DNA of 64,000 nucleotides, from IMG/VR virus record IMGVR_UViG_3300050581_000016, positions 12,299 through 76,298 of that record. One strand, written 5' to 3'. This stretch comes from a virus. Lineage: Duplodnaviria; Caudoviricetes. A program made the translations under genes and the position numbers. Below, one piece after another: positions 1 to 64,000 of the stretch. The notes under the pieces were generated by a model, which saw nothing but the letters and a program-made list of their open reading frames with translations, ran no database searches and was not told the DNA's origin. Positions within the stretch are counted from its first letter, which is position 1, and every line of letters begins with the position of its first letter.

Positions 1-80
1 TCGTTATCCGTCATTGAAGCCCGCCTTAATGAAGCGTCCGGTGCTGGGCCAATGGCTCCGTGACGCGGGAGTGAATTGAC

Positions 81-335
81 ATGAATGGTGATGCCAAAAC
101 GATGCTGTTGGTCGCAAAGTCTGCGCGGGTTATCAGATCGTGCGAGACGGCTGAGCAAATCAAGGTGGCAGAGGCATTTCTGAAGAGAACTTTGCGCGTT
201 ATCGGCTGGCGCGGCCTCTTCGCCTCGCACCTGGCAACGGAAGCGTGTTGGAAGTTGATGCTTCTCCTTGAGCACGCAAAACGTCGTGTTTATCGGGAAG
301 GAGGGAATGAATGGAACAGCTTAGCAAAGAGTTGA
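81..335 (+). CDS. hypothetical protein, paralog of 311..544
   Basis: 84 aa ORF sharing the RVIRSC.T...IK.AE.FL motif with the next ORF. Confidence 0.7.
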   Translation: MNGDAKTMLLVAKSARVIRSCETAEQIKVAEAFLKRTLRVIGWRGLFASHLATEACWKLMLLLEHAKRRVYREGGNEWNSLAKS

Positions 336-544
336 TGATCGCGGTGAAGATCGAGCGTGTCATCAGGTCGTGCAAGACGCCTAACCACATCAAGGCGGCA
401 GAAATCTTCTTGAGGGCGGGGTTGCGGGCAATGGGATTTCACACGTTCTCGCCGGATTGGATGTGGGATGTGAGGTCTGACCTTGAGGGCCTTCTTGGCG
501 CGATGAGGCGCCTTATCAAAGCGGAGGCTGAGCGCCATGCTTGA
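311..544 (+). CDS. hypothetical protein, paralog of 81..335
   Basis: 77 aa ORF with GGAGGG SD, overlapping both neighbours. Confidence 0.7.
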   Translation: MEQLSKELMIAVKIERVIRSCKTPNHIKAAEIFLRAGLRAMGFHTFSPDWMWDVRSDLEGLLGAMRRLIKAEAERHA

Positions 545-1850
545 TCTGAACTTCGAGGCCAAGACCCTGGCCTGCCTCTTGAGGTCGAACCAGTTCTGCG
601 CCGTGGCGGCCCAGCACATGAGTCCCAGCCACTTCGAGGGCGCCATGCGAAAGAACCTGGCCAAGATGGCCCTGGACTTCCACGGCCTCTACGGGACGCA
701 CCTGACCGGCTTGGGCTTCGTGAACGAAATGAAGAAGCTGGTCAAGGCGGGCACCCTGAAGAAGGCCGAGGTCAACGCCTACACAGAAGAGTACAAGGCC
801 CTGGCCGCCCTGGACATCTCTGATTGGGAGTACGTCCTCAAGGAAAACATGACCTTCATCAAGGGTCGGGAGATGCGGGCGCTCATTGAAGACGCCGTCA
901 AGAAGCACCTTCCCAAGGACGACTTCGAGGCCATCGAGAAGCAGTTCGGGAAGATCGCGGCCATCAGCATGCGGGCGTCTGTCGAGCCGGTTGACTACTA
1001 CGACGAGAAGGCGGTTGACGACAGATCGAAGCGCCGGGAGGACGAGAAGGCGTCGCGGGTGATCGGCATCTCCACCGGCATCAAGCAGATCGACGCCTTC
1101 CTGCCGTCCCAGGGCTGGCGCCGCAAAGAACTCTACATCATCATGGGAGGGGCCAAGCGGGGCAAGACGATGGCCATGCTCTGGTTCGCCTACTGCGCGA
1201 GCCTCCAGGGCTTCAACGTGCCCTACTTCTCATGCGAGGTCAGCCGGGAGGTCATTGAAGACCGGCTGGACGCCATGATCGCCAACGTCGAAATCAACAA
1301 GCTCCCAGACAACATCAGACACGTTGCCGACCGAGTCAAACTGACCAGGCCCACGGGGCGCATCTTCATCTACGAGTATCCGACCCGATCCCTGTCCGTG
1401 CCCGAAATGCGGCGGCAGATACAGAAGCTGGAGATGGAGAAGGGCATCAGCGTGGACATGATCGTGAGCGACTACGCCCAGATCATGAAGGCGTCCAGGC
1501 GCTACGCCGACGACCCGTTGAGGGAAGAGGCCAGCATCTTTGAGGATCACCGCAAGATGGCCGGTGAGTTCGGTATTCCGGTCATCACGGGCTCCCAGAC
1601 GAATCGGGCTGGCTCGACCAAGGCCGTGGTCAAGGGAACGGACACGGGCGGGACATTCGAGAAGATTGCCATCGCGGACGGCACTCTGACCCTGTCGGCA
1701 CGGGATGAGGAGCTGGCGGGCGGCTTCATGCGGATCAGGCTGAGCGAGATGCGGAACGCGCCGAGCAAGACCTTCAAGATCAAGACCGACTTCGGCATGG
1801 GCCGGTTCTACAGGGAGTTCGTCGAGGTCGAAGAGGAGGAAGCGGCATGA
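537..1850 (+). CDS. dnaB: DnaB-like replicative helicase
   Basis: Walker A GGAKRGKT, motifs FSCEV, IVSDYAQIM and SQTNR; lies next to the primase. Confidence 0.9.
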   Translation: MLDLNFEAKTLACLLRSNQFCAVAAQHMSPSHFEGAMRKNLAKMALDFHGLYGTHLTGLGFVNEMKKLVKAGTLKKAEVNAYTEEYKALAALDISDWEYVLKENMTFIKGREMRALIEDAVKKHLPKDDFEAIEKQFGKIAAISMRASVEPVDYYDEKAVDDRSKRREDEKASRVIGISTGIKQIDAFLPSQGWRRKELYIIMGGAKRGKTMAMLWFAYCASLQGFNVPYFSCEVSREVIEDRLDAMIANVEINKLPDNIRHVADRVKLTRPTGRIFIYEYPTRSLSVPEMRRQIQKLEMEKGISVDMIVSDYAQIMKASRRYADDPLREEASIFEDHRKMAGEFGIPVITGSQTNRAGSTKAVVKGTDTGGTFEKIAIADGTLTLSARDEELAGGFMRIRLSEMRNAPSKTFKIKTDFGMGRFYREFVEVEEEEAA

Positions 1851-2275
1851 GATTGGAATTCATGTCAGGAAGCGGCGAGTGTTTTAGCGGCGGCGAGCTG
1901 GTTGAGAGCCACCCAGGGGTTCAGGAGATGGACGGGACATGGATTGAGCCGCCATCTATGGAGCCTATCATTGACCTGGGCGAGCTTGAGGCGGTCTTTG
2001 CCTACATGAGCGAGCAGTTCCCAAAGGGCTGGAAGATCGAGGACGGCAAGGTCATCTCAGCGGTGCCGGTCAAGAAGCGGCGAGCCGCCAAGGCGCCTCT
2101 CAAGAAGAACACTATGAGGCTGGATGAGAATGGCTTGACGCTCGAAGACGACGAGCTGAAGGTCTGCCCCGATTGTGGCGGGAATGGCTGCATAGAAGAC
2201 GAGATGGGCTTTCGCATGTGCAATACCTGTGCCAGCATGGGCGCTATCAGAAAGGACGGAGACGATGACCTGTAA
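1847..2275 (+). CDS. hypothetical protein with C-terminal zinc finger
   Basis: CPDCGGNGC...CNTC; ATGA overlap with the helicase. Confidence 0.65.
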   Translation: MRLEFMSGSGECFSGGELVESHPGVQEMDGTWIEPPSMEPIIDLGELEAVFAYMSEQFPKGWKIEDGKVISAVPVKKRRAAKAPLKKNTMRLDENGLTLEDDELKVCPDCGGNGCIEDEMGFRMCNTCASMGAIRKDGDDDL

Positions 2276-2438
2276 TTGCAACTGTCATACCGATTGGTGG
2301 GAGAAGGCGGGCGGCAAGAAGCACGCCGACTGCAACGAATGTACCCTGGAGCTGTTCAAGGAGGCACAGGAGATCAATACGGCCAAGGGCGAGATCGCCT
2401 ATGTCGTCTGCGATGAAGACGACGGATACCCAGACTAG
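2265..2438 (+). CDS. small Cys-rich hypothetical protein
   Basis: MTCNCNCH...; ATG at 2265 after GGAG. Confidence 0.5.
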   Translation: MTCNCNCHTDWWEKAGGKKHADCNECTLELFKEAQEINTAKGEIAYVVCDEDDGYPD

Positions 2439-2447
2439 GAGGGCGTC

Positions 2448-3401
2448 GTGGGCTTCCGAGACTACCTTGAACAGCACTTCAACTTGAAAGAGGTGTCGGC
2501 GGGCACTCAGCTTCAGGTGCTGGGCGAGTGCCCGTTCTGCGGCAAGGACAGCGACGATCTGAGGCTCTATGTCAACGCCTCGACCGGCCTGGGCTTCTGC
2601 CAGCACTGTTCCAAGGGCTTCAGCCCGATAGGGTTCGTCATGGCCCGCGAGCGCTGCACGGCGAAGCAGGCCGGTCGGATTCTGGCGGGCCTGGGCGACG
2701 GCTACGTCAGGACGGAGGACGACGATCCTGATCCGGTCATTGCGGTTCCCTGGCCGGTCATGGAGGGCGTCTTCGACCACCCGCACGCCCAGGCGTACTT
2801 GAACAACCGGAACGTGAGCGACGCCATGATCGAGGCTCACGGCCTGGGTTACTGCACCAAGAACATGCTCTATGGCGACAAGGTCTACCGGACGGCTGGC
2901 CGGATCATCATCCCGGTCTACGATGCTGCCGGGAACCCCGTGGGCTGGCAGGGACGGGACACCACCGGCAAGAGCAAGATCAAGTATCTGTTTCCACCCC
3001 GCTTCGATGCGAGTGAGCACCTGTTCAATATCCATGCCGTCCTGGGGAGCCCGACCTATGTGATCCTCTGCGAGGGAGCCTTCGACGTCTTTGGCTGGAA
3101 GCGCTTTGGGATCGTGAACGTCCTGGGAACCTTCGGGAAGAAGATCAGCCATGCTCAGGTGGACTTGTTACTGGGCCTGGGCGTCAAGAATGTCCTCATT
3201 GCCTGGGACAGTGACGCCCATTGGGAGCGTGATACGTTTTGCGAGCAGTATGGACATCTATTCAAGACCCGAATCGTTGACCTGGGCGGCGTGGATGCAG
3301 ATGAAGCGAGCCAACAGGATGTGAACAAAGCCCTTCGAGAGGCAAGGGCCTATGATTGGTCTGTCAAGATTCTGGCCAGCTTGAATGACAAGGAAGGCTA
3401 G
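2448..3401 (+). CDS. dnaG: DNA primase (zinc finger plus TOPRIM)
   Basis: CPFC..CQHC zinc finger, RIIIPV, GWQGR, TOPRIM motifs CEGAFD and WDSD. Confidence 0.9.
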   Translation: MGFRDYLEQHFNLKEVSAGTQLQVLGECPFCGKDSDDLRLYVNASTGLGFCQHCSKGFSPIGFVMARERCTAKQAGRILAGLGDGYVRTEDDDPDPVIAVPWPVMEGVFDHPHAQAYLNNRNVSDAMIEAHGLGYCTKNMLYGDKVYRTAGRIIIPVYDAAGNPVGWQGRDTTGKSKIKYLFPPRFDASEHLFNIHAVLGSPTYVILCEGAFDVFGWKRFGIVNVLGTFGKKISHAQVDLLLGLGVKNVLIAWDSDAHWERDTFCEQYGHLFKTRIVDLGGVDADEASQQDVNKALREARAYDWSVKILASLNDKEG

Positions 3402-3814
3402 ACGGCGCCCAGTATTGGGCCGCGTCTGTTGGGTTTCCGATCTACGAGAGGTGCAATTTTTGAAACCAGTTTGTCAAGGAGCTTCTCGACTTTCTTGTCA
3501 ATGGCGTCTTTAGACCCTTCGCCGAGGTTTCGCATCGCTGGCATGGCCGAGAAAATTGCCTGATAGCACTCTGGATACAGGTATTTCAGAAGTACGAGCC
3601 CAAATTCTTTCGGCATTTCGTAGGCTTCTACGAAGTCGTTGATTCTGGTCAATGGCACGGTCGATTTGTTCGTTTCGATCATGCTGATGAAGTTTGCGTT
3701 TCGATAGCTCAGCCGGTCTGCGATCTCCTTCTGCGAGATGTTGATTTTTTCTCGCTGGATTTTCAACACGGCACCGATCAGTTTCGCCTTCTCGTACTTC
3801 GCATCGGCCATCAT
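3398..3814 (-). CDS. XRE-family HTH transcriptional regulator (putative repressor)
   Basis: REKINISQKEIADRLSY..ANFISMIETNK HTH; divergent from the cobT operon; alternative TTG start at 3841. Confidence 0.8.
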   Translation of the reverse strand: MMADAKYEKAKLIGAVLKIQREKINISQKEIADRLSYRNANFISMIETNKSTVPLTRINDFVEAYEMPKEFGLVLLKYLYPECYQAIFSAMPAMRNLGEGSKDAIDKKVEKLLDKLVSKIAPLVDRKPNRRGPILGAV

Positions 3815-4069
3815 CCCCCCCCCCTTCCCTCTCTCTTTCAAAGATTCCGTTCACTGTCGGTTCTTTTAGCCTCACTTAAGGTTAATTAAGCGCTTAGCAG
3901 ATTGCAAGAGGAAAATACAATTCTCATTAAAAAAATTTAATGTTTCTGGCATCTTTGCCGATATCCCGTTCGTGGAGGCTCGACAACGCTTTGATCTATA
4001 TAGCGATTCATTAATACACCATTATTAGAGGCGCCAGAAGCAAAAATCACGAAGCACTTAATTTTTTTC

Positions 4070-4098
4070 TTGCAATCAGTCACTGCTTAGTATATTGT
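4070..4098 (+). promoter_or_regulatory. sigma70-type early promoter
   Basis: TTGCAA-17 nt-TATTGT upstream of the cobT-like gene. Confidence 0.65.
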
Positions 4099-4141
4099 GG
4101 GCTTGACGGTTAAGCAACGACCCAAACCAACGGAGGATACG

Positions 4142-6172
4142 ATGCAAAGCGAACTGACCAAAGTAGCACGGATCATGAGCCAGAAGTACGACGTCCAGGT
4201 TGCCTGCAAAGGCGCCCAGGCGTACACCAATGGCAATCTGGTCGTGATTCCGGCCTTGCCCGAGAAGATGACCGACGAAGCTAAGGCCATCGTGCGAGGC
4301 TACCTTGACCATGAAAAAGGCCATGTGACCCGCACCGACTTTGAAGCCATGAAGGCTGCCCGCCTTGACCCCACGCTTCACAAGGTCTGGAACTACATTG
4401 AGGACTTGTGGACGGAGGCCGCCGACGCCCGCGAATACCCCGGAACGAAAACCAATCTGAATGCCCTGGCAGAATCGGTTATCAAGGGCGAACCCCAGGA
4501 ACATCCCATGATGCAGTTGTTCGTTGAGGGACGCCGCCAGATCGGAGGCTACGCCCTGAGCGGGCCGAGCTACGACCGCGAAATCAAACACCACTTCGGG
4601 GCCGACGTGCTTGAGCGGATCGCGGCCATCACCAGCACGAGCGAAGCGATTGAGCTGGCACGCAAGCTGGTTGAGAACTACGACAACTCAATGCCTGACC
4701 CGCAAGACGGCCCGACCGGCGAGAGCGAAGAATCGGCACCGTCCAAGGGCCAGAGCAACGACAAGGGCAAAGACCAGGGCGACGGCGAGCAGGCCGAGAG
4801 CGACGAGCAGGGCGAGGGTGAAGGCTCTGAGGGCGCTGGCAAGAGCGACGAGCAGGGCGAGGGGGAAGGCTCCGAGGGTGATGGCGAGGGCGAAGACGGC
4901 GAGGATCAGGAAGGCCAGGACGGTGAAGGCAAGGGCAAGGGCCAGGACGAAGGCGACGCCGAAGAGAGCGAAGGCGGCGAAGGTGACGGCTCTGAGGGCG
5001 ATGCCGGTGACGACAGCGACCAGGACGGCGAGGGCGACGGCGGCGAAGGCCAGGGCAGTCAGGACGGCGGCGACGGAGAGGCCGATGGGGATGGGAAAGG
5101 CGGCAAGGGTGAAGGCATCGCCGAGCAGGGCGACGAGCCGGAAGACGGCGACCATCACAAGGTCGAGGAAGGGCAAGCGGCGATTGCGGTTGCCCCCGAC
5201 TTGAAGGATGCCCCCGAAGACCCCATCACCCTGGTCAAGGAGTACCTGAGCAAGCTCAATGCAGAGGCCCTTGACAGCGGCGAGTACATGATCTGGGACA
5301 CCAGCATGGACATCGTGAGGCCCGCCAAAGAGGGCGACGACACCTTTGAGTATGAGCGCATGAAGAGGGAGCTTGGGAGCCTGAACGTGATGCGGGGTCG
5401 GGTTGCTCAGTTGTTCAACGCAAGAACGGCATCCAGGTGGACGGGCGACCGGGATCAGGGAAAGATCAACAACCGAGCGCTTGCGACCGTGGCAGCCGGG
5501 AATCGACGGGTGTTCCGCGAAAAGCTGGTGAGCGCCGACAAGGACACCGCCGTGACCTTCCTGGTTGACCATAGCGGGAGCATGGAGTACGGCCCCGACC
5601 GTCAGGCCATGAAGGCCGTGATTGCCTTCCTTGAAACCCTGGAAGGCACGAAGATCAAGACGGAAGTCCTGACCTACACCACGAACTGGGACGCCAGCGA
5701 GGACTACCACAAGCGCATAGTAAAAGCCCGCGAGGCAGCCAAGGCGGCCAAAGAGGGATACGGAAGGGTCGAGGGAACCCTGCATGTGATCGTGAAGGGA
5801 TTCGACGAACCCTACGGACTGAAGATCAAGAGGCGCATCAGCAACTACCAGCGTGAGGTGTCCGCGAACAACTGTGACGGGGATTCGGTGAAGTGGGCTT
5901 ACGAGCGGATCAAGACCAGGCCCGAACAACGCAAGGTGCTCTTTGTGCTGACTGATGGATGTGTCTGCAATGCCGGGGATGACCGGAAGGGCATGGCCTA
6001 CCTGAAGAAGGTCACGAAGGTGATCGAGGCCGACCCGCACGTTGAGCTTATCTGCCTTGCCATCGAAGAGGCGACCGCCAAGAAATACTACAAGAATTGC
6101 GTGGACATCACCGGGGCCGAGAACCTCCCAGCAACCCTGATGGGCGAGCTTAGAAAACTCCTCAAGGTGTAA
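4142..6172 (+). CDS. cobT: CobT-like VWA-domain protein with long acidic linker
   Basis: N-terminal DHEKGH, G/E/D-rich linker, MIDAS motif LVDHSGS, LTDG; adjacent to a CobS-like ATPase. Confidence 0.8.
   Translation: MQSELTKVARIMSQKYDVQVACKGAQAYTNGNLVVIPALPEKMTDEAKAIVRGYLDHEKGHVTRTDFEAMKAARLDPTLHKVWNYIEDLWTEAADAREYPGTKTNLNALAESVIKGEPQEHPMMQLFVEGRRQIGGYALSGPSYDREIKHHFGADVLERIAAITSTSEAIELARKLVENYDNSMPDPQDGPTGESEESAPSKGQSNDKGKDQGDGEQAESDEQGEGEGSEGAGKSDEQGEGEGSEGDGEGEDGEDQEGQDGEGKGKGQDEGDAEESEGGEGDGSEGDAGDDSDQDGEGDGGEGQGSQDGGDGEADGDGKGGKGEGIAEQGDEPEDGDHHKVEEGQAAIAVAPDLKDAPEDPITLVKEYLSKLNAEALDSGEYMIWDTSMDIVRPAKEGDDTFEYERMKRELGSLNVMRGRVAQLFNARTASRWTGDRDQGKINNRALATVAAGNRRVFREKLVSADKDTAVTFLVDHSGSMEYGPDRQAMKAVIAFLETLEGTKIKTEVLTYTTNWDASEDYHKRIVKAREAAKAAKEGYGRVEGTLHVIVKGFDEPYGLKIKRRISNYQREVSANNCDGDSVKWAYERIKTRPEQRKVLFVLTDGCVCNAGDDRKGMAYLKKVTKVIEADPHVELICLAIEEATAKKYYKNCVDITGAENLPATLMGELRKLLKV
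4799..4880 (+). repeat. 45 bp-period tandem duplication in the acidic linker
   Basis: AGCGACGAGCAGGGCGAGGG.GAAGGCTC.GAGGG twice (SDEQGEGEGSEG x2). Confidence 0.75.
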
Positions 6173-6179
6173 CCACCGA

Positions 6180-6202
6180 AGGGCCGGGAAACCGGCCCTT
6201 TC
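6180..6202 (+). terminator. intrinsic terminator
   Basis: AGGGCCGG-GAAA-CCGGCCCT followed by TT; the same hairpin recurs near 15407 and 46752. Confidence 0.7.
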
Positions 6203-6288
6203 TACTTTCCAGGCCCTTCCAGAGGCGCGAATTTTCAACACGCCGCCCAGCGACCAGGCAAAAAAGTTCACGGGCCTGGGCACCCGCC

Positions 6289-6464
6289 AACCCTTACTGA
6301 TGGCCGATTTGAGCGTCAGTGCATTAAGAATCTGATTGGGTGTCAATACACACAATCCCGCCTCGGTGCGCTCTAAACGCAAATTAGGGGCCTTCGTGGC
6401 GAAGGGCCGTTTTCGGCGTTTGGCACGGAACTTGCCCTGCCAAAAATCTTGGCATGAAAATTGT
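6289..6464 (+). promoter_or_regulatory. conserved regulatory module copy A, with tandem sigma54-like -24/-12 boxes
   Basis: TGGCACG-GAAC-TTGC (6421-6435) and TGGCATG-AAAA-TTGT (6450-6464); upstream block shared with 36719 and 56790. Confidence 0.7.
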
Positions 6465-6498
6465 TTGAAAATAAGTCATTACTTAGTGCATTTTTCTG

Positions 6499-6527
6499 TT
6501 GACAGATAAGTAATTACTTAGTATTCT
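6499..6527 (+). promoter_or_regulatory. sigma70-type promoter with palindrome in the spacer
   Basis: TTGACA-17 nt-TATTCT; spacer contains TAAGTAATTACTTA. Confidence 0.7.
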
Positions 6528-6571
6528 GTTGTTGACGGTTAGGGAACAAACCAACAACGACGGAGGCTACG

Positions 6572-7675
6572 ATGAAAGATGCGAACTTCTTTGGCAAGGT
6601 TGAGTGCAGGATTTGTGGAGCGAAGGCGCACTTCTTGGAGATGCACCTGACAGAAGTTCACGGCATGACCGCTGCCGACTACCTCAAGACCTACCCTGAC
6701 GCCAAGGTGCTCAGCGAGGCCGCCGAGCACAAGCTGTCCCAGATCGCCAGCGACACCAGGAACCAGAAAGTGGTCGTGAAGCTGAAAGACCTCTTTGGCG
6801 CGAACCCGTTTGGCAATCCCGATAGGGCGACCATCGAAGCCTTCAAGGCGCCCCGACCGAACACCCCGAAGACCGACCCCAACTACTACTTCAACCCCGA
6901 AATCCTGGCGGTTGTTTTGTACGCCATTCAGAACCAGAACATGAAGCTCCTGCTGGTAGGCCCGACCGGATCGGGCAAGACCAGCATCGCCGAACAGGTC
7001 GCGGCACGCCTCAACAGGGGCTTCTACAGGATCAACTTTGACGGCGACATTACGAGGGCCGACCTGGTCGGGCAATGGGTTCTGACCGTCAAGAACGAGA
7101 TGCACTTCCAGTACGGCATACTGCCGAAGGCCATGAGGGAAGGAGCCGTCCTGGTGCTTGACGAGTGGGATTGCGTGAACCCCTCGGTGGGCATGGTGCT
7201 GCAATCCATGATCGAGGGCAAGCCTCTGACCATCACCGAGACGGGCGAGGTCATTGAGCCGCACCCCGACTTTCGGCTGATCGCTACGGCGAACACGGTG
7301 GGACAGGGCGACGACACCGGCCTCTACAACGGGACTCAGCCCCAGAACTTTGCGACCCTCGACCGCTTTACGGTGGTTGAGCACGTTGACTATCCGACCC
7401 AGGCCAAGGAAAAGAAAATCCTGACCCAGACCACGGGCATCACAGACGACGACGTGCTGGACAAGCTGACCCGCACCGCGAAGCTGATCCGCGAAGCGTT
7501 TGTGAAGCAGGAAATCAGGGCGACCATGAGCACGCGGACGGTGGTGAACGCGGCCAGACTGATGCTTGATTGGGGTTCCCCGAAGCGGGCCTACACGTTG
7601 GGCTTCCTGAACAAGCTGACCACTGAGGATCAGAACGTGTGCCTGGAAGTCATCCAGCGAATCTGGGGCATCTAA
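6572..7675 (+). CDS. cobS: CobS-like MoxR/CbbQ AAA+ ATPase with N-terminal zinc finger
   Basis: GPTGSGKT, LVLDEWD, FRLIATANT, LDRF, MSTR; N-terminal CRIC...HLTEVH. Confidence 0.85.
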   Translation: MKDANFFGKVECRICGAKAHFLEMHLTEVHGMTAADYLKTYPDAKVLSEAAEHKLSQIASDTRNQKVVVKLKDLFGANPFGNPDRATIEAFKAPRPNTPKTDPNYYFNPEILAVVLYAIQNQNMKLLLVGPTGSGKTSIAEQVAARLNRGFYRINFDGDITRADLVGQWVLTVKNEMHFQYGILPKAMREGAVLVLDEWDCVNPSVGMVLQSMIEGKPLTITETGEVIEPHPDFRLIATANTVGQGDDTGLYNGTQPQNFATLDRFTVVEHVDYPTQAKEKKILTQTTGITDDDVLDKLTRTAKLIREAFVKQEIRATMSTRTVVNAARLMLDWGSPKRAYTLGFLNKLTTEDQNVCLEVIQRIWGI

Positions 7676-7723
7676 CCTGGACGGGCGGGCGAGATGCCCG
7701 CCCTTCTTTGTGGAGGGCAAGCG

Positions 7724-8263
7724 ATGGAATACCGGGACTACGAACCGTACATCACGAAAGCGGTCAGGAATCAACGGGCGAGAGTGTATGCCCAGACCGG
7801 CCTGGTCTTGGATGAGGCCGAGCTGCTGAGTGACTTCAACATGGACTTTCTGATGGCCTCAAAGAGCTGGCAGGAGGACGGGAGTGCGACCTTCACGACC
7901 TACCTGACACGGTGCATGTTGAACACGGTGTCGAGGCACCGGAGGTCGGCCATCGAGCGGCTGGCGTCAACGGCAGACGTTGACCTTGAGCTGCTGCCAG
8001 ACTCCCAGGCGCATCTTGAGCCGTTTGCCCTGGTTGCCGTGCGCGAGGCCGTTGACGTCATGGGCGGGCAGACCCGGAGAGTGCTTGAGTCTCTGGTTGC
8101 GCCTCCCAGCCTGAGCTGTCAGTTGAAGGGCGGCAACCGGAAGGATTGGGCGAAGTGGGAGGTCGAAGCGCTCACCGGCATGACCACTGACGCGGTCGGA
8201 TACCGCATCAAGAAGGCCAAAAAAAAGTTGAGAAACTCATTGAATTTTGCTTGCAATCAGTAA
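7724..8263 (+). CDS. phage sigma70/ECF-like sigma factor
   Basis: region-2-like FTTYLTRCMLN and a C-terminal HTH (EVEALTGMTTDAVGYRIKKAKKKL). Confidence 0.65.
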   Translation: MEYRDYEPYITKAVRNQRARVYAQTGLVLDEAELLSDFNMDFLMASKSWQEDGSATFTTYLTRCMLNTVSRHRRSAIERLASTADVDLELLPDSQAHLEPFALVAVREAVDVMGGQTRRVLESLVAPPSLSCQLKGGNRKDWAKWEVEALTGMTTDAVGYRIKKAKKKLRNSLNFACNQ

Positions 8264-8279
8264 GTGCTTATTGTATTCT
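8251..8279 (+). promoter_or_regulatory. sigma70-type promoter with operator
   Basis: TTGCAA-TCAG-TAAGTGCTTA-TTG-TATTCT, 17 nt spacer. Confidence 0.75.
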
Positions 8280-8325
8280 GAAATTGTAAGACGGCGGAAA
8301 CAAACCTAAAACGACGGAGGCTACG

Positions 8326-8880
8326 ATGGAAGCATTGAACCTGAACACGATGGCTGAGCTTGAGAGGGACATCGAGGCGACCCTGGCCGCGAAGATCGAG
8401 GCGGGCCGAGGATGCTTTGGAACGATACTCTTTAACGCCAATGACGACGTGACGTGCGGGGCCTGTGACCTGTTTGCGGCTTGCGAAGAGGCCCATGCCG
8501 CGAACCGGATGACGGTGCTCAAGAGCGCCGAGGCCGAGCTTGAGGCCGAAGAGGCGAAGCTGGCGGCGGTCAGCGAACCCGCACCTGAGCCGGTGGTCGA
8601 GCCGGTTGCCCAGGAGCTGGTTGACATTGACGTGAACGCCCTGAGCGGCAAGAGCCGCAAGAAGCAGTTTGATTGGGACAAGGCCATCAACGGCATCCTT
8701 GCCGCGAAGCCGACCCTTTTCAAGGAGGCCGCCGCGATTTGCAAGGACGCCCTGCTCCCTGAGTGGGCCTGGGCCGACGCTACGGCCTACGGCAACTGCA
8801 ACAAGATTCTGGGCGGGCTGGCGAAGGCTGGTGCCGTGAACTGGGCACCGAAGGGCAAGACCATCGAGTGGCTGAGATAG
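8326..8880 (+). CDS. hypothetical protein (Cys cluster, C-terminal winged-helix-like region)
   Basis: GGAGG SD; C...CGAC..FAAC. Confidence 0.7.
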   Translation: MEALNLNTMAELERDIEATLAAKIEAGRGCFGTILFNANDDVTCGACDLFAACEEAHAANRMTVLKSAEAELEAEEAKLAAVSEPAPEPVVEPVAQELVDIDVNALSGKSRKKQFDWDKAINGILAAKPTLFKEAAAICKDALLPEWAWADATAYGNCNKILGGLAKAGAVNWAPKGKTIEWLR

Positions 8881-8893
8881 TCAGGAGCCTGAC

Positions 8894-9232
8894 ATGACCG
8901 CGACATTTTACAAGAACTTTGCGATCAAGTGGGGAACGAACTGCACGAAGTGCGGGAGGCGCCTCGATGAAGGCGCCTCTGCCTGGGGATACAAGGACGG
9001 AGCGCTTGGGAAGTGGCGCTTCATCTGTGGCCACTGTTACTGGACGGAGACTATGACGTTCCCCGATCAGCCGGGGGAGGTTGAGGAGAAGGTCAGCGAG
9101 GAGTTTCTGAGCATGCTCCCAGACAGCGACCCCGTTGGTGTCAAACCCGAACCGCCCGCGAGCGTTAATATGGTCAAGGAAAAGCCCTTGCTTGAGCGCC
9201 TCAAGGACGAGGCGCCCTGGCGCCTGGCATAG
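8894..9232 (+). CDS. hypothetical zinc-binding protein
   Basis: CTKC...CGHC; ends LLERLKDEAPWRLA. Confidence 0.7.
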   Translation: MTATFYKNFAIKWGTNCTKCGRRLDEGASAWGYKDGALGKWRFICGHCYWTETMTFPDQPGEVEEKVSEEFLSMLPDSDPVGVKPEPPASVNMVKEKPLLERLKDEAPWRLA

Positions 9233-9240
9233 GAGGTCAA

Positions 9241-9594
9241 ATGCCAAGATGGAATCTTCAGTGGAAGGTTGACAGCAGCTCAAGCCCTGGCAAGACCTAC
9301 ACGGTGTCGGAGGCTTTTGACGGGACATGGGCCTGTTCGTGCCCTGCCTGGACGCGCATGCGGAAAGAGTGCAAACACATCAAGCTGGTCAAGATGCGGC
9401 TTGCGACGGGAATCACCGACAAGGCCATAGTTCTGATAACGGAGAACGGCCATCCGGCCGCGCCTGACGTCATTGGCGCGGCCATCAATGAGGCCATAAT
9501 GAACAGAGAAGCCGAGAAGGTCGAGGAGCCCCCGAGGCAACTGAGCCTTCTTGAGCGGCTGGCGATTGAGGCTCCCTGGAGGATGAAACGATGA
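9241..9594 (+). CDS. SWIM zinc-finger protein
   Basis: YTV...WACSCPAW...CKHI SWIM pattern; ends LLERLAIEAPWRMKR. Confidence 0.75.
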   Translation: MPRWNLQWKVDSSSSPGKTYTVSEAFDGTWACSCPAWTRMRKECKHIKLVKMRLATGITDKAIVLITENGHPAAPDVIGAAINEAIMNREAEKVEEPPRQLSLLERLAIEAPWRMKR

Positions 9595-12500
9595 TCCATC
9601 TTCACGCCCATTCTCACTACAGCGTGCTTGACGGCCTGGGAACCGTTGACGAGATCATCGAGCGGTGCAAAGCCATCAAGGCGCCTGCCGTGGCGATCAC
9701 CGACCACGGAAGTATCAGCGTCCTGCCCGACCTGTTCAAGAAGGCCAAGGCGGCGGGCGTCAAGCCGATCATCGGGTGCGAGTTCTACCTGACCGACAAG
9801 GCCGAGGGAGAGAAGGCCGAGCGCCGCTATCACCTGACGGTGCTGGCCAAGACCTGGGCGGGCACCCAGAGCATCATCAAGGCCCTGACCCTGGCCAACA
9901 CCCAGTTCTACTACCGACCGCGACTCACCATCGAGCAGGCCCTGACGGCCTTCAGCGAGTGCGTGGTGATGAGCGCCTGCACCAGCGGCATCTTGATTAG
10001 GGACGACTACGCCGACCTCTACGACCGATTCAAGGCGGCCTACGGCGAGGACTTCTACCTTGAGGTGATGCCGCACGCCTTCCTTGACGAGGGCGCCAAC
10101 CATCAGGCCATCGTGAACACGAGGGCGCTGGGCCTCTGGCAGCACAAGAAGGCGAAGGTGGTCGCAACCAACGACGCGCACTACGTCAACCCGGACGACG
10201 CCTACCCTCACGAAGTCCTGCTGGCCATCCAGAGCGGCAAGACCTGGGACGACCCGAAGCGCTGGAGGTTCAACTGCGACGGCCTGCACATGAGGGACGT
10301 CGAGGAAATGGTGGCGGCCTTCGGGAAGAACTGCCCGTATCTGCCCCTTGACTTCGTGAAGGCGGCCATGCTGACAACCCTTGAGGTTGCCCAGAAGTGC
10401 AACGTCGAGCTGCCCGCCTTCCCGATCCACCTTCCCAAGGTGTCGGCAGAGGACGACAACAAGATGTTCGCAAAGCTCCTGGCCGATGGCTGGGAGGCGA
10501 AGCTGGCGCCGCACGGCGAGGAGCTTGACCTCGACGTTTACCGGAAGCGCCTGGTCTACGAGATCGGCGTCATCAACAAGCTCAAGTTCACGAGGTACTT
10601 CCTGATCGTCCAAGACATCATCCGGTGGGCGCGCGAGCAGGGAATAGCGGTCGGGCCTGGGCGCGGGTCGGCTGCCGGATCGCTGGTCTGCTACTTGCTC
10701 GACATCACCCAGCTCGACCCGATTGTCCACAAGCTCTACTTTGAGCGGTTCTTGAACCCTGAGCGTCTGGACTACCCGGACATCGACGTGGACTTTGGCG
10801 ACGACAGGCGGCAGGAGGTCTTTGACTACATCAGGGGCAAGTACGGGCACGACAAGACGGCTAACATCAACACCTTCGGGGTGCTGACCGTCAAGAGCGC
10901 CTTCAGGGATGTCGCCAGGGTGTTCGGCGTGAATATCCTGACCGTCAACGCCCTGAGCAAGCTGATCGACGACGAGGTATCCTTTGAGAAGGTTCCAGAG
11001 CTTGGGCGATTCGCCAAGTCAGAGGTCGGCGCCAAGGTTGTTGACCTCTCAAAGAAGCTCAGCGGGCGCATCCGACAGAACGGGGTGCATGCCGCTGGGA
11101 TCGTGTTGAGCGACCGGCCCCTCACCGAGGTCGCCGTGATCGAGCACCGCAAGGACGCTGACGTTATCAACTGGGACATGAAGAACTGCGAGGTCTTTGG
11201 CCTCATCAAGATCGACGTGCTGGGCCTGAGCACCTTGAGCATCATGGACATGGCGGCCAAGCTGGTGAAGCGTGACCTTGGCGAGGACATCGACTTCGTG
11301 GGCATCCCGCTGGACGACGAAAAGGCGATGGACGCCTTCTCCAAGGGAGACACGCTGGGCGTGTTCCAGTTTGAAGGAAACGGCCTCCAGGGGCTGCTGA
11401 AGGGCCTTCAAGCCCACGATTTCGAGGCCATAACGGCTGCGACCGCCCTGTTCCGGCCTGGGCCTTTGAATGCGGGCCTGTGCGAGCAGTACCTCCGCAT
11501 CTCCAAGGGCGATGAGCGGGAGTGGTATGACCACGAGCTGCTCAAGCCGATCCTGAGCGACACCAAGGGCGTCGTGGTCTACCAGGAGCAGGTCATGCGA
11601 ATCTTTGTTGACCTGGCGGGATTTACCTACCCCGAAGCAGACAAGATGAGGAAGATCATAGGCAAGAAGCTGGGCAAGGACGAGTTCGAGAAGCACCGGG
11701 ATCACTTCGTCAAGGGCGCCGAGGCCAAGGGCATCGACCCACGGCTGGCAGACGGCATCTTCACGAAGCTGGTCGAGTTTGCCGGATACGGCTTCAATCG
11801 CTGTATAGCGCATGACGAGAAGCTGTTCAGGTTGAGTCGATGCGACAGTAAGAGCGAGCCGCTAAGCATAGGAGAGATGTATCGCATAAAGAACAATTTG
11901 GCATATGCCAAGGCAACAGGGCATGAGGCGCTTCGTAAGAAGTATATGAGGCTTGGGTACGGTTATGCTCTTTCAATGAATGACGAGGGGCGTCTGGTCA
12001 AAAACAAGATCGTTGACATTTATCCATCTGGAGTGATGCCGGTCTATCGCTTGACCACTGAAGGAGGCGTGACGTTTAAATGTACCATGAATCATTCGAT
12101 TCCAACGACAGACGGCAAGAAGCTGCTTTCAGATATAGTTCCTGGTGACGCAGTATATGTGTCTAGTGGATACGAACATGTGAGATTCAATGAGTGCTTC
12201 TACAATAAAGACGAAACGCCTCTAGTCAACTCCGAGCTTGGCAAAATGGGCTTTCAAGAGCGAATGCTTGGTAATTCTGTACTTTATAATACGATAAGAG
12301 AGCAAAAGATTGCTTTGCTGGGGCAATGCGAGGAGTGCGGTGGCGCCCCATCCAGGTTTGAACTGCATCATGTTGGGCTTGACAGGTCGAAGAATGGTTA
12401 TGACGATCTGCGACTGTTGTGTCCGTCCTGTCATAAGATAAAGCACTATGAGGCTGGACGTACCAAGGCTTTTGAGAAGGGCTATCCAACAGTGACCGAC

Positions 12501-13655
12501 ACGGTGGCTGTCGTCGAGTATGTCGGTGAGGAAGAGTGTTTTGATGTGGAAATGACGGCGCCAAACCACAACTTTCTTACCGGAGGCGGGCTTGTGGTCT
12601 GCAACTCCCACGCATGTGCCTACTCCATGATAAGCCTCTGGACTCAATACCTCAAGACCCACTATCCGCTTCAGTTTATGGCGGGCAGCATGACATACAC
12701 CGACAAGAAAGAGCGCCTGCGACTTCTGGTCAGGGAGTGCGGGCGCCTGGGCATCGAGGTTAAACAGCCCGACATAAACAGGTCAACCAACGTCTTTGAA
12801 GTGGATGTGGCCGAGAATGCCATCACGGCGCCACTGAACCTGATAAAGGGCGTCGGCGGCGCGGCGGTAAAGGCGATTCTCAAGGCCCGCGAGGAACGGT
12901 GCTTCATCAGCATGGACGATTTCAGCGACCGGATCAACAAGCGGGCCTGTCATAAGGGCATCGTGGAAACTCTGACCAAGGCCGGGGCCTTCGAGAGCTT
13001 GGGCATCGGCGAGCGTGACCCAGAGCAGCGCATCAAGAACTTCGCCGAACTCATGCCGATCTTCAGCCTGCTTCCCAGCCTGACTCTGGGCGGCAGGATG
13101 ATGAAGGAAGAGATCGAGGCGATTCAGGGCCTGGTGATAGAGATGGACGAATGCAGGGCGGCAAACCTCCCGAAGCGCAACCTGATCCCACCGGCATTCA
13201 ACAGTAAGGGACAGATCATGGTGGTCAACAACCCTGTGAAGCACGAAACCAAGCACTTCCAGAGCGACGGCAGCAAGCACTTTCTCAAGACCATGAGGGG
13301 CCTGGGCTTCACCGAGGGAAACTTCTATTACACCTCCCCGATCAAGTGCAAGCACCTCAACTACGGCAAGGCCGACGCGGCCTGCCAGGATCGCTGCCTG
13401 GAGTTCCTGAAGCGCGAGATCGAGCTGGTCAAGCCCAAGCTCATTATCTGCTTTGCGAGCAGCATGACCGGCTTCTTCACGGGAGACCCCAAGGCCCAGG
13501 CGAGCACGCTTCGAGGTCAGGCCGTCTACAACAAGACCCTGGACACCTACATCGTCTTCAGCCCGTCACCCCAGTACGCCTACTATCAGGAGGGCGGTCA
13601 GGCGGCCTTCAAGGAGTCAATGGAGCTGGTCAGAAATATTTTTGCTGACAGCTAA
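9591..13655 (+). CDS. dnaE: DNA polymerase III alpha subunit (family C) with intein and C-terminal UDG-like domain
   Basis: PHP domain HLHAHSHYS/TDHG, GRGSAAGS, PDIDVD, GVHAAG, GYGFN...SHA. Confidence 0.95.
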   Translation: MIHLHAHSHYSVLDGLGTVDEIIERCKAIKAPAVAITDHGSISVLPDLFKKAKAAGVKPIIGCEFYLTDKAEGEKAERRYHLTVLAKTWAGTQSIIKALTLANTQFYYRPRLTIEQALTAFSECVVMSACTSGILIRDDYADLYDRFKAAYGEDFYLEVMPHAFLDEGANHQAIVNTRALGLWQHKKAKVVATNDAHYVNPDDAYPHEVLLAIQSGKTWDDPKRWRFNCDGLHMRDVEEMVAAFGKNCPYLPLDFVKAAMLTTLEVAQKCNVELPAFPIHLPKVSAEDDNKMFAKLLADGWEAKLAPHGEELDLDVYRKRLVYEIGVINKLKFTRYFLIVQDIIRWAREQGIAVGPGRGSAAGSLVCYLLDITQLDPIVHKLYFERFLNPERLDYPDIDVDFGDDRRQEVFDYIRGKYGHDKTANINTFGVLTVKSAFRDVARVFGVNILTVNALSKLIDDEVSFEKVPELGRFAKSEVGAKVVDLSKKLSGRIRQNGVHAAGIVLSDRPLTEVAVIEHRKDADVINWDMKNCEVFGLIKIDVLGLSTLSIMDMAAKLVKRDLGEDIDFVGIPLDDEKAMDAFSKGDTLGVFQFEGNGLQGLLKGLQAHDFEAITAATALFRPGPLNAGLCEQYLRISKGDEREWYDHELLKPILSDTKGVVVYQEQVMRIFVDLAGFTYPEADKMRKIIGKKLGKDEFEKHRDHFVKGAEAKGIDPRLADGIFTKLVEFAGYGFNRCIAHDEKLFRLSRCDSKSEPLSIGEMYRIKNNLAYAKATGHEALRKKYMRLGYGYALSMNDEGRLVKNKIVDIYPSGVMPVYRLTTEGGVTFKCTMNHSIPTTDGKKLLSDIVPGDAVYVSSGYEHVRFNECFYNKDETPLVNSELGKMGFQERMLGNSVLYNTIREQKIALLGQCEECGGAPSRFELHHVGLDRSKNGYDDLRLLCPSCHKIKHYEAGRTKAFEKGYPTVTDTVAVVEYVGEEECFDVEMTAPNHNFLTGGGLVVCNSHACAYSMISLWTQYLKTHYPLQFMAGSMTYTDKKERLRLLVRECGRLGIEVKQPDINRSTNVFEVDVAENAITAPLNLIKGVGGAAVKAILKAREERCFISMDDFSDRINKRACHKGIVETLTKAGAFESLGIGERDPEQRIKNFAELMPIFSLLPSLTLGGRMMKEEIEAIQGLVIEMDECRAANLPKRNLIPPAFNSKGQIMVVNNPVKHETKHFQSDGSKHFLKTMRGLGFTEGNFYYTSPIKCKHLNYGKADAACQDRCLEFLKREIELVKPKLIICFASSMTGFFTGDPKAQASTLRGQAVYNKTLDTYIVFSPSPQYAYYQEGGQAAFKESMELVRNIFADS
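11802..12605 (+). mobile_element. intein with HNH endonuclease (268 aa)
   Basis: Inserted in GYGFNR|SHA; starts CIAHD, ends FDVEMTAPNHNF...VVCN|S; CEEC..ELHH..N..LLCPSCH; lower GC. Confidence 0.9.
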
Positions 13656-13662
13656 TTTTTCC

Positions 13663-13691
13663 TTGCAATCAGTAAGCGCTTAGTATATTCT
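13663..13691 (+). promoter_or_regulatory. sigma70-type promoter with operator
   Basis: TTGCAA-TCAG-TAAGCGCTTA-GTA-TATTCT. Confidence 0.75.
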
Positions 13692-13750
13692 GGAGTTAAC
13701 GGTTAGGGGCACAAGGCGCAACGAACAACCAACTACGAAAAGGAACGACG

Positions 13751-13963
13751 ATGAGGACACTGACCAAGCAGGCAAGGGCAAAGATCAGACGGCGCATCTG
13801 GTTGCTGGAATGCTGGACGAACAGCGCGAACAGCTACCTGAGCGGGGCCTTCACGGTTGATTCGGCAAAGGGAAGCCTGGACAGGATCGAGCGCTACCAG
13901 AAGGCGCATCGGGTGCTGACCAGAAGGTTGGACGCGGACACCAAGAATCGAAGGAGGAAGTAA
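13751..13963 (+). CDS. small basic hypothetical protein
   Basis: First ORF after the promoter; AAGGA SD. Confidence 0.6.
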   Translation: MRTLTKQARAKIRRRIWLLECWTNSANSYLSGAFTVDSAKGSLDRIERYQKAHRVLTRRLDADTKNRRRK

Positions 13964-14383
13964 GTGGCGACGGCATTAAGAACCCTGGAGATTGACGCGA
14001 CAGACCTCGACAACGAGCTGTCCAAGCAGGCGGCCAGCTACCTGTACGTCGCCGAGCAGGCCATCGAGGCCGAGGCGGCCTACAAAGAGTACAAGGCCAA
14101 CGTGGACATCCTTGAGGCTCAGTTGAGCGCCAAGGCCCGAGAGGAGCTGGAGGCGAGGGGCAAGAAGCCGACCGAGAAGATGGTCGAGTCGGTGGTGGCC
14201 TCCAACGCCCACTTCATCGCGGCGCACAAGAAGCTCAATGAGCTGTGGGGCCAGAAGGAGGTGATGAAGGCCCAGCGGGAAGCCTGGTACATGAGGAAAG
14301 ACCTCTTGATCCAGGTGGCGATCAAGCAGCGATGCGAGATCGAGAGCATGATGAGTTCGACGGTCAAGTCAGCGGCAGTTTAG
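13964..14383 (+). CDS. UvsY-like recombination mediator (coiled coil)
   Basis: Helical protein with KKPTEKMVES..V; sits in the RecA/SSB neighbourhood. Confidence 0.55.
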   Translation: MATALRTLEIDATDLDNELSKQAASYLYVAEQAIEAEAAYKEYKANVDILEAQLSAKAREELEARGKKPTEKMVESVVASNAHFIAAHKKLNELWGQKEVMKAQREAWYMRKDLLIQVAIKQRCEIESMMSSTVKSAAV

Positions 14384-14427
14384 ACGGCTAAGAAAGAAAC
14401 CCTAACGAACCGAAAGGATTCAAGACC

Positions 14428-15399
14428 ATGAGCGACAAAGCGTTGATGAAACCCGACGATGCCCTGCTCGATTTGTGGGCTGGCGCCAACAAGGGAGAGG
14501 ACACCGGAGAAGATCAGGGGCCTCGCATTCCCATCCTGAAAATCAACCAGAAGGCTCACAAGAGCAAGCACGGCCTGGGAGTATGGGTGGTCGGAATGAA
14601 GCTCGACGAGGACGACAACCCCGTCGAGGAGGGCCAGAAGGTGAAGGGCCTGATCGTCCTGGCCGTCAGGAACAGGTTTTCCTACTACGACCAGGGCAAC
14701 ACCCGGAACAACTGCACAAGCCCGATCTTCGCCAGCTTTCAGGATGAAGTGCGCGGGAGCAATTACGGCTACGTCTGCACCGACAAGACCTGTCCCCAGC
14801 GGAACAAGGAGGGTAATCCCAGGTGCAAGGCCCAGAAGGTGGTCTTCGCATCGGCCATCACCGAAGCCAATGAGTTCGTGGATTGCGTGGCCTACCTCCA
14901 GGGCGCGAACTACATGCCGTTCAGCACCTACATCAAGGAGGCCAAGCAGATCAGAACCAAGGGCGGCTTCGTTGAGGCCCCGTCCTACGGGTTTATCACC
15001 CTGGTCGGCAGCGAGAAAAAGAAGAACGGCGCCGTGATTTACTATGAGGGCGTTTTCAAACGGGGCTCCCTGCTCGACAAGGCCAAGTACGAGCACTTCT
15101 CCAAAAAGCATGAGGAGGCGCTGCACTACATCGAGGCCATCAACAAGGCCATGAGGAGCGCTCCCGAAGAGACTGCGGCACCGGCAGCGTCGGCCCCTCC
15201 GACTGCGCCTCCCAAGGCGGCGCCCAAGAAGGCCGACCCCGACGTGATCGACGTTGACGCCATTGACATCAGCCATCTGGGGCCGATGACGGAAGTGCCC
15301 GACGACATCCCTTTTGACGCCGGTTCCGACGCGGCGGCAGCGCCGGAACCCGATGACTTCGACATCGAAGCCGCTATCAACACCGCATTGAACAGCTAA
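14428..15399 (+). CDS. single-stranded DNA-binding protein
   Basis: RIPILKINQ N-terminus, Pro/Ala linker, acidic tail DDIPFD; replication context. Confidence 0.6.
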   Translation: MSDKALMKPDDALLDLWAGANKGEDTGEDQGPRIPILKINQKAHKSKHGLGVWVVGMKLDEDDNPVEEGQKVKGLIVLAVRNRFSYYDQGNTRNNCTSPIFASFQDEVRGSNYGYVCTDKTCPQRNKEGNPRCKAQKVVFASAITEANEFVDCVAYLQGANYMPFSTYIKEAKQIRTKGGFVEAPSYGFITLVGSEKKKNGAVIYYEGVFKRGSLLDKAKYEHFSKKHEEALHYIEAINKAMRSAPEETAAPAASAPPTAPPKAAPKKADPDVIDVDAIDISHLGPMTEVPDDIPFDAGSDAAAAPEPDDFDIEAAINTALNS

Positions 15400-15462
15400 G
15401 AAACAGGGGCCGGGAAACCGGCCCCATCGACGAACCCCAACGAATTGAAAAGGATCAAGGGC

Positions 15463-16464
15463 ATGATGAAAACCAATCTCAAAGGAAGCGGATTTGATGG
15501 CGCGAACGACACTGTTGTTTGTTCGACAAACATCAATGGCAAAGAAGTGCGGGCGGTTTTGACCAGTGAAGGTCAGGTTATGGTTGTTGTTTCTGACGTG
15601 TGCAGGTTGATCTGGGAAGGCGGGTCAAGGTCGTTTTCCAGAAGGACGATTCTCCGTGGCCTGCCCGAAGGGAGCCGAATTGACTACATGCTCAGTAATA
15701 AGGCCCTGCACGCTAATGCCTGCGTTGAAGCCAGTGTCTTGTATGACGCTATTTTGAAGTATCGAAAGGTGGACAAGACAAGGCGAAGGCATCTGGCCCA
15801 TAGAACGATTGAGGCCATTGACAGCCTGCTCCCCAAATTCAGGACGGCATTCATAGATGGCAAGGAAGCCGAGCCGGTGACGCCCGTTGAGCCGGTCGCT
15901 GAGCCTGCGCCGGAGCCGGTTGCTCAGCCCGAACAGGCTGATCCGCTTGACAGCCTGGCCCAGGCCATTGCAGGGCCGCTCGCTAAGGCCATCAAGGCGA
16001 TAATTGCAAACCAGAAGGCTACGTTTGAGGCCCAGGCTGCCAAGATCGCCAAACAAGAAGCCCAGATCATGAGCCAGGCCGCCAGGATAGAGACGCTGGG
16101 TGACGTAATACTCCGCCAAAACAACATCCTTACCAAGCATGACTCCATCTTCGTTGAGCTTCGGGATAAGGCGCTAGAGTTGATGAAAAGAGTCGAGGTG
16201 GGAAACGACAAGCCTCCGGTTGTGAAGTCCATGCAGAAGCAATGCAACGATGCCGCTCACAGGTATGCTGGAGTGGCTGGCGTCAGCATCCCCGAAGCGT
16301 GGAACATCATCCACCGGCAATTCAAGATCACCCACGGGAAAGACCTTCAGCGCATGGCGAGGGAGAGAGGCTCGAAGGCGGCCGGCCTGGGCGTGGCAGC
16401 CGAGATCGGAATGCTCGACGAGATGTATGATGTCATCTACGGCTTGACCAAGCTGGCGGCATAA
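15463..16464 (+). CDS. BRO-N/antirepressor-like protein
   Basis: INGKEVRAV...VVVSDVCRLI resembles BRO-N, followed by a coiled coil. Confidence 0.55.
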   Translation: MMKTNLKGSGFDGANDTVVCSTNINGKEVRAVLTSEGQVMVVVSDVCRLIWEGGSRSFSRRTILRGLPEGSRIDYMLSNKALHANACVEASVLYDAILKYRKVDKTRRRHLAHRTIEAIDSLLPKFRTAFIDGKEAEPVTPVEPVAEPAPEPVAQPEQADPLDSLAQAIAGPLAKAIKAIIANQKATFEAQAAKIAKQEAQIMSQAARIETLGDVILRQNNILTKHDSIFVELRDKALELMKRVEVGNDKPPVVKSMQKQCNDAAHRYAGVAGVSIPEAWNIIHRQFKITHGKDLQRMARERGSKAAGLGVAAEIGMLDEMYDVIYGLTKLAA

Positions 16465-16517
16465 CCTGACAACCTGGGCCGGTGTCGCCACCGGCCCTTT
16501 CACGCGAGGTAAAGACC

Positions 16518-16817
16518 ATGACGAAAGCCGAAGCAAACAAGAGGAAGTTCGAGGACTTCAACGCCGTCAACCCCAAGGTGTACGCCCTGTTCTGCCAGTT
16601 CACCCAGGAGGTCATTGACGCCGGTTTCACCAGCTACTCCGCATACGCCATCATGCACCGCGTCCGGTGGGAAGGCGCCGTGGTCACGAAGGGCGACCCG
16701 TACAAGATCAGCAACAACCACATCCCATTCTATGCGCGGCTGTACGCCCAGGAGCACCCGAAGTACAAAGAGTTCTTCCTGCTCCGCGAGCTGACGACTG
16801 AGCGCAAGGCGGCCTAG
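16518..16817 (+). CDS. conserved phage hypothetical protein
   Basis: NPKVY..F...RVRWE..KISNNHIPFYARL; GAGGT SD. Confidence 0.65.
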   Translation: MTKAEANKRKFEDFNAVNPKVYALFCQFTQEVIDAGFTSYSAYAIMHRVRWEGAVVTKGDPYKISNNHIPFYARLYAQEHPKYKEFFLLRELTTERKAA

Positions 16818-16828
16818 AGGGAGGAGCC

Positions 16829-17848
16829 ATGACGTCATCTGATTTCATTGAAAGCATATACAAGAAGGTGGGCGAGTCCGACTACAACCAGGACGTGGCG
16901 GGCTGGCTGTCCACGGGCTTCCTGCCCCTTGACTACGCCATCAGCGGCAAGTACCAGGGCGGCGGCCTTCCGATGGGCCGGATCAGCGAGATATTCGGGC
17001 CTGAGTCGAGCGGCAAGACCTTGCTGGCCACGATGGCCATGATCCAGACTCAGCGCCTGGGCGGGCTGGCCGTGTTCCTTGACTTCGAGCACGCCTTTGC
17101 CATCAGGCGGGCCGTTCAGTTGGGCCTGGGCACCGACAAGAATCTCTGGCTCTACAAGCAACCGGACACGGCTGAAGAGGGCTTCCAGATCGTTGACTAC
17201 ATTGGCGAGATGGTGGTCAAGAACGGCATTGAGAAGCCCGTGACCATCGTCAAGGATTCGGTTGCCAGCATGATTACCCAGAGCGAGATGGACACCGGGA
17301 TCGGCGACGAGAATATGAAGACGCGCTTGTCCCTGGCCTCCTGTATGAGCACGAACCTCAAGAAGCTGGCCAAGATCGTGAACAAGACCAACATCACCCT
17401 GATCTTTCTGAACCAAACCAGGGAGAACCCCGGCGTGATGTTTGGCGAGAAGACCACGACACCAGGCGGCAACGCCCTTCGGTTCTACGCATCCATGCGG
17501 GCCAAGCTGCGGAAGACGGGGAAGGTGAAGGACGAGGACACCGGGGCCATTATCGGCGAGAAGGTGAGCGTCCAGATCGTCAAGAACAAGGTCTTTGAGC
17601 CGTTCCGCGAGGCCGACTACATCAGCGTCTTCAAGGAAGGCATCAACCTTCACCGGAGCCACCTGGACTCTCTGGCGGCACGGGGCCTGCTCGGCAGCAC
17701 CAAGGGCTATCTGGAGTTCGAGGGAAAGAAGTGGCGGGCGGGCGCCCTGGAGAAGATGCTTCGGGAGGACAACGACGCATATCAGCGCCTCCTGGGCCTG
17801 TTCAATGACGCACCGGAACCCGTGAAGTTTGCGGTAGATGAGGAATAG
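16829..17848 (+). CDS. recA: RecA/UvsX recombinase
   Basis: STGFLPLD, GRISEIFGPESSGKT, FLNQ.R, GGNALRFYAS, VKNKV. Confidence 0.95.
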   Translation: MTSSDFIESIYKKVGESDYNQDVAGWLSTGFLPLDYAISGKYQGGGLPMGRISEIFGPESSGKTLLATMAMIQTQRLGGLAVFLDFEHAFAIRRAVQLGLGTDKNLWLYKQPDTAEEGFQIVDYIGEMVVKNGIEKPVTIVKDSVASMITQSEMDTGIGDENMKTRLSLASCMSTNLKKLAKIVNKTNITLIFLNQTRENPGVMFGEKTTTPGGNALRFYASMRAKLRKTGKVKDEDTGAIIGEKVSVQIVKNKVFEPFREADYISVFKEGINLHRSHLDSLAARGLLGSTKGYLEFEGKKWRAGALEKMLREDNDAYQRLLGLFNDAPEPVKFAVDEE

Positions 17849-17850
17849 CC

Positions 17851-18909
17851 ATGCGACCGCCAATACTGGTGATAAGCGACCCCCAATTTCACAATTTCAA
17901 GGCCCACTCCACCACGGTCGATGGTGTGAACTCCAGGCTGCTACAGCAGATGGCGGCCTGGAATGAAGCCATCGAGATCGGGGTGAAGGCCGGATGCAAG
18001 ATGCTGGTGATTCCCGGCGACGTGTTCGAGATTCGCGGGCAGATCAAGCCGAGCGTCTTCAACAAGGTCACGGAGCTGGTCTACCTGGCAATGCAGAAGG
18101 GCCTGGACGTCGTGGCGATCCCAGGCAATCACGACATGGAGCATTTCGATGCCGGTGAGAGCGCGATCGACACCTGGGACATGCTGTTCCTGGAGGGGTT
18201 CGGCAGCATGCCCCAGCGCGACGTGACGGTCATGAAAATTCCAGAGGTGGTGATGATGGGCGGTTACCGGATCGCGGGCGTCCCGTACATCCACGACGTC
18301 AAGAAGTTCAAGTCGGCCCTCCGCGATATTGGGAGCCACAACCCTGAGATCACCCTGATCCATCAGGGTGTTGACGACTTCGATCCGACCGGGGCGCTCA
18401 CGACCGGCTTGACGGCTAGGTGGCTCGAAGACAACTGCCCTGGCCGGATCATCTGCGGCCACTACCATTTCCCGGCGATCAAGGGCCGTGTCCTGAACCC
18501 CGGCGCCCTGGTACAGCACCGCTTCGGTGACGAGGGGAACCATCGAGGATGCTGGGTGGTCTACGACAGCAAGGACGAGCCTGAGTTTCATCGCATCAAA
18601 AGCCCTGAGTTCGTGACCTGGCGCGACCACGGCGCAACGCATCTGCCCAGTGCCAAGGGCAACTTCGTCAGGGTCATCACCAAGTCCGTCAAGCAGGGCG
18701 AGAAGATCAGGAAGAAGGCAGAGGAGGCCGGGGCGCTCAGCGTGATCGTCCAGGTGGAGAAGGAGTTCAAGACGGCCCACGAGAAGACGGTGGCGATGGG
18801 CAAGCCCAGGGACATGCTGGGCGAGTACCTCGACATCGAGGCCAAGTACAGTCCGCACAAGGCGGCGATCCTGGGGCTTTTCGACAAGGTGTGCCTGGGG
18901 CACGCATAA
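17851..18909 (+). CDS. sbcD: SbcD/Mre11-like metallophosphoesterase nuclease
   Basis: ISD.Q, GDVF, GNHD, GHYH, PGAL motifs. Confidence 0.85.
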   Translation: MRPPILVISDPQFHNFKAHSTTVDGVNSRLLQQMAAWNEAIEIGVKAGCKMLVIPGDVFEIRGQIKPSVFNKVTELVYLAMQKGLDVVAIPGNHDMEHFDAGESAIDTWDMLFLEGFGSMPQRDVTVMKIPEVVMMGGYRIAGVPYIHDVKKFKSALRDIGSHNPEITLIHQGVDDFDPTGALTTGLTARWLEDNCPGRIICGHYHFPAIKGRVLNPGALVQHRFGDEGNHRGCWVVYDSKDEPEFHRIKSPEFVTWRDHGATHLPSAKGNFVRVITKSVKQGEKIRKKAEEAGALSVIVQVEKEFKTAHEKTVAMGKPRDMLGEYLDIEAKYSPHKAAILGLFDKVCLGHA

Positions 18910-18920
18910 GGAGGGAAGAC

Positions 18921-19241
18921 ATGAGCTTTAAAGTGACGTTGAACGCGGGTGAAGACGATGAGCTTCGCGGCTTCCTGAAGCAGCAGATTGAAGGCGCCGT
19001 GAAGTCGGTGACTCGCGCCGAACTGAAGGGAATGATCTACGGCGTGGCCGAGGAGAAGACCAGGACGGGGTTGACCGCGAAGGTCGAAGCAGAAATCCGC
19101 TCCCTGGTGCGTGATGCGATGGGAAGATACAACGTGCCTCACATGATCCGCGAGGCCGTGCGCGAAGAGGTAAGGGCCATCGTCAAGGAGCATGTGAGGC
19201 TTCCTGGCGCGATTAAGCTCGACGTGACACCGATCATATAA
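18921..19241 (+). CDS. hypothetical protein
   Basis: GGAGGG SD; typical codon usage. Confidence 0.65.
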   Translation: MSFKVTLNAGEDDELRGFLKQQIEGAVKSVTRAELKGMIYGVAEEKTRTGLTAKVEAEIRSLVRDAMGRYNVPHMIREAVREEVRAIVKEHVRLPGAIKLDVTPII

Positions 19242-19253
19242 GGAGGAAGGCAA

Positions 19254-19568
19254 GTGGGTCAGAACCTCATGAACAGCGCTCACAAGGCAACGTCCCAGGC
19301 ATACCGGGACGGCTATGACCGCATCTTCGGAGGCGGCGAGATCATGGAGAACGAAGTGCCGAACCCCAGCGGCTTTCACCTGGTTCCCCTGGCGTCCTTC
19401 CCAGACTGCTGCCAGATTTGCAAGCACCTCCGGTGGGAAGAGGAGGGCGCGTTCTGTGCGGACGAGATCGACGATGAGGACGCGATTTACGATCATGACG
19501 TCGCCCTGGCAATGGTTTGCAGGCGCTTTGAGCGCATCGAGAAGTGGTCGCAGATGGGGAGCGCCTAG
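19254..19568 (+). CDS. Cys-rich hypothetical protein
   Basis: GTG start after GGAGG; CCQICKH. Confidence 0.6.
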   Translation: MGQNLMNSAHKATSQAYRDGYDRIFGGGEIMENEVPNPSGFHLVPLASFPDCCQICKHLRWEEEGAFCADEIDDEDAIYDHDVALAMVCRRFERIEKWSQMGSA

Positions 19569-19614
19569 TCAACGGCACGCTTCCTGCACTTCATAGGTGA
19601 AGGGAGTGGTGAAC

Positions 19615-19884
19615 ATGAAGTACCGGCTGAAAGAAGACAAAGAGTTGGTCGTGCTGGATTGCAGTATCGACTACGGGCACCCCGAGTGCTTTCAGTCCGG
19701 TACTGAGTTCACCGAGATCGCGGCTTGCAGGAGCAACCGCTATCGGATTCTGGGCCTGGGCACGAAGCGGGTCTATGTGCCCGAGTCCACCTTGAGCACG
19801 GCCTTTGAGGCGGTCTGGGAAGAAACGAAAAGCACTACGGCACCCTGGAGGACGGCAGATGAACCTGAAGCTATTGAGGATTAA
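19615..19884 (+). CDS. hypothetical protein
   Basis: ORF filling the gap before sbcC. Confidence 0.5.
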   Translation: MKYRLKEDKELVVLDCSIDYGHPECFQSGTEFTEIAACRSNRYRILGLGTKRVYVPESTLSTAFEAVWEETKSTTAPWRTADEPEAIED

Positions 19885-21775
19885 GAACTTCCTTGGGATC
19901 GGGGAGTGCGAGGTGCGGTTTGACCGCACGGGCGTCACCCTGATTGAGGGCGTCAACCACGACAGCCCTTCCAGCATCAGCAACGGCGCTGGCAAGAGCA
20001 GCATCTTCGAGGCCCTGTACTGGGTCTTGTACGGCAAGACCAAGCGGGGCTTGACCGGCGACGACGTCATCAACGAGCGGGCAAAGAAAGACTGCCTGGT
20101 AGAACTCGAGTTCGACGACTACTTGATCCAGCGCTCCCGCAAGGACTCGACGAATGGGACGTCCCTTCAGTTATACCAGATGGACGGGCGCCCCAAGGGC
20201 CTGGGCGGCTGGATGGACATGACCAAGGGCACGGTGAAAGACACCCAGGCCCTCATCGAGGAGATCACGAAGTTCAGCGAGCTGACCTTCTCCAAGGTCG
20301 CCTACTTTGGCCAGGGCGACATCAAGGGCTTTGCGGGTTTGACGGACGCCGAGCTGAAGAAGGTCTTCGAGCAGGCCCTGGGGCTGACCTTCTTTTGCGA
20401 CTACCTGGAGCGGGCCAAGCAGCACCGGCAGGGCCTGGAGGGCGAGAAGAACCTCAAGGTTTCGCGCCTGGGCAACCTGGGCCGTGAGCTGGAGCACGCC
20501 CAGGAAAAGATCGCCATGTGCGAGCGCACCATTGAGGCCCACGAGCTGCGAAAGAAGGCCGACCTGGAGCGCTTGCAGACCGATCTGGAAGGCGTCACCA
20601 GCGAGCGCGACGACATCAAGGCCAATGCGGCTGATGAGGTCAAGCGGGTGCAGGCCAAGATTAAAGACCTGGAGAAGAAGGCCGCCGAGCGCAAGAAGCT
20701 CTACGACCTGGGCACCCAGCTCGACGACAAGATCGCCGACCATCATGTCAGGATCGCAGCCGTCAGAACTGAGTTCAACCTGGCTGCGAGGGAGGGCAAA
20801 CGGCTGGCCGATGAGCTGGCCAACATCGAGGCAAAGATCGGGAAGCCGTGCGGGGAGTGCGGCAAGACCTACGAGCTGGCCGATCTCTCCGACGCCAAAA
20901 CGGCCATTGAAACGAAGTTGACCGGCCTGCGGAATCGAATGGAAGACCTCGCGGCGACCCTTGCCGGGAAGGAAGAGGCCGTGGGCAAGTTCAGGAAGCT
21001 GCGCGAGCAACTGAGCGCCAAGCTGGCCGACTTCGACGGGGTCATCGGGGAGCTGGCTATGGCCAAGACCTCCCTTGACTTCTGGACGAAGGCCCAGACC
21101 GAGCGCCTGGGAGAGCTGGACAAGAAAGAGGTCGAGATCAAGGGGCGTATCGAGGCCAAGAAGGCCGACACGACGGCGGCCATCAATGACAAGAACGCCG
21201 CCGAAACGAGCCTGGTCATGATTGGGGCCGACATCGAGACGACCGGCCATGTCATTGAGCGCCTGGGCGCCGACATCGAAGTCGCCAAGATGCTGGAGGA
21301 GGCCCTGGGCAACGGCGGCCTGAAGTCCTACGTCTTTGACGCCATCACTCCTGAGCTGAACAAGCTGATCGACCGGAACATCAAGATGCTCGACGACATC
21401 GACATCGAGGTCAGCACCGTGACCAAGCTGAAAAGCGGCGAGTACCGGGAGAAGTTCAGCATCGACGTCAGGAACCAGCACGGCGCGGGTCAGTTTGCCG
21501 GGAACAGCGGCGGGGAGCAGCAGAAGGTGAACCTGGCCATAAGCCTGGCCATCAACACCCTTATCCGCACCGTTTCCGAGGGCAGCATCAATACGATCTT
21601 CTTGGATGAGTGCTTCGAGAACCTGGACGACGGGAGCAGCGAGCGTGTCATGGAGCTGGTGAGCGGCATCGAGGTTCCAAATGTGTTTTTGATTACACAT
21701 AGACAGGGAGTGAAAGACCTGGTTCCCAGCGTCCTGACCGTGGAGAAGAAGGGCGGCAGGGCAACGGTTCATTAA
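19859..21775 (+). CDS. sbcC: SbcC/Rad50-like SMC ATPase
   Basis: NGAGKSS, coiled coil with CGEC zinc hook, SGGEQQK signature, FLDECF, ITH. Confidence 0.9.
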   Translation: MNLKLLRIKNFLGIGECEVRFDRTGVTLIEGVNHDSPSSISNGAGKSSIFEALYWVLYGKTKRGLTGDDVINERAKKDCLVELEFDDYLIQRSRKDSTNGTSLQLYQMDGRPKGLGGWMDMTKGTVKDTQALIEEITKFSELTFSKVAYFGQGDIKGFAGLTDAELKKVFEQALGLTFFCDYLERAKQHRQGLEGEKNLKVSRLGNLGRELEHAQEKIAMCERTIEAHELRKKADLERLQTDLEGVTSERDDIKANAADEVKRVQAKIKDLEKKAAERKKLYDLGTQLDDKIADHHVRIAAVRTEFNLAAREGKRLADELANIEAKIGKPCGECGKTYELADLSDAKTAIETKLTGLRNRMEDLAATLAGKEEAVGKFRKLREQLSAKLADFDGVIGELAMAKTSLDFWTKAQTERLGELDKKEVEIKGRIEAKKADTTAAINDKNAAETSLVMIGADIETTGHVIERLGADIEVAKMLEEALGNGGLKSYVFDAITPELNKLIDRNIKMLDDIDIEVSTVTKLKSGEYREKFSIDVRNQHGAGQFAGNSGGEQQKVNLAISLAINTLIRTVSEGSINTIFLDECFENLDDGSSERVMELVSGIEVPNVFLITHRQGVKDLVPSVLTVEKKGGRATVH

Positions 21776-21785
21776 GGAGCGGGCC

Positions 21786-21980
21786 ATGTACGGAATCTTC
21801 AGGGTGTTCGGCATGATGTTCGGGGTGGTCGGGGCGATCTTCGGATTGTTCTTCGGGCTGGGCGGCGTGCTCCTGGTGCTGATCGGCATCCCGGCGCTTA
21901 TGGTCAACCTGGGCGCCGGTATCCTGATGATCCTGGTCGGCAGCGCCCTTATCGGAAGACAGGGAAGGAGGTATCACTGA
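21786..21980 (+). CDS. small membrane protein
   Basis: Gly-rich hydrophobic segments. Confidence 0.6.
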   Translation: MYGIFRVFGMMFGVVGAIFGLFFGLGGVLLVLIGIPALMVNLGAGILMILVGSALIGRQGRRYH

Positions 21981-22225
21981 TGGAAGAACTGCGGTCGAAG
22001 CTGATTGAAGCGCTCCAGGGATGGCTGCATGATACGGCAGGGTTTTCAGACGCACCGGAGAAGGCCCTGGTGCTGACCCTTGACCGCGAGGAGGTTGTGC
22101 AGCTTAAGACGCTCCTTGAGGTCTACACGCATTCCCAGGCCGACATCGACATGATGTGGTCGCTGGTTGAAGGCTGCCGGGAGGCCAACCGTCGATTGAG
22201 ACTGAAACTGGGAGGCAAGGAATGA
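21980..22225 (+). CDS. hypothetical protein
   Basis: Translationally coupled to its neighbours; GGAGG SD. Confidence 0.6.
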   Translation: MEELRSKLIEALQGWLHDTAGFSDAPEKALVLTLDREEVVQLKTLLEVYTHSQADIDMMWSLVEGCREANRRLRLKLGGKE

Positions 22226-22404
22226 TCTTCGAGGATGACAACGAGTTCGTCCCTGACTACGGCAAGATTCATGAGGCCATCAGGGAGAGGCGGAAGCAGG
22301 GCGTGCCGGTCAAATGGCTGGCGGCCCAGTACCACATGACCTACGCCGAGGTCACGGCGATCATCAAGGAGGGCGAGAGTGGATCGAACGATTCTGACGC
22401 TTGA
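22222..22404 (+). CDS. small HTH-like protein
   Basis: RRKQGVPVKWLAAQYHMTYAEVTAII. Confidence 0.55.
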   Translation: MIFEDDNEFVPDYGKIHEAIRERRKQGVPVKWLAAQYHMTYAEVTAIIKEGESGSNDSDA

Positions 22405-22942
22405 TGTGGGCTTCAGGGCGACCGGCTGGGCGGTCTGCGGGCCGGATGGGCCGGTGGCGTGCGGGGTGATCCGCACGGAGCCGAGCGCCAAGAAGCTCAA
22501 GGTACGCACGGCTGACGATTACAGCATCAGGGCCGCGAAAATGGCCCGTGAGCTGCACAACATCATAAGGGCCTACAATGTGGCGCGCGTCATCGGAGAG
22601 TTGCCTTCAGGGGGCGCACAAAACGCCAGAGCAATGGCCATGATGAACATGGCCACGGCGGTCGTGGCTGCGGTGGTCGAGTTGAACGAGCTGCCGAGCG
22701 AATGGGCGACCCCAGGCGACGTGAAGCTGGCCCTGTGCGGGAAGAAGAGTGCGTCCAAGGATGACATGATGAACAAGGCGCGGGCGGTCTGGGGCCATCA
22801 ATGCGAGTTCCCAGCGGTCAAGGCTGAGTTCGAGCACATCGCCGACGCATGCGGGGCCTGGTCTGCGCTCAAGTACGGTTCGATTGTGCGGGCGGTTCTG
22901 CTTGGTCAGCGGGCGGGAAAAATCGCATCGGCCTCAAAATAA
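22379..22942 (+). CDS. ruvC: RuvC-like Holliday junction resolvase
   Basis: ILTLDVGFRATGWAV, VIGE, P..VK.ALCG...A.K, EHIADA. Confidence 0.85.
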   Translation: MDRTILTLDVGFRATGWAVCGPDGPVACGVIRTEPSAKKLKVRTADDYSIRAAKMARELHNIIRAYNVARVIGELPSGGAQNARAMAMMNMATAVVAAVVELNELPSEWATPGDVKLALCGKKSASKDDMMNKARAVWGHQCEFPAVKAEFEHIADACGAWSALKYGSIVRAVLLGQRAGKIASASK

Positions 22943-23155
22943 GGTTTACCCGATAGGCCGTTTTTCGACTGTAATACCAGCGACGCAGTTATACCGAGTG
23001 GCAATGAACGAGGATCAGACAAGGAGGGCAACATGGGCGACTACTAGAAGGATGGCAGGCGGGCACCCTTTTTTTGCCCGCCTGCTATAAGTAAGGACTT
23101 AGGCTACAGTGAACTGAAATTGTTCAATAATTCCTACTGAATCGTGAGGGGATGA

Positions 23156-23392
23156 ATGAGGGGAACACAAGCGAAACGTCTTCGGCGCCTGGCCCTGACA
23201 ACGTGTGAGTCAGCCGGGATCAAGGGCAGCACCTATCAGATGGAGAACATGCACGACATTCCGGTACACGGCGTCTTCAAGGGCATGCGGGTCGTGATCG
23301 GATGGTGGCGCTGGGGAATCAGAAAAGCCAAGGGCGTTCACGGAGTCTACAAGCAGTTCAAGAAACACTTCAAGAGGGAGAAAGCGCGATGA
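23156..23392 (+). CDS. small basic hypothetical protein
   Basis: MRGTQAKRLRR...YKQFKK. Confidence 0.6.
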   Translation: MRGTQAKRLRRLALTTCESAGIKGSTYQMENMHDIPVHGVFKGMRVVIGWWRWGIRKAKGVHGVYKQFKKHFKREKAR

Positions 23393-23835
23393 GAAGAGTC
23401 TATTTCAAGGCCCTGCGACCGGATGTGGTGATGCCGGGATACAAGACGCCGGGGTCAGCGGGGTTTGACCTGGCTGCCATCGAGGACGTGTCCGTTGGCC
23501 CCTATGAGCGCAAGGTTGTCCCGACCGGATTTGCCGTGGCCCTGCCGCCCTTCTACGAGATGGAGGTACGGCCCAGGTCTGGTGTGGCGCTCAATGACGG
23601 TTTGCTGGTTCACAACGGCACCGTGGACAGCGACTACAGGGGCGAGATCGGGGTGCTCGTCTTCAACCCGTTTCACGACCGCACCCTGGTCATCCCGAAG
23701 CACGCCAGGATCGCCCAGGGCATCGTAAAGCCGGTCGAGCGCGTGATCTTCTTCCCGGTGGACGAGCTGGACGCAACCGAGCGCGGAGCGGGCGGCTACG
23801 GCAGCACTGGAGACAAGGAGGCTGTCAATGGGTAA
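23389..23835 (+). CDS. dut: trimeric dUTPase
   Basis: AGFDL, RPRSG, GTVDSDYRGEI, RIAQ, RGAGGYGSTG. Confidence 0.95.
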   Translation: MRRVYFKALRPDVVMPGYKTPGSAGFDLAAIEDVSVGPYERKVVPTGFAVALPPFYEMEVRPRSGVALNDGLLVHNGTVDSDYRGEIGVLVFNPFHDRTLVIPKHARIAQGIVKPVERVIFFPVDELDATERGAGGYGSTGDKEAVNG

Positions 23836-24285
23836 GCAACTGGCGGTCTACCTGTGCGGCCCCATCGAGGGCATCACCCTGGAAGAGGCGACGGCCTGGC
23901 GCGACAAGGCCAGCAAGCGGCTCGAAGGGATGGGCGCCAAGGTCTACGACCCCATGAAGGGGAAGCACAACATCGTGCCGTCCCCGGCAAAACGATCTGG
24001 TATCCCGACTACAACCCCGACCTTGAGCACCTGACCAAGCCGGATGCCATCTACTACAAAGACCTGTTCACCCTTGAGCACTCCGACGTTCTACTGGTCA
24101 ACCTGAGAAGCGAGGCGGCGTGCCGGGGCACCTTCTTTGAGATCGGCTACGCCCGCGCCAAGAACAAGACCGTCATTGTGGTCAGTGACAACGACGTCGT
24201 GACCAGGCATCCCTTTGTTAGGATGAGCGCCGTCGTCTACTGCTCCATGAGCGAGGCCCTTGACTTGATCGCAACCATGCTGTGA
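23828..24285 (+). pseudogene. nucleoside 2-deoxyribosyltransferase-like protein split by a frameshift near 23982-23992
   Basis: N-terminal half VYLCGPI..WRD..VYDP in one frame; C-terminal half D..LVNL..GTFFEIGYA..K.VIVV in the -1 frame. Confidence 0.7.
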
Positions 24286-24295
24286 GGAGAACACG

Positions 24296-24583
24296 ATGAT
24301 CCGAGTGAGTGATTTCGAGAAGAAGCCCTGCGCCTGCCCCAAGGCCGACGAATGCACGCCCAGCGAACAGGCCGAACTCCAGGCCCTGGACACCCTGGTC
24401 AACAACTTCGCCGAGGCCATGAAGGCCCAGCTCCGCAAGAAATACTACGAGGGGAAGCGGGATTGGGACAAGCCGGTCTACGCCAACGGCATGATGGATG
24501 CCCTGGAAGACCGCGCCTCTGAAGGCAAGTGGGTGGACGTGGCGAACTTCGCGGCGATGCTTTGGAACTTCGAGCAGGAATAG
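24296..24583 (+). CDS. hypothetical protein
   Basis: GGAG SD; DVANFAAMLW phage-type motif. Confidence 0.65.
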   Translation: MIRVSDFEKKPCACPKADECTPSEQAELQALDTLVNNFAEAMKAQLRKKYYEGKRDWDKPVYANGMMDALEDRASEGKWVDVANFAAMLWNFEQE

Positions 24584-24593
24584 GAGGCTGGCG

Positions 24594-26495
24594 TTGGGAT
24601 TTGAAACACCGTTTCAAGAGTTCGTGTATCTCCGGTCATACAGCCGGTGGCTCGAAAACGAGCAGCGGCGGGAGACATGGCCGGAAACCGTGGGGCGCTA
24701 CTCCGACTTCATGGTGAAGCGCGTGCCCTCAGACCATCACGTTGATTTCCTGGAAGCCTGCACGGCCATCGAGGACTCCCAGGTGATGCCGTCCATGCGT
24801 GCGCTCTGGGCGGCGGGCAAGGCCCTGGAGCGCGAGAACCTGGCGGCCTACAACTGCACCTATACCGTCATCAACAGCCCGAAAGTTTTTGCCGAGATTC
24901 TTTACATCCTTATGAACGGATGCGGCGTGGGATTCAGCGTGGAGCGCCAGTACATCAACCGGCTGCCCCAGGTGCCCGACCGGCTGGAAGAGTCCGATGA
25001 AGAGATCGTGTTCGAGGATTCCAAGCTGGGCTGGGCCGAGGGCTACTACCGCTTCATCCGGGGCCTCTACGCCGGGAAGGTCTACAGGTGCAACCTGGAC
25101 AAGATCAGGCCCAGGGGCGCACGGCTCAAGACCTTTGGCGGCAGGGCGAGCGGCCCCGAACCTTTGAGGCAGCTCATTGACTTCACCGGCAAGGTCTTCA
25201 AGCAGGCCGAGGGGCGAAAGTTGAACTCGGTCGAGTGCTACGACATCGCCTGCTACGTCGCAAACATCGTCGTGGTCGGCGGCGTGCGGCGAAGCGCGAC
25301 CATCAGCCTGAGCAACCTGAGCGACCGGAGAATGGCCAACGCCAAGACCGGCGAGTTCTGGGCAAGCCATCCCCAGCGGCAGCTCAGCAACAACTCCGTG
25401 GCCTACACGGAGAAGCCCGACTGCACCACGTTCCTTGAGGAATGGCTGAACCTGGCCAAGAGCAAGTCCGGTGAGCGGGGCATCTTCAACCGGGAGGCGG
25501 CCAAGCTCTGGGCGTCCACCGTGGGGCGCCGCGATCCCGAAGGCGACTACGGGATCAACCCGTGCGGCGAGATTCTCCTGCTCCCCGAAGAGGGCTGCAA
25601 CCTGACCGAGGCCGTGGTGAGGCCCGACGACACCCTGGAAATCCTTTCGGCCAAGGTGAGGATGGCCACGATCCTGGGCATGGTGCAGTCCACCCTGACC
25701 AAGTTCGGCTTTGTCGGGAAGGGCTGGAGCAGGAACATGGAGCGCGAGCGCCTCCTGGGCGTCAGCCTGACGGGCCTGCGCGATCACCCCATCCTTGGGC
25801 GCATGAGCCGACCCCACGAGCTGGAGCGCTGGTTGAGCTACCTCAAGGTGCAGGCCGTCGAAACGGCGAGGGAGTGGTCGGAAGTCCTGGGCGTGAGCAT
25901 GCCTGCCGCCGTCACCTGTATCAAGCCGTCAGGCACGGTGAGCACCCTGGTCGGGGCATCGAGCGGCCTGCACCCCAGGCATGCACCGTATTATCTGAGG
26001 CGGGTCAGGGTGAGCAACAACGACCCCATCGCCCAGCTCCTGATGCAGGCCGGGGTTCCGCACTATCCCGAAGTCGGCCAGACCTACGACAACATGACCA
26101 CGACCGTCTTTGAGTTCCCGGTGAAAAGCCCTGAGAACAGCGTGTTCAGGGACAACGTGAGTGCCATCGACCAGCTCGAATACTTCCTGATGGTCAAGAA
26201 GCACTGGTGCGAGCACAACCCCAGCACGACCATCTACGTCAAGGAGGACGAGTGGTTCGAGGTCGGCAACTGGGTCTACAGGCACTGGGACATGATCTGC
26301 GGCGTGACCTTCCTGCCCTATGACGGCGGCGTCTACCAGCTCGCCCCATACGAAGAGATCACCGAGGAGCAGTACGAGAAGGCCGTGGCGGCGTTCCCCA
26401 GCATCAACTTTGAAGGGCTGGAGTGGCTGGAGAGCACGGACAACACGGAAGGGGCACGGGAGTTTGCGTGCGTGTCAGGGGCCTGCGAGATATGA
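24594..26495 (+). CDS. nrdJ: class II (adenosylcobalamin-dependent) ribonucleotide reductase
   Basis: RTYSR-like YLRSYSR, PSMRALW, NCTY, GGVRRSA, NPCGEI, IKPSGT, C-terminal CVSGACE; no beta subunit seen. Confidence 0.9.
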   Translation: MGFETPFQEFVYLRSYSRWLENEQRRETWPETVGRYSDFMVKRVPSDHHVDFLEACTAIEDSQVMPSMRALWAAGKALERENLAAYNCTYTVINSPKVFAEILYILMNGCGVGFSVERQYINRLPQVPDRLEESDEEIVFEDSKLGWAEGYYRFIRGLYAGKVYRCNLDKIRPRGARLKTFGGRASGPEPLRQLIDFTGKVFKQAEGRKLNSVECYDIACYVANIVVVGGVRRSATISLSNLSDRRMANAKTGEFWASHPQRQLSNNSVAYTEKPDCTTFLEEWLNLAKSKSGERGIFNREAAKLWASTVGRRDPEGDYGINPCGEILLLPEEGCNLTEAVVRPDDTLEILSAKVRMATILGMVQSTLTKFGFVGKGWSRNMERERLLGVSLTGLRDHPILGRMSRPHELERWLSYLKVQAVETAREWSEVLGVSMPAAVTCIKPSGTVSTLVGASSGLHPRHAPYYLRRVRVSNNDPIAQLLMQAGVPHYPEVGQTYDNMTTTVFEFPVKSPENSVFRDNVSAIDQLEYFLMVKKHWCEHNPSTTIYVKEDEWFEVGNWVYRHWDMICGVTFLPYDGGVYQLAPYEEITEEQYEKAVAAFPSINFEGLEWLESTDNTEGAREFACVSGACEI

Positions 26496-26598
26496 CCCCT
26501 TGAAAGAGTGAGGGCGGGAACATCCCGCCCTCGACGGCTAAGAAACAAACCCCAACGACGGGGCATCTGAATGCTAACCCCAAGTGAAAGGGCTGTCA

Positions 26599-27882
26599 AT
26601 GCGGAAGACCTTTGTGCTCGACACCAACGTCCTGCTCCACGACGACGAGGCTCTTTTGGCCTTCGAGGAGAACGACGTCTGCCTGCCCATCACCGTGCTG
26701 GAGGAGCTGGACGGCATCAAGAAAGGCCCTGGCGAGCTGGCGCGGAACGCCCGCCATGTCTCCAAGTTCATTGACCGGCTCAGAAGCCGGGGCAGTCTGG
26801 CAGACGGAGTGCCCCTGGGCGAGGGCCGTGGCAAGCTGCGGATCGCCGCCGAGAACGTGACCTTCAATTTCGCTGGCCTCAAGAACAGCAACGACAACTA
26901 CATCCTGGGTGTGACCCTGCGCCTGGCCGACGAGCAGAAGGCGTGGTCGGCCCCTGGCCGGGAAGTGATCCTGGTCACGAAGGACATCAACCTTCGCATC
27001 AAGGCCGACGTCATGGGCGTCAAGGCCCAGGACTATCTGAACCAGAGGGCGAGCGGCGTGTCCGGTTGCATCAAGGACTACTCCATCGGAAGGGACGTCG
27101 TTGACCGCCTCTACATGGAGCCTGGCTTCGCAATTCGGGCCGAGGACTTCAAAGAGAACGACTGCGTGATAGTGCGGGCGCATGATGACAGCTCAACGGC
27201 CATGACGCGCTTCCAGCGGGGCGTCCTTCGCCTGGTCAAGCCCAGGTCGGAAATCCAGGGCATCACGCCCAGGAACGCCGAGCAGCGCTTCCTGGTGGAG
27301 CTGCTGACCGACCCCAACCTGGACATGGTGATCGTGAACGGGGTCGCCGGGAGCGGCAAGACGCTTCTCTCCCTGGCGGCTGGCCTGGAGTGGATCGAGA
27401 ACCTCAAAAAGGGGCGCCGCATTCTCATCACCAAGGTCATCGAGGCCGTGGGCAACGACATCGGGTTTCTGCCGGGGAACAAGCTGGAGAAGATGATGGA
27501 GTGGGTCAGGCCCTTCCTCGACAACCTGGAGCTGCTCATGGACGAGGAGTACGCCGATCAGTACATCGAGCGGGGCAGGATCGAGATCGACGCCCTGACC
27601 TACATGCGGGGCCGGTCATTGATGAACCGCTTTGTCATCATCGACGAAACCCAGAACCTCCCGCCAAAGACGCTGAAGACTCTAGTCAGCCGGATCGCGG
27701 ACGGGAGTAAGCTGGTGATCCTGGGCGACCTCCAGCAGATCGACAACCCCTATCTGGATTCAAGGAACTGCGGGCTGGCCTACGTCATGGACAAGATGGC
27801 GGGCTTGCCCAACGTGGGCGTGCTCAGCATGGCGAAGGGAGAGCGCGGGCGCCTGGCCAGGCTGGCCGTCGAGCGCCTCTAA
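26599..27882 (+). CDS. phoH: PIN-PhoH protein
   Basis: FVLDTNVLLHD PIN domain, GVAGSGKT, MRGRS, IIDETQN, GD.QQID. Confidence 0.9.
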   Translation: MRKTFVLDTNVLLHDDEALLAFEENDVCLPITVLEELDGIKKGPGELARNARHVSKFIDRLRSRGSLADGVPLGEGRGKLRIAAENVTFNFAGLKNSNDNYILGVTLRLADEQKAWSAPGREVILVTKDINLRIKADVMGVKAQDYLNQRASGVSGCIKDYSIGRDVVDRLYMEPGFAIRAEDFKENDCVIVRAHDDSSTAMTRFQRGVLRLVKPRSEIQGITPRNAEQRFLVELLTDPNLDMVIVNGVAGSGKTLLSLAAGLEWIENLKKGRRILITKVIEAVGNDIGFLPGNKLEKMMEWVRPFLDNLELLMDEEYADQYIERGRIEIDALTYMRGRSLMNRFVIIDETQNLPPKTLKTLVSRIADGSKLVILGDLQQIDNPYLDSRNCGLAYVMDKMAGLPNVGVLSMAKGERGRLARLAVERL

Positions 27883-28495
27883 ATTGTATCCGGGTCTGCC
27901 AGCTTTATATTGGCAGACCCGGATACAGGATTGCAGTGGACTAGCTGATGATTTTTGTTGCGATGTTTTTTCATGGCCTGCTTCACGCCATCCATGTTGA
28001 ATTGAAGATCGTAGTTGATAAGCCTTGGCCACATGAGCCCGCTTTGGATTTCGACAACAATGGCCGAGTCGCATTGTGGCCGCAAGACCGCAAATGTGGT
28101 TTGTGCAGGACTGCACTTGAACATCATGTTTCGGAATAATGGCGATGGGACGAAGCGGCTGTCTTCAAGGACGGAGCCCAGATTGACGCTTCCAATGGAT
28201 AGGCGGCGATCCCGGTTTGGTTTGTGTGGATTTAATTTGAAGTGAGTGTAGGGGTCGCCGAGCTGGAGCGGGACACCATTTTCAAGCCATTCGTATAGCT
28301 CTTTTTTAGGTTGAAAAAGGTCAAGATTGAAGCTGATGAGGAACGCTTCGTACATTCCAACGATTGCATAGTGGGAGTGGTTGTTTTCAATTGTGATGAA
28401 GGTGTTCCAAAAGAAAATGGACGCTCGGAAATCGTGCAGGCTGATAATTTCCGGGTTGATTACAGAAAATTGGACTGTCTCTAGCCCTGAAGCAT
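27879..28495 (-). CDS. lower-GC orphan gene in opposite orientation, probably frameshifted near its start
   Basis: ORF 27879..28355 continues open upstream; GGAGG plus ATG at 28495 joins it if GGG (28485-28487) gains one base. Confidence 0.45.
27885..27927. terminator. 17 bp perfect hairpin, probably a bidirectional terminator
   Basis: TGTATCCGGGTCTGCCA-9 nt-TGGCAGACCCGGATACA between convergent genes. Confidence 0.75.
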
Positions 28496-28619
28496 AGTCC
28501 GATTTCCTCCTCTGTTGTGGTTATTGATTAAAATGATCGTTACCTATACGCCAGCAACATCAAATAGTCAACTGATTTTGATAGGTAAGTGCTTAACTAC
28601 TTTGTGAAAGGAGAAAACA

Positions 28620-29264
28620 ATGCACTTGAAAGACACCTTATCTGTTGAATTAATTGGACATACCGACCTCGACGTGGCCATTACGGCCATGCGAAAATGT
28701 TGGGCCTCCGAGGACAAGACCGACACTTGCTGGAGGATTCAGAATGACCAAGTGGTCATGATACTTGGCGATAACGACCGGCGTTTGATCCAGCGGATCA
28801 TCGAGAGCGACCATACCAGCACCGTTGAGCATATTGTCTATAATTTCGAGATCAAGGATATAAGCAGGGCTATTCTTCAGGAGCTGGCGCGTCATCGGAT
28901 TGCAAGTCTGTCTGTGCAAAGCACGCGATATGCTCTGAAGAAGCTCCTGAACGGGGAGGTGGAGCTGGAAAGCCTCCTGGTTCCGAGCGGCAACGACCAC
29001 ATTGACAGGCTCAATATCGAGATGCTGTACCGGCTGCGAAGCGTTGCCAGGAATTTCGATCTCCCAAACGACATCGCCAAGTACGGCATCCCGGAAGCCT
29101 TCAAGACGACGCTTATCTGGACGGCCAACGCACGAAGCCTTCGGAACTTCCTGAAGCTGCGGTCGTCAAAACGGGCGCACCCTGAGATCAGGCGCCTGGC
29201 CCATGCCGTCTATGGCGCCCTGCCTGAAGATCACCGTCTTATTTTTGACGGCTGCATGAATTAA
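28620..29264 (+). CDS. thyX: flavin-dependent thymidylate synthase
   Basis: H.S.VEH, SRAILQELARHRIASLSVQSTRY, NARSLRNFLKLR...A..EIR. Confidence 0.95.
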   Translation: MHLKDTLSVELIGHTDLDVAITAMRKCWASEDKTDTCWRIQNDQVVMILGDNDRRLIQRIIESDHTSTVEHIVYNFEIKDISRAILQELARHRIASLSVQSTRYALKKLLNGEVELESLLVPSGNDHIDRLNIEMLYRLRSVARNFDLPNDIAKYGIPEAFKTTLIWTANARSLRNFLKLRSSKRAHPEIRRLAHAVYGALPEDHRLIFDGCMN

Positions 29265-29289
29265 GCACTTAATAGAAAGGAGAGCCAGA

Positions 29290-29925
29290 ATGATGAAGAG
29301 CCATGATGTCGAGCGATTCCTCAATGAGAACGTCCCGTGCTTCCAGGGTGGAAGCGACCAGAAGCTCAGCGCTGATCTGAGGTTCGAGGAGGGAACCGGC
29401 CAGAAGCTCGAAGTCGATTGGGACTATCAGCACTGTGAACAGCCTCCACCAGCGCCATCCATCAAGGTCAAGGTCAACGGCCTCAATGTGGAGACGCTGG
29501 ACGACATGATCGTGAAGAAGATGCAGGCCGCAACGCACATCAGGGAGGACGCCTCTGAGGAAGAGAAGCGGGCGGCGGTCGAGGTCGGCGGGGCACGGTT
29601 CAACGAAGGCAAAGTCAGGTTCGACCTCGTGCCGCCTGACGCCCTCTGGGAGCTGGCCAAGGTCTACACCTTCGGGGCCAGGAAGTACAGGGACAGAAAC
29701 TGGGAGAAGGGCATGAGTTGGGGCATTTGCTTTGCGGCGGCCATGCGGCACCTGTGGAAGTGGTGGCGGGGCGAGCGGAACGATCCCGAATCGGGCATCC
29801 ACCATCTGGCCCATGCGGCCTGGAACTGCCTGTCTGCCCTGGCCTACGAGCTGCGGGAACAAACCGAGTTCGATGACCGCTACAAGCTGGGCCAGCCCAG
29901 GGGCTTCAGCCTGCCCCACGATTGA
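29290..29925 (+). CDS. DUF5664 dATP/dGTP diphosphohydrolase-domain protein
   Basis: GARFNEGKVRFDLVP...GARKY..RNWEKG...RHL..W..GE..DPESG..HLAHAA. Confidence 0.8.
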   Translation: MMKSHDVERFLNENVPCFQGGSDQKLSADLRFEEGTGQKLEVDWDYQHCEQPPPAPSIKVKVNGLNVETLDDMIVKKMQAATHIREDASEEEKRAAVEVGGARFNEGKVRFDLVPPDALWELAKVYTFGARKYRDRNWEKGMSWGICFAAAMRHLWKWWRGERNDPESGIHHLAHAAWNCLSALAYELREQTEFDDRYKLGQPRGFSLPHD

Positions 29926-29982
29926 CACGAAGGCGCCCTTCGGGGCGCCCTTCCTGTTTCATGGCGATGGGTCAAATAGTTC

Positions 29983-30011
29983 TTGCATTCAGTAAGTGCT
30001 TAGTATATGCT
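29983..30011 (+). promoter_or_regulatory. sigma70-type promoter with operator
   Basis: TTGCAT-TCAG-TAAGTGCTTA-GTA-TATGCT. Confidence 0.7.
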
Positions 30012-30053
30012 GGAACCAAGTGCTAAGGAAAAACGCCAACGACGGAGGTTGAC

Positions 30054-30770
30054 ATGAAGTTTGAGAACGAAGCAGTCGAGCGAGTCTACAAGAGGTTTCT
30101 GGCCAGGGACATCGAGGAAGTGAAAACGGGCGGGAACGCCCTGTGCGGCGTCTTCATGGCGGGATACAGCGGCGACCAGGCCCAGACGCCCAGGCGCGAC
30201 ACGGTGGCCTACGGGGCCTACATCGCCGGAAAAATGCGCCGGAATCAGGCCAAAGGGGCCAAGAAGCGGGCGCCCAAGAAACCGGCCCTTGATGCGGCCC
30301 CTGATACCGAGCAGCTCAGGGAGGACGCCGTGGCGGTTGCGACCGGGAACACGCCCAGGCCCAAGACCAGGCCCAGCGAACCCAAGGCCATTGACACCCT
30401 GGTCGGGATTGCGACCGGCTTGGTTAAGGTCAAAGACGAGGCGCCCGTGTTCGAGCCGGTGCAGGCCCTGAAGGCCCTGGGCGACGGCGAGTACCAGGAG
30501 CTGCCTCACGAGCGGGCGCTGGCCCACATCAAGGTTGTCAAGAACGAGAAGGTCGCCCAGTTGTTCGGGAACAACAAGAAGAGCTTCGGGGTGTTCTGGG
30601 GCGAGCGGCTCCTTGGGCACATCGAGCTGGCCAAGGGCAATGTGATGTGGACGGTGGTGATGCGGGAAGGCGGCTCAAAGCAGGCCAAGTCACCGGCAGA
30701 CGCCATCTACGCGATGATTCAAGGCGGCCTTGAGGCCGCAATCAAGAAGGAGATCGGCGATGACAAGTAA
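30054..30770 (+). CDS. hypothetical early protein
   Basis: GGAGG SD; first gene after the promoter. Confidence 0.7.
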   Translation: MKFENEAVERVYKRFLARDIEEVKTGGNALCGVFMAGYSGDQAQTPRRDTVAYGAYIAGKMRRNQAKGAKKRAPKKPALDAAPDTEQLREDAVAVATGNTPRPKTRPSEPKAIDTLVGIATGLVKVKDEAPVFEPVQALKALGDGEYQELPHERALAHIKVVKNEKVAQLFGNNKKSFGVFWGERLLGHIELAKGNVMWTVVMREGGSKQAKSPADAIYAMIQGGLEAAIKKEIGDDK

Positions 30771-31044
30771 CAGCGTGAGACGGTACGGCAAGAAGCCCGA
30801 CTACATCTGCAAGGTCAAAAAGGACTATCCAGGGAGCGGGAGCATCACGACGCTCTACGCCTACTTCAAGCAGGAACGGATACTCTGCGAGCTGGCGGTC
30901 TATTCCAGCAAGACGGGCGGGCGCCATGTTCCAGGCCGGTGGAAGGAGATGGCGGGCGTCGAGCCCGCCAGGTTCCTTGAGGTGATCGGAAACCACTCGG
31001 CTGACGGCAGCCTCAAGTATGCAGGCACGGTCAGCGACAACTGA
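30760..31044 (+). CDS. hypothetical protein
   Basis: Overlapping start; GGAG SD. Confidence 0.55.
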   Translation: MTSNSVRRYGKKPDYICKVKKDYPGSGSITTLYAYFKQERILCELAVYSSKTGGRHVPGRWKEMAGVEPARFLEVIGNHSADGSLKYAGTVSDN

Positions 31045-31227
31045 TCGGTTCTTCGAGCATAATTAAGCACTTAGTAGTTATTTTGCAAATGCCTAAAAAA
31101 GTTTGGAATATTTTCGGCTGGATGTGGTATAATAAGGATGTTTGGATCGAAAGAATGATTCATTGATTCCTCCTCCTCCCTTGGCCGGTGAGCATTCCTC
31201 ACCGGCCATTTCTTTTAAAGGCAAATG

Positions 31228-31881
31228 ATGGCTGACAAGATAAAGATCGAATGGGTTCCAAGACACGAGCTGACGGTCGCTGGGTACAACCCCAGGAAGA
31301 TGCAGCCGTCCACCCTGGAGCGCCTCAAGAAAGGCATCAAAGAGTTCGGGATCGTTGACCCGCTCATCATCAACCGAGACGGCACGGTGATCGGAGGCCA
31401 CCAGAGGCTCCAGGCTGCCGAAGAGTGCGGCTTCGCCGAGTTTCCCTGTGTGCGCCTTGACCTTGACGCCAAGCGTGAGAAGGCCCTCAACCTGGCCCTG
31501 AACAAACTGGCGGGAGAGTGGGACTACACGAAGCTGAGCGCACTGCTCCTTGAATTCGAGGGCGAACCAGGTTTCGACATCGAGCTGACCGGCTTTGACG
31601 GCCTTGAGGCCATTGAGATGTCAACCCTGGGCAATGCCGACCTGGGAGGTCTTGGAGTGGCCGGGGGCCTGCCTGACGCGAGCGACCTGGGCAGCCCTAT
31701 CGAGGGCGCCGGATCGACCGGCGACTCGAAAACCAAGAAAACGGGCCTTCAATATGTCATCGTCTTCAGCGACGAGGGCGAGCAGCGCGAGTGGCTCGAC
31801 TACCTTGAGAGCCTCAAGGAGCGCTATCCAGACGAGGAAACGGTCAGCGCCCGCATCATTCGGGACATCACAGAGCGATAG
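31228..31881 (+). CDS. ParB/Srx N-terminal domain protein
   Basis: YNPRK, IKEFGIVDPLIIN, GGHQRLQAA, LNLALNKLAGEWD. Confidence 0.85.
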   Translation: MADKIKIEWVPRHELTVAGYNPRKMQPSTLERLKKGIKEFGIVDPLIINRDGTVIGGHQRLQAAEECGFAEFPCVRLDLDAKREKALNLALNKLAGEWDYTKLSALLLEFEGEPGFDIELTGFDGLEAIEMSTLGNADLGGLGVAGGLPDASDLGSPIEGAGSTGDSKTKKTGLQYVIVFSDEGEQREWLDYLESLKERYPDEETVSARIIRDITER

Positions 31882-31890
31882 GTGACTCCG

Positions 31891-33045
31891 ATGGCGACAG
31901 TCAGCCGATATTACAAGACGACCAACGTGTTCGAGGAGGCCCTGGAGCGCATCCGGTGGGTCTTCGACGAGTTCAAGAACGTGGTCGTGAACTATTCGGG
32001 CGGGAAGGACAGCACCATTATCCTTGAGATGGCCCTCATGGTCGCCAAGGAGAAGGGCAGGCTTCCACTGCCGGTCTTCTTCATCGACCAGGAGATCGAG
32101 TGGAACACGACCATCGACATGGTGCGCGACGTCATGTACCGGCCAGAAGTCAAGCCCTACTGGCTCCAGGTTCCGTTCAAGATCGAGAACGCAACGTCCT
32201 TCGAGGACGGATGGTTGTACGCCTGGAGGCCGGGAGACGAGTGGATTCGCCCGAAAGACCCCATCGCCATTCATGAGAAGACGTTCCCAGGCGAAGAGTT
32301 CCATGACCTCTTCGAGGGCTGGGGCAACGCCATGTACGGCGGCACCGACCTGGCGAGGCTCACCGGAGTCCGCGGTGAGGAGTCAAGGAACAGGCTGATG
32401 GGCCTGACCTGCTATGCCTGCTACAAGTGGGTCACTTGGGGAAGGAAGCACTCTGGGCGCGAGAACCACATCTCGTTCTCCCCTATCTATGATTGGTACT
32501 ACACGGACGTCTGGAAGGCCATTCACGAGCACGGCTGGAAGTACAACGCGCTCTACGACATCCAGTACCAGCGTGGCGTCCCGGTCAGGAACATGCGGGT
32601 TTCAAACCTCCATCACGAAACAGCCGTGAAGTCCCTGGAGATGCTCCAGGAGATCGACCATGACCTCTACAACAAGGTTACGAGGCGGCTCAACGGGATC
32701 GACGCCTACACCAAGATTTCCGAAATCTTCATCGTCAAGAAGCTGCCGTTCATGTTCGCATCATGGCGGGAGTACCGGGACTTCTTGTTCGAGAAGATCG
32801 TGACCGATGAGAGCGCCGCTCAGACCTTCCAGAAGCACTGGAAGCCGCTGGAGGACGTGATCGACTTCATTGGCGATCCGCACTTCACCGAAGCGCTCAT
32901 CAAGTCCGAGATCAACGCCATGCTGGTCAACGACCGTGCGGGCACGAAGCTCAACAACCTGTCCGGTTGGATCGACGGCGAGAAGAAGAAGGCCGAAGCA
33001 AGAAAGGGCGTCAAGTATGTCGATAGAAAATCACCCCGTACATAA
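31891..33045 (+). CDS. ibrA: PAPS-reductase family protein (IbrA/YbdN-like)
   Basis: NVFEEALERIRWVFDEF, PP-loop YSGGKDS, FIDQE, GVRGEES..R, PIYDW...DVW, YN.LYD, MRVS. Confidence 0.8.
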   Translation: MATVSRYYKTTNVFEEALERIRWVFDEFKNVVVNYSGGKDSTIILEMALMVAKEKGRLPLPVFFIDQEIEWNTTIDMVRDVMYRPEVKPYWLQVPFKIENATSFEDGWLYAWRPGDEWIRPKDPIAIHEKTFPGEEFHDLFEGWGNAMYGGTDLARLTGVRGEESRNRLMGLTCYACYKWVTWGRKHSGRENHISFSPIYDWYYTDVWKAIHEHGWKYNALYDIQYQRGVPVRNMRVSNLHHETAVKSLEMLQEIDHDLYNKVTRRLNGIDAYTKISEIFIVKKLPFMFASWREYRDFLFEKIVTDESAAQTFQKHWKPLEDVIDFIGDPHFTEALIKSEINAMLVNDRAGTKLNNLSGWIDGEKKKAEARKGVKYVDRKSPRT

Positions 33046-34393
33046 CGTCCAATGGGTTCCGCTGGAGAAGGTCGAGGCGAACAGCTACAACCCCAACTCC
33101 GTGGCCATCAACGAGATGAAGCTGCTCTACACCTCGATCAAGCACGATGGCTACTGCGTCGAGGAGTCTACACCTGTTTTAAGGGCCGACCTAACCTGGG
33201 TTCCAGCAGGTGAATTATCTGTTGGAGACAAGATCATTGCGTTTGATGAGTATGCGACTGGGAACGGGGACGGCAGGAAACAGCGTCGCTATCGCACGGC
33301 TTCAGTCGTGTCAAACTCCATTGAAGAGAGTGACCTGGTAAGAGTTGAAACGGATCGTGGTGAGCTGCTTACGACTCCTGACCACCCTTTCTTAGCAAAG
33401 CGCTGTTACGGCAGAGGGTATCACATGGCCGATTGGATCATGGCCTCTGACTTGCGACCCGATGACATCGTGATCTATTTGATGGCTCCATGGGAAGTTG
33501 ACCGATCATATGATGCTGGATGGCTCTCTGGCTTTCTTGATGGAGAGGGGACGCTGGCGAACAACCAGAATAAAAGTCGGAAGCCTACTGTTCGACTGGC
33601 TGGGTATCAGCGCCCAGGCACTACAGCCGACCACATGGTTGCAGAAATGGCCAAGCGAGCGCTGACGAAGGTTTTTACTTTAGACCGGACGGGCCATGTC
33701 AAATGGAGCAGCATGGTTATGGCGCGGGTTGACCGCCTCACCGAAGTGATGCGGCTTTTAGGCTCGGTTCGCCCAGAGCGCCTGATTGAAAAAGGCGGTG
33801 TTTTCTGGGAAGGGTGTGCCCTGTCTTCCAAGCTTAAGGATGAGACGAAGGCAGTAGTTGCGTCTGTTAGCCAAGAACGGCGCGGCAACATTGCACGGTT
33901 GTCTACAACTACAAAGACCTATATTGCCAATGGGTTTGCGGTTCATAACACTCAGCCCATCGTGACGGTCTACGACGAGGCGCAGGACAAGTACATTATC
34001 GTGGATGGATTCCATCGGCATCTGGTCATGAAGCACAACCGGGACATCTACGAGGACACGGGCGGCCTGCTGCCGGTGGTGGTGCTCAATAAGGACATCA
34101 ACGACCGCATGGCCTCCACCGTCAGGCACAACAGGGCCAGAGGGCGGCATGCCGTTGAGGGCATGGCGACCATCGTGTTCTCGATGCTCGACAACGGCTG
34201 GGCCGACATCGACATCTGCAAGGAGCTGGGCATGGAGCACGAGGAGCTGATCCGGCTCAAGCACATCACCGGCTTCTCCAAGCTCTTTGAGGACGTCGAG
34301 TATCGGCGGGCGTATGAAACCAAGCGACAGGTCAAATTGAGGCTCGAATGGGAAGAAAAACATTCGTCGTCATCTCAGTCTCCGACAGAGTAG
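33017..34393 (+). CDS. ibrB: ParB-like protein (IbrB/YbdM-like) with intein
   Basis: HPVHNVQWVP..ANSYNPN, SIKHDGY|TQPIV, IVDGFHR, MASTVRHNRARG. Confidence 0.85.
   Translation: MSIENHPVHNVQWVPLEKVEANSYNPNSVAINEMKLLYTSIKHDGYCVEESTPVLRADLTWVPAGELSVGDKIIAFDEYATGNGDGRKQRRYRTASVVSNSIEESDLVRVETDRGELLTTPDHPFLAKRCYGRGYHMADWIMASDLRPDDIVIYLMAPWEVDRSYDAGWLSGFLDGEGTLANNQNKSRKPTVRLAGYQRPGTTADHMVAEMAKRALTKVFTLDRTGHVKWSSMVMARVDRLTEVMRLLGSVRPERLIEKGGVFWEGCALSSKLKDETKAVVASVSQERRGNIARLSTTTKTYIANGFAVHNTQPIVTVYDEAQDKYIIVDGFHRHLVMKHNRDIYEDTGGLLPVVVLNKDINDRMASTVRHNRARGRHAVEGMATIVFSMLDNGWADIDICKELGMEHEELIRLKHITGFSKLFEDVEYRRAYETKRQVKLRLEWEEKHSSSSQSPTE
33155..33949 (+). mobile_element. intein with LAGLIDADG endonuclease (265 aa)
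   Basis: Starts CVEESTPV; TPDHPF block B; WLSGFLDGEG; ends YIANGFAVHN|T. Confidence 0.9.
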
Positions 34394-35154
34394 GCGAGCT
34401 GAACGCCCTGGTGGGGCAGATCGCAGCCGACTCGCGCTTTGACTCTTATGACGTCAACCTCTACTTCCAAGACCCGCAAGGCGTGGCTGGGAAGATCGCA
34501 CACCGTGACCGCTATGAGCGCGTCATCGTCGTGCCCGAGCTGGCAGGCTGTCACGGGGCCAGAGTCCTTCTCTTGAGGGAGCTGGACGGGGCCGGATACG
34601 ACGCCTACGTCAACCTGGACGACGACATGGAGCTGTGCGGGCACACCGACTACGAGCCTGCGGTCGCCTTCTCAGGCTATCCAGGGATCGGGTTTGTCAT
34701 GACGAACTGGGCCAAGACCATGCCCCTTCTGGAAAAGAAGGTTCCGGCCATGCTCAGGCATCGGGCCTCCGGCATGGGCCGGTTCAAGCGTCAGATCATG
34801 CTCTACAACGGTGGAGGCATGGTCTACCGGGACAGGGTCGCCGACCTCATGCGTCAGCTCGAACCCGTCAAGACGGCCTTTGATTGTGCCTGGCCGATCA
34901 CTTCTTATGTCAACGGGTTCGAGAACTACCGGGATCAGGGCAGCCTTGCCGTCCACAAGGTCTGCGGGACGGGCGGCATGAACGCCTTCATGGCAGCGAC
35001 AAAGCTGCATGTGATGTGCGAAGAGTGGCTGGAGTTCCTGCCTGCAAAGAAGCAGGACGGAAGCTGCACCTCCGTCTTGATACCGCTGGACGCCCAGGTG
35101 AAGCAGGCTGCCAAAGAGGCTCACGCCAAGGCGAGAAGGGAAATGGGACTATGA
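34348..35154 (+). CDS. GT-A fold glycosyltransferase-like protein
   Basis: N-terminal VVISV..R strand and a DxD motif in YVNLDDD. Confidence 0.6.
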   Translation: MGRKTFVVISVSDRVGELNALVGQIAADSRFDSYDVNLYFQDPQGVAGKIAHRDRYERVIVVPELAGCHGARVLLLRELDGAGYDAYVNLDDDMELCGHTDYEPAVAFSGYPGIGFVMTNWAKTMPLLEKKVPAMLRHRASGMGRFKRQIMLYNGGGMVYRDRVADLMRQLEPVKTAFDCAWPITSYVNGFENYRDQGSLAVHKVCGTGGMNAFMAATKLHVMCEEWLEFLPAKKQDGSCTSVLIPLDAQVKQAAKEAHAKARREMGL

Positions 35155-35693
35155 ACAGGGTCGAGATGAACCGCAAGCAAATGCTTGAGTACATTGCCAG
35201 GACTCTAGGCATGACGGGCGGCGTGATCGCCGAGGTCGGAGTGCTACGGGGCACCTTCGCAAAGAGCCTGCAAGACGCCCTGGCGCCCAGCAGAATGTAC
35301 CTGGTCGATCCCTGGCAGGCGTTCCCGCCCAGCGAGTTCTCCGACTACACCAGCTATTCCCAGGCGAAGTGGGATGCGATAGCGGCCTCGGTCGCCAGCC
35401 GTTTCCCGCCTCCTGTGAATGTGATCTTGCGTATGACATCGGAGGAGGCCGCTCAGCACGTCCCAGACGGCTCCCTCGATATGGTCTACCTGGACGGGAA
35501 CCATGCTTACGAGCATGTGGCCCAAGACTTGCGGCTCTGGTTCCAAAAGGTCAGACCTGGCGGGTTCATCGCTGGACACGACATAGACCGGAAAAGCGTC
35601 GGAAGGGCCGTGGGTGAGTTCCTGACCAGCATCAGCGCCTCGGCGCACATGACCAACGAGAAGTCCTGCTGCTCATACTTCTGGCAGAGATAA
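35151..35693 (+). CDS. class I SAM-dependent O-methyltransferase (Methyltransf_24-like)
   Basis: EVGV.RG, LVDPW, DMVYLDGNH.YE.V..DL, VRPGG.I.GHD. Confidence 0.85.
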   Translation: MNRVEMNRKQMLEYIARTLGMTGGVIAEVGVLRGTFAKSLQDALAPSRMYLVDPWQAFPPSEFSDYTSYSQAKWDAIAASVASRFPPPVNVILRMTSEEAAQHVPDGSLDMVYLDGNHAYEHVAQDLRLWFQKVRPGGFIAGHDIDRKSVGRAVGEFLTSISASAHMTNEKSCCSYFWQR

Positions 35694-35702
35694 GGAACAG
35701 CC

Positions 35703-36275
35703 ATGCAAATCGTCGATGTCAAGATCGAACAGATACGCCCCTACTGGCGAAATCCTCGCAAGAACGAGAAGGCCATCCAGGCCGTCAAGGAGTCCATAGA
35801 GCGCTACGGCTTCAACGTGCCCATCGTGCTGGACATGGCAGGCGTCATCATTGCCGGTCACACCCGATACAAGGCGGCCCTGGAGCTTGGATGGAAGTCG
35901 ATCCCGTGCATCTACTCCGACATGGACGAGAAGAAGGCCAAGGAGTACCGGATCGCCGACAACAAGACCGGCGAGCTGGCCCAGTGGGACATGGCGAGCT
36001 TGAAGCTGGAGATGCGCGAGCTTGAGTTTGACGGCTCCCTCCCAGGCTTTGACGAGGCCGAGATGAGTTCATTCCTGAGCGACATCTCGTTTGGCAACGC
36101 GAGCCTTCCGTCGCTCGATGGAAGCGACAAGGATCAGGAGCGGTTCGACCGCAAAGAGGCTGAGCTGAACTCCAAGTTCAGCGATCATAGCCAGAAGATG
36201 CAGGACAACTACGTCACGGTCAACTGTCCTCATTGCGGCAAGGAGTTCGTCCTTGACAAGAACGACATGGGGTAG
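35703..36275 (+). CDS. ParB/Srx N-terminal domain protein
   Basis: IRPYWRNPRKN, SIERYGFNVPIV, IIAGHTRYKAA, YRIADNK; C-terminal CPHC. Confidence 0.85.
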   Translation: MQIVDVKIEQIRPYWRNPRKNEKAIQAVKESIERYGFNVPIVLDMAGVIIAGHTRYKAALELGWKSIPCIYSDMDEKKAKEYRIADNKTGELAQWDMASLKLEMRELEFDGSLPGFDEAEMSSFLSDISFGNASLPSLDGSDKDQERFDRKEAELNSKFSDHSQKMQDNYVTVNCPHCGKEFVLDKNDMG

Positions 36276-36357
36276 AGTCACGCTCAATAAGTGTTGTGAT
36301 CTTTCACGAGGTGTGATATAAATACCTCAACCATTCACCCCAACGAAAGGATCGCAC

Positions 36358-36669
36358 ATGATAGAAATTGAGCCGATTCAGTTTGACGAGGAAAGTGCAG
36401 TCAGGGCCAGGGCATTCATCGAGGCCGTCAGATGGCAGGTCGCCAAGACCTACGAGAAGACGGCCCCTCACGAGTACACCGTCAGAAAATGGTGTCCCGA
36501 TCTTGAGAAGGAGTACGCCTGGTTTGACATGCTCATCCGCGATGCCGGTGTCAAGAAGAAGTTCTGGAAGACCCAGTACAGCTACTTGTACCTGGACGGC
36601 TATCGTTATTGGACGGGCTGGCCGCCGATCCTCATCAATAGATGCCCAGCAGACCAACCCTGGCAGTAA
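36358..36669 (+). CDS. conserved hypothetical protein
   Basis: WQVAKTY...PHEY...Y.YLYLDGYRYW. Confidence 0.7.
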   Translation: MIEIEPIQFDEESAVRARAFIEAVRWQVAKTYEKTAPHEYTVRKWCPDLEKEYAWFDMLIRDAGVKKKFWKTQYSYLYLDGYRYWTGWPPILINRCPADQPWQ

Positions 36670-36718
36670 AGAATACAACGATTCTTAAATGCAAGCCTTT
36701 TGCGGCAGAGCGCCTGTG

Positions 36719-36876
36719 AACCCTTACTGATGGCCGATTTGAGCGTCAGCGCATTCAGATTCCGTTTAGGTGTCAGTACATAGGGGGCAACTTCAAGTGC
36801 GCTCTAAACGGCAAATAGGCCGCCCAGAAGCGGGGTGAAAGTCTGGCACGATTCTTGGCTCGGCACGAGGCTTGCA
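36719..36876 (+). promoter_or_regulatory. conserved regulatory module copy B, with tandem sigma54-like boxes
   Basis: 31 nt identical to copy A; TGGCACG-ATTC-TTGG (36844) and CGGCACG-AGGC-TTGCA (36861). Confidence 0.7.
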
Positions 36877-36923
36877 AAGGTTCTAAGTGTCTAAAATATT
36901 TTGCAATCCCCTTCACTTTTTGT

Positions 36924-36952
36924 TTGACAAAGAAGTAAGTCCTTAGTATTCT
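36924..36952 (+). promoter_or_regulatory. sigma70-type promoter with operator
   Basis: TTGACA-17 nt containing TAAGTCCTTA-TATTCT. Confidence 0.7.
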
Positions 36953-37004
36953 GGGTGCAACGGTTAAGGAACAACACCAACCCCAGATACGAAGGAGCAC
37001 GACC

Positions 37005-37583
37005 ATGACTTACGGCGAATACGCAAAGGCCCAGGCGAAATTGGCGAAGATCAACCACGACCTCGATGAGATGTGGGAGAACGCCGAAACTGAAGAAGCC
37101 CGCAAAGAGTGCATGGTGCTTGAGAAAGAGGCCGAGGAACTCCAGGCCATAGTCGCCGAGGGCGCCGAGCAGTACAAGGCGACCGAGGACAACGACGAGG
37201 ACATGGAAGACGACGAACTGCTCAAGACCATCGAGAAGATCATGGGCGGCAGCACCGCGAGCACGATGGTTGAGAAGGAAGTGGCCCTCGCCGACAGTGC
37301 GACGGCCAAGGCCCTGAAAGAGGGCGCGACGGTAGTTGCCGACGAACCGGCCAAGAAGGACGAAGAGGCCGTCAAGAAGGCCCGCAAGCCCAGGGAGAAG
37401 AAGGAGCCCGAACCGGAAGTCACTGAGCTTGGAGGATTCAAGCTGGGCCAGAAGGCGGGCTGGAAGGAAGGCGGGCAACTCTTTGAAGGGATCGTTACAA
37501 AGATCGGCAAGTGCTACCTGGGGATCACCATCGAGAGTGGAAAACACCAGAAGATCAAGCCCTGCTACACGATAGCCCTGTAA
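37005..37583 (+). CDS. hypothetical acidic protein with C-terminal SH3-like beta domain
   Basis: GGAG SD; KLGQKAGW...FEGIVTKIGK. Confidence 0.7.
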   Translation: MTYGEYAKAQAKLAKINHDLDEMWENAETEEARKECMVLEKEAEELQAIVAEGAEQYKATEDNDEDMEDDELLKTIEKIMGGSTASTMVEKEVALADSATAKALKEGATVVADEPAKKDEEAVKKARKPREKKEPEPEVTELGGFKLGQKAGWKEGGQLFEGIVTKIGKCYLGITIESGKHQKIKPCYTIAL

Positions 37584-37653
37584 GGGAATCAAGGGGCCGA
37601 CCTGGTGGTCAGATCGGCCCCTACTTCAACAACCAGGAGGAAGGAGTCGAATC

Positions 37654-37977
37654 ATGAAAAGAATCATTACTGCATTGGTGATCGCCCTGACGCTCGTGAT
37701 TGGAGCGCCCATCGTCAACGCCCAGGACGCCGTCTGTGTTGATCCGAATGGATGGGTCGTTGCGTGCTCCACGGAGGAGTACAAGGTGTTGCAGCCTCAG
37801 ATGGACGGGCCGAACCTGTGGTCGGCAACGATTGTCGTTAAACGGAATTCACCGCTCATGAGCACCAGGGATAAGGTCGTGGCGGTTTACGGTCGTACCT
37901 GCGATGAGGCCCAGGATCGGGCGCGGCAACTGCTTCGGATGCTCAGGGGCGGCAAGGACTTCATGGAAGGCAGATAG
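37654..37977 (+). CDS. putative exported protein
   Basis: Sec signal peptide MKRIITALVIALTLVIGAPIVNA. Confidence 0.7.
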   Translation: MKRIITALVIALTLVIGAPIVNAQDAVCVDPNGWVVACSTEEYKVLQPQMDGPNLWSATIVVKRNSPLMSTRDKVVAVYGRTCDEAQDRARQLLRMLRGGKDFMEGR

Positions 37978-38032
37978 ACATCTCGACGAGGTCGAAGAGG
38001 AGGCCCTGGGAAACCGGGGCCTTTTCATTTGT

Positions 38033-38109
38033 GCGGGGATAGCTCAACAGGCAGAGCACAACCCTTCCCAGGTTGAAGGTGCGTGGTTCGAGTCCCGCTC
38101 TCCGCTCCA
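38033..38109 (+). tRNA. tRNA-Gly(TCC), atypical
   Basis: Acceptor GCGGGGA/TCTCCGC, D arm GCTC/GAGC, anticodon stem CAACC/GGTTG with loop CTTCCCA, TTCGAGT, U73, encoded CCA. Confidence 0.85.
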
Positions 38110-38171
38110 ATAGTCATCAAAGAAGGCCCTGGGATGAACCCAGGGCCTTTCCTGTTTCAGGAGGATGTCAC

Positions 38172-38330
38172 ATGAAGTCGTGCAGCAACTGCTCGAATAG
38201 CAACTGGAACATTCCAGGCTCCCAGTGTCAGGACTGTCGAGGATACTCTCGATGGGCGAAGCGCCCAGAGAAGCCGAGATTCAACAAGGCGGCCTGGAAG
38301 GCGGCCCATTTCGATCAAAAGGAGAGTTGA
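38172..38330 (+). CDS. small Cys-rich protein
   Basis: CSNC...CQDC; GGAGG SD. Confidence 0.5.
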   Translation: MKSCSNCSNSNWNIPGSQCQDCRGYSRWAKRPEKPRFNKAAWKAAHFDQKES

Positions 38331-38893
38331 TGGCAGAGCGCAAGTATGACACGGCCCAGCTCGAAGCATGGCTCGACAAGTGGCAGCCCCGGTTGAAGCT
38401 CAGTGATTGGGACATCGACATCAAGTATTGCGACATCGGCGAGCTGAAAGGCGACATGGCTCGTATCGAATGGGACGACGGAAACCAGATCGCAGAGATC
38501 AGCGTGCTCCCCGAAGACCAGTATCAAACCAACAAGGGCATGATCCTATACGACGCAGAGGTCAGCATCGTTCACGAACTGGTTCATTTGCGATTGTCAG
38601 ACATCGAGCCCAAAGAGGGATATCACGAGGAGCGGGCCGTCAACGCCATCGCCCAGGCGCTTGTCTATACCGACAGGATGGTCGTCGAAGAGGCCAAGAA
38701 TGAAATGGAGAGGATCAGGAGTGCGCTGTCGGATGTCGTTGCAATGGGCGATGAAATCGTCTCCTATGCGAAGGCGGAAGTAAACGACAGCGGGCAGGTG
38801 GTCATCACGATCACACCCGTCAATAAAATTGATTGCACGAGCCCACCCGTTGATTTGAAAGACATCATCAAAGTAGTGAATTTCGAGCGCTGA
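38330..38893 (+). CDS. putative zinc metallopeptidase-fold protein
   Basis: HELVH (HExxH) followed by EERAVN. Confidence 0.55.
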   Translation: MAERKYDTAQLEAWLDKWQPRLKLSDWDIDIKYCDIGELKGDMARIEWDDGNQIAEISVLPEDQYQTNKGMILYDAEVSIVHELVHLRLSDIEPKEGYHEERAVNAIAQALVYTDRMVVEEAKNEMERIRSALSDVVAMGDEIVSYAKAEVNDSGQVVITITPVNKIDCTSPPVDLKDIIKVVNFER

Positions 38894-39116
38894 TAATCCA
38901 AGTCTTCAAACCAGTAGGCTTCACAGCCAAGAGGAAGACCGTTGGTGAAGCGCATCCATAGGGGCCTGCAACACGGCCCCTTTCTAAACATGAAGGCCAG
39001 AGCCGACCGTTCTGGCCTTTTTGCTTGGATTCAACCATTCAATCGAAGGAGCTGAAATTGACTGATTCAATTCAAACCCTTCACAAGCTGACCACTATTC
39101 AACCAAGGGGAGCGTC

Positions 39117-39785
39117 ATGGGTCGGGAACCCAAGAAGCCCAAGGAAAGGAAGGTTCCGAGGAACCTGAGCGCCGATACCTGGGTCGAGATACAGGCCCAG
39201 TGGGAAGCGGGAGTGCCTGGATCAGAGCTGGCGAGGAAGTACGGCTTGACGCCGTCTGCCATCACCCACAGAGCCAAGAAGGACGGCTGGCTCAGAGGGG
39301 CCTCCATCAAGACCAGGGCCATCGAAGAGGCCCGTCAGGAGGTCAAAGAGAAGCTCAAGGACACCTACAAAGACCTGGTCGAGAAGGCCAACGAGCAGCA
39401 CATGAAACTCGCCAACTACGGCGAGCAGTTCGGGATCATCCTCTGGAAAGAGCTTGAAATCAACATGAAGGCGCTCCAGAAGCAGCGCCTGGACATGGGT
39501 CACACTGACGAGAACCCCATCTGCCTGCATGACTTCGGCAAGATCAACGGCCAGTACAAGTCGATCTGGGAAACCCTGGAGAGTGTCGCCAGGTTCAAGC
39601 GCGACGTCCTGAAGATGGGCGAGCACAACTCGTGGATGAGCGACGAAGAGAACCAGGACTCCATCCAGCGGCTCAACGAAATCTTTGAGGAGGGGCGCAA
39701 GCGGTATGAGGAGGTGAGCGGGGATGCTGACAAGGAGGCCACGACAGCGGGCGAAGCTGTTCACCCCGATAATCCACCCAAATAG
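39117..39785 (+). CDS. terS: terminase small subunit
   Basis: N-terminal HTH (ELARKYGLTPSAITHRAKKDGW) directly upstream of terL. Confidence 0.75.
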   Translation: MGREPKKPKERKVPRNLSADTWVEIQAQWEAGVPGSELARKYGLTPSAITHRAKKDGWLRGASIKTRAIEEARQEVKEKLKDTYKDLVEKANEQHMKLANYGEQFGIILWKELEINMKALQKQRLDMGHTDENPICLHDFGKINGQYKSIWETLESVARFKRDVLKMGEHNSWMSDEENQDSIQRLNEIFEEGRKRYEEVSGDADKEATTAGEAVHPDNPPK

Positions 39786-41061
39786 CAAGTCTGAGGAATC
39801 ACTCTATCGCAGCACGAGGCGCCTCAACATCTGGGAGGGCAGCGTGCGGTCGGGCAAGACCATTTCCAGCATCCTTCGCTGGGTCAAATGGGTCGTGACC
39901 GAAGCCCCTGACGAGGGCGAGCTGCTCATGACCGGCAAGACCTACAAGACGATGGAGCGCAACGTCCTCAACCCGATCATCGACATGCTGGGAAGCCGGA
40001 ACGCCTGGTACAACCGAGGCACGGGCGAGTTCTTCATCCAGGGATGCAACCGGCCCATCAACATCATCGGGGCAAACGACGAGCGCTCCCAGGAGAAGAT
40101 TCGAGGCGCGACCATTTGCGGGGCCTACGGCGATGAGCTGACGCTCTGGCCCGAGTCCTTCTTCAAGATGCTGCTCTCCAGGTTGAGCGTCAAGGGCGCC
40201 AAGTTCTTCGGGACGACGAACCCCGACAGCCCGTATCATTGGCTCAAGAAGGAGTACATCAACCGGCAGCACGAGCTGGACATGGCCGTCTTCCACTTCA
40301 TTCTGGAAGACAACCCCTTCCTTGACCCAGACTACGTCTCGTCGCTCAAGAAAGAGTACACGGGCCTCTGGTACAAGCGCTTCATCGACGGCCTCTGGGT
40401 GCTGGCCGAGGGCGCCGTCTACGATATGTGGGACGACGACCTTCACACCCTGGACGTGCGGGCCATGCTCGAAGCGGACGTCAAGGGCGGCAGGCGAGGA
40501 CAGCCCAGGTTCAGGCGATACTTCGTGGCCATTGACTACGGCACGAACAACCCCTGTACGTTTGGCCTCTACGGCTTTGACAAGGGCGTCGTCACGATGG
40601 GCGGCAAGGCGATCATCCCGAAGGTCTACCTTGAGAGGGAATACTACTGGGACAGCAACGTCACGAGCAGACAGAAGACGGACGCCCAGTACGGCGACGA
40701 CTTCGTGAAGTGGCTGGGCGGCATCCGGCCCGAGGCCATCTACGTTGACCCCAGCGCCTTGAGTTTCATATCAGAGCTGCGGCACCGGGGCTACCGAGTG
40801 ACCGAGGCCAAGAACGACGTTCTGGACGGCATCCGGTTTGTCGGGAAGCTGCTGAGCGCCGGGAAGTTCCTGATCGACAAGTCCTGCGAACACACGACCG
40901 GCGAGTTCAGCGCCTACGTCTGGGACACCAAGGCCCAGGCACGGGGCGAGGACAAGCCCATCAAAGAACACGATCACGCGATGGATCGGAACAGGTACGG
41001 GCTTTACACCCACTTCTTCAGAGAGAATCCGACCCTGATCCACGGCTTCAACTTCAGGTGA
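39724..41061 (+). CDS. terL: terminase large subunit (PBSX/SPP1-like)
   Basis: EGSVRSGKT, YGDELT, TTNP, DNPFL, IDYGT.NP, YVDPSA, DHAMD. Confidence 0.95.
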   Translation: MLTRRPRQRAKLFTPIIHPNSKSEESLYRSTRRLNIWEGSVRSGKTISSILRWVKWVVTEAPDEGELLMTGKTYKTMERNVLNPIIDMLGSRNAWYNRGTGEFFIQGCNRPINIIGANDERSQEKIRGATICGAYGDELTLWPESFFKMLLSRLSVKGAKFFGTTNPDSPYHWLKKEYINRQHELDMAVFHFILEDNPFLDPDYVSSLKKEYTGLWYKRFIDGLWVLAEGAVYDMWDDDLHTLDVRAMLEADVKGGRRGQPRFRRYFVAIDYGTNNPCTFGLYGFDKGVVTMGGKAIIPKVYLEREYYWDSNVTSRQKTDAQYGDDFVKWLGGIRPEAIYVDPSALSFISELRHRGYRVTEAKNDVLDGIRFVGKLLSAGKFLIDKSCEHTTGEFSAYVWDTKAQARGEDKPIKEHDHAMDRNRYGLYTHFFRENPTLIHGFNFR

Positions 41062-41154
41062 TTCCCACTTTTGCCATCAAAACAGGGCGTGATTCCCACT
41101 TTCATTTGTTCACCCTCGGTAAAGCGGGAACGGAATTTTGAAAATTCCCACTTT
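41058..41154 (+). repeat. three direct repeats of ATTCCCACTTT
   Basis: GTGATTCCCACTTT at 41058 and 41089; ATTCCCACTTT at 41144. Confidence 0.7.
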
Positions 41155-41176
41155 GGGCCAATTTTGGAGGCAACCA

Positions 41177-41578
41177 ATGAATGAAGTTCCCGTCAAGCGA
41201 CACCGGCTTATCCTTGAGGGCTACGGATGCTCTGACGTGATCGTCCAGGACGTGCATGACTTCCTGATCGAGCTGACCGTGGCGCTCGACATGCGAATCC
41301 TCGTTCCGCCGATGATCGTCCAGGTGCCCATCGTGAAGCCCGCTCCAGGCATGGAGACGGAGGACATCGGCATCAGCGGGCAACTCATCTGGATGGAGTC
41401 TGGCTGCCAGGTGCATCAGTGGACGAAGCATGGGTTCGTCGCAGTGGACATCTTCAGTTGCAAAGCGTTCGCCCAGGCCAAGGCCGAAGACGTCTTCGAC
41501 AGATTTTTCCAGCCGATTACGCTTCGCAGTTGCGTCCCTGTCGTCCAACCCTATACGGCGGGCCTGGACATGCATTGA
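41177..41578 (+). CDS. speD: S-adenosylmethionine decarboxylase proenzyme-like protein
   Basis: H.LILE.YGC, G.SG..IWMES (pyruvoyl cleavage site), VH.W...F..VDIFSC.F. Confidence 0.7.
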   Translation: MNEVPVKRHRLILEGYGCSDVIVQDVHDFLIELTVALDMRILVPPMIVQVPIVKPAPGMETEDIGISGQLIWMESGCQVHQWTKHGFVAVDIFSCKAFAQAKAEDVFDRFFQPITLRSCVPVVQPYTAGLDMH

Positions 41579-41651
41579 GGCGCCGAATTTGGCCCGAATT
41601 AGCCACTTTCTGATGGCGCCCCATACCGTGAACCACTTAAAGGATGGCATC

Positions 41652-41825
41652 ATGGCAACTTCTAGCAATATCGGGCTGTTATTGAAGGCCGTCATTCTGA
41701 AGGCGGGCGGCACCGTCAAACTCACTGACGAGGACATCGACAAGGCCAAGAACGTGAGGCTCGAAGCGGGGCGCTTCATGGACGACCCAGATTCCCTGGT
41801 GATCCGCATCAAGGAGGGCTTTTGA
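41652..41825 (+). CDS. small hypothetical protein
   Basis: AGGA SD; 57 aa. Confidence 0.5.
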   Translation: MATSSNIGLLLKAVILKAGGTVKLTDEDIDKAKNVRLEAGRFMDDPDSLVIRIKEGF

Positions 41826-42061
41826 TTGGACGGCGTGAAGACAATGATCTGGCAGATTTTTGCCCTGGCATTTGCGGGCACGATCCTGTTGAACAGCGCC
41901 AAGGCCCTGTTCGGGCTTTGATGAGGCGCCACATGGTCAAGTGCGAGAAGCCTGATTGCAGGCTGTTCTATCAAGGCGAGTACAAGTGCCTTTGGTGCAA
42001 ATGGTTTAAACGACTTCGGCCCGACCGCTACGAGCCGATCAAACAGCATAGGGAGGCATCA

Positions 42062-42454
42062 ATGAAGAAGCATCTGATCGCCCTGGCGCTCGCTCTCGTC
42101 TTGCTCTTGCCGATGGCGGCCCAAGCTGCCGGGGTCACGGTCTTGGACTTGAGCTGGCAGCCCAACACGGAGTTGAACCTCGCGGGCTACAAGATTTACC
42201 TTCGGAACGCTCATGTGCCGAGTCAGACCATTCTGTTGAAGACAGTGGGCAAGAAGGCCAGCAACATCCCAACGCTGACGTTCACGCTTCCAAGCAGCGG
42301 GACGTATGTCCTGGTGATGACGGCGTTCAACCAGGCTGGAGTCGAAGGGCTTCCGAGCGCCCCTGCAATCAATCGAGCAACCGGAAAGAGGGCCTCGTGG
42401 AGCGCAAAGGGCGCTGTTCCTGCAACCGTCAAAGGATTGGGTTTCGCCCAGTAA
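42062..42454 (+). CDS. exported fibronectin type III-like protein
   Basis: Signal peptide ending AQA; LSWQP..LAGYKIY; Y..VMTAFN..G.E..PS. Confidence 0.7.
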   Translation: MKKHLIALALALVLLLPMAAQAAGVTVLDLSWQPNTELNLAGYKIYLRNAHVPSQTILLKTVGKKASNIPTLTFTLPSSGTYVLVMTAFNQAGVEGLPSAPAINRATGKRASWSAKGAVPATVKGLGFAQ

Positions 42455-42464
42455 GGAGAGTCAC

Positions 42465-42854
42465 TTGAAAAGATTTCTGTTCGCAATTCTAGCCTGCATC
42501 TGCGCGATCTGCATGCCCTTGACGGCCTATGCCGGGACGACCCCGGTCACACTGGTCTGGGACGCCGTGAGCGCCACCGATCTGGGAGGCTACAACGTCT
42601 GGTTTGTGGACAAGTACGGCGCCCTGCCCTCGGTCAAGCTGGCAAGCGTCGGCAAGGTCACGACCGCGAGCGTAGAGTGCCCGGAGGTCGTAGGCTCAGG
42701 CGCCTTCCAGCTCAAGGTGACGGCCTTTGACGTGGCGACCCAGCCCAACGAAAGCGCCATGAGCGCACCGGCTGTTAAGGCTGACGGCAGCATCTTCGAG
42801 CTGTTTGACCTCACGCCTCCGGCAGCCCCAAAGAACGTCAAGGTCACAAACTAG
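42465..42854 (+). CDS. exported fibronectin type III-like protein (paralog)
   Basis: Signal peptide ending AYA; LVWDA..DLGGYNVW; VTAFD..NES..S; PPAAPKNVKV. Confidence 0.7.
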   Translation: MKRFLFAILACICAICMPLTAYAGTTPVTLVWDAVSATDLGGYNVWFVDKYGALPSVKLASVGKVTTASVECPEVVGSGAFQLKVTAFDVATQPNESAMSAPAVKADGSIFELFDLTPPAAPKNVKVTN

Positions 42855-42866
42855 ACAGGAGGCCAG

Positions 42867-43148
42867 ATGATAGAGAACATACTCATTATGATCGCGGTCA
42901 TGACGGCATCCATCGGCTCGCTGGTGGTTCTTGCGTTTTGCAGGATGGCAAGAATCAGCGAGGCGCTGGGCAACATCGCACACATGATGCACGGCCAGTG
43001 TCAGGTTCAATATCAAAGCGCAGACCTACTGCTCAGGCTGGCCAATGCCGAGGCAGAGCGCCTCAAGCTCGCTAAGGCGTCGGCAAACGCCATCGTTGAG
43101 GCGGTCGTGGGCAAGCAGGCCCAGAACAAACCCGACAGCATCAATTAA
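42867..43148 (+). CDS. membrane-anchored hypothetical protein
   Basis: N-terminal TM segment followed by a coiled coil. Confidence 0.6.
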   Translation: MIENILIMIAVMTASIGSLVVLAFCRMARISEALGNIAHMMHGQCQVQYQSADLLLRLANAEAERLKLAKASANAIVEAVVGKQAQNKPDSIN

Positions 43149-43159
43149 GGAGACGACAC

Positions 43160-44692
43160 ATGGCGGACTCAGCCATCAAGAACGCGAAAGTCGGAAGCCT
43201 GTTGACGCGGGTGCATCCGAAGCATGCCGAGTACAGTTTGTCGTGGGTGTTCTTCCTTGAGAGCTACCTGGGCGGGCCGTCATACCTGAGCAAGCACCTG
43301 TTTCAGTATTTCAAGGAGGGCGACGAGGAGTTCGCGGCAAGGAAAGACCGAGCCTACAGGGAGAACCATACCAAGCGGGTCGTTGACCTTGTCAACTCCT
43401 ACCTGTTCAAACAGGAGGCTGGGCGGTCGAGCGACAACGCCCTGGTCAAGAAGTTCTGGGAGAACTTTGACGGGCGCGGCGGCAAGGTCGGGCGCTTCAT
43501 GAAGAAGGCGTCGGTCTTTGCGAGCATCATGGGAAGGGTCTACATCGTGTGCGACAAGCGGGGCCTGCCCGAAGAGAGACAGACCGGCACCCAGCTTGAC
43601 AATTTGCAGTCAGAGGCTCAGCCCTACTGCTACTTGGTCTATCCACAGGACTTGCTCGACGTGGGACTTGACGACCAGGGCAGAATGCGGTGGGCGGTCA
43701 TAAGGGAATACAAGAGGGACGACGATGACCCGTTTCATTCTACGGGCGACGTCCAGCCCAACTACCGCTTCTGGACGCGAGACGAGTGGACGCTCTATGA
43801 CGAGTCGGGCCAAGAGATTGGCGGCGGCCATCACGGGCTTGGCATGGTTCCCATCGTGACGCTCGACAGCGAGGAGCAGGACGACTACACGGGTCAGAGC
43901 CTGGTTGGGGATGTGGCCTATCTCGACAGGGCAATCATGAACAACTGGTCGCGCCTGGATGTCGTCGTGAACGACCAGACCTTCAGCCAACTGATCTTCC
44001 CCGTCGAGGGCCTGCCCGCCGATATCATGGAAGACAAGGAGCTGCGGGAGAAGTTCCTGACCCTGGCGACCAACCGCGTCATTTTGTACTCGGCCCAGGC
44101 CCAGGCGGCCCCGAGTTTCATCAGCCCTGACGCCTCCCAGGCCACTTTCATTCTGGAAATGATCCAGACCCAGGTGAAGCAGCTCTACGCGAGCATGGGC
44201 CTACAGGGCGAAACCGGCGTTGAAGTCAAGACCCAATCCGGCGTGTCGAAGGGCTACGACTTCGAGAAGCTCAACAAGCTCCTGGCCAATAAGGCCGACA
44301 ACCTGGAGCAGGCCGAGGATAAGATTCTGGACATTTTCAGGGGCTGGATGGGCGGCATCAATGCCGAGGCGAAGGTTGAGTATCCTGACGAGTTCGATGT
44401 CAAGAGTCTTTCCGACGAGATCACGATGGCCCAGGAGCTGACCCTCATGGGCATCAGCGAAACATTCACCAAGGAGCTTCACAAGAGCATCGCGGCCAAG
44501 GTTCTGAACAAGACCGACCAGCCCACGATGCAAAAGATCAATCAGGAGATCGACGACAGGGACATTGCTGCCGAAGAGGCTGCCAAGAAGCCGGTCTTCG
44601 ACTTCGACCAGCAAGGGAAGCCACCGGCACCTGGCGATCAGAAGATTAAGCCCGGAGACCAGAAGATTGACCAGAAGAAAAGGCGGCCCTGA
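43160..44692 (+). CDS. portal protein
   Basis: 510 aa downstream of terL; ENHTKRVVD, HGLGMVPIV, SGVSKGYDF (SPP1-like). Confidence 0.85.
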   Translation: MADSAIKNAKVGSLLTRVHPKHAEYSLSWVFFLESYLGGPSYLSKHLFQYFKEGDEEFAARKDRAYRENHTKRVVDLVNSYLFKQEAGRSSDNALVKKFWENFDGRGGKVGRFMKKASVFASIMGRVYIVCDKRGLPEERQTGTQLDNLQSEAQPYCYLVYPQDLLDVGLDDQGRMRWAVIREYKRDDDDPFHSTGDVQPNYRFWTRDEWTLYDESGQEIGGGHHGLGMVPIVTLDSEEQDDYTGQSLVGDVAYLDRAIMNNWSRLDVVVNDQTFSQLIFPVEGLPADIMEDKELREKFLTLATNRVILYSAQAQAAPSFISPDASQATFILEMIQTQVKQLYASMGLQGETGVEVKTQSGVSKGYDFEKLNKLLANKADNLEQAEDKILDIFRGWMGGINAEAKVEYPDEFDVKSLSDEITMAQELTLMGISETFTKELHKSIAAKVLNKTDQPTMQKINQEIDDRDIAAEEAAKKPVFDFDQQGKPPAPGDQKIKPGDQKIDQKKRRP

Positions 44693-44787
44693 AGGCAGCC
44701 TAGCACGAACCGTAGAAGTTCATTGTGAGGCCCGTCAGGCAGGTTCTGACGGGCTTTTTCATTCAACCTTAACAGGAGACAGGCAAC

Positions 44788-45579
44788 ATGACGGAAGAGG
44801 AAAAGAAGGCCCTTGAGGAGAAGGAAAGGCTGGAGGCCGAGCGCAAGAAAAAGGAGCAGGAGGACAAGACCTACTCCGAAGCTTACGTCAAGGGCATTCG
44901 GGACGAGGCGGCCAAGTACCGCACGAAGCTCCGTGACGTCGAGGAACGGCTGTCCAAGTTCGACGGGATCGACCCAGCCGAGCTGCTCAAGCTCAAGGAA
45001 GAGAAAGAGCTGGCCGAGAAGAGGAAGCTCGAAGAGCAGGGCAAGTGGGAAGAGCTGAAGACCAACATGGTCAAGGCGCACCAGGACGAGCTGGCCAAGA
45101 AGGACGAGGCCATCAAGCAGGCCCAGGTGAAGTATGAGGCCCTGGAGGCCCAGTACAACGACGCGATCCTGACCAACGCCATCGCGGTGGAAGCCTCGAT
45201 GGCCAAGGCCCTGAATCCGTCCGTCCTGAAGCTGGTCGTGGCCCAGGAGGCCAAGGTCGAAGTGCTGGAGAACGGGCAGCGGGTCATCAAGCTCTACAAG
45301 CCCGATGGCCAGGTGAAGCTCGACATGAAAACCGGCGAGCCGCTCTCGATCAAGCAGCGTCTGGAAGAGATGAAGCAGGACTCCGAGTACGCCATGCTCT
45401 TTGAAGGGGCGACGGGCGGCGCTGGCAGCAACACCTCCCAGGGCACCCAGAAGAACGTGAACCCCTGGAAGAAGGAAACCTTCAACCTCACGAAACAGGG
45501 CCAGATTTATCGGGAGAATCCCGAATTGGCCAAGCGACTCGCAGCCGAGGCGGGCGCCACCATCGGCTACGGCGCGTAG
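44788..45579 (+). CDS. capsid scaffolding protein
   Basis: Coiled coil, RDEAAKYR, NPWKKETFNLT.Q; lies before the MCP. Confidence 0.8.
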   Translation: MTEEEKKALEEKERLEAERKKKEQEDKTYSEAYVKGIRDEAAKYRTKLRDVEERLSKFDGIDPAELLKLKEEKELAEKRKLEEQGKWEELKTNMVKAHQDELAKKDEAIKQAQVKYEALEAQYNDAILTNAIAVEASMAKALNPSVLKLVVAQEAKVEVLENGQRVIKLYKPDGQVKLDMKTGEPLSIKQRLEEMKQDSEYAMLFEGATGGAGSNTSQGTQKNVNPWKKETFNLTKQGQIYRENPELAKRLAAEAGATIGYGA

Positions 45580-45730
45580 CACATCACCACGGATTAAGGG
45601 CGGGCTGGTTCCCGCCCCTTCCTTTTGGCTTGATGCCACCTCCACCGGCATGACGCCGGGGCAACTCGTTTTTCAAACCAATCCAAACCAATAGCAACAC
45701 CACTCAAAAGTCCAAAAGGAGGACATTGAA

Positions 45731-46741
45731 ATGGCTGCGACCAAAGTTAGCGACATCATCATTCCCGACGTATGGGTTCCCTACGTCATTCAGCGCACGA
45801 TGGAAAAGAGCGCCCTCATCCAGAGCGGCATCGTCGTGCCCAACGCCGTTTTTGACGAACTGGCCAGAAAGGGCGGCAACCTCATCAACATGCCTTATTT
45901 CAGCGATCTGAGCGGCGACGACGAAGTGCTGTCCGATTCTCTGGCTCTGTCGCCTGGAGCCATCGGAACCGCTCAGGATGTGGCCGTTCTGCACATGAGA
46001 GGCCGCGCCTGGGGCGTGAACGATCTGGCCAAGGCCCTGTCCGGTGACGATCCCATGAGCGCCATCGCCGACCTCGTGGCGAGCTACTGGAATCGGCGCG
46101 AGCAGGCTCTTCTGTTCGCCACCCTCAAGGGCATCTTCACCACGGCCCTGGCTTCCACGCACGTCAAGGACGTCGCAGTCGAGGCCGGTGCGAGCGCGAC
46201 GGAAGACAACCTGATCGGCGGCACCGTGGTCATCGACGCGGCGACCCTTCTTGGCGACGAAGCCGAGGGCCTGACCGCAATGGCCATGCACTCCGTTCCG
46301 TTCAGCAGGCTTCAGAAGCTGAGCCTGATCGAGTACGTCGAACTCGACAGCAACGGCAAGCGCGTTGAGGCGAAGTCTGCCGAAACGATCACCGTCCCGA
46401 TGTTCCTGGGCAAGCGCGTGATCGTGGACGATACCTGTCCCAAGGTTGCCGGTTCGACCAGCGGGTACAAGTACACCACCTATCTCTTTGGCCCCGGAGC
46501 CATCGCGCGTGGTGAAGGCAACGCCCCCGTTCCGGTTGAAACCGACCGCGACAGCCTGGCCGGTGAGGACTATCTCATCCATCGGCGCCATTTCGTGCTG
46601 CACCCCAGAGGGGTCAAGTACAACAAGGCGTCTCAGGCTGGACAGGCCCCGACCAATGCCGAATGCGAAACCGGCTCCAACTGGACGAAAGTCTGGGAAG
46701 CCAAGGCCATTCGCATAGTCAAGCTCGTGACCAACGGCTAA
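45731..46741 (+). CDS. major capsid protein
   Basis: TKVSDIIIPDVW, G..INMPYF.DL.GD, R.RAWGVNDLA, GDDPM.AI, HPRG. Confidence 0.9.
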   Translation: MAATKVSDIIIPDVWVPYVIQRTMEKSALIQSGIVVPNAVFDELARKGGNLINMPYFSDLSGDDEVLSDSLALSPGAIGTAQDVAVLHMRGRAWGVNDLAKALSGDDPMSAIADLVASYWNRREQALLFATLKGIFTTALASTHVKDVAVEAGASATEDNLIGGTVVIDAATLLGDEAEGLTAMAMHSVPFSRLQKLSLIEYVELDSNGKRVEAKSAETITVPMFLGKRVIVDDTCPKVAGSTSGYKYTTYLFGPGAIARGEGNAPVPVETDRDSLAGEDYLIHRRHFVLHPRGVKYNKASQAGQAPTNAECETGSNWTKVWEAKAIRIVKLVTNG

Positions 46742-46795
46742 TCACCTGTTAAGGGCCGGGAAACCGGCCCTTGCGCCTAAAGAAGGAGCAATATC

Positions 46796-47215
46796 ATGGC
46801 AGGACACGATGATTTTCCGGTGGGAAGCTCTTTTGAGGATCGCTACCTCATGCAGCGAGCCATGTGCGGTGACATGGTTTTCTCGATCACGCCCGCAACC
46901 GTTGCCGGAGTCGCAGGCACAGGCAAGGCGGCGTCCAGTAGGACCGTCACCATTGAACTGAAGACGGCGGACGGCGAAGTGCATCACTGGTTTAACAAGG
47001 CCATCGCCAATGGCGTGAGCATCGCAGATACCACGACTCCAGCGGCAACCATCCCGAGCACTACCCTGACCTTCGTGAAGGGCGTGGCAACGGTTGTAAT
47101 CACCCTTCCCGAGGGTGATTACGTCGCGGATCAAACCAACACCCTGACCGTGGCTCAGGCAACCGTCCTCGGATACACCATCGCACAGAAGACGAGCGTT
47201 CAGACCTTCGCGTAA
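46796..47215 (+). CDS. Ig-like/decoration virion protein
   Basis: Beta-rich, Thr-rich protein after the MCP. Confidence 0.55.
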   Translation: MAGHDDFPVGSSFEDRYLMQRAMCGDMVFSITPATVAGVAGTGKAASSRTVTIELKTADGEVHHWFNKAIANGVSIADTTTPAATIPSTTLTFVKGVATVVITLPEGDYVADQTNTLTVAQATVLGYTIAQKTSVQTFA

Positions 47216-47286
47216 ATCTTCAGCAGCAACCATTAAGGGCTGGGCAACCGGCCCTTTATTTTCAGGAGACAATAAGGAGATTTGAC

Positions 47287-47436
47287 ATGGGCTTGGCAGG
47301 ATTCAATCGAGCGAGGCGGCTCGCGGCAGAGAAAGAGGCCCAGGAGCAGGCGTCCAAGAAGAAAACCAAGCGCACCAAGGCGGCCAAAGAACCCCAGGCG
47401 CCCCAGGAAGCCGAAACATCGGTCGAGAAGGAATAG
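47287..47436 (+). CDS. small charged head-associated protein
   Basis: MGLAGFNRARR...; 49 aa ORF read by eye, with GGAG SD. Confidence 0.55.
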   Translation: MGLAGFNRARRLAAEKEAQEQASKKKTKRTKAAKEPQAPQEAETSVEKE

Positions 47437-47452
47437 CCACGGGAGGTAGATC

Positions 47453-47935
47453 ATGGCCGTAACAGTTGACGCAACCAAGGGCGGGCTGAACTCGAACAGC
47501 TACGCCACCGTCGAAGAGGCCGACGCTTTCCTCAACACCATCTACGGGGCCGACGAATGGGCGTCGCTGGGCGCCGACGACAAGGCCAGACTTTTGATAA
47601 CGGCAACAAGATTCATTGACAGGCTCTCCGTGACCTACTCCAGCATCGACGTCAGTCAGGCCCTGAACTTCCCATTGGACACCGGAAGCCTGGACGGCGA
47701 CGACGGCTTCGCGCAGGCAAAGCGGGCCTGCATCATCCAGGCGTTCTATTTGTTCCGAAACAACGACACCATCGGAGAGGCCCAGAACATGGCCATCCAG
47801 GGCGTCAAGCAGGAGGGCATCGGGCCGACCAACAAGATCATCACCGGCTTCAACTCGATGCGGAAATACGACCCAGATGTCTATCGGATACTTGGCCGGT
47901 TCCTCTACCTGGACTTCAAGATCGGGAGGGGATGA
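47453..47935 (+). CDS. head-tail adaptor (DnaT-like domain)
   Basis: NSYATVEEADAF, DDKARLLITATRFID, QALNFP. Confidence 0.75.
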   Translation: MAVTVDATKGGLNSNSYATVEEADAFLNTIYGADEWASLGADDKARLLITATRFIDRLSVTYSSIDVSQALNFPLDTGSLDGDDGFAQAKRACIIQAFYLFRNNDTIGEAQNMAIQGVKQEGIGPTNKIITGFNSMRKYDPDVYRILGRFLYLDFKIGRG

Positions 47936-48213
47936 TGGGTGAGTTTCTTTGTCCCGACTGCGGAAGACAGGTCGAAACGCCTCATTTTTGCGAGTGCAAC
48001 CCAGGCGGCATTGAGTTCAACATCACGATCCCGCTGGGCAGGAAAGAGCCTGAAAGTCACTCGCCGGCCGATCCCTACGCCGAGCAAAAGGCTCATTTTC
48101 AGCAGCAGCTCGACGACTACTACATCACCCAGGAAGAGTATGACTGCCACATGCAGCACATCGAGCGCTACGAGAAGCTCTGGCGCACGCTCAACGGCAA
48201 GGAGGAAGACTGA
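47932..48213 (+). CDS. hypothetical zinc-finger protein
   Basis: CPDC...CEC. Confidence 0.55.
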   Translation: MMGEFLCPDCGRQVETPHFCECNPGGIEFNITIPLGRKEPESHSPADPYAEQKAHFQQQLDDYYITQEEYDCHMQHIERYEKLWRTLNGKEED

Positions 48214-48461
48214 TGGAGTGGATTCTTAGCAAGCTCGTCCAGAGCTGGGAAGTCATTCAGCAGATTGCTGATTGGGCCGACCACAACGTCCTGGCGGCCA
48301 TGTTCTTCGGCTATCTGTTCGTGAGGATCGCGGGCTACATCGTCAAGATCACCCCGAACAAGTACGACGACCTGTGCTTCGACATCGTGGTCGATGCGGT
48401 CAAGGGCGCCTGGGACAAGGTGCAGGCGGTGAAAGGCGGGCCTTTCAAGAAGGGCAAATAG
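48213..48461 (+). CDS. small membrane protein (holin-like)
   Basis: TM segment followed by KITPNKYDD, a holin-type motif. Confidence 0.5.
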   Translation: MEWILSKLVQSWEVIQQIADWADHNVLAAMFFGYLFVRIAGYIVKITPNKYDDLCFDIVVDAVKGAWDKVQAVKGGPFKKGK

Positions 48462-48462
48462 C

Positions 48463-49383
48463 ATGGGCGCAATCGCCGATTTCCTCAACCGCTATGCGGG
48501 CACGGACACGGTCGCAAGCGAGCTGACCGCAAAGGCCCAGGAGGGCATGCTCAAGCTCTACGAGGACGCCTGGCTTCGCATCTGCAAGGCCCTGGACGCC
48601 GCCCGCAAGGACAGCCTGAGCTTCGCCACCTACAGCCACCAGACCCAGCTCCTCAAACAGGTCGGGCAGCTCATTGACGACATGAAGGGCGGCCTGACCG
48701 ACTACCTGGCCAAGGCCATGAGCGAGGCAGCCAAGACGGCGACCTCTGGTGCCGTCAAGGACATGCACCTGGTCGGCGACAAGCTGGCCAACCCTGCATC
48801 GTGGCACTTCAAGTTCAACCAGGATTGGGTCGAAATGGCCTTCCGCGACAGCTACGACCACATCGCCGCTCAGACCGACAAGATGAAGGCCGACTTTAAG
48901 GCCCTGCTCAGGCAGGAGGCCACGGAGGTCTTCAGGAAGGCGGCGGTCGAGGGAATCAGCAGGCGGCAGGCGACCCAGGAGCTTCGGGACAAGCTGCTTT
49001 CCAAGGAGCCGACCTTCCAGTTCGTTGACAAGGCCGGTCGGGCCTGGGACTTGCGGGACTACCTGGGCATGCTCACCACGACCGTCATGCACAACACCAT
49101 GAACGAGTGCTACGTCAACACCATGACCAACGAGGGCAAAGACCTCGTGGCCATCAGCGCCCACGGCGCGACGGACAGGTGCGGGCCGTGGGAGGGCCAG
49201 GTCATCAGCCTCACGGGCGCGACGACCGGCTACCCGACCCTGGGTGAAGTGCGGGGCAGCGGCGACATCTTCCATCCAAGATGCAAGCACAGGCTCGTGG
49301 CCTACACCCCGAAGATCACTGAAATCTTCAAGCGGGTCGCGGCTGGCGAGAGCGACGAGGAAATTCTGGAAGCCATCAAATAG
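48463..49383 (+). CDS. minor capsid protein (gp7/MuF-related)
   Basis: FVDKAGRAW, AISAHG..C.PWEG, IFHPRCKH. Confidence 0.8.
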   Translation: MGAIADFLNRYAGTDTVASELTAKAQEGMLKLYEDAWLRICKALDAARKDSLSFATYSHQTQLLKQVGQLIDDMKGGLTDYLAKAMSEAAKTATSGAVKDMHLVGDKLANPASWHFKFNQDWVEMAFRDSYDHIAAQTDKMKADFKALLRQEATEVFRKAAVEGISRRQATQELRDKLLSKEPTFQFVDKAGRAWDLRDYLGMLTTTVMHNTMNECYVNTMTNEGKDLVAISAHGATDRCGPWEGQVISLTGATTGYPTLGEVRGSGDIFHPRCKHRLVAYTPKITEIFKRVAAGESDEEILEAIK

Positions 49384-49397
49384 GGCAAGGAGGGGTG

Positions 49398-49730
49398 ATG
49401 CAGTTCAACAAGAAGATCGCGGTCACATACAACACCCGAAACGAGCACGACGAACTTGAGCCGGTGGAAGACAAGGAGCTGCGGTGCTGCATCATCGAGC
49501 AACACAGGAGCACCCAGGAAACGGGCGACGGCAAGCGCAGGGCCTACGACCTCAAGTTCATCGTGAGCAACCGATCTTTCGCGCCGTACAAAGACCTGTT
49601 CACTTCCGACACGCTCACCTTCACCTACGATGGCGTCCAGTACGATCCGGTGCTCCTGACCAGCATCAATGAGTCCAGCGGCAAGGTCAAGTATTACGAA
49701 GTAAGGCTTGCTGAGAAACGAGTGCAGTGA
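49398..49730 (+). CDS. head closure protein
   Basis: Position and beta-rich 110 aa sequence. Confidence 0.55.
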   Translation: MQFNKKIAVTYNTRNEHDELEPVEDKELRCCIIEQHRSTQETGDGKRRAYDLKFIVSNRSFAPYKDLFTSDTLTFTYDGVQYDPVLLTSINESSGKVKYYEVRLAEKRVQ

Positions 49731-50161
49731 TGGAGATCAAACTTGATTTCGGGCCTGGGATAGCGGCCATGACCAAGAAGATCGGCGCCATAGGCACCAA
49801 GACCTATGCGGCGGCGGCAAAGATCATCGACGACGTGACCGACAACCTGCAAGCCGAAACGATCAAGCGCGTCCCCATTGACAAGGGCCTTCTCCAGCAG
49901 TCCATCGACAAGACTGTCGAACACAACACTTTTGCGAGCGAGATCACTGGGCACGTTTTCGTTCCGGCCAATGCACCGGCCAAGGACTATGCGCTCTACA
50001 TGCACGAGCTGGAGTATAACCTGGGGGCCGCATCGCTTCAGAAGCAGGCGGGGCAGCCCGAGAAGGTCGGTCGCAAGTACATGGAGCGGGCCTTTGAAGA
50101 GAATAAGCGGGCCTACGAACTCTACATCGTGAGCGAGCTAAGGAGGGCAATCGGTGTTTAG
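49727..50161 (+). CDS. HK97 gp10-like tail completion protein
   Basis: VPIDKGLLQQSI, YALYMHE, KYMERA. Confidence 0.75.
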   Translation: MMEIKLDFGPGIAAMTKKIGAIGTKTYAAAAKIIDDVTDNLQAETIKRVPIDKGLLQQSIDKTVEHNTFASEITGHVFVPANAPAKDYALYMHELEYNLGAASLQKQAGQPEKVGRKYMERAFEENKRAYELYIVSELRRAIGV

Positions 50162-50534
50162 CACAGTTCTGACAACCGTCCTGGCCGATGCCGGTCTTGG
50201 CCTCGTCAAGGGGCAGAACCTATTCAGCGAGCAGGCGAGCGTCGCCCAGTGCGTCCTGGTCAAGACCACGAGGGTCGAAGACATCGACCAGGCCATCCCG
50301 GACATTCAGAGGGCCGTCGTACAGGTCTTGGTCAAGGGATACGCCATCGAGGAGGGGTTCGCTTTGGCAGACAACGCCGTGAAGGCCCTTGAGTCCCTTT
50401 CTGGCGCGTTCTCTGATGGGGCGGCACAATACGGCATAAAGTCGGTCATCGTGCGAAATAGGCCCGTTTTCGTGGCCTACGGCGGCGAGAAAGCCTACTC
50501 CGCAAACCTGGAGTTCTTCTACTCCATCGCATAG
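50154..50534 (+). CDS. tail terminator protein
   Basis: VQVLVKG..; position before the tail tube genes. Confidence 0.65.
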   Translation: MFSTVLTTVLADAGLGLVKGQNLFSEQASVAQCVLVKTTRVEDIDQAIPDIQRAVVQVLVKGYAIEEGFALADNAVKALESLSGAFSDGAAQYGIKSVIVRNRPVFVAYGGEKAYSANLEFFYSIA

Positions 50535-50639
50535 CGGCAACAAACCATAGACCGCCCTGGCGGCATCTACTTCACCGCATCCAGCAATGGATTGCGGGTT
50601 TTGTTTTCACAATCAATCCAACGAAAGGAGCAACACAGC

Positions 50640-51140
50640 ATGGCAGGTGTGGCGCAAGACGTGAAAATGGGCGTTTGTACGGTTGAGTTTGATACCGCTG
50701 ATCTGGGATATACCAGCGGCGGGGTCAAGATCAGCTACAAGGCCGAAACCAAAGAGAAGACGGTCGATCAGGAGGATGCGCCGGTTGACGTCATCGTGAT
50801 CGGACAGTCAATTGAAGTGACCGTTCCATTGGCCGAGCAGAATCTCTCCAGGCTGGCCGACCTCCTCCCCGGCGCGACGTACACGCTCGATGCGACCAAG
50901 AAGAAGATGGTCTTGAGCGGCGCGGCAGGATCGAGCCTTCTGACCCTGGCAAAAGAGCTGGTCGTGAAGCCCGTTGGCGGGACGGCGAACGATTGGGTCA
51001 CGATCCACCATGCGGTTCCCCAGCCGTCGATGGAGTTCAGCTACGACAAGGACAAGCAGCGCATCTACGAGGTCGTGTTCAAGGGCGTCAAGGGCACGAA
51101 CGGTTTTGTAACCTTCGGCGACGAAACGGCAGCGCCCTAA
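50640..51140 (+). CDS. major tail (tube) protein 1
   Basis: LGYTSGGV, IEVTVPLAE, FSYDKDKQRIYEVVF. Confidence 0.75.
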   Translation: MAGVAQDVKMGVCTVEFDTADLGYTSGGVKISYKAETKEKTVDQEDAPVDVIVIGQSIEVTVPLAEQNLSRLADLLPGATYTLDATKKKMVLSGAAGSSLLTLAKELVVKPVGGTANDWVTIHHAVPQPSMEFSYDKDKQRIYEVVFKGVKGTNGFVTFGDETAAP

Positions 51141-51172
51141 GCCGTGACGCGGCTCAATGAAAGGAGCTGAAC

Positions 51173-51676
51173 ATGGCAGGCGTAGCAGCAGACGTGAAGA
51201 TGGGCGTCTGCACTGTCAGTTTCGGCGGTGTAGACCTCGGTTATACCAGCGGCGGCGTCAAGGTAAGCTACAGGGCTGAAACCAAAGACGTCGTCGTTGA
51301 CCAAGAAGACATTCCTCTCGACGTCATAGTGACAGGTCAGTCAATCGAGGTCACGATCCCTCTGGCCGAGCAGAATCTGGAGCGGCTCGGCGGCCTGCTT
51401 CCTGGAGCGACCTTTACGCAAGATGTGGCCAAACAGAAGCTGGTCTTGAGCGGCACGGCTGGCACCCGTCTTTACCCGCTCGGCAAGAAGCTGGTCATCA
51501 CCCCAGTTGGTCTTACGAGCGCCAATGAAAAACTCACGATCTACAAGGCAGTTCCGCAACCTCAAATCGAGTTCAGCTACGACAAGGACAAGCAGCGCAT
51601 CTACGAGGTCGTCTTCAAGGGCGTCAAGAGTCCAAATGGGTTCGTGACATTCGGTGACGAAACGGCTGGCACTTAG
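51173..51676 (+). CDS. major tail (tube) protein 2, tandem paralog
   Basis: Roughly two-thirds identical to 50640..51140 by eye. Confidence 0.75.
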   Translation: MAGVAADVKMGVCTVSFGGVDLGYTSGGVKVSYRAETKDVVVDQEDIPLDVIVTGQSIEVTIPLAEQNLERLGGLLPGATFTQDVAKQKLVLSGTAGTRLYPLGKKLVITPVGLTSANEKLTIYKAVPQPQIEFSYDKDKQRIYEVVFKGVKSPNGFVTFGDETAGT

Positions 51677-51768
51677 CCGACGAACGGCTGACAATCAGCC
51701 GGGGCATGGTTTTTATCTGGCCGCCTTCGGGCGGCCATTTCAATTCATCTTTAGCAGGAGCGTTTAGT

Positions 51769-52080
51769 ATGAAAGTCATCAACCTCGACAAATTCGCAAC
51801 TTTTCAGAAGGTTTCCTTGGGCGGCGTCGAATACTCCGTGCAGGGCAAGCCGGTGGAAGACTTCCTCACCGACACCGTGGCCAAGAAGCTCGAAGAGGCC
51901 AAGAGCAACCGGGATAAGGTCGAAGTGCTCGTGTCCGAGGTCGAACGCATCAGTGACATCCCTCGTGAAGTGCTGGTCAAGCAGACCTTCGGCGTTCTGA
52001 ATGCCATTCTGATGGTTGCCCAGGGCGTTGATCCCGAAGCGAAAGAAGCGTCGGAGGGCGAAGGCTCAAAAAACGACTGA
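51769..52080 (+). CDS. tail assembly chaperone (gpG-like)
   Basis: Between tail tube and tape measure genes; slippery A AAA AAC at 52068-52074. Confidence 0.8.
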   Translation: MKVINLDKFATFQKVSLGGVEYSVQGKPVEDFLTDTVAKKLEEAKSNRDKVEVLVSEVERISDIPREVLVKQTFGVLNAILMVAQGVDPEAKEASEGEGSKND

Positions 52081-52391
52081 TCCTGAGCTATGACATGGGG
52101 TACGTCATGTGCTCAGTCATGCGCTTCTACGGCATCACGCATGCTGACCTCCTGCGGCTCCCGATATACACGTTCTGGGAGATGGCCAAGAACATTGATC
52201 GGCTCAGGGCCGAAGATGACAAAAGGATGTTCATTCTCTTGCAGCAGGCTTTCATGTCGGAAAACGCCCAGAAGTACCTGGACGGGCTGCATGAGGAACA
52301 GGGAACCGTCATTGAAACCAGCGACGGCTATTATGGCGAAAAGTTTGACCAAGGGGCGTTCAATGCGCTTCGAGGGCTACTTGGAGGCTAA
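52068..52391 (+). CDS. tail assembly chaperone -1 frameshift extension (gpT-like)
   Basis: The -1 frame is open from the heptamer through ORF 52095..52391. Confidence 0.75.
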   Translation, partial: KKRLILSYDMGYVMCSVMRFYGITHADLLRLPIYTFWEMAKNIDRLRAEDDKRMFILLQQAFMSENAQKYLDGLHEEQGTVIETSDGYYGEKFDQGAFNALRGLLGG

Positions 52392-52437
52392 CGGGCCATC
52401 TGTGCCGCACTAAAGCGGCCCCATATTGGAGCACGCA

Positions 52438-55400
52438 ATGAATCTTGGGACTTTATCAGCATCGGTTACGCTTGCGACCGGCGGCTTCAAGGCTGGCGTC
52501 CGCGAGGTCACAGGCGGCTTGGCAAGCATCGGGCGCTCTGCCTTCATGCTCAATCAGAGTCTTGAGCTGGTGCAGCGGCTGACGGGCGGCCTGGTCGGGA
52601 AAATCGGCGAACTGGGCAAGAACATGGTCGAGACTGCGGCTGAGTTCGACATGCTCAAGCTCTCCCTGGAAACTCTGACCAAGGGGCATGGCCAGGAGTG
52701 GTTCGACAAGTTGAACGAGTGGGCCATCAAAATGCCTATGAACACCCAGGGCGCCATCAAAGCCTTCCAGCAGATGAAGGCGATGGGGATGGACCCGACC
52801 ATCGACACCATGACGACTCTGTCCGACACGGTTTCGGCCCTGGGCGGCAACAAGGATACCTTGGAGGGGATCGCCCGTGCACTGGGTCAGATGTCCACCA
52901 AGGGTAAAGTCCAACTCCAGGAAATGTATCAGCTCGCTGAGCGCGGCGTGCCGGTCTTTGAGCTTTTGGCCAAGTACACGAACCTGACCAAAGAGCAGAT
53001 TGCAGATATCGGCAAGTACGGTGGCGAGGCAAAGACGGTCATCGAGGCCATCATGTATGGCCTCAACCAGATGTACGGCGGCCAGAGCGCAAAGATTCAA
53101 TACAAGTACACCGGATTGAAGGAAGGCTTTATCGGCTACTGGTCTGAGTTTCAGCGGCAGATCATGGACTCAGGCCCCATGAAGCTCCTCGAAGAGAAGA
53201 TGCTCGGCGTCATGCAAAAGATCGACAGGGCCTTCGCAAGTGGAGACTTCAGCAGGTATGCCCGCGAGATTGGAAACACGGTCGAGGACATCATCAACTG
53301 GCTCTACGACATGGGCGAGTCCGCCTGGCAAAACCGCGACAAGGTGAGCAAGTTTTTCAGCGAGATCGCGGAAACGGCGCGGAACGCCTGGCCGGTCATC
53401 AAAGACGTGGCCAGCGCCATCGGCTCCGTTGTGGAGGCGGCTGGAAAGCTCATCACTGCGGTTCCAGGCGGCGGCACCGTCGCAACCTACGGCCTGATCG
53501 GAGCCTACCTGTTCGGCGGTCAGGCGGGCCTAGTCATTGCCGCGATCACGGCGGCTGGCATCCTGATTGACAAGGCCGACAAGGCCACTCAAAGCTCCCT
53601 TCAGAACATGAAGGACAAGCAAGACACCGACTACGGCAAGTTCATGATCGACAAGGTCGGGGTCATGCAAGATGAGCTTTGGGCAAGCACCAGCTTTGAC
53701 AGCGCTGGCATCTATGCCGACATGAGCAAGGCCGTTGACGAGTGGAAAACCAAGAACAAATCGGCGCTCAAGGAGGCGCGGGCCGACTACGACCAGTGGT
53801 ATCAGGATTTGAACGGCAAGGACGCCTGGTACAAGACCATGCTCATAAGCTGGATCGACGGCGTTGAACAGATGGGGCAGAGTATTAAGGACGGCACTAG
53901 CCTCATGGTTCAGTCCTTTGATGAGGCTTTGAGCAGTGGCGAGTCTTTGGGATCGGAGCTGCCTCAAAGTTTTGCGGCGGCGGTTGATAGCCTGGGAGAG
54001 GCAAGCTCAAGCTCAGAGGAAATGACCGACAGCATCGACAAGATGATAAGCCTGGTTAGCGAGGATAAGAGCCTTTATCAAATGGGCCAAGACGCAATGC
54101 AGGCTGGCTCAGAGTTTGAAACGGTTGACAACAACGCCAAGGGCGCAACCAGCACGCTTGAGACTCTTACTTCAAAGGTTCTTGGCCTCGCCAATGTGAT
54201 GGCCGAGAGCGGCAGCGCTTTCATGGCCTACGCCCAGGGCCTTGCAATGGTCGAAAGAGCCGACCCGCTGGCTGGCGTTGACACCAGGTGGATGAAAGAG
54301 GATGTTGACCCCAAGCGCTTCACGATCTCAAGCGTAGGCCGCAAGGGCAGAGGCGGCGGGGGCGGAGGGAGCAAGTCCGACCCGTCTGAGTCGGCCCTGA
54401 CCAGCATCATCAACAAGTTGATCGAGGCCAAGGCAAAGCTCGAAGAGATCGGCCTGAGCGAGTTCGATGCTGGCCTCAAGAAGATCATTGCCGACTATGA
54501 CCAGTTGATCGAGAAGAACAAGAAGTTCTTTGATTCACAGCCCGAGATGCAGGGAAAGATCGACGAGCTGCGGAGGATTCAAGAAGAGGCACTGGCCAAG
54601 AAGATGCTCTTCGAGGCCAATCAGAACCTGGACGACTCCCTGAATGAGGCCAAGTTCAATGCGGCAGTGGCGGGCATGTCCGAGTATCAGGCCGCGCTGG
54701 CCCAGGTCAACTTCGAGTATGAGAAGCTGGTGCAGTCAAACGAGCGCCTTCTTGGCTCCAAGATGGACGAGGGCATTCGGGCGAAGATTACTGCCATTCG
54801 GGATACCAACCTGGCGGCCCAGCAAGCGGCGCTGGCAAAGAGCATCGAAGACGCCATCAATGAGCAGCAGTTCCAGAACAGCATCCTGGGAATGACCGAC
54901 CTTGAGCGGATCACCGCTGAAACCACCTGGCAGTTCGAGAAGATGGGCGCCAACATCGCCGGAGTGGCCGACAAGATCGCGGAGCTGAACAAGCTCAGAT
55001 TGGACGGTTTCAACCGGCAGATTTTGGACAGCATTGCCAAGATTAGCGACCTCAAGATGGCTTTCCATGAGGCCACTCAAGCAATGGCAGGCGAGCTGGC
55101 CAACGCCCTGGTCGATTGGATGTCCACCGGCAAGTTCGACTTCAAAAAGCTGGCGGCAGCCCTTATCAAGCAGCTCCAGATGGTTGCGGCTCAGAAGACC
55201 GCATCTCTTTTGATGGAGGCGGCCTATCAGGGCGTCATGATCCTGGCCGACTACAACAACGCCGCGATTCACGCCGAGGCGGCGATGGCGGCCCTGAAGG
55301 GCGCTGCGATCATGGGCAGCTTCGTTGTGGGGTCTGGATTGGCCGGTATGGCTCATTCAGGCATCACGGACATCCCGGATCAAGGCACCTGGCTCCTGGA

Positions 55401-55629
55401 CAAGGGTGAGCGGGTCGTTGACAGCAAGACCAATCAAGACCTGAAGCAGTACATCACCGAGAACAAGGGAAAGCCCAACGTGAACATGACGGTCAACATC
55501 AACGGCGGCGACGAGCAGAGCGTCATGAAGTCGTTGCCTGCCCTGAAGGATGCCGTCCTTCAGATTGTCAATTCCGATATCAGTTCAAACGGGCAAACCC
55601 GTCAAAGCATCTTGAGCTACACCCGATAA
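52438..55629 (+). CDS. tape measure protein
   Basis: 1063 aa, helical; tape-measure N-terminal motif ALGQMSTKGKVQLQEMYQLAERGVPV; C-terminal LLDKGERVV. Confidence 0.9.
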   Translation: MNLGTLSASVTLATGGFKAGVREVTGGLASIGRSAFMLNQSLELVQRLTGGLVGKIGELGKNMVETAAEFDMLKLSLETLTKGHGQEWFDKLNEWAIKMPMNTQGAIKAFQQMKAMGMDPTIDTMTTLSDTVSALGGNKDTLEGIARALGQMSTKGKVQLQEMYQLAERGVPVFELLAKYTNLTKEQIADIGKYGGEAKTVIEAIMYGLNQMYGGQSAKIQYKYTGLKEGFIGYWSEFQRQIMDSGPMKLLEEKMLGVMQKIDRAFASGDFSRYAREIGNTVEDIINWLYDMGESAWQNRDKVSKFFSEIAETARNAWPVIKDVASAIGSVVEAAGKLITAVPGGGTVATYGLIGAYLFGGQAGLVIAAITAAGILIDKADKATQSSLQNMKDKQDTDYGKFMIDKVGVMQDELWASTSFDSAGIYADMSKAVDEWKTKNKSALKEARADYDQWYQDLNGKDAWYKTMLISWIDGVEQMGQSIKDGTSLMVQSFDEALSSGESLGSELPQSFAAAVDSLGEASSSSEEMTDSIDKMISLVSEDKSLYQMGQDAMQAGSEFETVDNNAKGATSTLETLTSKVLGLANVMAESGSAFMAYAQGLAMVERADPLAGVDTRWMKEDVDPKRFTISSVGRKGRGGGGGGSKSDPSESALTSIINKLIEAKAKLEEIGLSEFDAGLKKIIADYDQLIEKNKKFFDSQPEMQGKIDELRRIQEEALAKKMLFEANQNLDDSLNEAKFNAAVAGMSEYQAALAQVNFEYEKLVQSNERLLGSKMDEGIRAKITAIRDTNLAAQQAALAKSIEDAINEQQFQNSILGMTDLERITAETTWQFEKMGANIAGVADKIAELNKLRLDGFNRQILDSIAKISDLKMAFHEATQAMAGELANALVDWMSTGKFDFKKLAAALIKQLQMVAAQKTASLLMEAAYQGVMILADYNNAAIHAEAAMAALKGAAIMGSFVVGSGLAGMAHSGITDIPDQGTWLLDKGERVVDSKTNQDLKQYITENKGKPNVNMTVNINGGDEQSVMKSLPALKDAVLQIVNSDISSNGQTRQSILSYTR

Positions 55630-55675
55630 CATGGGAGACCCAGGTTCACCACTTGGGCCTCCATTGGAGGGTATC

Positions 55676-56014
55676 ATGGAAGACACCTTTCCTTTGGTTC
55701 CAGACCGACTCACCCAGACCACCCCGGAGTTCAGCACCAATATTGTCACATTTGAAAACCACAAAGAACAGCGGTCGGCGAGGATTTCAACGCCGTTTAT
55801 CACGTTCAAGATCGTGTTCACCTACCTGACGCCTGCGCGGCTGCAAACACTCAGAACATTCTTCGATGAGCACATGGGGTCGCTCTACCAGTTCTATTTC
55901 GTCAATCACATTGACGGCCAGACCTATACGGTCAGATTCAAAAACGACAAATTCCCCGTAACTCATACGAACGTGGCCTGGCACAACCTTGAATTGGAGC
56001 TTGTGACATGCTGA
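55676..56014 (+). CDS. distal tail protein (lambda gpM-like)
   Basis: TNIVTFEN..EQR, FFDEHMG...F.F, YTVRF. Confidence 0.7.
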   Translation: MEDTFPLVPDRLTQTTPEFSTNIVTFENHKEQRSARISTPFITFKIVFTYLTPARLQTLRTFFDEHMGSLYQFYFVNHIDGQTYTVRFKNDKFPVTHTNVAWHNLELELVTC

Positions 56015-56604
56015 GCCTTAATGCCCAAACACTAATCGCAACAAACAGCGAAGAGGTTCAGACTCTGTTCCTCTATGAGTTCACTTATGACGACGCCAAC
56101 GATCCTTTGCGCTGGACGAGTTGGGACGTTGAAGTGTCATTTGAGGGGCATGTCTTTACGCCCGAAGTGGTCAAGCATTCAGACATCACCCAAAGCTCTG
56201 ACGGCAAGATCAACGAATGCTCGCTGACTGTCGGAAACGCGAATCGAATGATCCAATACTACATCGAAAACTATGATGTCATCGGGCGTCAAGTTCGCAT
56301 CATTCAGTTCTTCGTAGGCCAGACAGGCTACGTCGAAACGACGTATGTCATCAAGGGGGCAAAAGCCAAGGGCGACGTCGCCACCTTCGGCCTGAGCATC
56401 GGGATAGACTTTCTCAGGCTACAGGTGCCTGGGCGCATTATGAGGAGCCGAATGTGCGGATGGAAGTTTGGCGACTCACAATGCGGCAAGACCCCAGGGC
56501 CTGAAGAGCAATGCGAGAGAACCCTGGAGGCGTGCAGGGCCAAGAACAACGTGGCCCGATTCGGAGGCTTTCCAGGCATTATCAACGAGCGTTTCTACTT
56601 CTAG
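56008..56604 (+). CDS. tail tip protein (lambda gpL-like)
   Basis: C.WKF...CG...C..TL.AC....N..RFGGFPG Fe-S motif. Confidence 0.8.
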   Translation: MLSLNAQTLIATNSEEVQTLFLYEFTYDDANDPLRWTSWDVEVSFEGHVFTPEVVKHSDITQSSDGKINECSLTVGNANRMIQYYIENYDVIGRQVRIIQFFVGQTGYVETTYVIKGAKAKGDVATFGLSIGIDFLRLQVPGRIMRSRMCGWKFGDSQCGKTPGPEEQCERTLEACRAKNNVARFGGFPGIINERFYF

Positions 56605-56790
56605 CAACTCCTGTGCCAAGAAAATTCATAGGGCAAGTTCCGTGCCAAGACGCTAAGCGCTTACTTCGTGCGATTTCCTGCTGATGGGGCCTCATTTGCG
56701 TTCTGACGGCAGCGACCCGTGCCGCCTTGTACTGACACCTAATCAGATTTTTAATGCGTTGACGCTCAAATCCGCCATCAGTGCGGATTT
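56604..56790 (-). promoter_or_regulatory. conserved regulatory module copy C (antisense), with tandem sigma54-like boxes and operator
   Basis: On the minus strand: ACTGATGGCGGATTTGAGCGTCA ... TAAGCGCTTA ... TGGCACG-GAAC-TTGC ... TGGCACA-GGAG-TTGC. Confidence 0.7.
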
Positions 56791-56860
56791 GCAGGCGAAC
56801 GGGCATGCAAGATTTCTTGAGGCGCCTGCAACGAAATCAACCATTTTTGGGGCGAAAACC

Positions 56861-57262
56861 ATGTATAAGCGCTACTTCGAGATTCCCTATCTGCTCAACG
56901 GCAGGGGCTTTGACGGGGCCGACTGCTACGGCTTAATCCTGCTATGGTATAAGAACGAACTTGGCATTGCTCTGATCGACCCGATCAATGACCTCAAGCA
57001 TTTTAATGATGCTGATGAGCGCGATCTCTTCATGAGCAACATTGGCAGCGAGTGGATTGCCCTTGGCAAGACCGAGCAACCAAGGCGCCATGATGTCGCC
57101 CTACTGCGAAACGGATCGGTGAACCCGAACCACGTCGCTGTCTTCATTGACCCGGAAAACATGCTTCAAACCCTGGAAGGCCCAGGTTGCCATATTGCAA
57201 AGTTCGCCAAATGGCGGCCCAGGACTTTTCGTATCTATAGGCACAAGAGGTTGGCTGAATGA
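56861..57262 (+). CDS. NlpC/P60 tail protein (gpK-like)
   Basis: IPYL..GR...GADCYGL, HVAVF. Confidence 0.85.
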   Translation: MYKRYFEIPYLLNGRGFDGADCYGLILLWYKNELGIALIDPINDLKHFNDADERDLFMSNIGSEWIALGKTEQPRRHDVALLRNGSVNPNHVAVFIDPENMLQTLEGPGCHIAKFAKWRPRTFRIYRHKRLAE

Positions 57263-60200
57263 GAGTCAAATTCATCCCCGATATGTTCGACAAGTCTACG
57301 GCACAGGACTACCTGGTCGATTACAAGTATCAGACGGTCGGAGAGTATTTTGACCAGATCGTCAAGATTGACCGCAATGGCTTTGCTCCGATCATTACTG
57401 GGAAAGAGGCGACCTGGGACGACATACCGTGTGCCGATGATGAAATCATTTTCGTTCCTGCTCTTGAGGGCGGCGGTTTTTTTGGACTGATTGGCGGTGC
57501 GCTCTTAACGGCTCTGAGCTTCATCCCAGGCTTCCAGTTCCTGCTCCCTATCGGGATCAGCCTCATGGCTGGCGCTCTCTTGAGCTTTGCCTCAAGCATG
57601 TTCTTCAAGCCTGACACCCCGACAGCTCAAAAGCAAAGCGCAACCTATTCCTGGGACGGCATCCAGAACACAATAGGAGACGGCAGCACGATGCCGATTG
57701 TTTATGGGAAGCATCGTGTTGGCGGGGTTCCCATTGAGGCGTTTGTCGAAGGCCCGACGTCGCAGGGCAGGATGTCGAACAAGTATTTGAACATTTTGCT
57801 TGCCGTGAGCGAAGGCCCCGTCGAAGACATCGACACGGACACCGTCCAGATCAACAAACAGCCTCTGAGCAATTATCGCTCAATCCAAAAGTGGCGGCGT
57901 CTTGGCTATTTGAACCAAGACACAATTGATGAATTTAATAAGGTCGTGACGTCATACAACATTACCGGCGTCCAGTTGACCTACAATATTCCGTACATAT
58001 ACAAGACGCAAAACGAAGTCAATGCCGTAAGATGCGTTGTCAGCTTCACCGGCCTATGTAATTTCAGCGATGAAGGCGACATGCAGAAGCAGGATTGCGC
58101 GTTCCACTGGGAATGGAAGGACAACCTCAATCCTGATGATTTTTGGCACGCCACCGAAGATACGCGGTTCTGGGCCAGGACAAACAGCAAGGTCGATTTT
58201 TGCAAGTATATCAAGTTTGACCATAAAAGCCAGTATCTTATCAGGGTCACGAGAATTTACGGAGACAATACTAACCCAAAGATTTACGACAAAAGCTATT
58301 TTACGACCGTTAACGAAATCGAACATGCTGCATTAACTTATCCAAACACTGCTTTGTTGGGTTTCAGCATCAAAGCAACCAATAGGCTTTCCGGGTCTTT
58401 CCCCAATGTTACGGCAATTGTCAAGGGGCGCACCTTGAAAGATGTTAGGACGGGGGAGGTTGCCTATTCTAACAACCCTGCCAATATCTTGTACGATATT
58501 TTGACAAACCAACGATATGGACTTGGACGTGTGATGGACGAATCACACATTGATATGGACAGTCTTAAAACATTCGCAAATTGGTGCGATCAGTACGTCA
58601 CCTATCGCTACTACAACGGGTCTATCAAGCCGTGGTCTGCCACAAAGACGTATGCTCTTGGGGCGCTGGCGTATGATCCAGCGACGGATTACGACTACAA
58701 ATCCATTCAGGCCGACAACCTCAACCATGCTTTGACAAACACGTTGTGGTGGGAGAAGGTCGGTGAGAACTTTTACATTACGACGACAGAGAAGCGCTAT
58801 GAAATCAACATGGTGCTTGATACGCAGTTTAAGGCCATAGACATCATTTCAAAGATTTGCGGCACTTGTCGGGCATTGCCATTTTGGAACGGCGACAAAT
58901 TCAAGGTCGTGATTGAGCGACCCGACACGCCCGCCCAGATGTTCAACATGAGCAACATCGTCAAGGACAGTTTCGAGGAAACCTATACCGGCCTTGCCGA
59001 TGTTCCGAACCAGGCTGAAGCGATCATCCTTGACGAAAAGAACGATTACGCCAGAAAGACGATCACCGGCATTGACCGAGACAGAATTGATGAGCCTCCC
59101 AACACCAGACAATTGAATCTGTTCGGAATCACAAGGCTGTCCAGGGCAAGGCGCGAGTTGGTTTTCGCCTTGAAAAAGGCCAAGGCAATCCGCAAGTTCA
59201 TTAGCTTTGAAACCGGCATCGGCGGTGTGATTTGCGAGGTTGGCGACCTCTTCTACTTCCAGCATGACGTTCCCCAGTACGGCTTCGGTGGGTCTATTGA
59301 AACGAAGGTTGGATACGTCGTGACCTTCGGCAAGGGTCTTTCGGTCACGGCTGGCAAGCAGTACACGCTTCGTATTCGTCGGAAGAACAACACGTTCTAT
59401 GTCGATACCTGGACGGCTCCCAGTACGACCACGATCACCGAAAGAACTCTTGAATCCGGGAACAACGTGCAGGTTGGAGACATCTGGGCCTTCGGCGAGA
59501 TCAACAAAGAGGCCAAGCCATTCAGGGCGCTTTCAATCACTCGCAAAGACAACAAGACGGTTGCGATACAGGCAGAGGAGTACAACGAGTCGATCTTTTC
59601 TGACGACGAGAGCATAGACGTCGAAGAGTTTGACTACAGTCAACTCAACTTGGTCGAAGAGTACGAGCTTGACGGCACCGTGGAAGACCCTGAGCCCGTT
59701 CCGATTGCCGTCGATCCTGATGATCCGGTTGCGTCCCATGCCGTCCCGCCACTTGTCACGGAAGTCAACCTGTCTGAGAGCCAGGAGCTGGTCGGGGATG
59801 TCTGGGTGCCCAACATCCAGGTGTCATACGGGCCGGTTGAAATGAGGGCCAACAGCAGGGCCACGATTGACCACTACATTGTCATGTATGCCGTCAATCC
59901 TCCGACTGAAACGATCAGCAACGACGATGCGATTTGGACTGTCGCCGGAACGGCTGTCGCCGGATTGTTCACGATTCGTAATGTAAAGATCGGCATGGAT
60001 TATTACATAGTCGTGAAGCCTGTGACGAATTACGGCGTGACAAACCGGCAAGAGCAGGGCGATCATGCTTTTGACAACCACATCAAGCCGTTGGGCAAGG
60101 AGCTTCCACCGGCTCCACCGACAGACTTGACGGTCATTCCCGGCAATATGTGCAATGTCATCAAGTGGAAGCCGTCGCCCAATCGTGACGTGGCGCAATA

Positions 60201-61950
60201 CGAAATATGGTGCTCTACTCCAACCAATAACCGCGATCTCGCGGAGCTTGTTGGTACGAGCACCGGACTGCGGAATGGCAATATAGTCTGGGCCAAGTGG
60301 GTTCACAATGACCTTGAATCCAATATGGACTACTACTATTGGATCAAGGCCATTGACGCTCATGGAAATGAGAGCCTTTGGGAGCCGCTTGGGGGCGGGG
60401 CACACGTTCATCTGACCGCAAATCCAAATAAGGTGCTTCCTCTGCTCGTTGGCGCGTTGGGGACAACGCACCTAGATGAAACCACTGGAGGCAAATTCAA
60501 CAGCATTGAGTATGGCGCGACGGTCGGGGCCAAGATCGGCACGAACCTCGTTAAATCAGACGGCGTCACCCAGGTCACGGAAGCCGATCTGATGCTAAAC
60601 AATCTTCTGGCCCGGACGATCACATTGGACACGAATGGGAAGTTCGTGAGCGCGGCATCCGGGGCGCGGTTCGAGATCACCAAGACGCTGATCGCTGGAT
60701 ACGACGCCTCGAACGAGGTGCAATTCAAGATCAGGGCAAGCGACGGGAAGGCGGTGGCTGGAGGCGGAGGTGTTGTTTTAAGCTCGGTCGGAATAACCCT
60801 GGACGCCTACAACGGGTCAGGGACGAATCCTCCCGGCAGCCCACCGGCTTTGCCGTCTGAAATAACGTGGGTATATGATGGGAATGTTGTCGCGAGTGTT
60901 CGCGGTCAGTATCAGGGCAGCGCCAACTATTATTCACTGGACCTGAAAGCTGGAAACGGATCGTCTTACGCAAGACTGTATCTTGGTACAGGGCCTGTAA
61001 ATGACGAAATTGTCTTAATCAGCGACTACGTCTATCTTTACGGGAAGACGATAGCTGCCGGACTCAATACCGATTTGTCTCGGGACACCGACGACAGCTA
61101 TCTGAATTTGCATGGCGGGACAAGCGTCACAGCTGGTGCCGCAGTATCGTTGTTTGGGCGCGACCATGCAAGCTATCCCGGCAATATGTACCTGACTTTC
61201 GGAGGGTACACGTCAACCGGCAAGCTAGTGGTGAGGCGCCGCGACAATTCGGCTTATACCAGCGTATTTGAGATTGACAACGCCGGGAACATCGTCACGT
61301 CAGCGTTGCGGATCGGCGCCTACGTCAACGACTCATACTTGGCCATTTGCGCGGGAGAAGATGGTCTGAAGGGCGCATCGCTCACCATGTACGGACGCGC
61401 TCATGCGACCCTTCCAGGCGAGGCGATATTGACGCTGGGCGGCTATAACGCCTATGGAACATTCACGATCAGGCACCGGTTGACCGACGAGTCAGTATCC
61501 ACGAAGTTCACATTCACAAAAGACGCAAATCTGAGCATCGGCGGCGCCAGCATGGGAATGAGCGCAACCAATACGGTGTGCATCATGACCGGGGTTGCTC
61601 CGCTCACCTCGCCCACGGATGCCTTCCAGATGTTCTCAAAAGACATTGTGGGCGGGAACGCATGTCCGCACATTCTCACAGAGGCCGGAGATTTGATCCG
61701 GCTCTATTCCACTACGTACCTCGCGGATGTTGACGCGACGACGCTGACGGCGCTGACCGGGGCCTATGGGACGGCTGGCTCGGCGATCGCCGATGTGGGC
61801 ACCAGTTTCAACCAGAACACTTTGAACAACAATTTCAGGCGGCTCAAAGACCTGGCGAACGACCTTCGGACTGTTGTTGTGAGTCTTCGCACCAGAGTTA
61901 ACGGCATTCTCGCCCGACTCGAAAGCGTCGGCCTCATGAAAAGCTCATAG
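57259..61950 (+). CDS. tail tip/host-specificity protein (gpI+gpJ-like) with FN3 domains and a fibre-like C-terminus
   Basis: DEIIFVPALEGG, MPIVYG.HRVGG, AVSEGP, YPNTAL, NNPA.ILYDIL..RYG; 1563 aa. Confidence 0.9.
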   Translation: MRVKFIPDMFDKSTAQDYLVDYKYQTVGEYFDQIVKIDRNGFAPIITGKEATWDDIPCADDEIIFVPALEGGGFFGLIGGALLTALSFIPGFQFLLPIGISLMAGALLSFASSMFFKPDTPTAQKQSATYSWDGIQNTIGDGSTMPIVYGKHRVGGVPIEAFVEGPTSQGRMSNKYLNILLAVSEGPVEDIDTDTVQINKQPLSNYRSIQKWRRLGYLNQDTIDEFNKVVTSYNITGVQLTYNIPYIYKTQNEVNAVRCVVSFTGLCNFSDEGDMQKQDCAFHWEWKDNLNPDDFWHATEDTRFWARTNSKVDFCKYIKFDHKSQYLIRVTRIYGDNTNPKIYDKSYFTTVNEIEHAALTYPNTALLGFSIKATNRLSGSFPNVTAIVKGRTLKDVRTGEVAYSNNPANILYDILTNQRYGLGRVMDESHIDMDSLKTFANWCDQYVTYRYYNGSIKPWSATKTYALGALAYDPATDYDYKSIQADNLNHALTNTLWWEKVGENFYITTTEKRYEINMVLDTQFKAIDIISKICGTCRALPFWNGDKFKVVIERPDTPAQMFNMSNIVKDSFEETYTGLADVPNQAEAIILDEKNDYARKTITGIDRDRIDEPPNTRQLNLFGITRLSRARRELVFALKKAKAIRKFISFETGIGGVICEVGDLFYFQHDVPQYGFGGSIETKVGYVVTFGKGLSVTAGKQYTLRIRRKNNTFYVDTWTAPSTTTITERTLESGNNVQVGDIWAFGEINKEAKPFRALSITRKDNKTVAIQAEEYNESIFSDDESIDVEEFDYSQLNLVEEYELDGTVEDPEPVPIAVDPDDPVASHAVPPLVTEVNLSESQELVGDVWVPNIQVSYGPVEMRANSRATIDHYIVMYAVNPPTETISNDDAIWTVAGTAVAGLFTIRNVKIGMDYYIVVKPVTNYGVTNRQEQGDHAFDNHIKPLGKELPPAPPTDLTVIPGNMCNVIKWKPSPNRDVAQYEIWCSTPTNNRDLAELVGTSTGLRNGNIVWAKWVHNDLESNMDYYYWIKAIDAHGNESLWEPLGGGAHVHLTANPNKVLPLLVGALGTTHLDETTGGKFNSIEYGATVGAKIGTNLVKSDGVTQVTEADLMLNNLLARTITLDTNGKFVSAASGARFEITKTLIAGYDASNEVQFKIRASDGKAVAGGGGVVLSSVGITLDAYNGSGTNPPGSPPALPSEITWVYDGNVVASVRGQYQGSANYYSLDLKAGNGSSYARLYLGTGPVNDEIVLISDYVYLYGKTIAAGLNTDLSRDTDDSYLNLHGGTSVTAGAAVSLFGRDHASYPGNMYLTFGGYTSTGKLVVRRRDNSAYTSVFEIDNAGNIVTSALRIGAYVNDSYLAICAGEDGLKGASLTMYGRAHATLPGEAILTLGGYNAYGTFTIRHRLTDESVSTKFTFTKDANLSIGGASMGMSATNTVCIMTGVAPLTSPTDAFQMFSKDIVGGNACPHILTEAGDLIRLYSTTYLADVDATTLTALTGAYGTAGSAIADVGTSFNQNTLNNNFRRLKDLANDLRTVVVSLRTRVNGILARLESVGLMKSS

Positions 61951-61961
61951 GGAGGCAGAGC

Positions 61962-62237
61962 ATGATTACGCTTGAGACGCAAGTACCGATTACAACGGTC
62001 AGGATAGATCAGATCACAATACAGCTCAATCGGGACGGCGGGGAAGCGACCGCAACCGTGTCGATTCTTGATGCCAACGGGAATGTCATCCGGCGCGAGA
62101 TCACGCAGCACCCGAATCCGAACGCCTTCATAAAGCAGATCATCGCCAATCCCAAAGCTGCGTTCGATTTCATCGACGGCCTGCTTCTGGCGAAGTATCC
62201 CGGCGCCGCCGTCACAAACAGCGACATCAACTGGTAG
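61962..62237 (+). CDS. hypothetical tail-associated protein
   Basis: GGAGG SD. Confidence 0.65.
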   Translation: MITLETQVPITTVRIDQITIQLNRDGGEATATVSILDANGNVIRREITQHPNPNAFIKQIIANPKAAFDFIDGLLLAKYPGAAVTNSDINW

Positions 62238-62246
62238 GAGAAGTGC

Positions 62247-62519
62247 ATGAGCAATGAGGCAGTAAAACAAGTTGAAGAGTTGAGGGCAACGGTGAACGAG
62301 ACAGAGAACAGCCTCAATGATGTTTTGAGCGGCGAGCAGGCGACCCTCAGCGAGGAAGCGGTCAATCAGATGCTCATTGAGGCAAAGAAGCGCCGGATCA
62401 CCCAGTGCGCCCAAGAGATGAACGCGGTCATGGAGAAGTACCAGTGCAAGCTGGTTCCGGTGACGATCATCGTGAATGGCGAAATTTCGCAAAAGGTCGA
62501 GGTTGTGACCGCCGCATAA
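62247..62519 (+). CDS. hypothetical protein
   Basis: GGAG SD; followed by a UUCG hairpin. Confidence 0.65.
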   Translation: MSNEAVKQVEELRATVNETENSLNDVLSGEQATLSEEAVNQMLIEAKKRRITQCAQEMNAVMEKYQCKLVPVTIIVNGEISQKVEVVTAA

Positions 62520-62537
62520 CAACAGTTTCAACACCAA

Positions 62538-62562
62538 GGGCCGCCTTCGGGCGGCCCTTTCT
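62538..62562 (+). terminator. intrinsic terminator
   Basis: AGGGCCGCC-TTCG-GGCGGCCCT followed by TT. Confidence 0.7.
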
Positions 62563-62577
62563 ATTTGGAGGAAAAGC

Positions 62578-63042
62578 ATGTTCAACGAAATCTTTGAGCT
62601 TATCAATGAATACGCCGATCAGTATGGCATTCCGCGCAAGATTGTCTACGGCGTATGCAAGAAAGAAAGCGCGTTCGATCAATTCGCCTGTCGGTTTGAG
62701 CCTGCCTATCGGTGGCTGTTCCAATATGACAAGGTTCATCCTCCCATTTGCTCCCACGACACGGAGAAGATTCTCCAGATGACGTCCATCGGCCTCATGC
62801 AGGTCATGGGCGGCGTCTACCGCGAGTACGGCTACAAGGGCTGGTTGAGCGCCCTGTTTGCGAGTCCCGAGCAGCAGATCATGTACGGGTGTCGGCACTT
62901 GGCGGGCAAGATCAAGAAGTACGGCCTGACCAAGGGCATCGCCGCTTACAATTCCGGCTCGCCCATCATGATAAACGGCAGGCTGAAAAATCAGGACTAT
63001 GTGGACGATGTGCTGGCATTTGCCGAGGAATACCAAGGCTAA
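62578..63042 (+). CDS. endolysin, SLT-type lytic transglycosylase
   Basis: KES catalytic Glu, SIGLMQVM, IAAYNSG, YV..VL. Confidence 0.9.
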   Translation: MFNEIFELINEYADQYGIPRKIVYGVCKKESAFDQFACRFEPAYRWLFQYDKVHPPICSHDTEKILQMTSIGLMQVMGGVYREYGYKGWLSALFASPEQQIMYGCRHLAGKIKKYGLTKGIAAYNSGSPIMINGRLKNQDYVDDVLAFAEEYQG

Positions 63043-63080
63043 CCTTCCACCGGAGGAAGACTAGACAAAGGGAGCACACA

Positions 63081-63425
63081 ATGCCAGAAAATCAATACTT
63101 GAAACTCAAGGAGGAAATCCTGGCAGAGACAAAAGCCGCATTTCAAGAGATGCTGAACGAGGCTGTGAATGAAATGACCAAGTGCGCGGCTCAAGCCATA
63201 CAACCCGTCAAACATGGCCATGCTGATGAGTCTCCATGTAAAGACAAATGCGGTCTTAGCCCAAACGAGCATTATGAGGCTCATAGAAAGGTCAACGAGT
63301 TTTTCAATGACCTGAGTGATATCACAAAGACGGTCAGGGGAACGATCATCAAGCTGCTCATTACCATCGGCGTATTGGCAGCGGCCCTTGGTCTGGGCCT
63401 TGAGGTCAAAAGATACCTTCCATAG
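63081..63425 (+). CDS. membrane protein with C-terminal TM segment (lysis module)
   Basis: IIKLLITIGVLAAALGLGL. Confidence 0.6.
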   Translation: MPENQYLKLKEEILAETKAAFQEMLNEAVNEMTKCAAQAIQPVKHGHADESPCKDKCGLSPNEHYEAHRKVNEFFNDLSDITKTVRGTIIKLLITIGVLAAALGLGLEVKRYLP

Positions 63426-63440
63426 CAGAAAGGATCAGAC

Positions 63441-63764
63441 ATGGGAGTTTGGGACTTTTTCAAAAGCATATGGAGTAGTTGGATTGGTCAGCTCTTCAGG
63501 AAGGCGGCCACTACGGCAGCCGGTGAGCTGGCCGAGGGCATCGCCGACATCGCCCAGGCGGTCGTGATTGGTCTGGCGAACAATTCAAAATTGACAAACG
63601 CCCAACGATGGCAGTTCGCCAAGCGAATCATCACCCAGACCTGTATTGATGAGGGGAGGGAGTTCACCGGACATGCGGTAAACATCGCAATCGAGCTGGC
63701 AAGCGCCATCGTCGCCCAGGGCGCCAAAAAGCTGATCGACTCCGCTGAACAGAATGCAAAATGA
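63441..63764 (+). CDS. hypothetical protein (possibly holin-associated)
   Basis: AAGGA SD; amphipathic sequence. Confidence 0.6.
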   Translation: MGVWDFFKSIWSSWIGQLFRKAATTAAGELAEGIADIAQAVVIGLANNSKLTNAQRWQFAKRIITQTCIDEGREFTGHAVNIAIELASAIVAQGAKKLIDSAEQNAK

Positions 63765-64000
63765 GCGACATCCTCCGGTATCCGTTTAAAACGGACATCC
63801 AACTTTGGAACCTGGGCGACATCCACCGTGGCGACCATGCCTGCAACCGGGAACTGTACCTGAAGGCCATCGACACGATCAGGCGGGACAGGTTCAGCTT
63901 CTGGGTGAGCACGGGCGACATCCTCAACGTGGCCTTGAAGGACAGTAAATCGAGCGTCTACACGTCGTGGGCGCTTGAGAAGGAATACGAGGCCGTCGTG
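63761..64000 (+). CDS. metallophosphoesterase, truncated by the window edge
   Basis: LGDIH.G...TGDIL.. motifs, read by eye. Confidence 0.65.
   Translation, partial: MSDILRYPFKTDIQLWNLGDIHRGDHACNRELYLKAIDTIRRDRFSFWVSTGDILNVALKDSKSSVYTSWALEKEYEAVV

Follow-up and report, generated by a model that had tools for sequence, protein, structure and literature searches.

Sigma-54 promoters of bacteria are enhancer-dependent, and examples are glnAp2 with its NtrC sites and Pu with its XylR sites and IHF. Phage morons of the lambda type and the promoter–stem-loop cassettes of T4 (PeSL) are small, independently transcribed units that lie between genes adjacent in relatives. Promoter reuse and putative mobile promoters are known in prokaryotes (PMC3575422). 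Pseudomonas aeruginosa phage YuA is described as depending on host sigma-54 (Ceyssens et al. 2008, cited in PMC5053324), and a sigma-54-like start site, P015, has been mapped in it (bioRxiv 10.1101/2023.10.13.562163). With YuA as precedent, the use of sigma-54 by a phage is rare but already known, and is not a new principle.

Here we describe a temperate tailed phage with three copies (A, B and C) of a control cassette of ~210–245 bases, each of which ends in sigma-54-type promoters. We think it probable (at about 0.62) that these promoters are genuine, RpoN-dependent and fired by an activator of the host, and that the portable cassette carrying them was duplicated within the phage lineage. 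Coordinates are positions in the window, which is the whole 64,000-nucleotide stretch of DNA that was analysed.

Cassette copies and their insertion sites

The three copies were proposed in an earlier note on this DNA, and all were found where it had placed them. They were also recovered independently by a repeat search, as matches between A and B (D14, 71 nt, 85%), A and C (I1, 137 nt, 71%) and B and C (I2, 70 nt, 83%), and between the box regions of A and C (I3, 50 nt, 74%). Each copy has a conserved 55-nt core, followed ~120–165 nt on by two −24/−12-like boxes. The 31-nt block reported as identical between A and B is confirmed (AACCCTTACTGATGGCCGATTTGAGCGTCAG).

Copy A as a whole unit (6259..6469, + strand) lies between the cobT terminator and the sigma-70-type promoter of the cobS-like operon, with its core, ACTGATGGCCGAT...GGTGTCAATACA, at 6296..6350 (+). 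An intrinsic terminator (6181–6205) precedes it. Copy B (36670..36885, +, insertion bounds approximate; core 36726..36780, +) is upstream of the sigma-70-type promoter of the packaging/structural operon. Copy C (56605..56847, −; core 56728..56782, −) is a reversed insertion of 243 nt that separates two tail genes: on one side it is flanked by the stop codon of tail L (56602–56604), on the other by the native ribosome-binding site of the NlpC/P60 gene, whose ATG is at 56861. All three copies are at gene or operon boundaries; A and B are intergenic and face operons, and C is intergenic and antisense, with no gene downstream. The cassette itself contains neither gene nor terminator and only directs a promoter outward.

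Copy A is common to the phage and its closest relative (contig L006). That relative lacks B and C, which are lineage-specific insertions of the cassette. At the position of B the relative (L201) has a 126-nt gap with no cassette, and at the position of C tail L is directly followed by NlpC/P60 in L202, L203 and L204; this junction is compact in all relatives examined. The earlier note had overlooked that B and C are insertions.

Copies A and B are, as claimed, directly upstream of sigma-70-type promoters, each with a palindrome in its spacer. After A, TTGACA-17-TATTCT (6499..6527, +), with the palindrome AAGTAATTACTT in its spacer, drives an operon whose first gene is the cobS-like one at 6572; a second palindrome-like site (~6476–6490) lies upstream of this promoter. 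After B, TTGACA-17-TATTCT (36924..36952, +) precedes the gene at 37005, and this promoter is ancestral at its place, since L201 also has it. In copy C an operator-like palindrome, TAAGCGCTTA (56654..56663, −), lies 6 nt upstream of box C1 and matches the palindrome of the early sigma-70-type promoters. The phage encodes an XRE-type HTH gene and has its own palindrome regulon. That the sigma-54 boxes offer a route that bypasses repression, as had been suggested, is speculation, because a sigma-54 transcript must cross both operator-like palindromes and could be blocked there too.

Candidate sigma-54 boxes and the upstream core

All six boxes listed in the earlier note were located, but the critical GG-N10-GC is present in only four of them (A1, B2, C1 and C2). 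Box A1 (TGGCACGGAACTTGC; 6421..6435, +), with a predicted start at ~6447, is an exact −24/−12 consensus, and in box A2 (TGGCATGAAAATTGT; 6450..6464, +) GT replaces GC at −12. In box B1 (TGGCACGATTCTTGG; 36844..36858, +) GG replaces GC at −12; A2 and B1, with the −12 GC missing, therefore fall short of a sigma-54 box at that element. Box B2 (CGGCACGAGGCTTGC; 36861..36875, +) retains GG-N10-GC and has one mismatch, outside GG/GC, so that copy B keeps one such box despite its different box arrangement. Both boxes of copy C are exact consensus: C1 (TGGCACGGAACTTGC; 56633..56647, −), which with its flanks equals A1 over 19 nt, and C2 (TGGCACAGGAGTTGC; 56604..56618, −), which ends on the G of TAG, the stop codon of tail L (TAA in the relative). 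The predicted C2 transcript is antisense to tail L. The boxes within a copy are 29 nt apart, but 17 nt in copy B.

Four cassette boxes are among the five best-scoring sites of the 76-kb contig. The whole contig was scanned with a crude weighted consensus score, and 60 Markov simulations served as background. The highest scores go to C1, A1, C2 and B2 and to one intragenic site, at 2234(−), which ranks ahead of B2; such top-scoring sites number 5 against 0.38 expected, and the simulation maximum is 2. Exact matches to TGGCAC-N5-TTGC number four in the window, three of them in cassettes (A1, C1 and C2).

The sole close relative is represented by three contigs from one metagenome, so the conservation test is one pairwise comparison. 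Four-fold degenerate sites compared between phage and relative gave the neutral reference (365/613 = 0.60 identical). In this one pair the boxes of copy A are identical at 35 of 38 positions (P = 8e-6 against the neutral 0.60), with 19 of 20 identical in box A1 and its flanks in L006 and 16 of 18 in box A2. The right part of the core is identical at 21 of 24 positions (P = 0.003) and the core middle at 10 of 18, and the spacers, the inter-box segment and the pre-core are 0.45–0.62 identical. The boxes are thus conserved and much of the upstream block is not. The earlier note had set down the opposite pattern, a kept upstream block with decayed boxes, as speaking against its proposal, so for the boxes this outcome favours it. 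Among the paralogs A, B and C the core is 0.79–1.00 identical and the spacer 0.33–0.50. Enrichment in the contig, islands of conservation in the ortholog and retention beside saturated paralog spacers together support reading the boxes as selected sigma-54 promoter elements.

The 'imperfect dyad' is not supported as the activator site: its arms are only 4 bp (CTGA...TCAG and TTGA-GCG-TCAA) without real symmetry, and between the orthologs the region is identical at 10 of 18 positions, the neutral level. It is better described as part of the 55-nt core, which has two direct 10-mers, yGTCArynCA, 27 nt apart (starting at 6314 and 6341 in copy A). This motif was drawn from the same copies and so is descriptive, not a test. 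A bEBP enhancer has at least two dyad sites ~80–150 nt upstream, and the core departs from it in symmetry and fits it in distance. The core lies ~95–150 nt upstream of the predicted starts, and this is the usual enhancer distance. The IHF-like AATCAG-N4-TTA is indeed present in copies A (6325–6337, reverse strand) and C (56741–56753, +), where it matches the IHF consensus (WATCARNNNNTTR) perfectly, but it is absent from copy B and from the ortholog of A. It also lies inside the core, not between enhancer and promoter, and a role as an IHF site is not supported.

Other readings of the cassette were rejected. No ribosome-binding site precedes the tiny forward ORF in the core (MADLSVSALRI), which is cut to 8 aa in the relative. 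The reverse frame of the core lacks a start codon in B and is interrupted upstream; its divergence between orthologs is largely non-synonymous, with 13 of 21 codons encoding different amino acids. In copy C this frame coincides with that of NlpC/P60, but relatives place the start of that gene at 56861. As to a structured RNA, RNAalifold gives a consensus of −6.3 kcal/mol on one strand and −3.0 kcal/mol on the other, with no conserved structure on either, and an Rfam search of the cassette returned nothing below E = 0.4. A hairpin with a T-run (56385–56362, −) was rejected as a terminator for the antisense RNA of copy C, one such site being expected by chance. This hairpin is better formed than its counterpart in the relative.

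Searches elsewhere with the exact core pattern gave zero matches in IMG/VR, seven chance matches in JGI metagenomes and the chance level in GTDB genomes. A 25-nt core match in a Gammaproteobacteria MAG (L102/L113) spans a gene junction with dissimilar surroundings and is not relied on. In IMG/VR the 18-nt box sequence matches two ~113-kb phages that are unrelated, within an ORF for a small membrane protein, and we therefore attribute these matches to chance.

Activator, host and competing explanations

The earlier note saw no GAFTGA-bearing activator in the window, and we find none in any frame of the 76 kb, about two-thirds of the genome. The lone Sigma54_activat match in the 76 kb is a marginal cross-match of the MoxR/CobS-like ATPase. 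The cobS-like gene was rejected as the activator: its product is a MoxR-type AAA_5 ATPase that has an invariant C2H2 finger and no GAFTGA, and the gene is equally present in relatives without the cassette. A chromosome contig that was binned in a Geobacter MAG holds a more distantly related prophage, whose helicase–integrase operon is preceded, at a distance of 215 nt, by a perfect box, TGGCACGTCCTTTGCT. The same contig bears a bEBP gene, and Sigma54_activat matches in the MAG number 27. The strong match on this contig was rejected as a phage-encoded bEBP, for it is host DNA beyond the prophage integrase.

A host enhancer copied by the cassette was not found in Geobacterales or GTDB representative genomes. 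The pattern of right core plus box gave one match in 201 Geobacterales genomes versus two for the control, the pattern being strict and the group possibly not that of the host; core plus box, also a strict pattern, gave chance matches only in GTDB representative genomes. Relatives of TerL and CobS, as a route to the host, led to MAG bins only.

In the explanation that we favour, the 55-nt core would bind a regulator, most likely a host enhancer-binding ATPase, and one or two −24/−12 sites would recruit host RpoN-RNA polymerase, firing out of the cassette. The cassette would have entered the cobT–cobS spacer in the common ancestor of the phage and its closest relative, with later copying within the lineage to a place before the packaging/structural operon (B) and, reversed, to one between tail L and K (C). 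Copies A and B would each add a signal-gated promoter to a palindrome-bearing sigma-70-type promoter of the phage, and C may give an antisense transcript or transcriptional interference over the 3′ part of tail L. Building on the repeats, the motif enrichment, the selective conservation of boxes and right core, and the insertions of B and C, we infer that RpoN binds, that an activator is needed and what that activator is, together with any physiological signal. Because C fires antisense into the tail operon, it is a poor fit to a simple circuit for switching on the phage programme. We are doubtful of a more far-reaching reading, in which a self-copying cassette provides a single host-signal input that, when one host activator is on, boosts replication (A) and packaging (B), with the antisense RNA of C tuning the tail genes, as a distributed RpoN-gated layer above repressor control.

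The likeness to −24/−12 elements would be incidental if a phage-encoded protein binds the cassette, the functional parts then being the core and TTGGCA-type hexamers (weak sigma-70 −35 elements or operator half-sites). The core is near-identical in the paralogs and its middle differs in the ortholog, as when operator and repressor co-evolve; the phage has its palindrome regulon and XRE-type HTH gene, with a palindrome adjoining box C1; and copy A permits a weak sigma-70 reading, TTGGCA-16-AAAAAT. That reading is missing in B and poor in C, however, and conservation goes beyond TTGGCA to take in all of TGGCACGG–ACTTGCCC, with the GG-N10-GC spacing kept exactly. With four full or near-full consensus sites in three short segments, unlikely by accident, we consider binding by a phage protein an unlikely account of the cassette.

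In E. coli, sigma-54 is documented to bind at many sites without productive transcription (PMC4591121), and this supports a reading in which RpoN-RNA polymerase occupies the boxes but activation there is rare or never happens, so that closed complexes or a core-bound protein act as insulators or roadblocks in either orientation. Such roadblocks would separate transcription units, A following the cobT operon, B preceding the late operon and C dividing the proximal from the distal tail genes, in keeping with the boundary positions of all three copies. A roadblock tolerates the reversal of one copy, for which a promoter has no obvious need; tandem boxes would raise occupancy, and the missing activator in the 76 kb would be no obstacle. 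Yet copy A is already preceded by the intrinsic terminator at 6181–6205, the conserved upstream core would have no role, and we know of no demonstration that closed complexes stop an elongating polymerase, all of which makes insulation improbable. We judge it similarly improbable that the copies are neutral or selfish duplications, B and C being without adaptive function and derived by illegitimate recombination of promoter DNA (a gene-less moron) or from a decayed mobile element. The absence of B and C from the closest relative would suit such an origin, as would the way in which C, without a downstream gene, breaks a junction compact in all relatives examined. Against it, a search for MITE-like signs at the junctions of C found neither terminal inverted repeats nor a target-site duplication, and C bears the two best boxes of all. 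Moreover, the spacers are saturated (0.33–0.50) and the core and boxes kept, so the copies are old enough to have decayed if neutral.

Comparison with known systems

Should the boxes prove to be genuine RpoN promoters, an ATP-dependent host activator, and hence a host physiological signal, would gate part of the phage programme. Experimental support for sigma-54 gating exists in very few phages. The cassette would also be a dated example of an enhancer–promoter unit copied to new places in one small genome, and its antisense copy within the tail operon a concrete case for the study of regulatory rewiring in phages.

The cassette resembles bacterial sigma-54 promoters in the exact spacing of its −24 GG and −12 GC and in a conserved element ~100–150 nt upstream, and those assisted by IHF in the IHF-consensus match of two of its three copies. 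It differs from the glnAp2 and Pu type in being without clear dyad sites, in its tandem boxes 17 or 29 nt apart, and in being repeated as a unit. Like YuA, this phage is a siphovirus without a phage-encoded sigma-54 that would use host RpoN (here predicted) for part of its programme. The case for YuA is experimental, whereas ours comes from sequence alone, and we know of no repeated cassette or antisense copy in YuA. The two phages are unrelated, as blastn of ours against deposited phages gave no match. As with morons and the T4 PeSL, the cassette is inserted between genes adjacent in relatives, but it has no gene or terminator of its own. It shares with putative mobile promoters a promoter-bearing segment found at several places, independent of the downstream gene and rewiring regulation; here, in contrast, an enhancer and a sigma-54 core are combined within one phage genome, and the order of the copies can be read from the relative.

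Phage genome and cassette anatomy

The source contig (76,298 bp, IMG/VR completeness rating 67%, G+C 57%) comes from a temperate, siphovirus-like phage with no DNA-level match among deposited phages. The window covers contig bases 12299-76298, and positions are those of the window unless marked contig. The lysogeny genes are an integrase (contig 7414-8610, minus) and an XRE-type HTH gene (3398-3841, minus). Replication genes encode a CobT/VWA protein (4097-6172), a CobS-like ATPase of the AAA_5 type (6572-7675) whose N-terminal C2H2 finger is invariant, DnaB, primase, a DNA polymerase III alpha containing an intein, SbcC and ribonucleotide reductase. The genes for packaging and structure occupy 37005 onward, including the small terminase (39117), large terminase (39724), tape measure (52426), tail L (56008-56604), the NlpC/P60 tail protein that follows it and a J-like protein (57259-61950). 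The phage 'CobS' is a MoxR/AAA_5 ATPase whose partner is the CobT/VWA protein; its finger (C-x2-C...H-x4-H) is invariant over 20 homologs and has a weak Ros/MucR match. Adjoining the integrase, AATCCGGCCTTCGGCACCA (contig 7300-7345, outside the window) resembles a tRNA-Leu 3' end, which suggests that the contig is the free (excised) phage form.

The three cassette copies described in the earlier note are all present where it placed them; the whole units span 6259-6469 (A, +), approximately 36670-36885 (B, +) and 56605-56847 (C, minus). Every copy has a 55-nt core (6296-6350, +; 36726-36780, +; and 56782-56728, minus, respectively), then a variable spacer, then two TGGCACG-N4-TTGC-like boxes. 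The note had counted six sigma-54 boxes; GG-N10-GC is intact in four of them, but A2 has GT and B1 has GG at -12. Three of the four exact TGGCAC-N5-TTGC sites in the window fall inside cassette copies. A crude consensus score, with weights of our own that approximate the published consensus, was computed over the entire contig; its five highest values fell at C1, A1, C2, an antisense site within a gene at 2234, and B2. These five high-scoring sites compare with 0.38 expected and a maximum of two in any simulation.

The fourth exact consensus, TGGCACAGGTATTGCA (2220-2234, minus), is antisense within coding sequence at the junction of ORFs 1847-2275 and 2229-2438, with no core element upstream; it could be due to chance or be an intragenic RpoN site.

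Conservation and insertion history

One close relative was found in the database, as three separate contigs from Logan run SRR26809232: L006 (CobS 81% identical in amino acids to that of the window phage), L201 (TerL, 86%) and L202 (tail L, 82%). L006 carries the cassette between cobT and cobS, and the distance between ATGGCC and box 1 is unchanged at 121 nt. As a neutral benchmark we took four-fold degenerate sites of five shared genes (365/613 identical, 0.60). Between A and L006, box 1 is identical at 19/20 and box 2 at 16/18 positions (jointly 35/38, P = 8e-6 against 0.60), and the right core part (AAGAATC.G.TT.GGTGTCAATACA) at 21/24 (P = 0.003). The spacer (40/67), inter-box segment (5/11) and pre-core (50/80) are at the neutral level. 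The middle core part, proposed earlier as a dyad activator site, is identical at 10/18, likewise at the neutral level. The earlier note had counted loss of the boxes with retention of the upstream block against its promoter reading; for the boxes, L006 shows the opposite.

Among the three paralogs, identity is 0.79-1.00 in the core and 0.33-0.50 in the spacer, so the copies have existed long enough for DNA free of constraint to randomise; selection or local gene conversion has preserved the core and boxes.

Judged by comparison with relatives, B and C are insertions. Just 126 nt lie ahead of the 37005 ortholog in L201; they contain a sigma-70-type promoter TTGACG-N-AAGTAAGTCCTTAGTATTCT as in the window phage and no cassette. 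In L202 and in the further relatives L203 and L204, the gene for tail L either abuts or overlaps that for NlpC/P60, and junction alignment delimits copy C as a 243-nt insertion (56605-56847), flanked by the stop codon of tail L on one side and by the native TGGGGCG...ATG of NlpC/P60 on the other, without target-site duplication or terminal inverted repeats. This alignment places the true NlpC/P60 start at 56861, not 56684; the mechanical ORF (56684-57262) is 59 codons too long, the insert being a multiple of three and in frame. In more distant relatives (L007-L009, CobS 58% identical) the cobT-cobS spacer is 126 nt and the cassette is absent. In the segment that follows the core, C is similar to the copy in L006 (TCGCTGCCGTC.GAA) and a derived form, GTGCGCTCTAAA, is common to A and B, which suggests that C was copied first and B later from A. 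The cassette was not found in the other collections searched (IMG/VR, JGI metagenomes, GTDB representative genomes and deposited phages).

Activator and host context

The predicted starts are some 95-150 nt downstream of the core, which thus occupies the usual position of an enhancer. In its make-up, however, the core departs from the textbook form. It has no convincing dyad and instead holds a direct 10-mer twice, the two being 27 nt apart, a motif derived from these same cassette sequences, and the IHF-consensus match reported earlier is present in A and C but limited to them. The absence of a GAFTGA-bearing activator, noted before for the window, extends to the whole 76-kb contig, about two-thirds of the phage genome. 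A weak hit to the activator domain profile Sigma54_activat is a CobS/MoxR-type ATPase also present in cassette-less relatives, and was discounted. This leaves a host activator as the likeliest partner of the cassette, as far as the available two-thirds of the phage genome show.

One more distant relative, with a CobS 53% identical, is a prophage that opens a 114.5-kb chromosome contig in a Geobacter MAG bin; protein matches to the window phage are confined to the first ~10.7 kb, and an integrase and a tRNA-Pro gene come next. The same contig encodes a bona fide enhancer-binding sigma-54 activator (27 Sigma54_activat matches in the whole MAG), and the helicase-integrase operon of the prophage has a perfect sigma-54 box, TGGCACGTCCTTTGCT, 215 nt ahead of it. 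Thus at least one relative of the phage group has an activator-bearing host and a sigma-54 box of its own. Pattern scans lent no support to a host enhancer as the source of the cassette: neither 201 Geobacterales genomes nor the GTDB representative genomes showed enrichment for a strict pattern of right core part plus box.

The host part of the Geobacter contig has a sigma-54 box, TGGCACACATATTGCA (L093, G001:C102:39451-39465, minus), about 55 nt before a signal-peptide protein gene, with a tandem repeat, CGGAATACTTTACAG x2, about 60-100 nt upstream of it; together these look like a complete host enhancer promoter. Separately, a perfect 25-nt match to the core's left half, ATGGCCGATTTGAGCGTCAG.GCATT, occurs in Gammaproteobacteria MAG A5-S03_163 on two contigs (L102:4100-4135 and L113:2805-2840), 3' of a rhomboid-like gene and in surroundings otherwise dissimilar to the cassette (chance probability roughly 1e-3 among 13 distinct hits).

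Early promoters, copy C and known systems

About nine sigma-70-type promoters share TTG(A/C)(C/A)A, AGTAAG..CTTAGTAT(A)TTCT and then a conserved leader, ACGGTTAGGGAAC (4064-4104, 6489-6549, 8245-8285, 13657-13697, 29977-30017, 36914-36974 and contig 6755, minus, are of this type). Their spacers contain a palindrome, TAAG-N2-CTTA; they probably make up an operator regulon controlled by the XRE-type HTH protein, and the same promoter type is retained in the 58%-identity relatives (L007). The suggestion that A and B bypass repression is not obviously workable: transcripts from A1/A2 or B2 would still need to cross both palindromes. In copy C, TAAGCGCTTA, the palindrome found in the spacers of these early promoters, lies 6 nt upstream of box C1. 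The boxes of C face the 3' end of tail L in antisense direction and have no gene ahead of them, and their output could be antisense RNA or transcriptional interference; a possible terminator follows at 56385-56362 (minus), one such site being expected by chance.

The cassettes are most likely genuine RpoN promoters reused within one phage lineage, the simplest fit to the box enrichment, conservation and insertion data. Host sigma-54 use by phages is rare yet established: development of phage YuA depends on host sigma-54, as stated in PMC5053324 after Ceyssens et al. 2008, and mapping in YuA has revealed a start site of sigma-54-like type (bioRxiv 10.1101/2023.10.13.562163). Promoter reuse apart from a promoter's own genes has been described in bacteria (PMC3575422). 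The distinctive feature of this case is the history of the cassette: an ancestral copy was followed by two insertions, of which one lies antisense within the tail operon.

Follow-up and report, generated by a model that had tools for sequence, protein, structure and literature searches.

The window analysed here is the whole stretch of 64,000 nucleotides (positions 12,299 to 76,298) of the 76-kb viral record IMGVR_UViG_3300050581_000016, a record that is ~67% complete by CheckV estimate. Investigation of its genes revealed a run of seven at 31225-36669, all on the plus strand, encoding in this order a ParB protein (ParB1), an IbrA-like PP-loop enzyme, an IbrB-like protein, a GT-A-fold glycosyltransferase (GT), a Methyltransf_24 protein (MT24), a second ParB protein (ParB2) and a small conserved protein (Table 1). 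The gene order and families given in the first-pass annotation are confirmed by Pfam, PHROG and a structure model, as is the tight coupling that it described: neighbouring genes either overlap or have gaps of no more than 82 nt, and the stop of IbrA is overlapped by the start of the IbrB gene. The placement of the run just before the packaging genes is approximate in this phage, where 2.4 kb with three unknown ORFs lie between the end of the cassette and the terminase genes, and literal in many relatives.

Table 1. Features of the locus and its surroundings, in positions of the window.
Feature	Coordinates	Strand	Basis
dGTP_diPhyd_N protein	29290-29925		
TGgTATAAT extended -10-like element	31125..31133	+	read directly; no -35 partner
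Terminator-like hairpin, 11 bp (8 GC), GC-rich, plus T-run	31182..31218	+	scan and fold
ParB1	31225..31881	+	PF02195 29.6 bits; phrog_620 1.2e-38, phrog_498 4.6e-37
IbrA/YbdN-like PP-loop enzyme (PAPS_reduct + DUF3440)	31882..33045	+	PF01507, PF11922, phrog_2302 E 6.5e-76
IbrB-like ParB/Srx-fold protein precursor	33017..34393	+	phrog_2159 E 1e-63
Intein, 264 aa, inside IbrB	33158..33949	+	Intein_splicing and intein_Nterm matches
Predicted GT-A-fold glycosyltransferase	34348..35154	+	predicted structure, Foldseek, invariant DDD 91-93
Methyltransf_24 / TylF-like SAM methyltransferase	35151..35693	+	PF13578 65.8 bits; TylF 23 bits
ParB2, C-terminal CxxC pair	35703..36275	+	PF02195 37.7 bits; phrog_620 5e-53
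Small conserved domain protein	36358..36669	+	alignments of homologues
TerS	39117-39785	+	phrog_1206/phrog_2 matches for terminase pair
TerL	39724-41061	+	phrog_1206/phrog_2 matches for terminase pair
S-adenosylmethionine decarboxylase, possible accessory	41138..41578	+	PF02675 46.2 bits

Regarding the region upstream of ParB1, the TG-TATAAT promoter proposed near 31125 stands as an element, but not as a promoter, since a consensus scan for sigma-70 promoters called none at 31125-31133, the -35 partner is missing, and the hairpin with its T-run intervenes between TGgTATAAT and the ATG of ParB1, ending 7 nt ahead of the gene. The fold of 31138-31222 has an energy of -28.1 kcal/mol (z -2.97), and the hairpin is a possible attenuator or antitermination target. 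An Rfam search of 30900-37100 gave no match.

The IbrA protein matches PF01507 (60.5 bits, cut-off 22.5) followed by PF11922/DUF3440 (26.7 bits, cut-off 25) and has the PP-loop motif S39-G-G-K-D-S-T45 (SGGKDS), which is invariant across 11 diverse homologues; no invariant or nearly invariant cysteine and no Fe-S motif was detected in the same alignment. The solved structures nearest to it are FAD synthase, CysD and PAPS reductase, and its nearest relatives from defence systems are DndC and BrxP, both weak matches in PADLOC and profile searches, with a score of 23.9 bits for the DndC model TIGR03183 against a cut-off of 290.4. On the basis of the domain pair, the SGGxDS motif and the adjoining IbrB partner, the protein is assigned to the IbrA/YbdN family, and it is a predicted adenylyl-transferring ATPase. 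The IbrA/IbrB of Escherichia coli ECOR-9 and the K-12 paralogues YbdN/YbdM have the same arrangement, a two-domain IbrA beside a DGFHR-type ParB-fold IbrB.

The IbrB exteins (33017-33157 and 33950-34393) contain the DGFHR and RHNRARGxH motifs and align with IbrB of phages Phlyer, Wheelbite and FCL-2; assignment to the ParB fold comes through phrog_2159 alone, plus a weak Pfam match (E 0.048) of an intein-free homologue. An insert of 264 residues, located between DGY and TQP, begins at C48, ends in H-N311 with T312 at +1, and includes one LAGLIDADG-like block. Its Cys1, C-terminal His-Asn and +1 nucleophile, and its absence from orthologues, mark the insert as an intein, the intein_Nterm score of 23.5 bits being slightly below the cut-off of 24.5. 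The insert is missing from five aligned IbrB orthologues and from every other IbrB locus examined, and Microbacterium phage DNA matches to IbrB skip the segment. Inteins tend to occupy conserved positions in important proteins, and the presence of one in this gene suggests that IbrB is important to the phage.

ParB1 and ParB2 are both above the PF02195 cut-off of 26.3 bits. ParB1 matches the PADLOC model MTase_II (PDLC03229, positions 8-134, E 1.2e-28) and ParB2 matches MTase_II at E 1.7e-25, in both cases over the N-terminal 130 residues of this type II DNA methyltransferase model; judged by these profiles, both belong to the kind of ParB N-domain protein that is found fused to DNA methyltransferases in phages. 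As a partner for these orphan ParB domains an independent N6_N4 DNA methylase was considered, and none was found in the record. The small protein has the conserved motifs W.FAKTM..PH.Y..R ... YKYWTM ... INR, and its domain has 3,472 representatives at E<=0.001, with fusions to MT25, SET, AdoMet_dc, HTH_17 and DUF433, of which HTH_17 and DUF433 are DNA-binding domains while the other partners include SAM enzymes. Regarding its fold, Foldseek against the PDB gave nothing at E<=0.001, a PDB profile search and the ESM Atlas gave nothing, and the best Z in VIA-align wide was 4.3 (Ku core, SPOC), which is not significant. PADLOC did not place IbrB, GT, MT24 or the small protein in any defence system.

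The glycosyltransferase of the window has no Pfam, PHROG or NCBIfam match, and 3 of the 57 clusters of its homologues have a precomputed match to PF00535. Its AlphaFold model (pLDDT 95.9) is confident and fully globular, with no signal peptide or membrane segment evident, and the top Foldseek matches in the PDB are all GT-A enzymes (probability 1.0, TMq 0.45-0.61, E ~1e-7), in agreement with BFVD. Together with the DxD motif, whose residues D91, D92 and D93 do not vary across 31 sequences, the model identifies the product of 34348..35154 as a predicted GT-A-fold glycosyltransferase. The structural matches in BFVD include TET-associated glycosyltransferases, and the scores of viral DNA glycosyltransferases do not exceed those of generic GT2 enzymes. 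The neighbouring methyltransferase matches PF13578 with a score well clear of the cut-off (65.8 against 26.3 bits).

Comparison with other phages indicates, from sequence homology, that the seven genes are one version of a widespread cassette. Among 76 loci seeded with IbrA, IbrB adjoins IbrA in 73 and is its obligate partner, a ParB protein is present in 58, and 34 have the small domain, which is a core member. The remaining position is variable and is occupied by GT-A-like proteins (c4/c26; 16 loci), N6_N4-DNA-MTase-like proteins (c6/c28; 16), GNAT proteins (12), a second PAPS-reductase paralogue (7), AdoMet_dc (2) or MT24 (1), and also by PvlArgDC; AdoMet_dc is found in relatives either in the cassette (c18 = phrog_3125) or fused to the small domain (L038). 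The cassette consists of a fixed core (IbrA, IbrB, one or two ParB proteins and the small domain) and a variable slot of tailoring or donor-supplying enzymes, and a fixed core with a slot for group-transfer enzymes is what one would expect if a modification pathway included tailoring steps. IbrA/IbrB pairs are present in Flavobacterium, Mycobacterium, Arthrobacter, Microbacterium and Streptococcus phages, and in metagenomic phages as well as in cultured ones, including Phlyer (gp1-gp6) and Wheelbite (gp2-gp10), the cassette lies directly beside the terminase genes. Compared with the IbrAB pairs of E. coli and the phage pairs of phrog_2302 and phrog_2159, the window adds two ParB proteins, the GT-A, MT24, the small domain and the IbrB intein, and this copy stands out for the intein and for having GT and MT24 together. 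The accessory families were sought in four cultured-phage loci and gave no matches there, and the methyltransferase gp8 of Wheelbite is unrelated to MT24.

The linkage of the transferases to ibrAB in other genomes, by which the first-pass annotation had proposed to check its reading, holds for the glycosyltransferase. Counting homologues with enough flank, the GT lies inside an IbrA/IbrB cassette in 20 of 20 viral loci and in all 26 of the loci of at least 1.96 kb obtained by a scan of metagenomes; six metagenome GT loci, 1.0-2.8 kb long, are without IbrA/IbrB, and none of 185,579 species genomes was found to contain the family. Its position varies, ahead of IbrA, between IbrA and IbrB, or past the ParB genes, and on an IbrA tree from a quick IQ-TREE run its patchy distribution implies at least eight gains or losses, five of them forced by well-supported branches. 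This shuffled position and the repeated changes on the tree argue for functional coupling of GT and cassette rather than inherited synteny. The TerL of GT-bearing phages is only ~22% identical to that of the window. For the methyltransferase the linkage applies to the closest subclade, the 3 of 82 viral loci that lie in IbrAB cassettes being the closest relatives (45-46% identity), but not to the wider family.

Regarding the chemistry of the cassette, the sulfur-linked or Dnd-like step suggested previously is not borne out: IbrA has no conserved cysteine, its DndC score is far under the cut-off, and a cysteine desulfurase (PF00266) is absent at E<=0.1 from the 76-kb record, although the record is incomplete and a host desulfurase could substitute. 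Sulfur chemistry is disfavoured on these sequence grounds, and with it phosphorothioation or a sulfur-linked sugar. The earlier observation that the window has neither a Dnd desulfurase nor a base hydroxylase extends to the whole 76-kb record, where TET/JBP (PF12851) is absent at E<=1, a model that divergent 5mYOX enzymes can escape, and where no ThyA-type hydroxymethylase was detected, the thymidylate synthase being ThyX; glycosylation based on 5hmC or 5hmU was rejected on this ground. Similarly, a 2-aminoadenine (Z) genome, hinted at by the dGTP_diPhyd_N protein, was rejected as no PurZ-type adenylosuccinate synthase was found.

Type IV-B CRISPR-Cas is a nucleic-acid-directed system with a cysH-like accessory gene encoding a PAPS-reductase-family protein, and in this it resembles the cassette, whereas no cas gene was noticed in the window. 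Several other nucleic-acid systems share components with it. Dnd, Ssp and type 4 BREX, known from work on phosphorothioation (DndC, BrxP; PMC12839542), likewise combine a PAPS-reductase-fold PP-loop enzyme with a ParB-superfamily partner (DndB-type) and are thought to act on DNA, whereas the window lacks the desulfurase and an invariant Cys/Fe-S motif in IbrA, and its accessory enzymes transfer sugar, methyl and acetyl groups and do not carry sulfur. Clusters of 5mYOX (TET/JBP) enzymes also contain ParB-like proteins, GT-A, O-methyltransferases, GNATs and terminases; neighbourhoods of thymine dioxygenases are rich in these families, the phage thymine dioxygenase needs a ParB-like protein on dsDNA, and the ParB of 5mYOX clusters, itself without a DNA-binding domain, activates the enzyme on dsDNA (PMC13229309), while phage GT-A enzymes are able to glycosylate 5hmC in DNA (bioRxiv 10.1101/2023.12.21.572611). 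The window differs in having no TET/JBP or C5-methyltransferase, a PP-loop ATPase as its presumed initiator and a distinct GT sequence family. In the Dpd 7-deazaguanine system a ParB-like NTPase also helps a DNA-modifying enzyme, the ParB-like ATPase DpdB working with DpdA (PMC12839542), but the catalytic partner is another one, and the window showed neither a TGT-like DpdA nor preQ0 genes.

The reading towards which we lean is that the genes form a phage cassette expressed late, which acts between replication and packaging to modify nucleic acid, the probable target being the DNA of the phage itself. DNA as the substrate, and a methyl-glycosyl product, are what we infer; the MTase-type ParB proteins, the HTH_17 and DUF433 fusions, the kinship of IbrA to DndC and BrxP and the adjacency to terminase hint at DNA. 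In such a pathway, the ParB-fold proteins would load on or open dsDNA and present it to the enzymes, IbrA would spend ATP to adenylylate a DNA oxygen (a base carbonyl or phosphate), so that an acceptor is created or activated, the GT-A would transfer a sugar from a nucleotide-sugar onto this acceptor, and the methyltransferase would methylate the sugar or adduct, with the modified DNA resisting host nucleases. Only tentatively can this be taken further, to an undescribed DNA chemistry started by IbrA, in which ATP-dependent oxygen adenylylation, assisted by ParB clamps, proceeds without sulfur and is followed by addition of a sugar by GT-A and methylation by Methyltransf_24, while sister cassettes might install acetylated, methylated or amine-derived groups.

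Several observations run against DNA modification. No enzyme that makes a known sugar acceptor is encoded in the ~67% complete 76-kb record, the solved folds closest to the GT act on proteins, lipids or polysaccharides, and most members of the MT24 family occur outside IbrAB cassettes. A fusion of the small domain to a SET domain gives a hint of protein lysine as the target, and the AdoMet and arginine decarboxylases might do no more than provide polyamines with which DNA is condensed. A literature search returned no paper on the function of phage IbrAB and no biochemical function for IbrA/IbrB. The E. coli IbrAB phenotype, which also counts against DNA modification, is that of transcriptional activation of prophage genes, reportedly described by Sandt and colleagues in 2002, and is to our knowledge the sole one published.

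An alternative that we regard as unlikely is that IbrA, IbrB and the ParB proteins are a DNA-bound regulatory or packaging-initiation device, with clamps like those of ParB, KorB and VirB switching on late genes or marking DNA for terminase and the slot genes being unrelated cargo. The position of the cassette, directly upstream of TerS/TerL in many phages and between TerL and portal in some, is consistent with such a role, as are the lack of an annotated TerS between IbrB and TerL in Phlyer and the promoter-then-terminator layout, which suggests that the cassette opens an antitermination-controlled late unit. However, an obligate PP-loop ATP pyrophosphatase with an invariant SGGKDS, a GT family confined to the cassette and a slot filled almost wholly by group-transfer enzymes are left unexplained.

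Glycosylation and methylation of virion proteins or host envelope glycans by GT-A and Methyltransf_24, independent of IbrA/IbrB, is in our view improbable, although the structural matches of the GT are polypeptide GalNAc-transferases, hyaluronan synthase, GnT-I, GlfT2 and ArnC, TylF-type methyltransferases methylate sugars, and the relatives of MT24 mostly lie elsewhere. Phage glycosyltransferases and O-methyltransferases glycosylate virions in mycobacteriophages and chloroviruses, which also favours this explanation. A capsid glycosyltransferase of PBCV-1 is mentioned in the literature (bioRxiv 10.1101/2023.12.21.572611). Against it, the GT never leaves the IbrAB cassette yet is mobile within it, lies in the replication-to-packaging junction and not among structural genes, and has neither a signal peptide nor a membrane segment evident in its model. 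Least probable is action on a small molecule or on the nucleotide/polyamine pool, in which IbrA would adenylylate a metabolite and the others tailor it for counter-defence or DNA condensation: FAD synthase and CysD, among the nearest solved relatives of IbrA, adenylylate small oxyanions, genes for AdoMet decarboxylase and pyruvoyl arginine decarboxylase lie within the cassette or next to it, and amines and sugars are common substrates of GNAT and MT enzymes, but a metabolite pathway would hardly account for three proteins of ParB fold in each cassette, two of the DNA-MTase-associated type, or for the HTH fusions of the small domain.

If DNA is modified by such an undescribed chemistry started by IbrA, IbrAB cassettes would make up a large and diversifying family of pathways that hypermodify phage DNA, and a first biochemical function would be available for IbrA/IbrB and YbdN/YbdM; annotated IbrA/IbrB pairs number in the hundreds among phages and are also known from E. 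coli. The fixed core of ATP-using enzyme and ParB proteins, the exchangeable transferase slot and the cassette-restricted glycosyltransferase family together provide the testable hypothesis that phage DNA can be hypermodified via a PP-loop enzyme and not a hydroxymethylase or dioxygenase; new DNA modifications are relevant to phage-host arms races, to evasion of restriction and CRISPR in laboratory systems and as a source of enzyme tools. The core is carried by easily handled cultured phages, among them Phlyer (Mycobacterium smegmatis), Wheelbite (Arthrobacter) and FCL-2 (Flavobacterium).

Annotation of the window recovered all seven genes of the cassette with the families that the first-pass annotation had given them (table below), and we regard as the best explanation, with somewhat better than even confidence, that they form a late-expressed, IbrA-initiated system of nucleic-acid modification with a dedicated sugar-adding step. 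The earlier proposal of a methyl-glycosyl DNA modification survives in part, with strong linkage of the glycosyltransferase (GT), limited linkage of the Methyltransf_24 enzyme (MT24), DNA as a target reached by inference, and sulfur chemistry disfavoured.

Features of the cassette and its surroundings, in window coordinates
Feature	Position	Strand	Remark
CobT-like protein with VWA domain	4097-6172		691 aa, early region
DnaE-type polymerase	9591-13655		PHP, Pol III alpha and HHH_6 domains
ThyX, then PF18909 protein	28620-29925		dATP/dGTP diphosphohydrolase N-terminal domain in the second protein
TG-TATAAT	31125-31133		
Terminator-like hairpin and T-run	31182-31218		
ParB1	31225-31881	+	
IbrA-like	31882-33045	+	PAPS_reduct + DUF3440
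IbrB-like ParB	33017-34393	+	
IbrB intein	33158-33949		264 aa
GT	34348-35154	+	268 aa
Methyltransf_24 (MT24)	35151-35693	+	
ParB2	35703-36275	+	
Small protein	36358-36669	+	103 aa
TerS	starts 39117		downstream of cassette
TerL	starts 39724		downstream of cassette
AdoMet decarboxylase	41138-41578		right after TerL

Regarding the GT, the protein had no sequence-family match; its 57 homologue clusters all carry an invariant DDD, and its structure model (pLDDT 95.9) had no matches in the PDB or BFVD other than GT-A glycosyltransferases, and for these two reasons the GT-A assignment made at first pass is right. A search of IMG/VR by pattern scan, based on the GT alignment, recovered 20 loci, with IbrB in all 20, IbrA and ParB in 19 each and the small protein in 17, the single locus without IbrA lying on a contig cut inside IbrB. 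In metagenome contigs from JGI, TARA and ENA, scanned independently, 32 GT loci were detected, and IbrA and/or IbrB adjoin the GT in all 26 of at least 1.96 kb, while the six loci without either are fragments of 1.0-2.8 kb. The outcome that the first-pass annotation had named as refuting its proposal, a GT unlinked to ibrAB in other genomes, is thus not what these loci show. No member of the family was detected in species genomes (one genome each, 185,579 species). Gene order varies between loci (GT-IbrA-IbrB, IbrA-GT-IbrB or IbrA-IbrB-ParB-ParB-GT), the presence of the GT on a quick maximum-likelihood tree of IbrA requires at least eight changes, five of them forced by well-supported branches, and the nearest IbrA relatives of the window have no GT. 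Judged from these neighbourhoods and this tree, the GT is a mobile accessory confined to the IbrA/IbrB cassette, and its being found only there, yet mobile, argues for functional coupling.

The linkage of MT24, which had been proposed to methylate the added sugar, is narrower. Methyltransf_24 relatives are plentiful in viral contigs (378 confirmed in the scan), and among 82 loci examined for context, comprising 80 of these 378 and two from another search, only three lie in IbrAB cassettes; these are the three closest relatives (45-46% identity), one of them without a GT, so that on gene context the linkage holds for the closest subclade only.

The PP-loop motif SGGKDS of IbrA is invariant in the homologue alignment, which contains no invariant cysteine; the window's protein scores far below the cut-offs of the DndC and CysH models, and its closest relatives of solved structure are FAD synthase, CysD and PAPS reductases. 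These features fit a predicted ATP pyrophosphatase or adenylyl-transferase. The missing invariant cysteine, the DndC and CysH scores and the absence of any cysteine desulfurase from the record do not fit a reductase or a sulfur transferase of the Dnd type, and the sulfur-linked modification once considered possible is disfavoured on the same grounds.

Seeding with the IbrA alignment recovered 76 further viral loci; IbrB is adjacent in 73 of them, 58 have a methyltransferase-type ParB and 34 the small protein, usually in the order ParB, small protein, variable slot, IbrA, IbrB, (ParB), HTH protein, TerL. The slot holds GNAT acetyltransferases, N6_N4 DNA-methylase-like proteins, rarely MT24, and also a second PAPS-reductase paralogue, S-adenosylmethionine decarboxylase or pyruvoyl arginine decarboxylase. 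Two slot families of 180-245 aa, c4 and c26, occur in 16 of these loci (e.g., L036:6180-6854 and L033:1203-1853) and are related to each other (hhalign probability 98.8%); both show a weak alignment to the GT over its N-terminal half, with an (E/D)DD motif included (c4 against GT, probability 69%, DxD aligned), and may be minimal GT-A enzymes. The S-adenosylmethionine decarboxylase family lies inside the cassette at five surveyed loci (L002, L003, L010, L056 and L059) and is fused to the small domain at L038. Three cassettes contain a pyruvoyl-dependent arginine decarboxylase (PF01862, E 1.8e-27; L011:9885-10397, L018:7444-7971 and L019:9885-10397), which suggests that some cassette versions involve agmatine or polyamine chemistry. 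Cultured phages with the cassette include Mycobacterium phage Phlyer (gp1-gp5), Arthrobacter phage Wheelbite (gp2-gp8), Microbacterium phage Hendrix and Flavobacterium phage FCL-2. In Phlyer (L101 1-5236), ParB, IbrA and IbrB directly precede a TerL that contains an intein, and no small terminase subunit is annotated between them.

The small domain is widespread (3,472 representatives at 50% clustering, E<=0.001), has no Pfam model and gave no recognisable fold in structure or profile comparisons. Besides free-standing copies there are fusions to class I SAM methyltransferases, a SET domain, AdoMet decarboxylase, and the DNA-binding domains HTH_17 and DUF433; among its best matches (P0058-P0207), about one third are class I methyltransferase fusions of 210-290 aa, and tandem copies of the domain are also seen. 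From these fusions it looks like an adaptor that would recruit SAM-using enzymes to the target of the cassette.

We infer that DNA is the favoured target, because ParB1 (E 1e-28) and ParB2 (E 1e-25) both align with a type II DNA methyltransferase model over its N-terminal ParB module (cf. phrog_498), DNA-methyltransferase-like proteins are among the slot contents, the small domain has HTH-domain fusions, and the cassette adjoins packaging genes both in uncultured phages and in the cultured phages Phlyer (gp1-gp6), Wheelbite (gp2-gp10) and FCL-2. Published precedents favour it too: a phage thymine dioxygenase acting on dsDNA needs a ParB-like protein without a DNA-binding domain, and its gene neighbourhoods contain GTs (31%), ParBs (27%), terminases (19%), O-methyltransferases and GNATs (PMC13229309); phage GT-A enzymes glycosylate DNA (10.1101/2023.12.21.572611); and the partner of DpdA, DpdB, is a ParB-like ATPase (PMC12839542). 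A role of the cassette core in regulation or packaging, with which the position beside the packaging genes would also agree, is unlikely given a GT confined to the cassette, though it is the most credible of the alternatives. Counting against DNA, the record encodes no enzyme of known type that would make an acceptor, literature searches turned up nothing published on what phage IbrAB does, the SET fusion of the small domain hints at a protein-lysine target, and the best solved GT matches act on proteins or glycans; glycosylation of the virion or envelope by GT and MT24 is nevertheless improbable beside a GT confined to the cassette. The decarboxylases, which could serve polyamine supply, also speak against DNA, and a small-molecule pathway is slightly less probable still, set against the DNA-methyltransferase ParB modules.

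Regarding expression of this candidate modification system, the TG-TATAAT proposed as its promoter is present, but no sigma-70 promoter was called there, and a strong intrinsic-terminator-like hairpin with a T-run follows about 50 nt later, before the first ATG and directly 5' of the cassette. This layout resembles lambda PR'-tR', and on that analogy antitermination may control both the cassette and the packaging genes. The hairpin is, with the IbrB intein and the joint presence of GT and MT24, what distinguishes the cassette of the window. The intein, at the conserved DGY|TQP site just before the DGFHR motif, has Cys1, His-Asn, Thr+1 and one LAGLIDADG-like block, and was not found in other IbrB genes (~130 loci examined).

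The window takes bases 12299-76298 of an IMG/VR virus record that is linear, 76.3 kb long and by estimate ~67% complete; almost all genes lie on the + strand. Genes for DnaB, primase, a DnaE-type polymerase, SbcCD-like proteins, PhoH, ThyX and a dGTP_diPhyd_N protein lie 5' of the cassette; a 2-aminoadenine genome is not indicated, since the record has no PurZ-type enzyme. The DnaE-type polymerase contains the second intein of the window, with an HNH domain (~residues 800-1005), and ends in a uracil-DNA-glycosylase-superfamily domain (residues 1219-1343).
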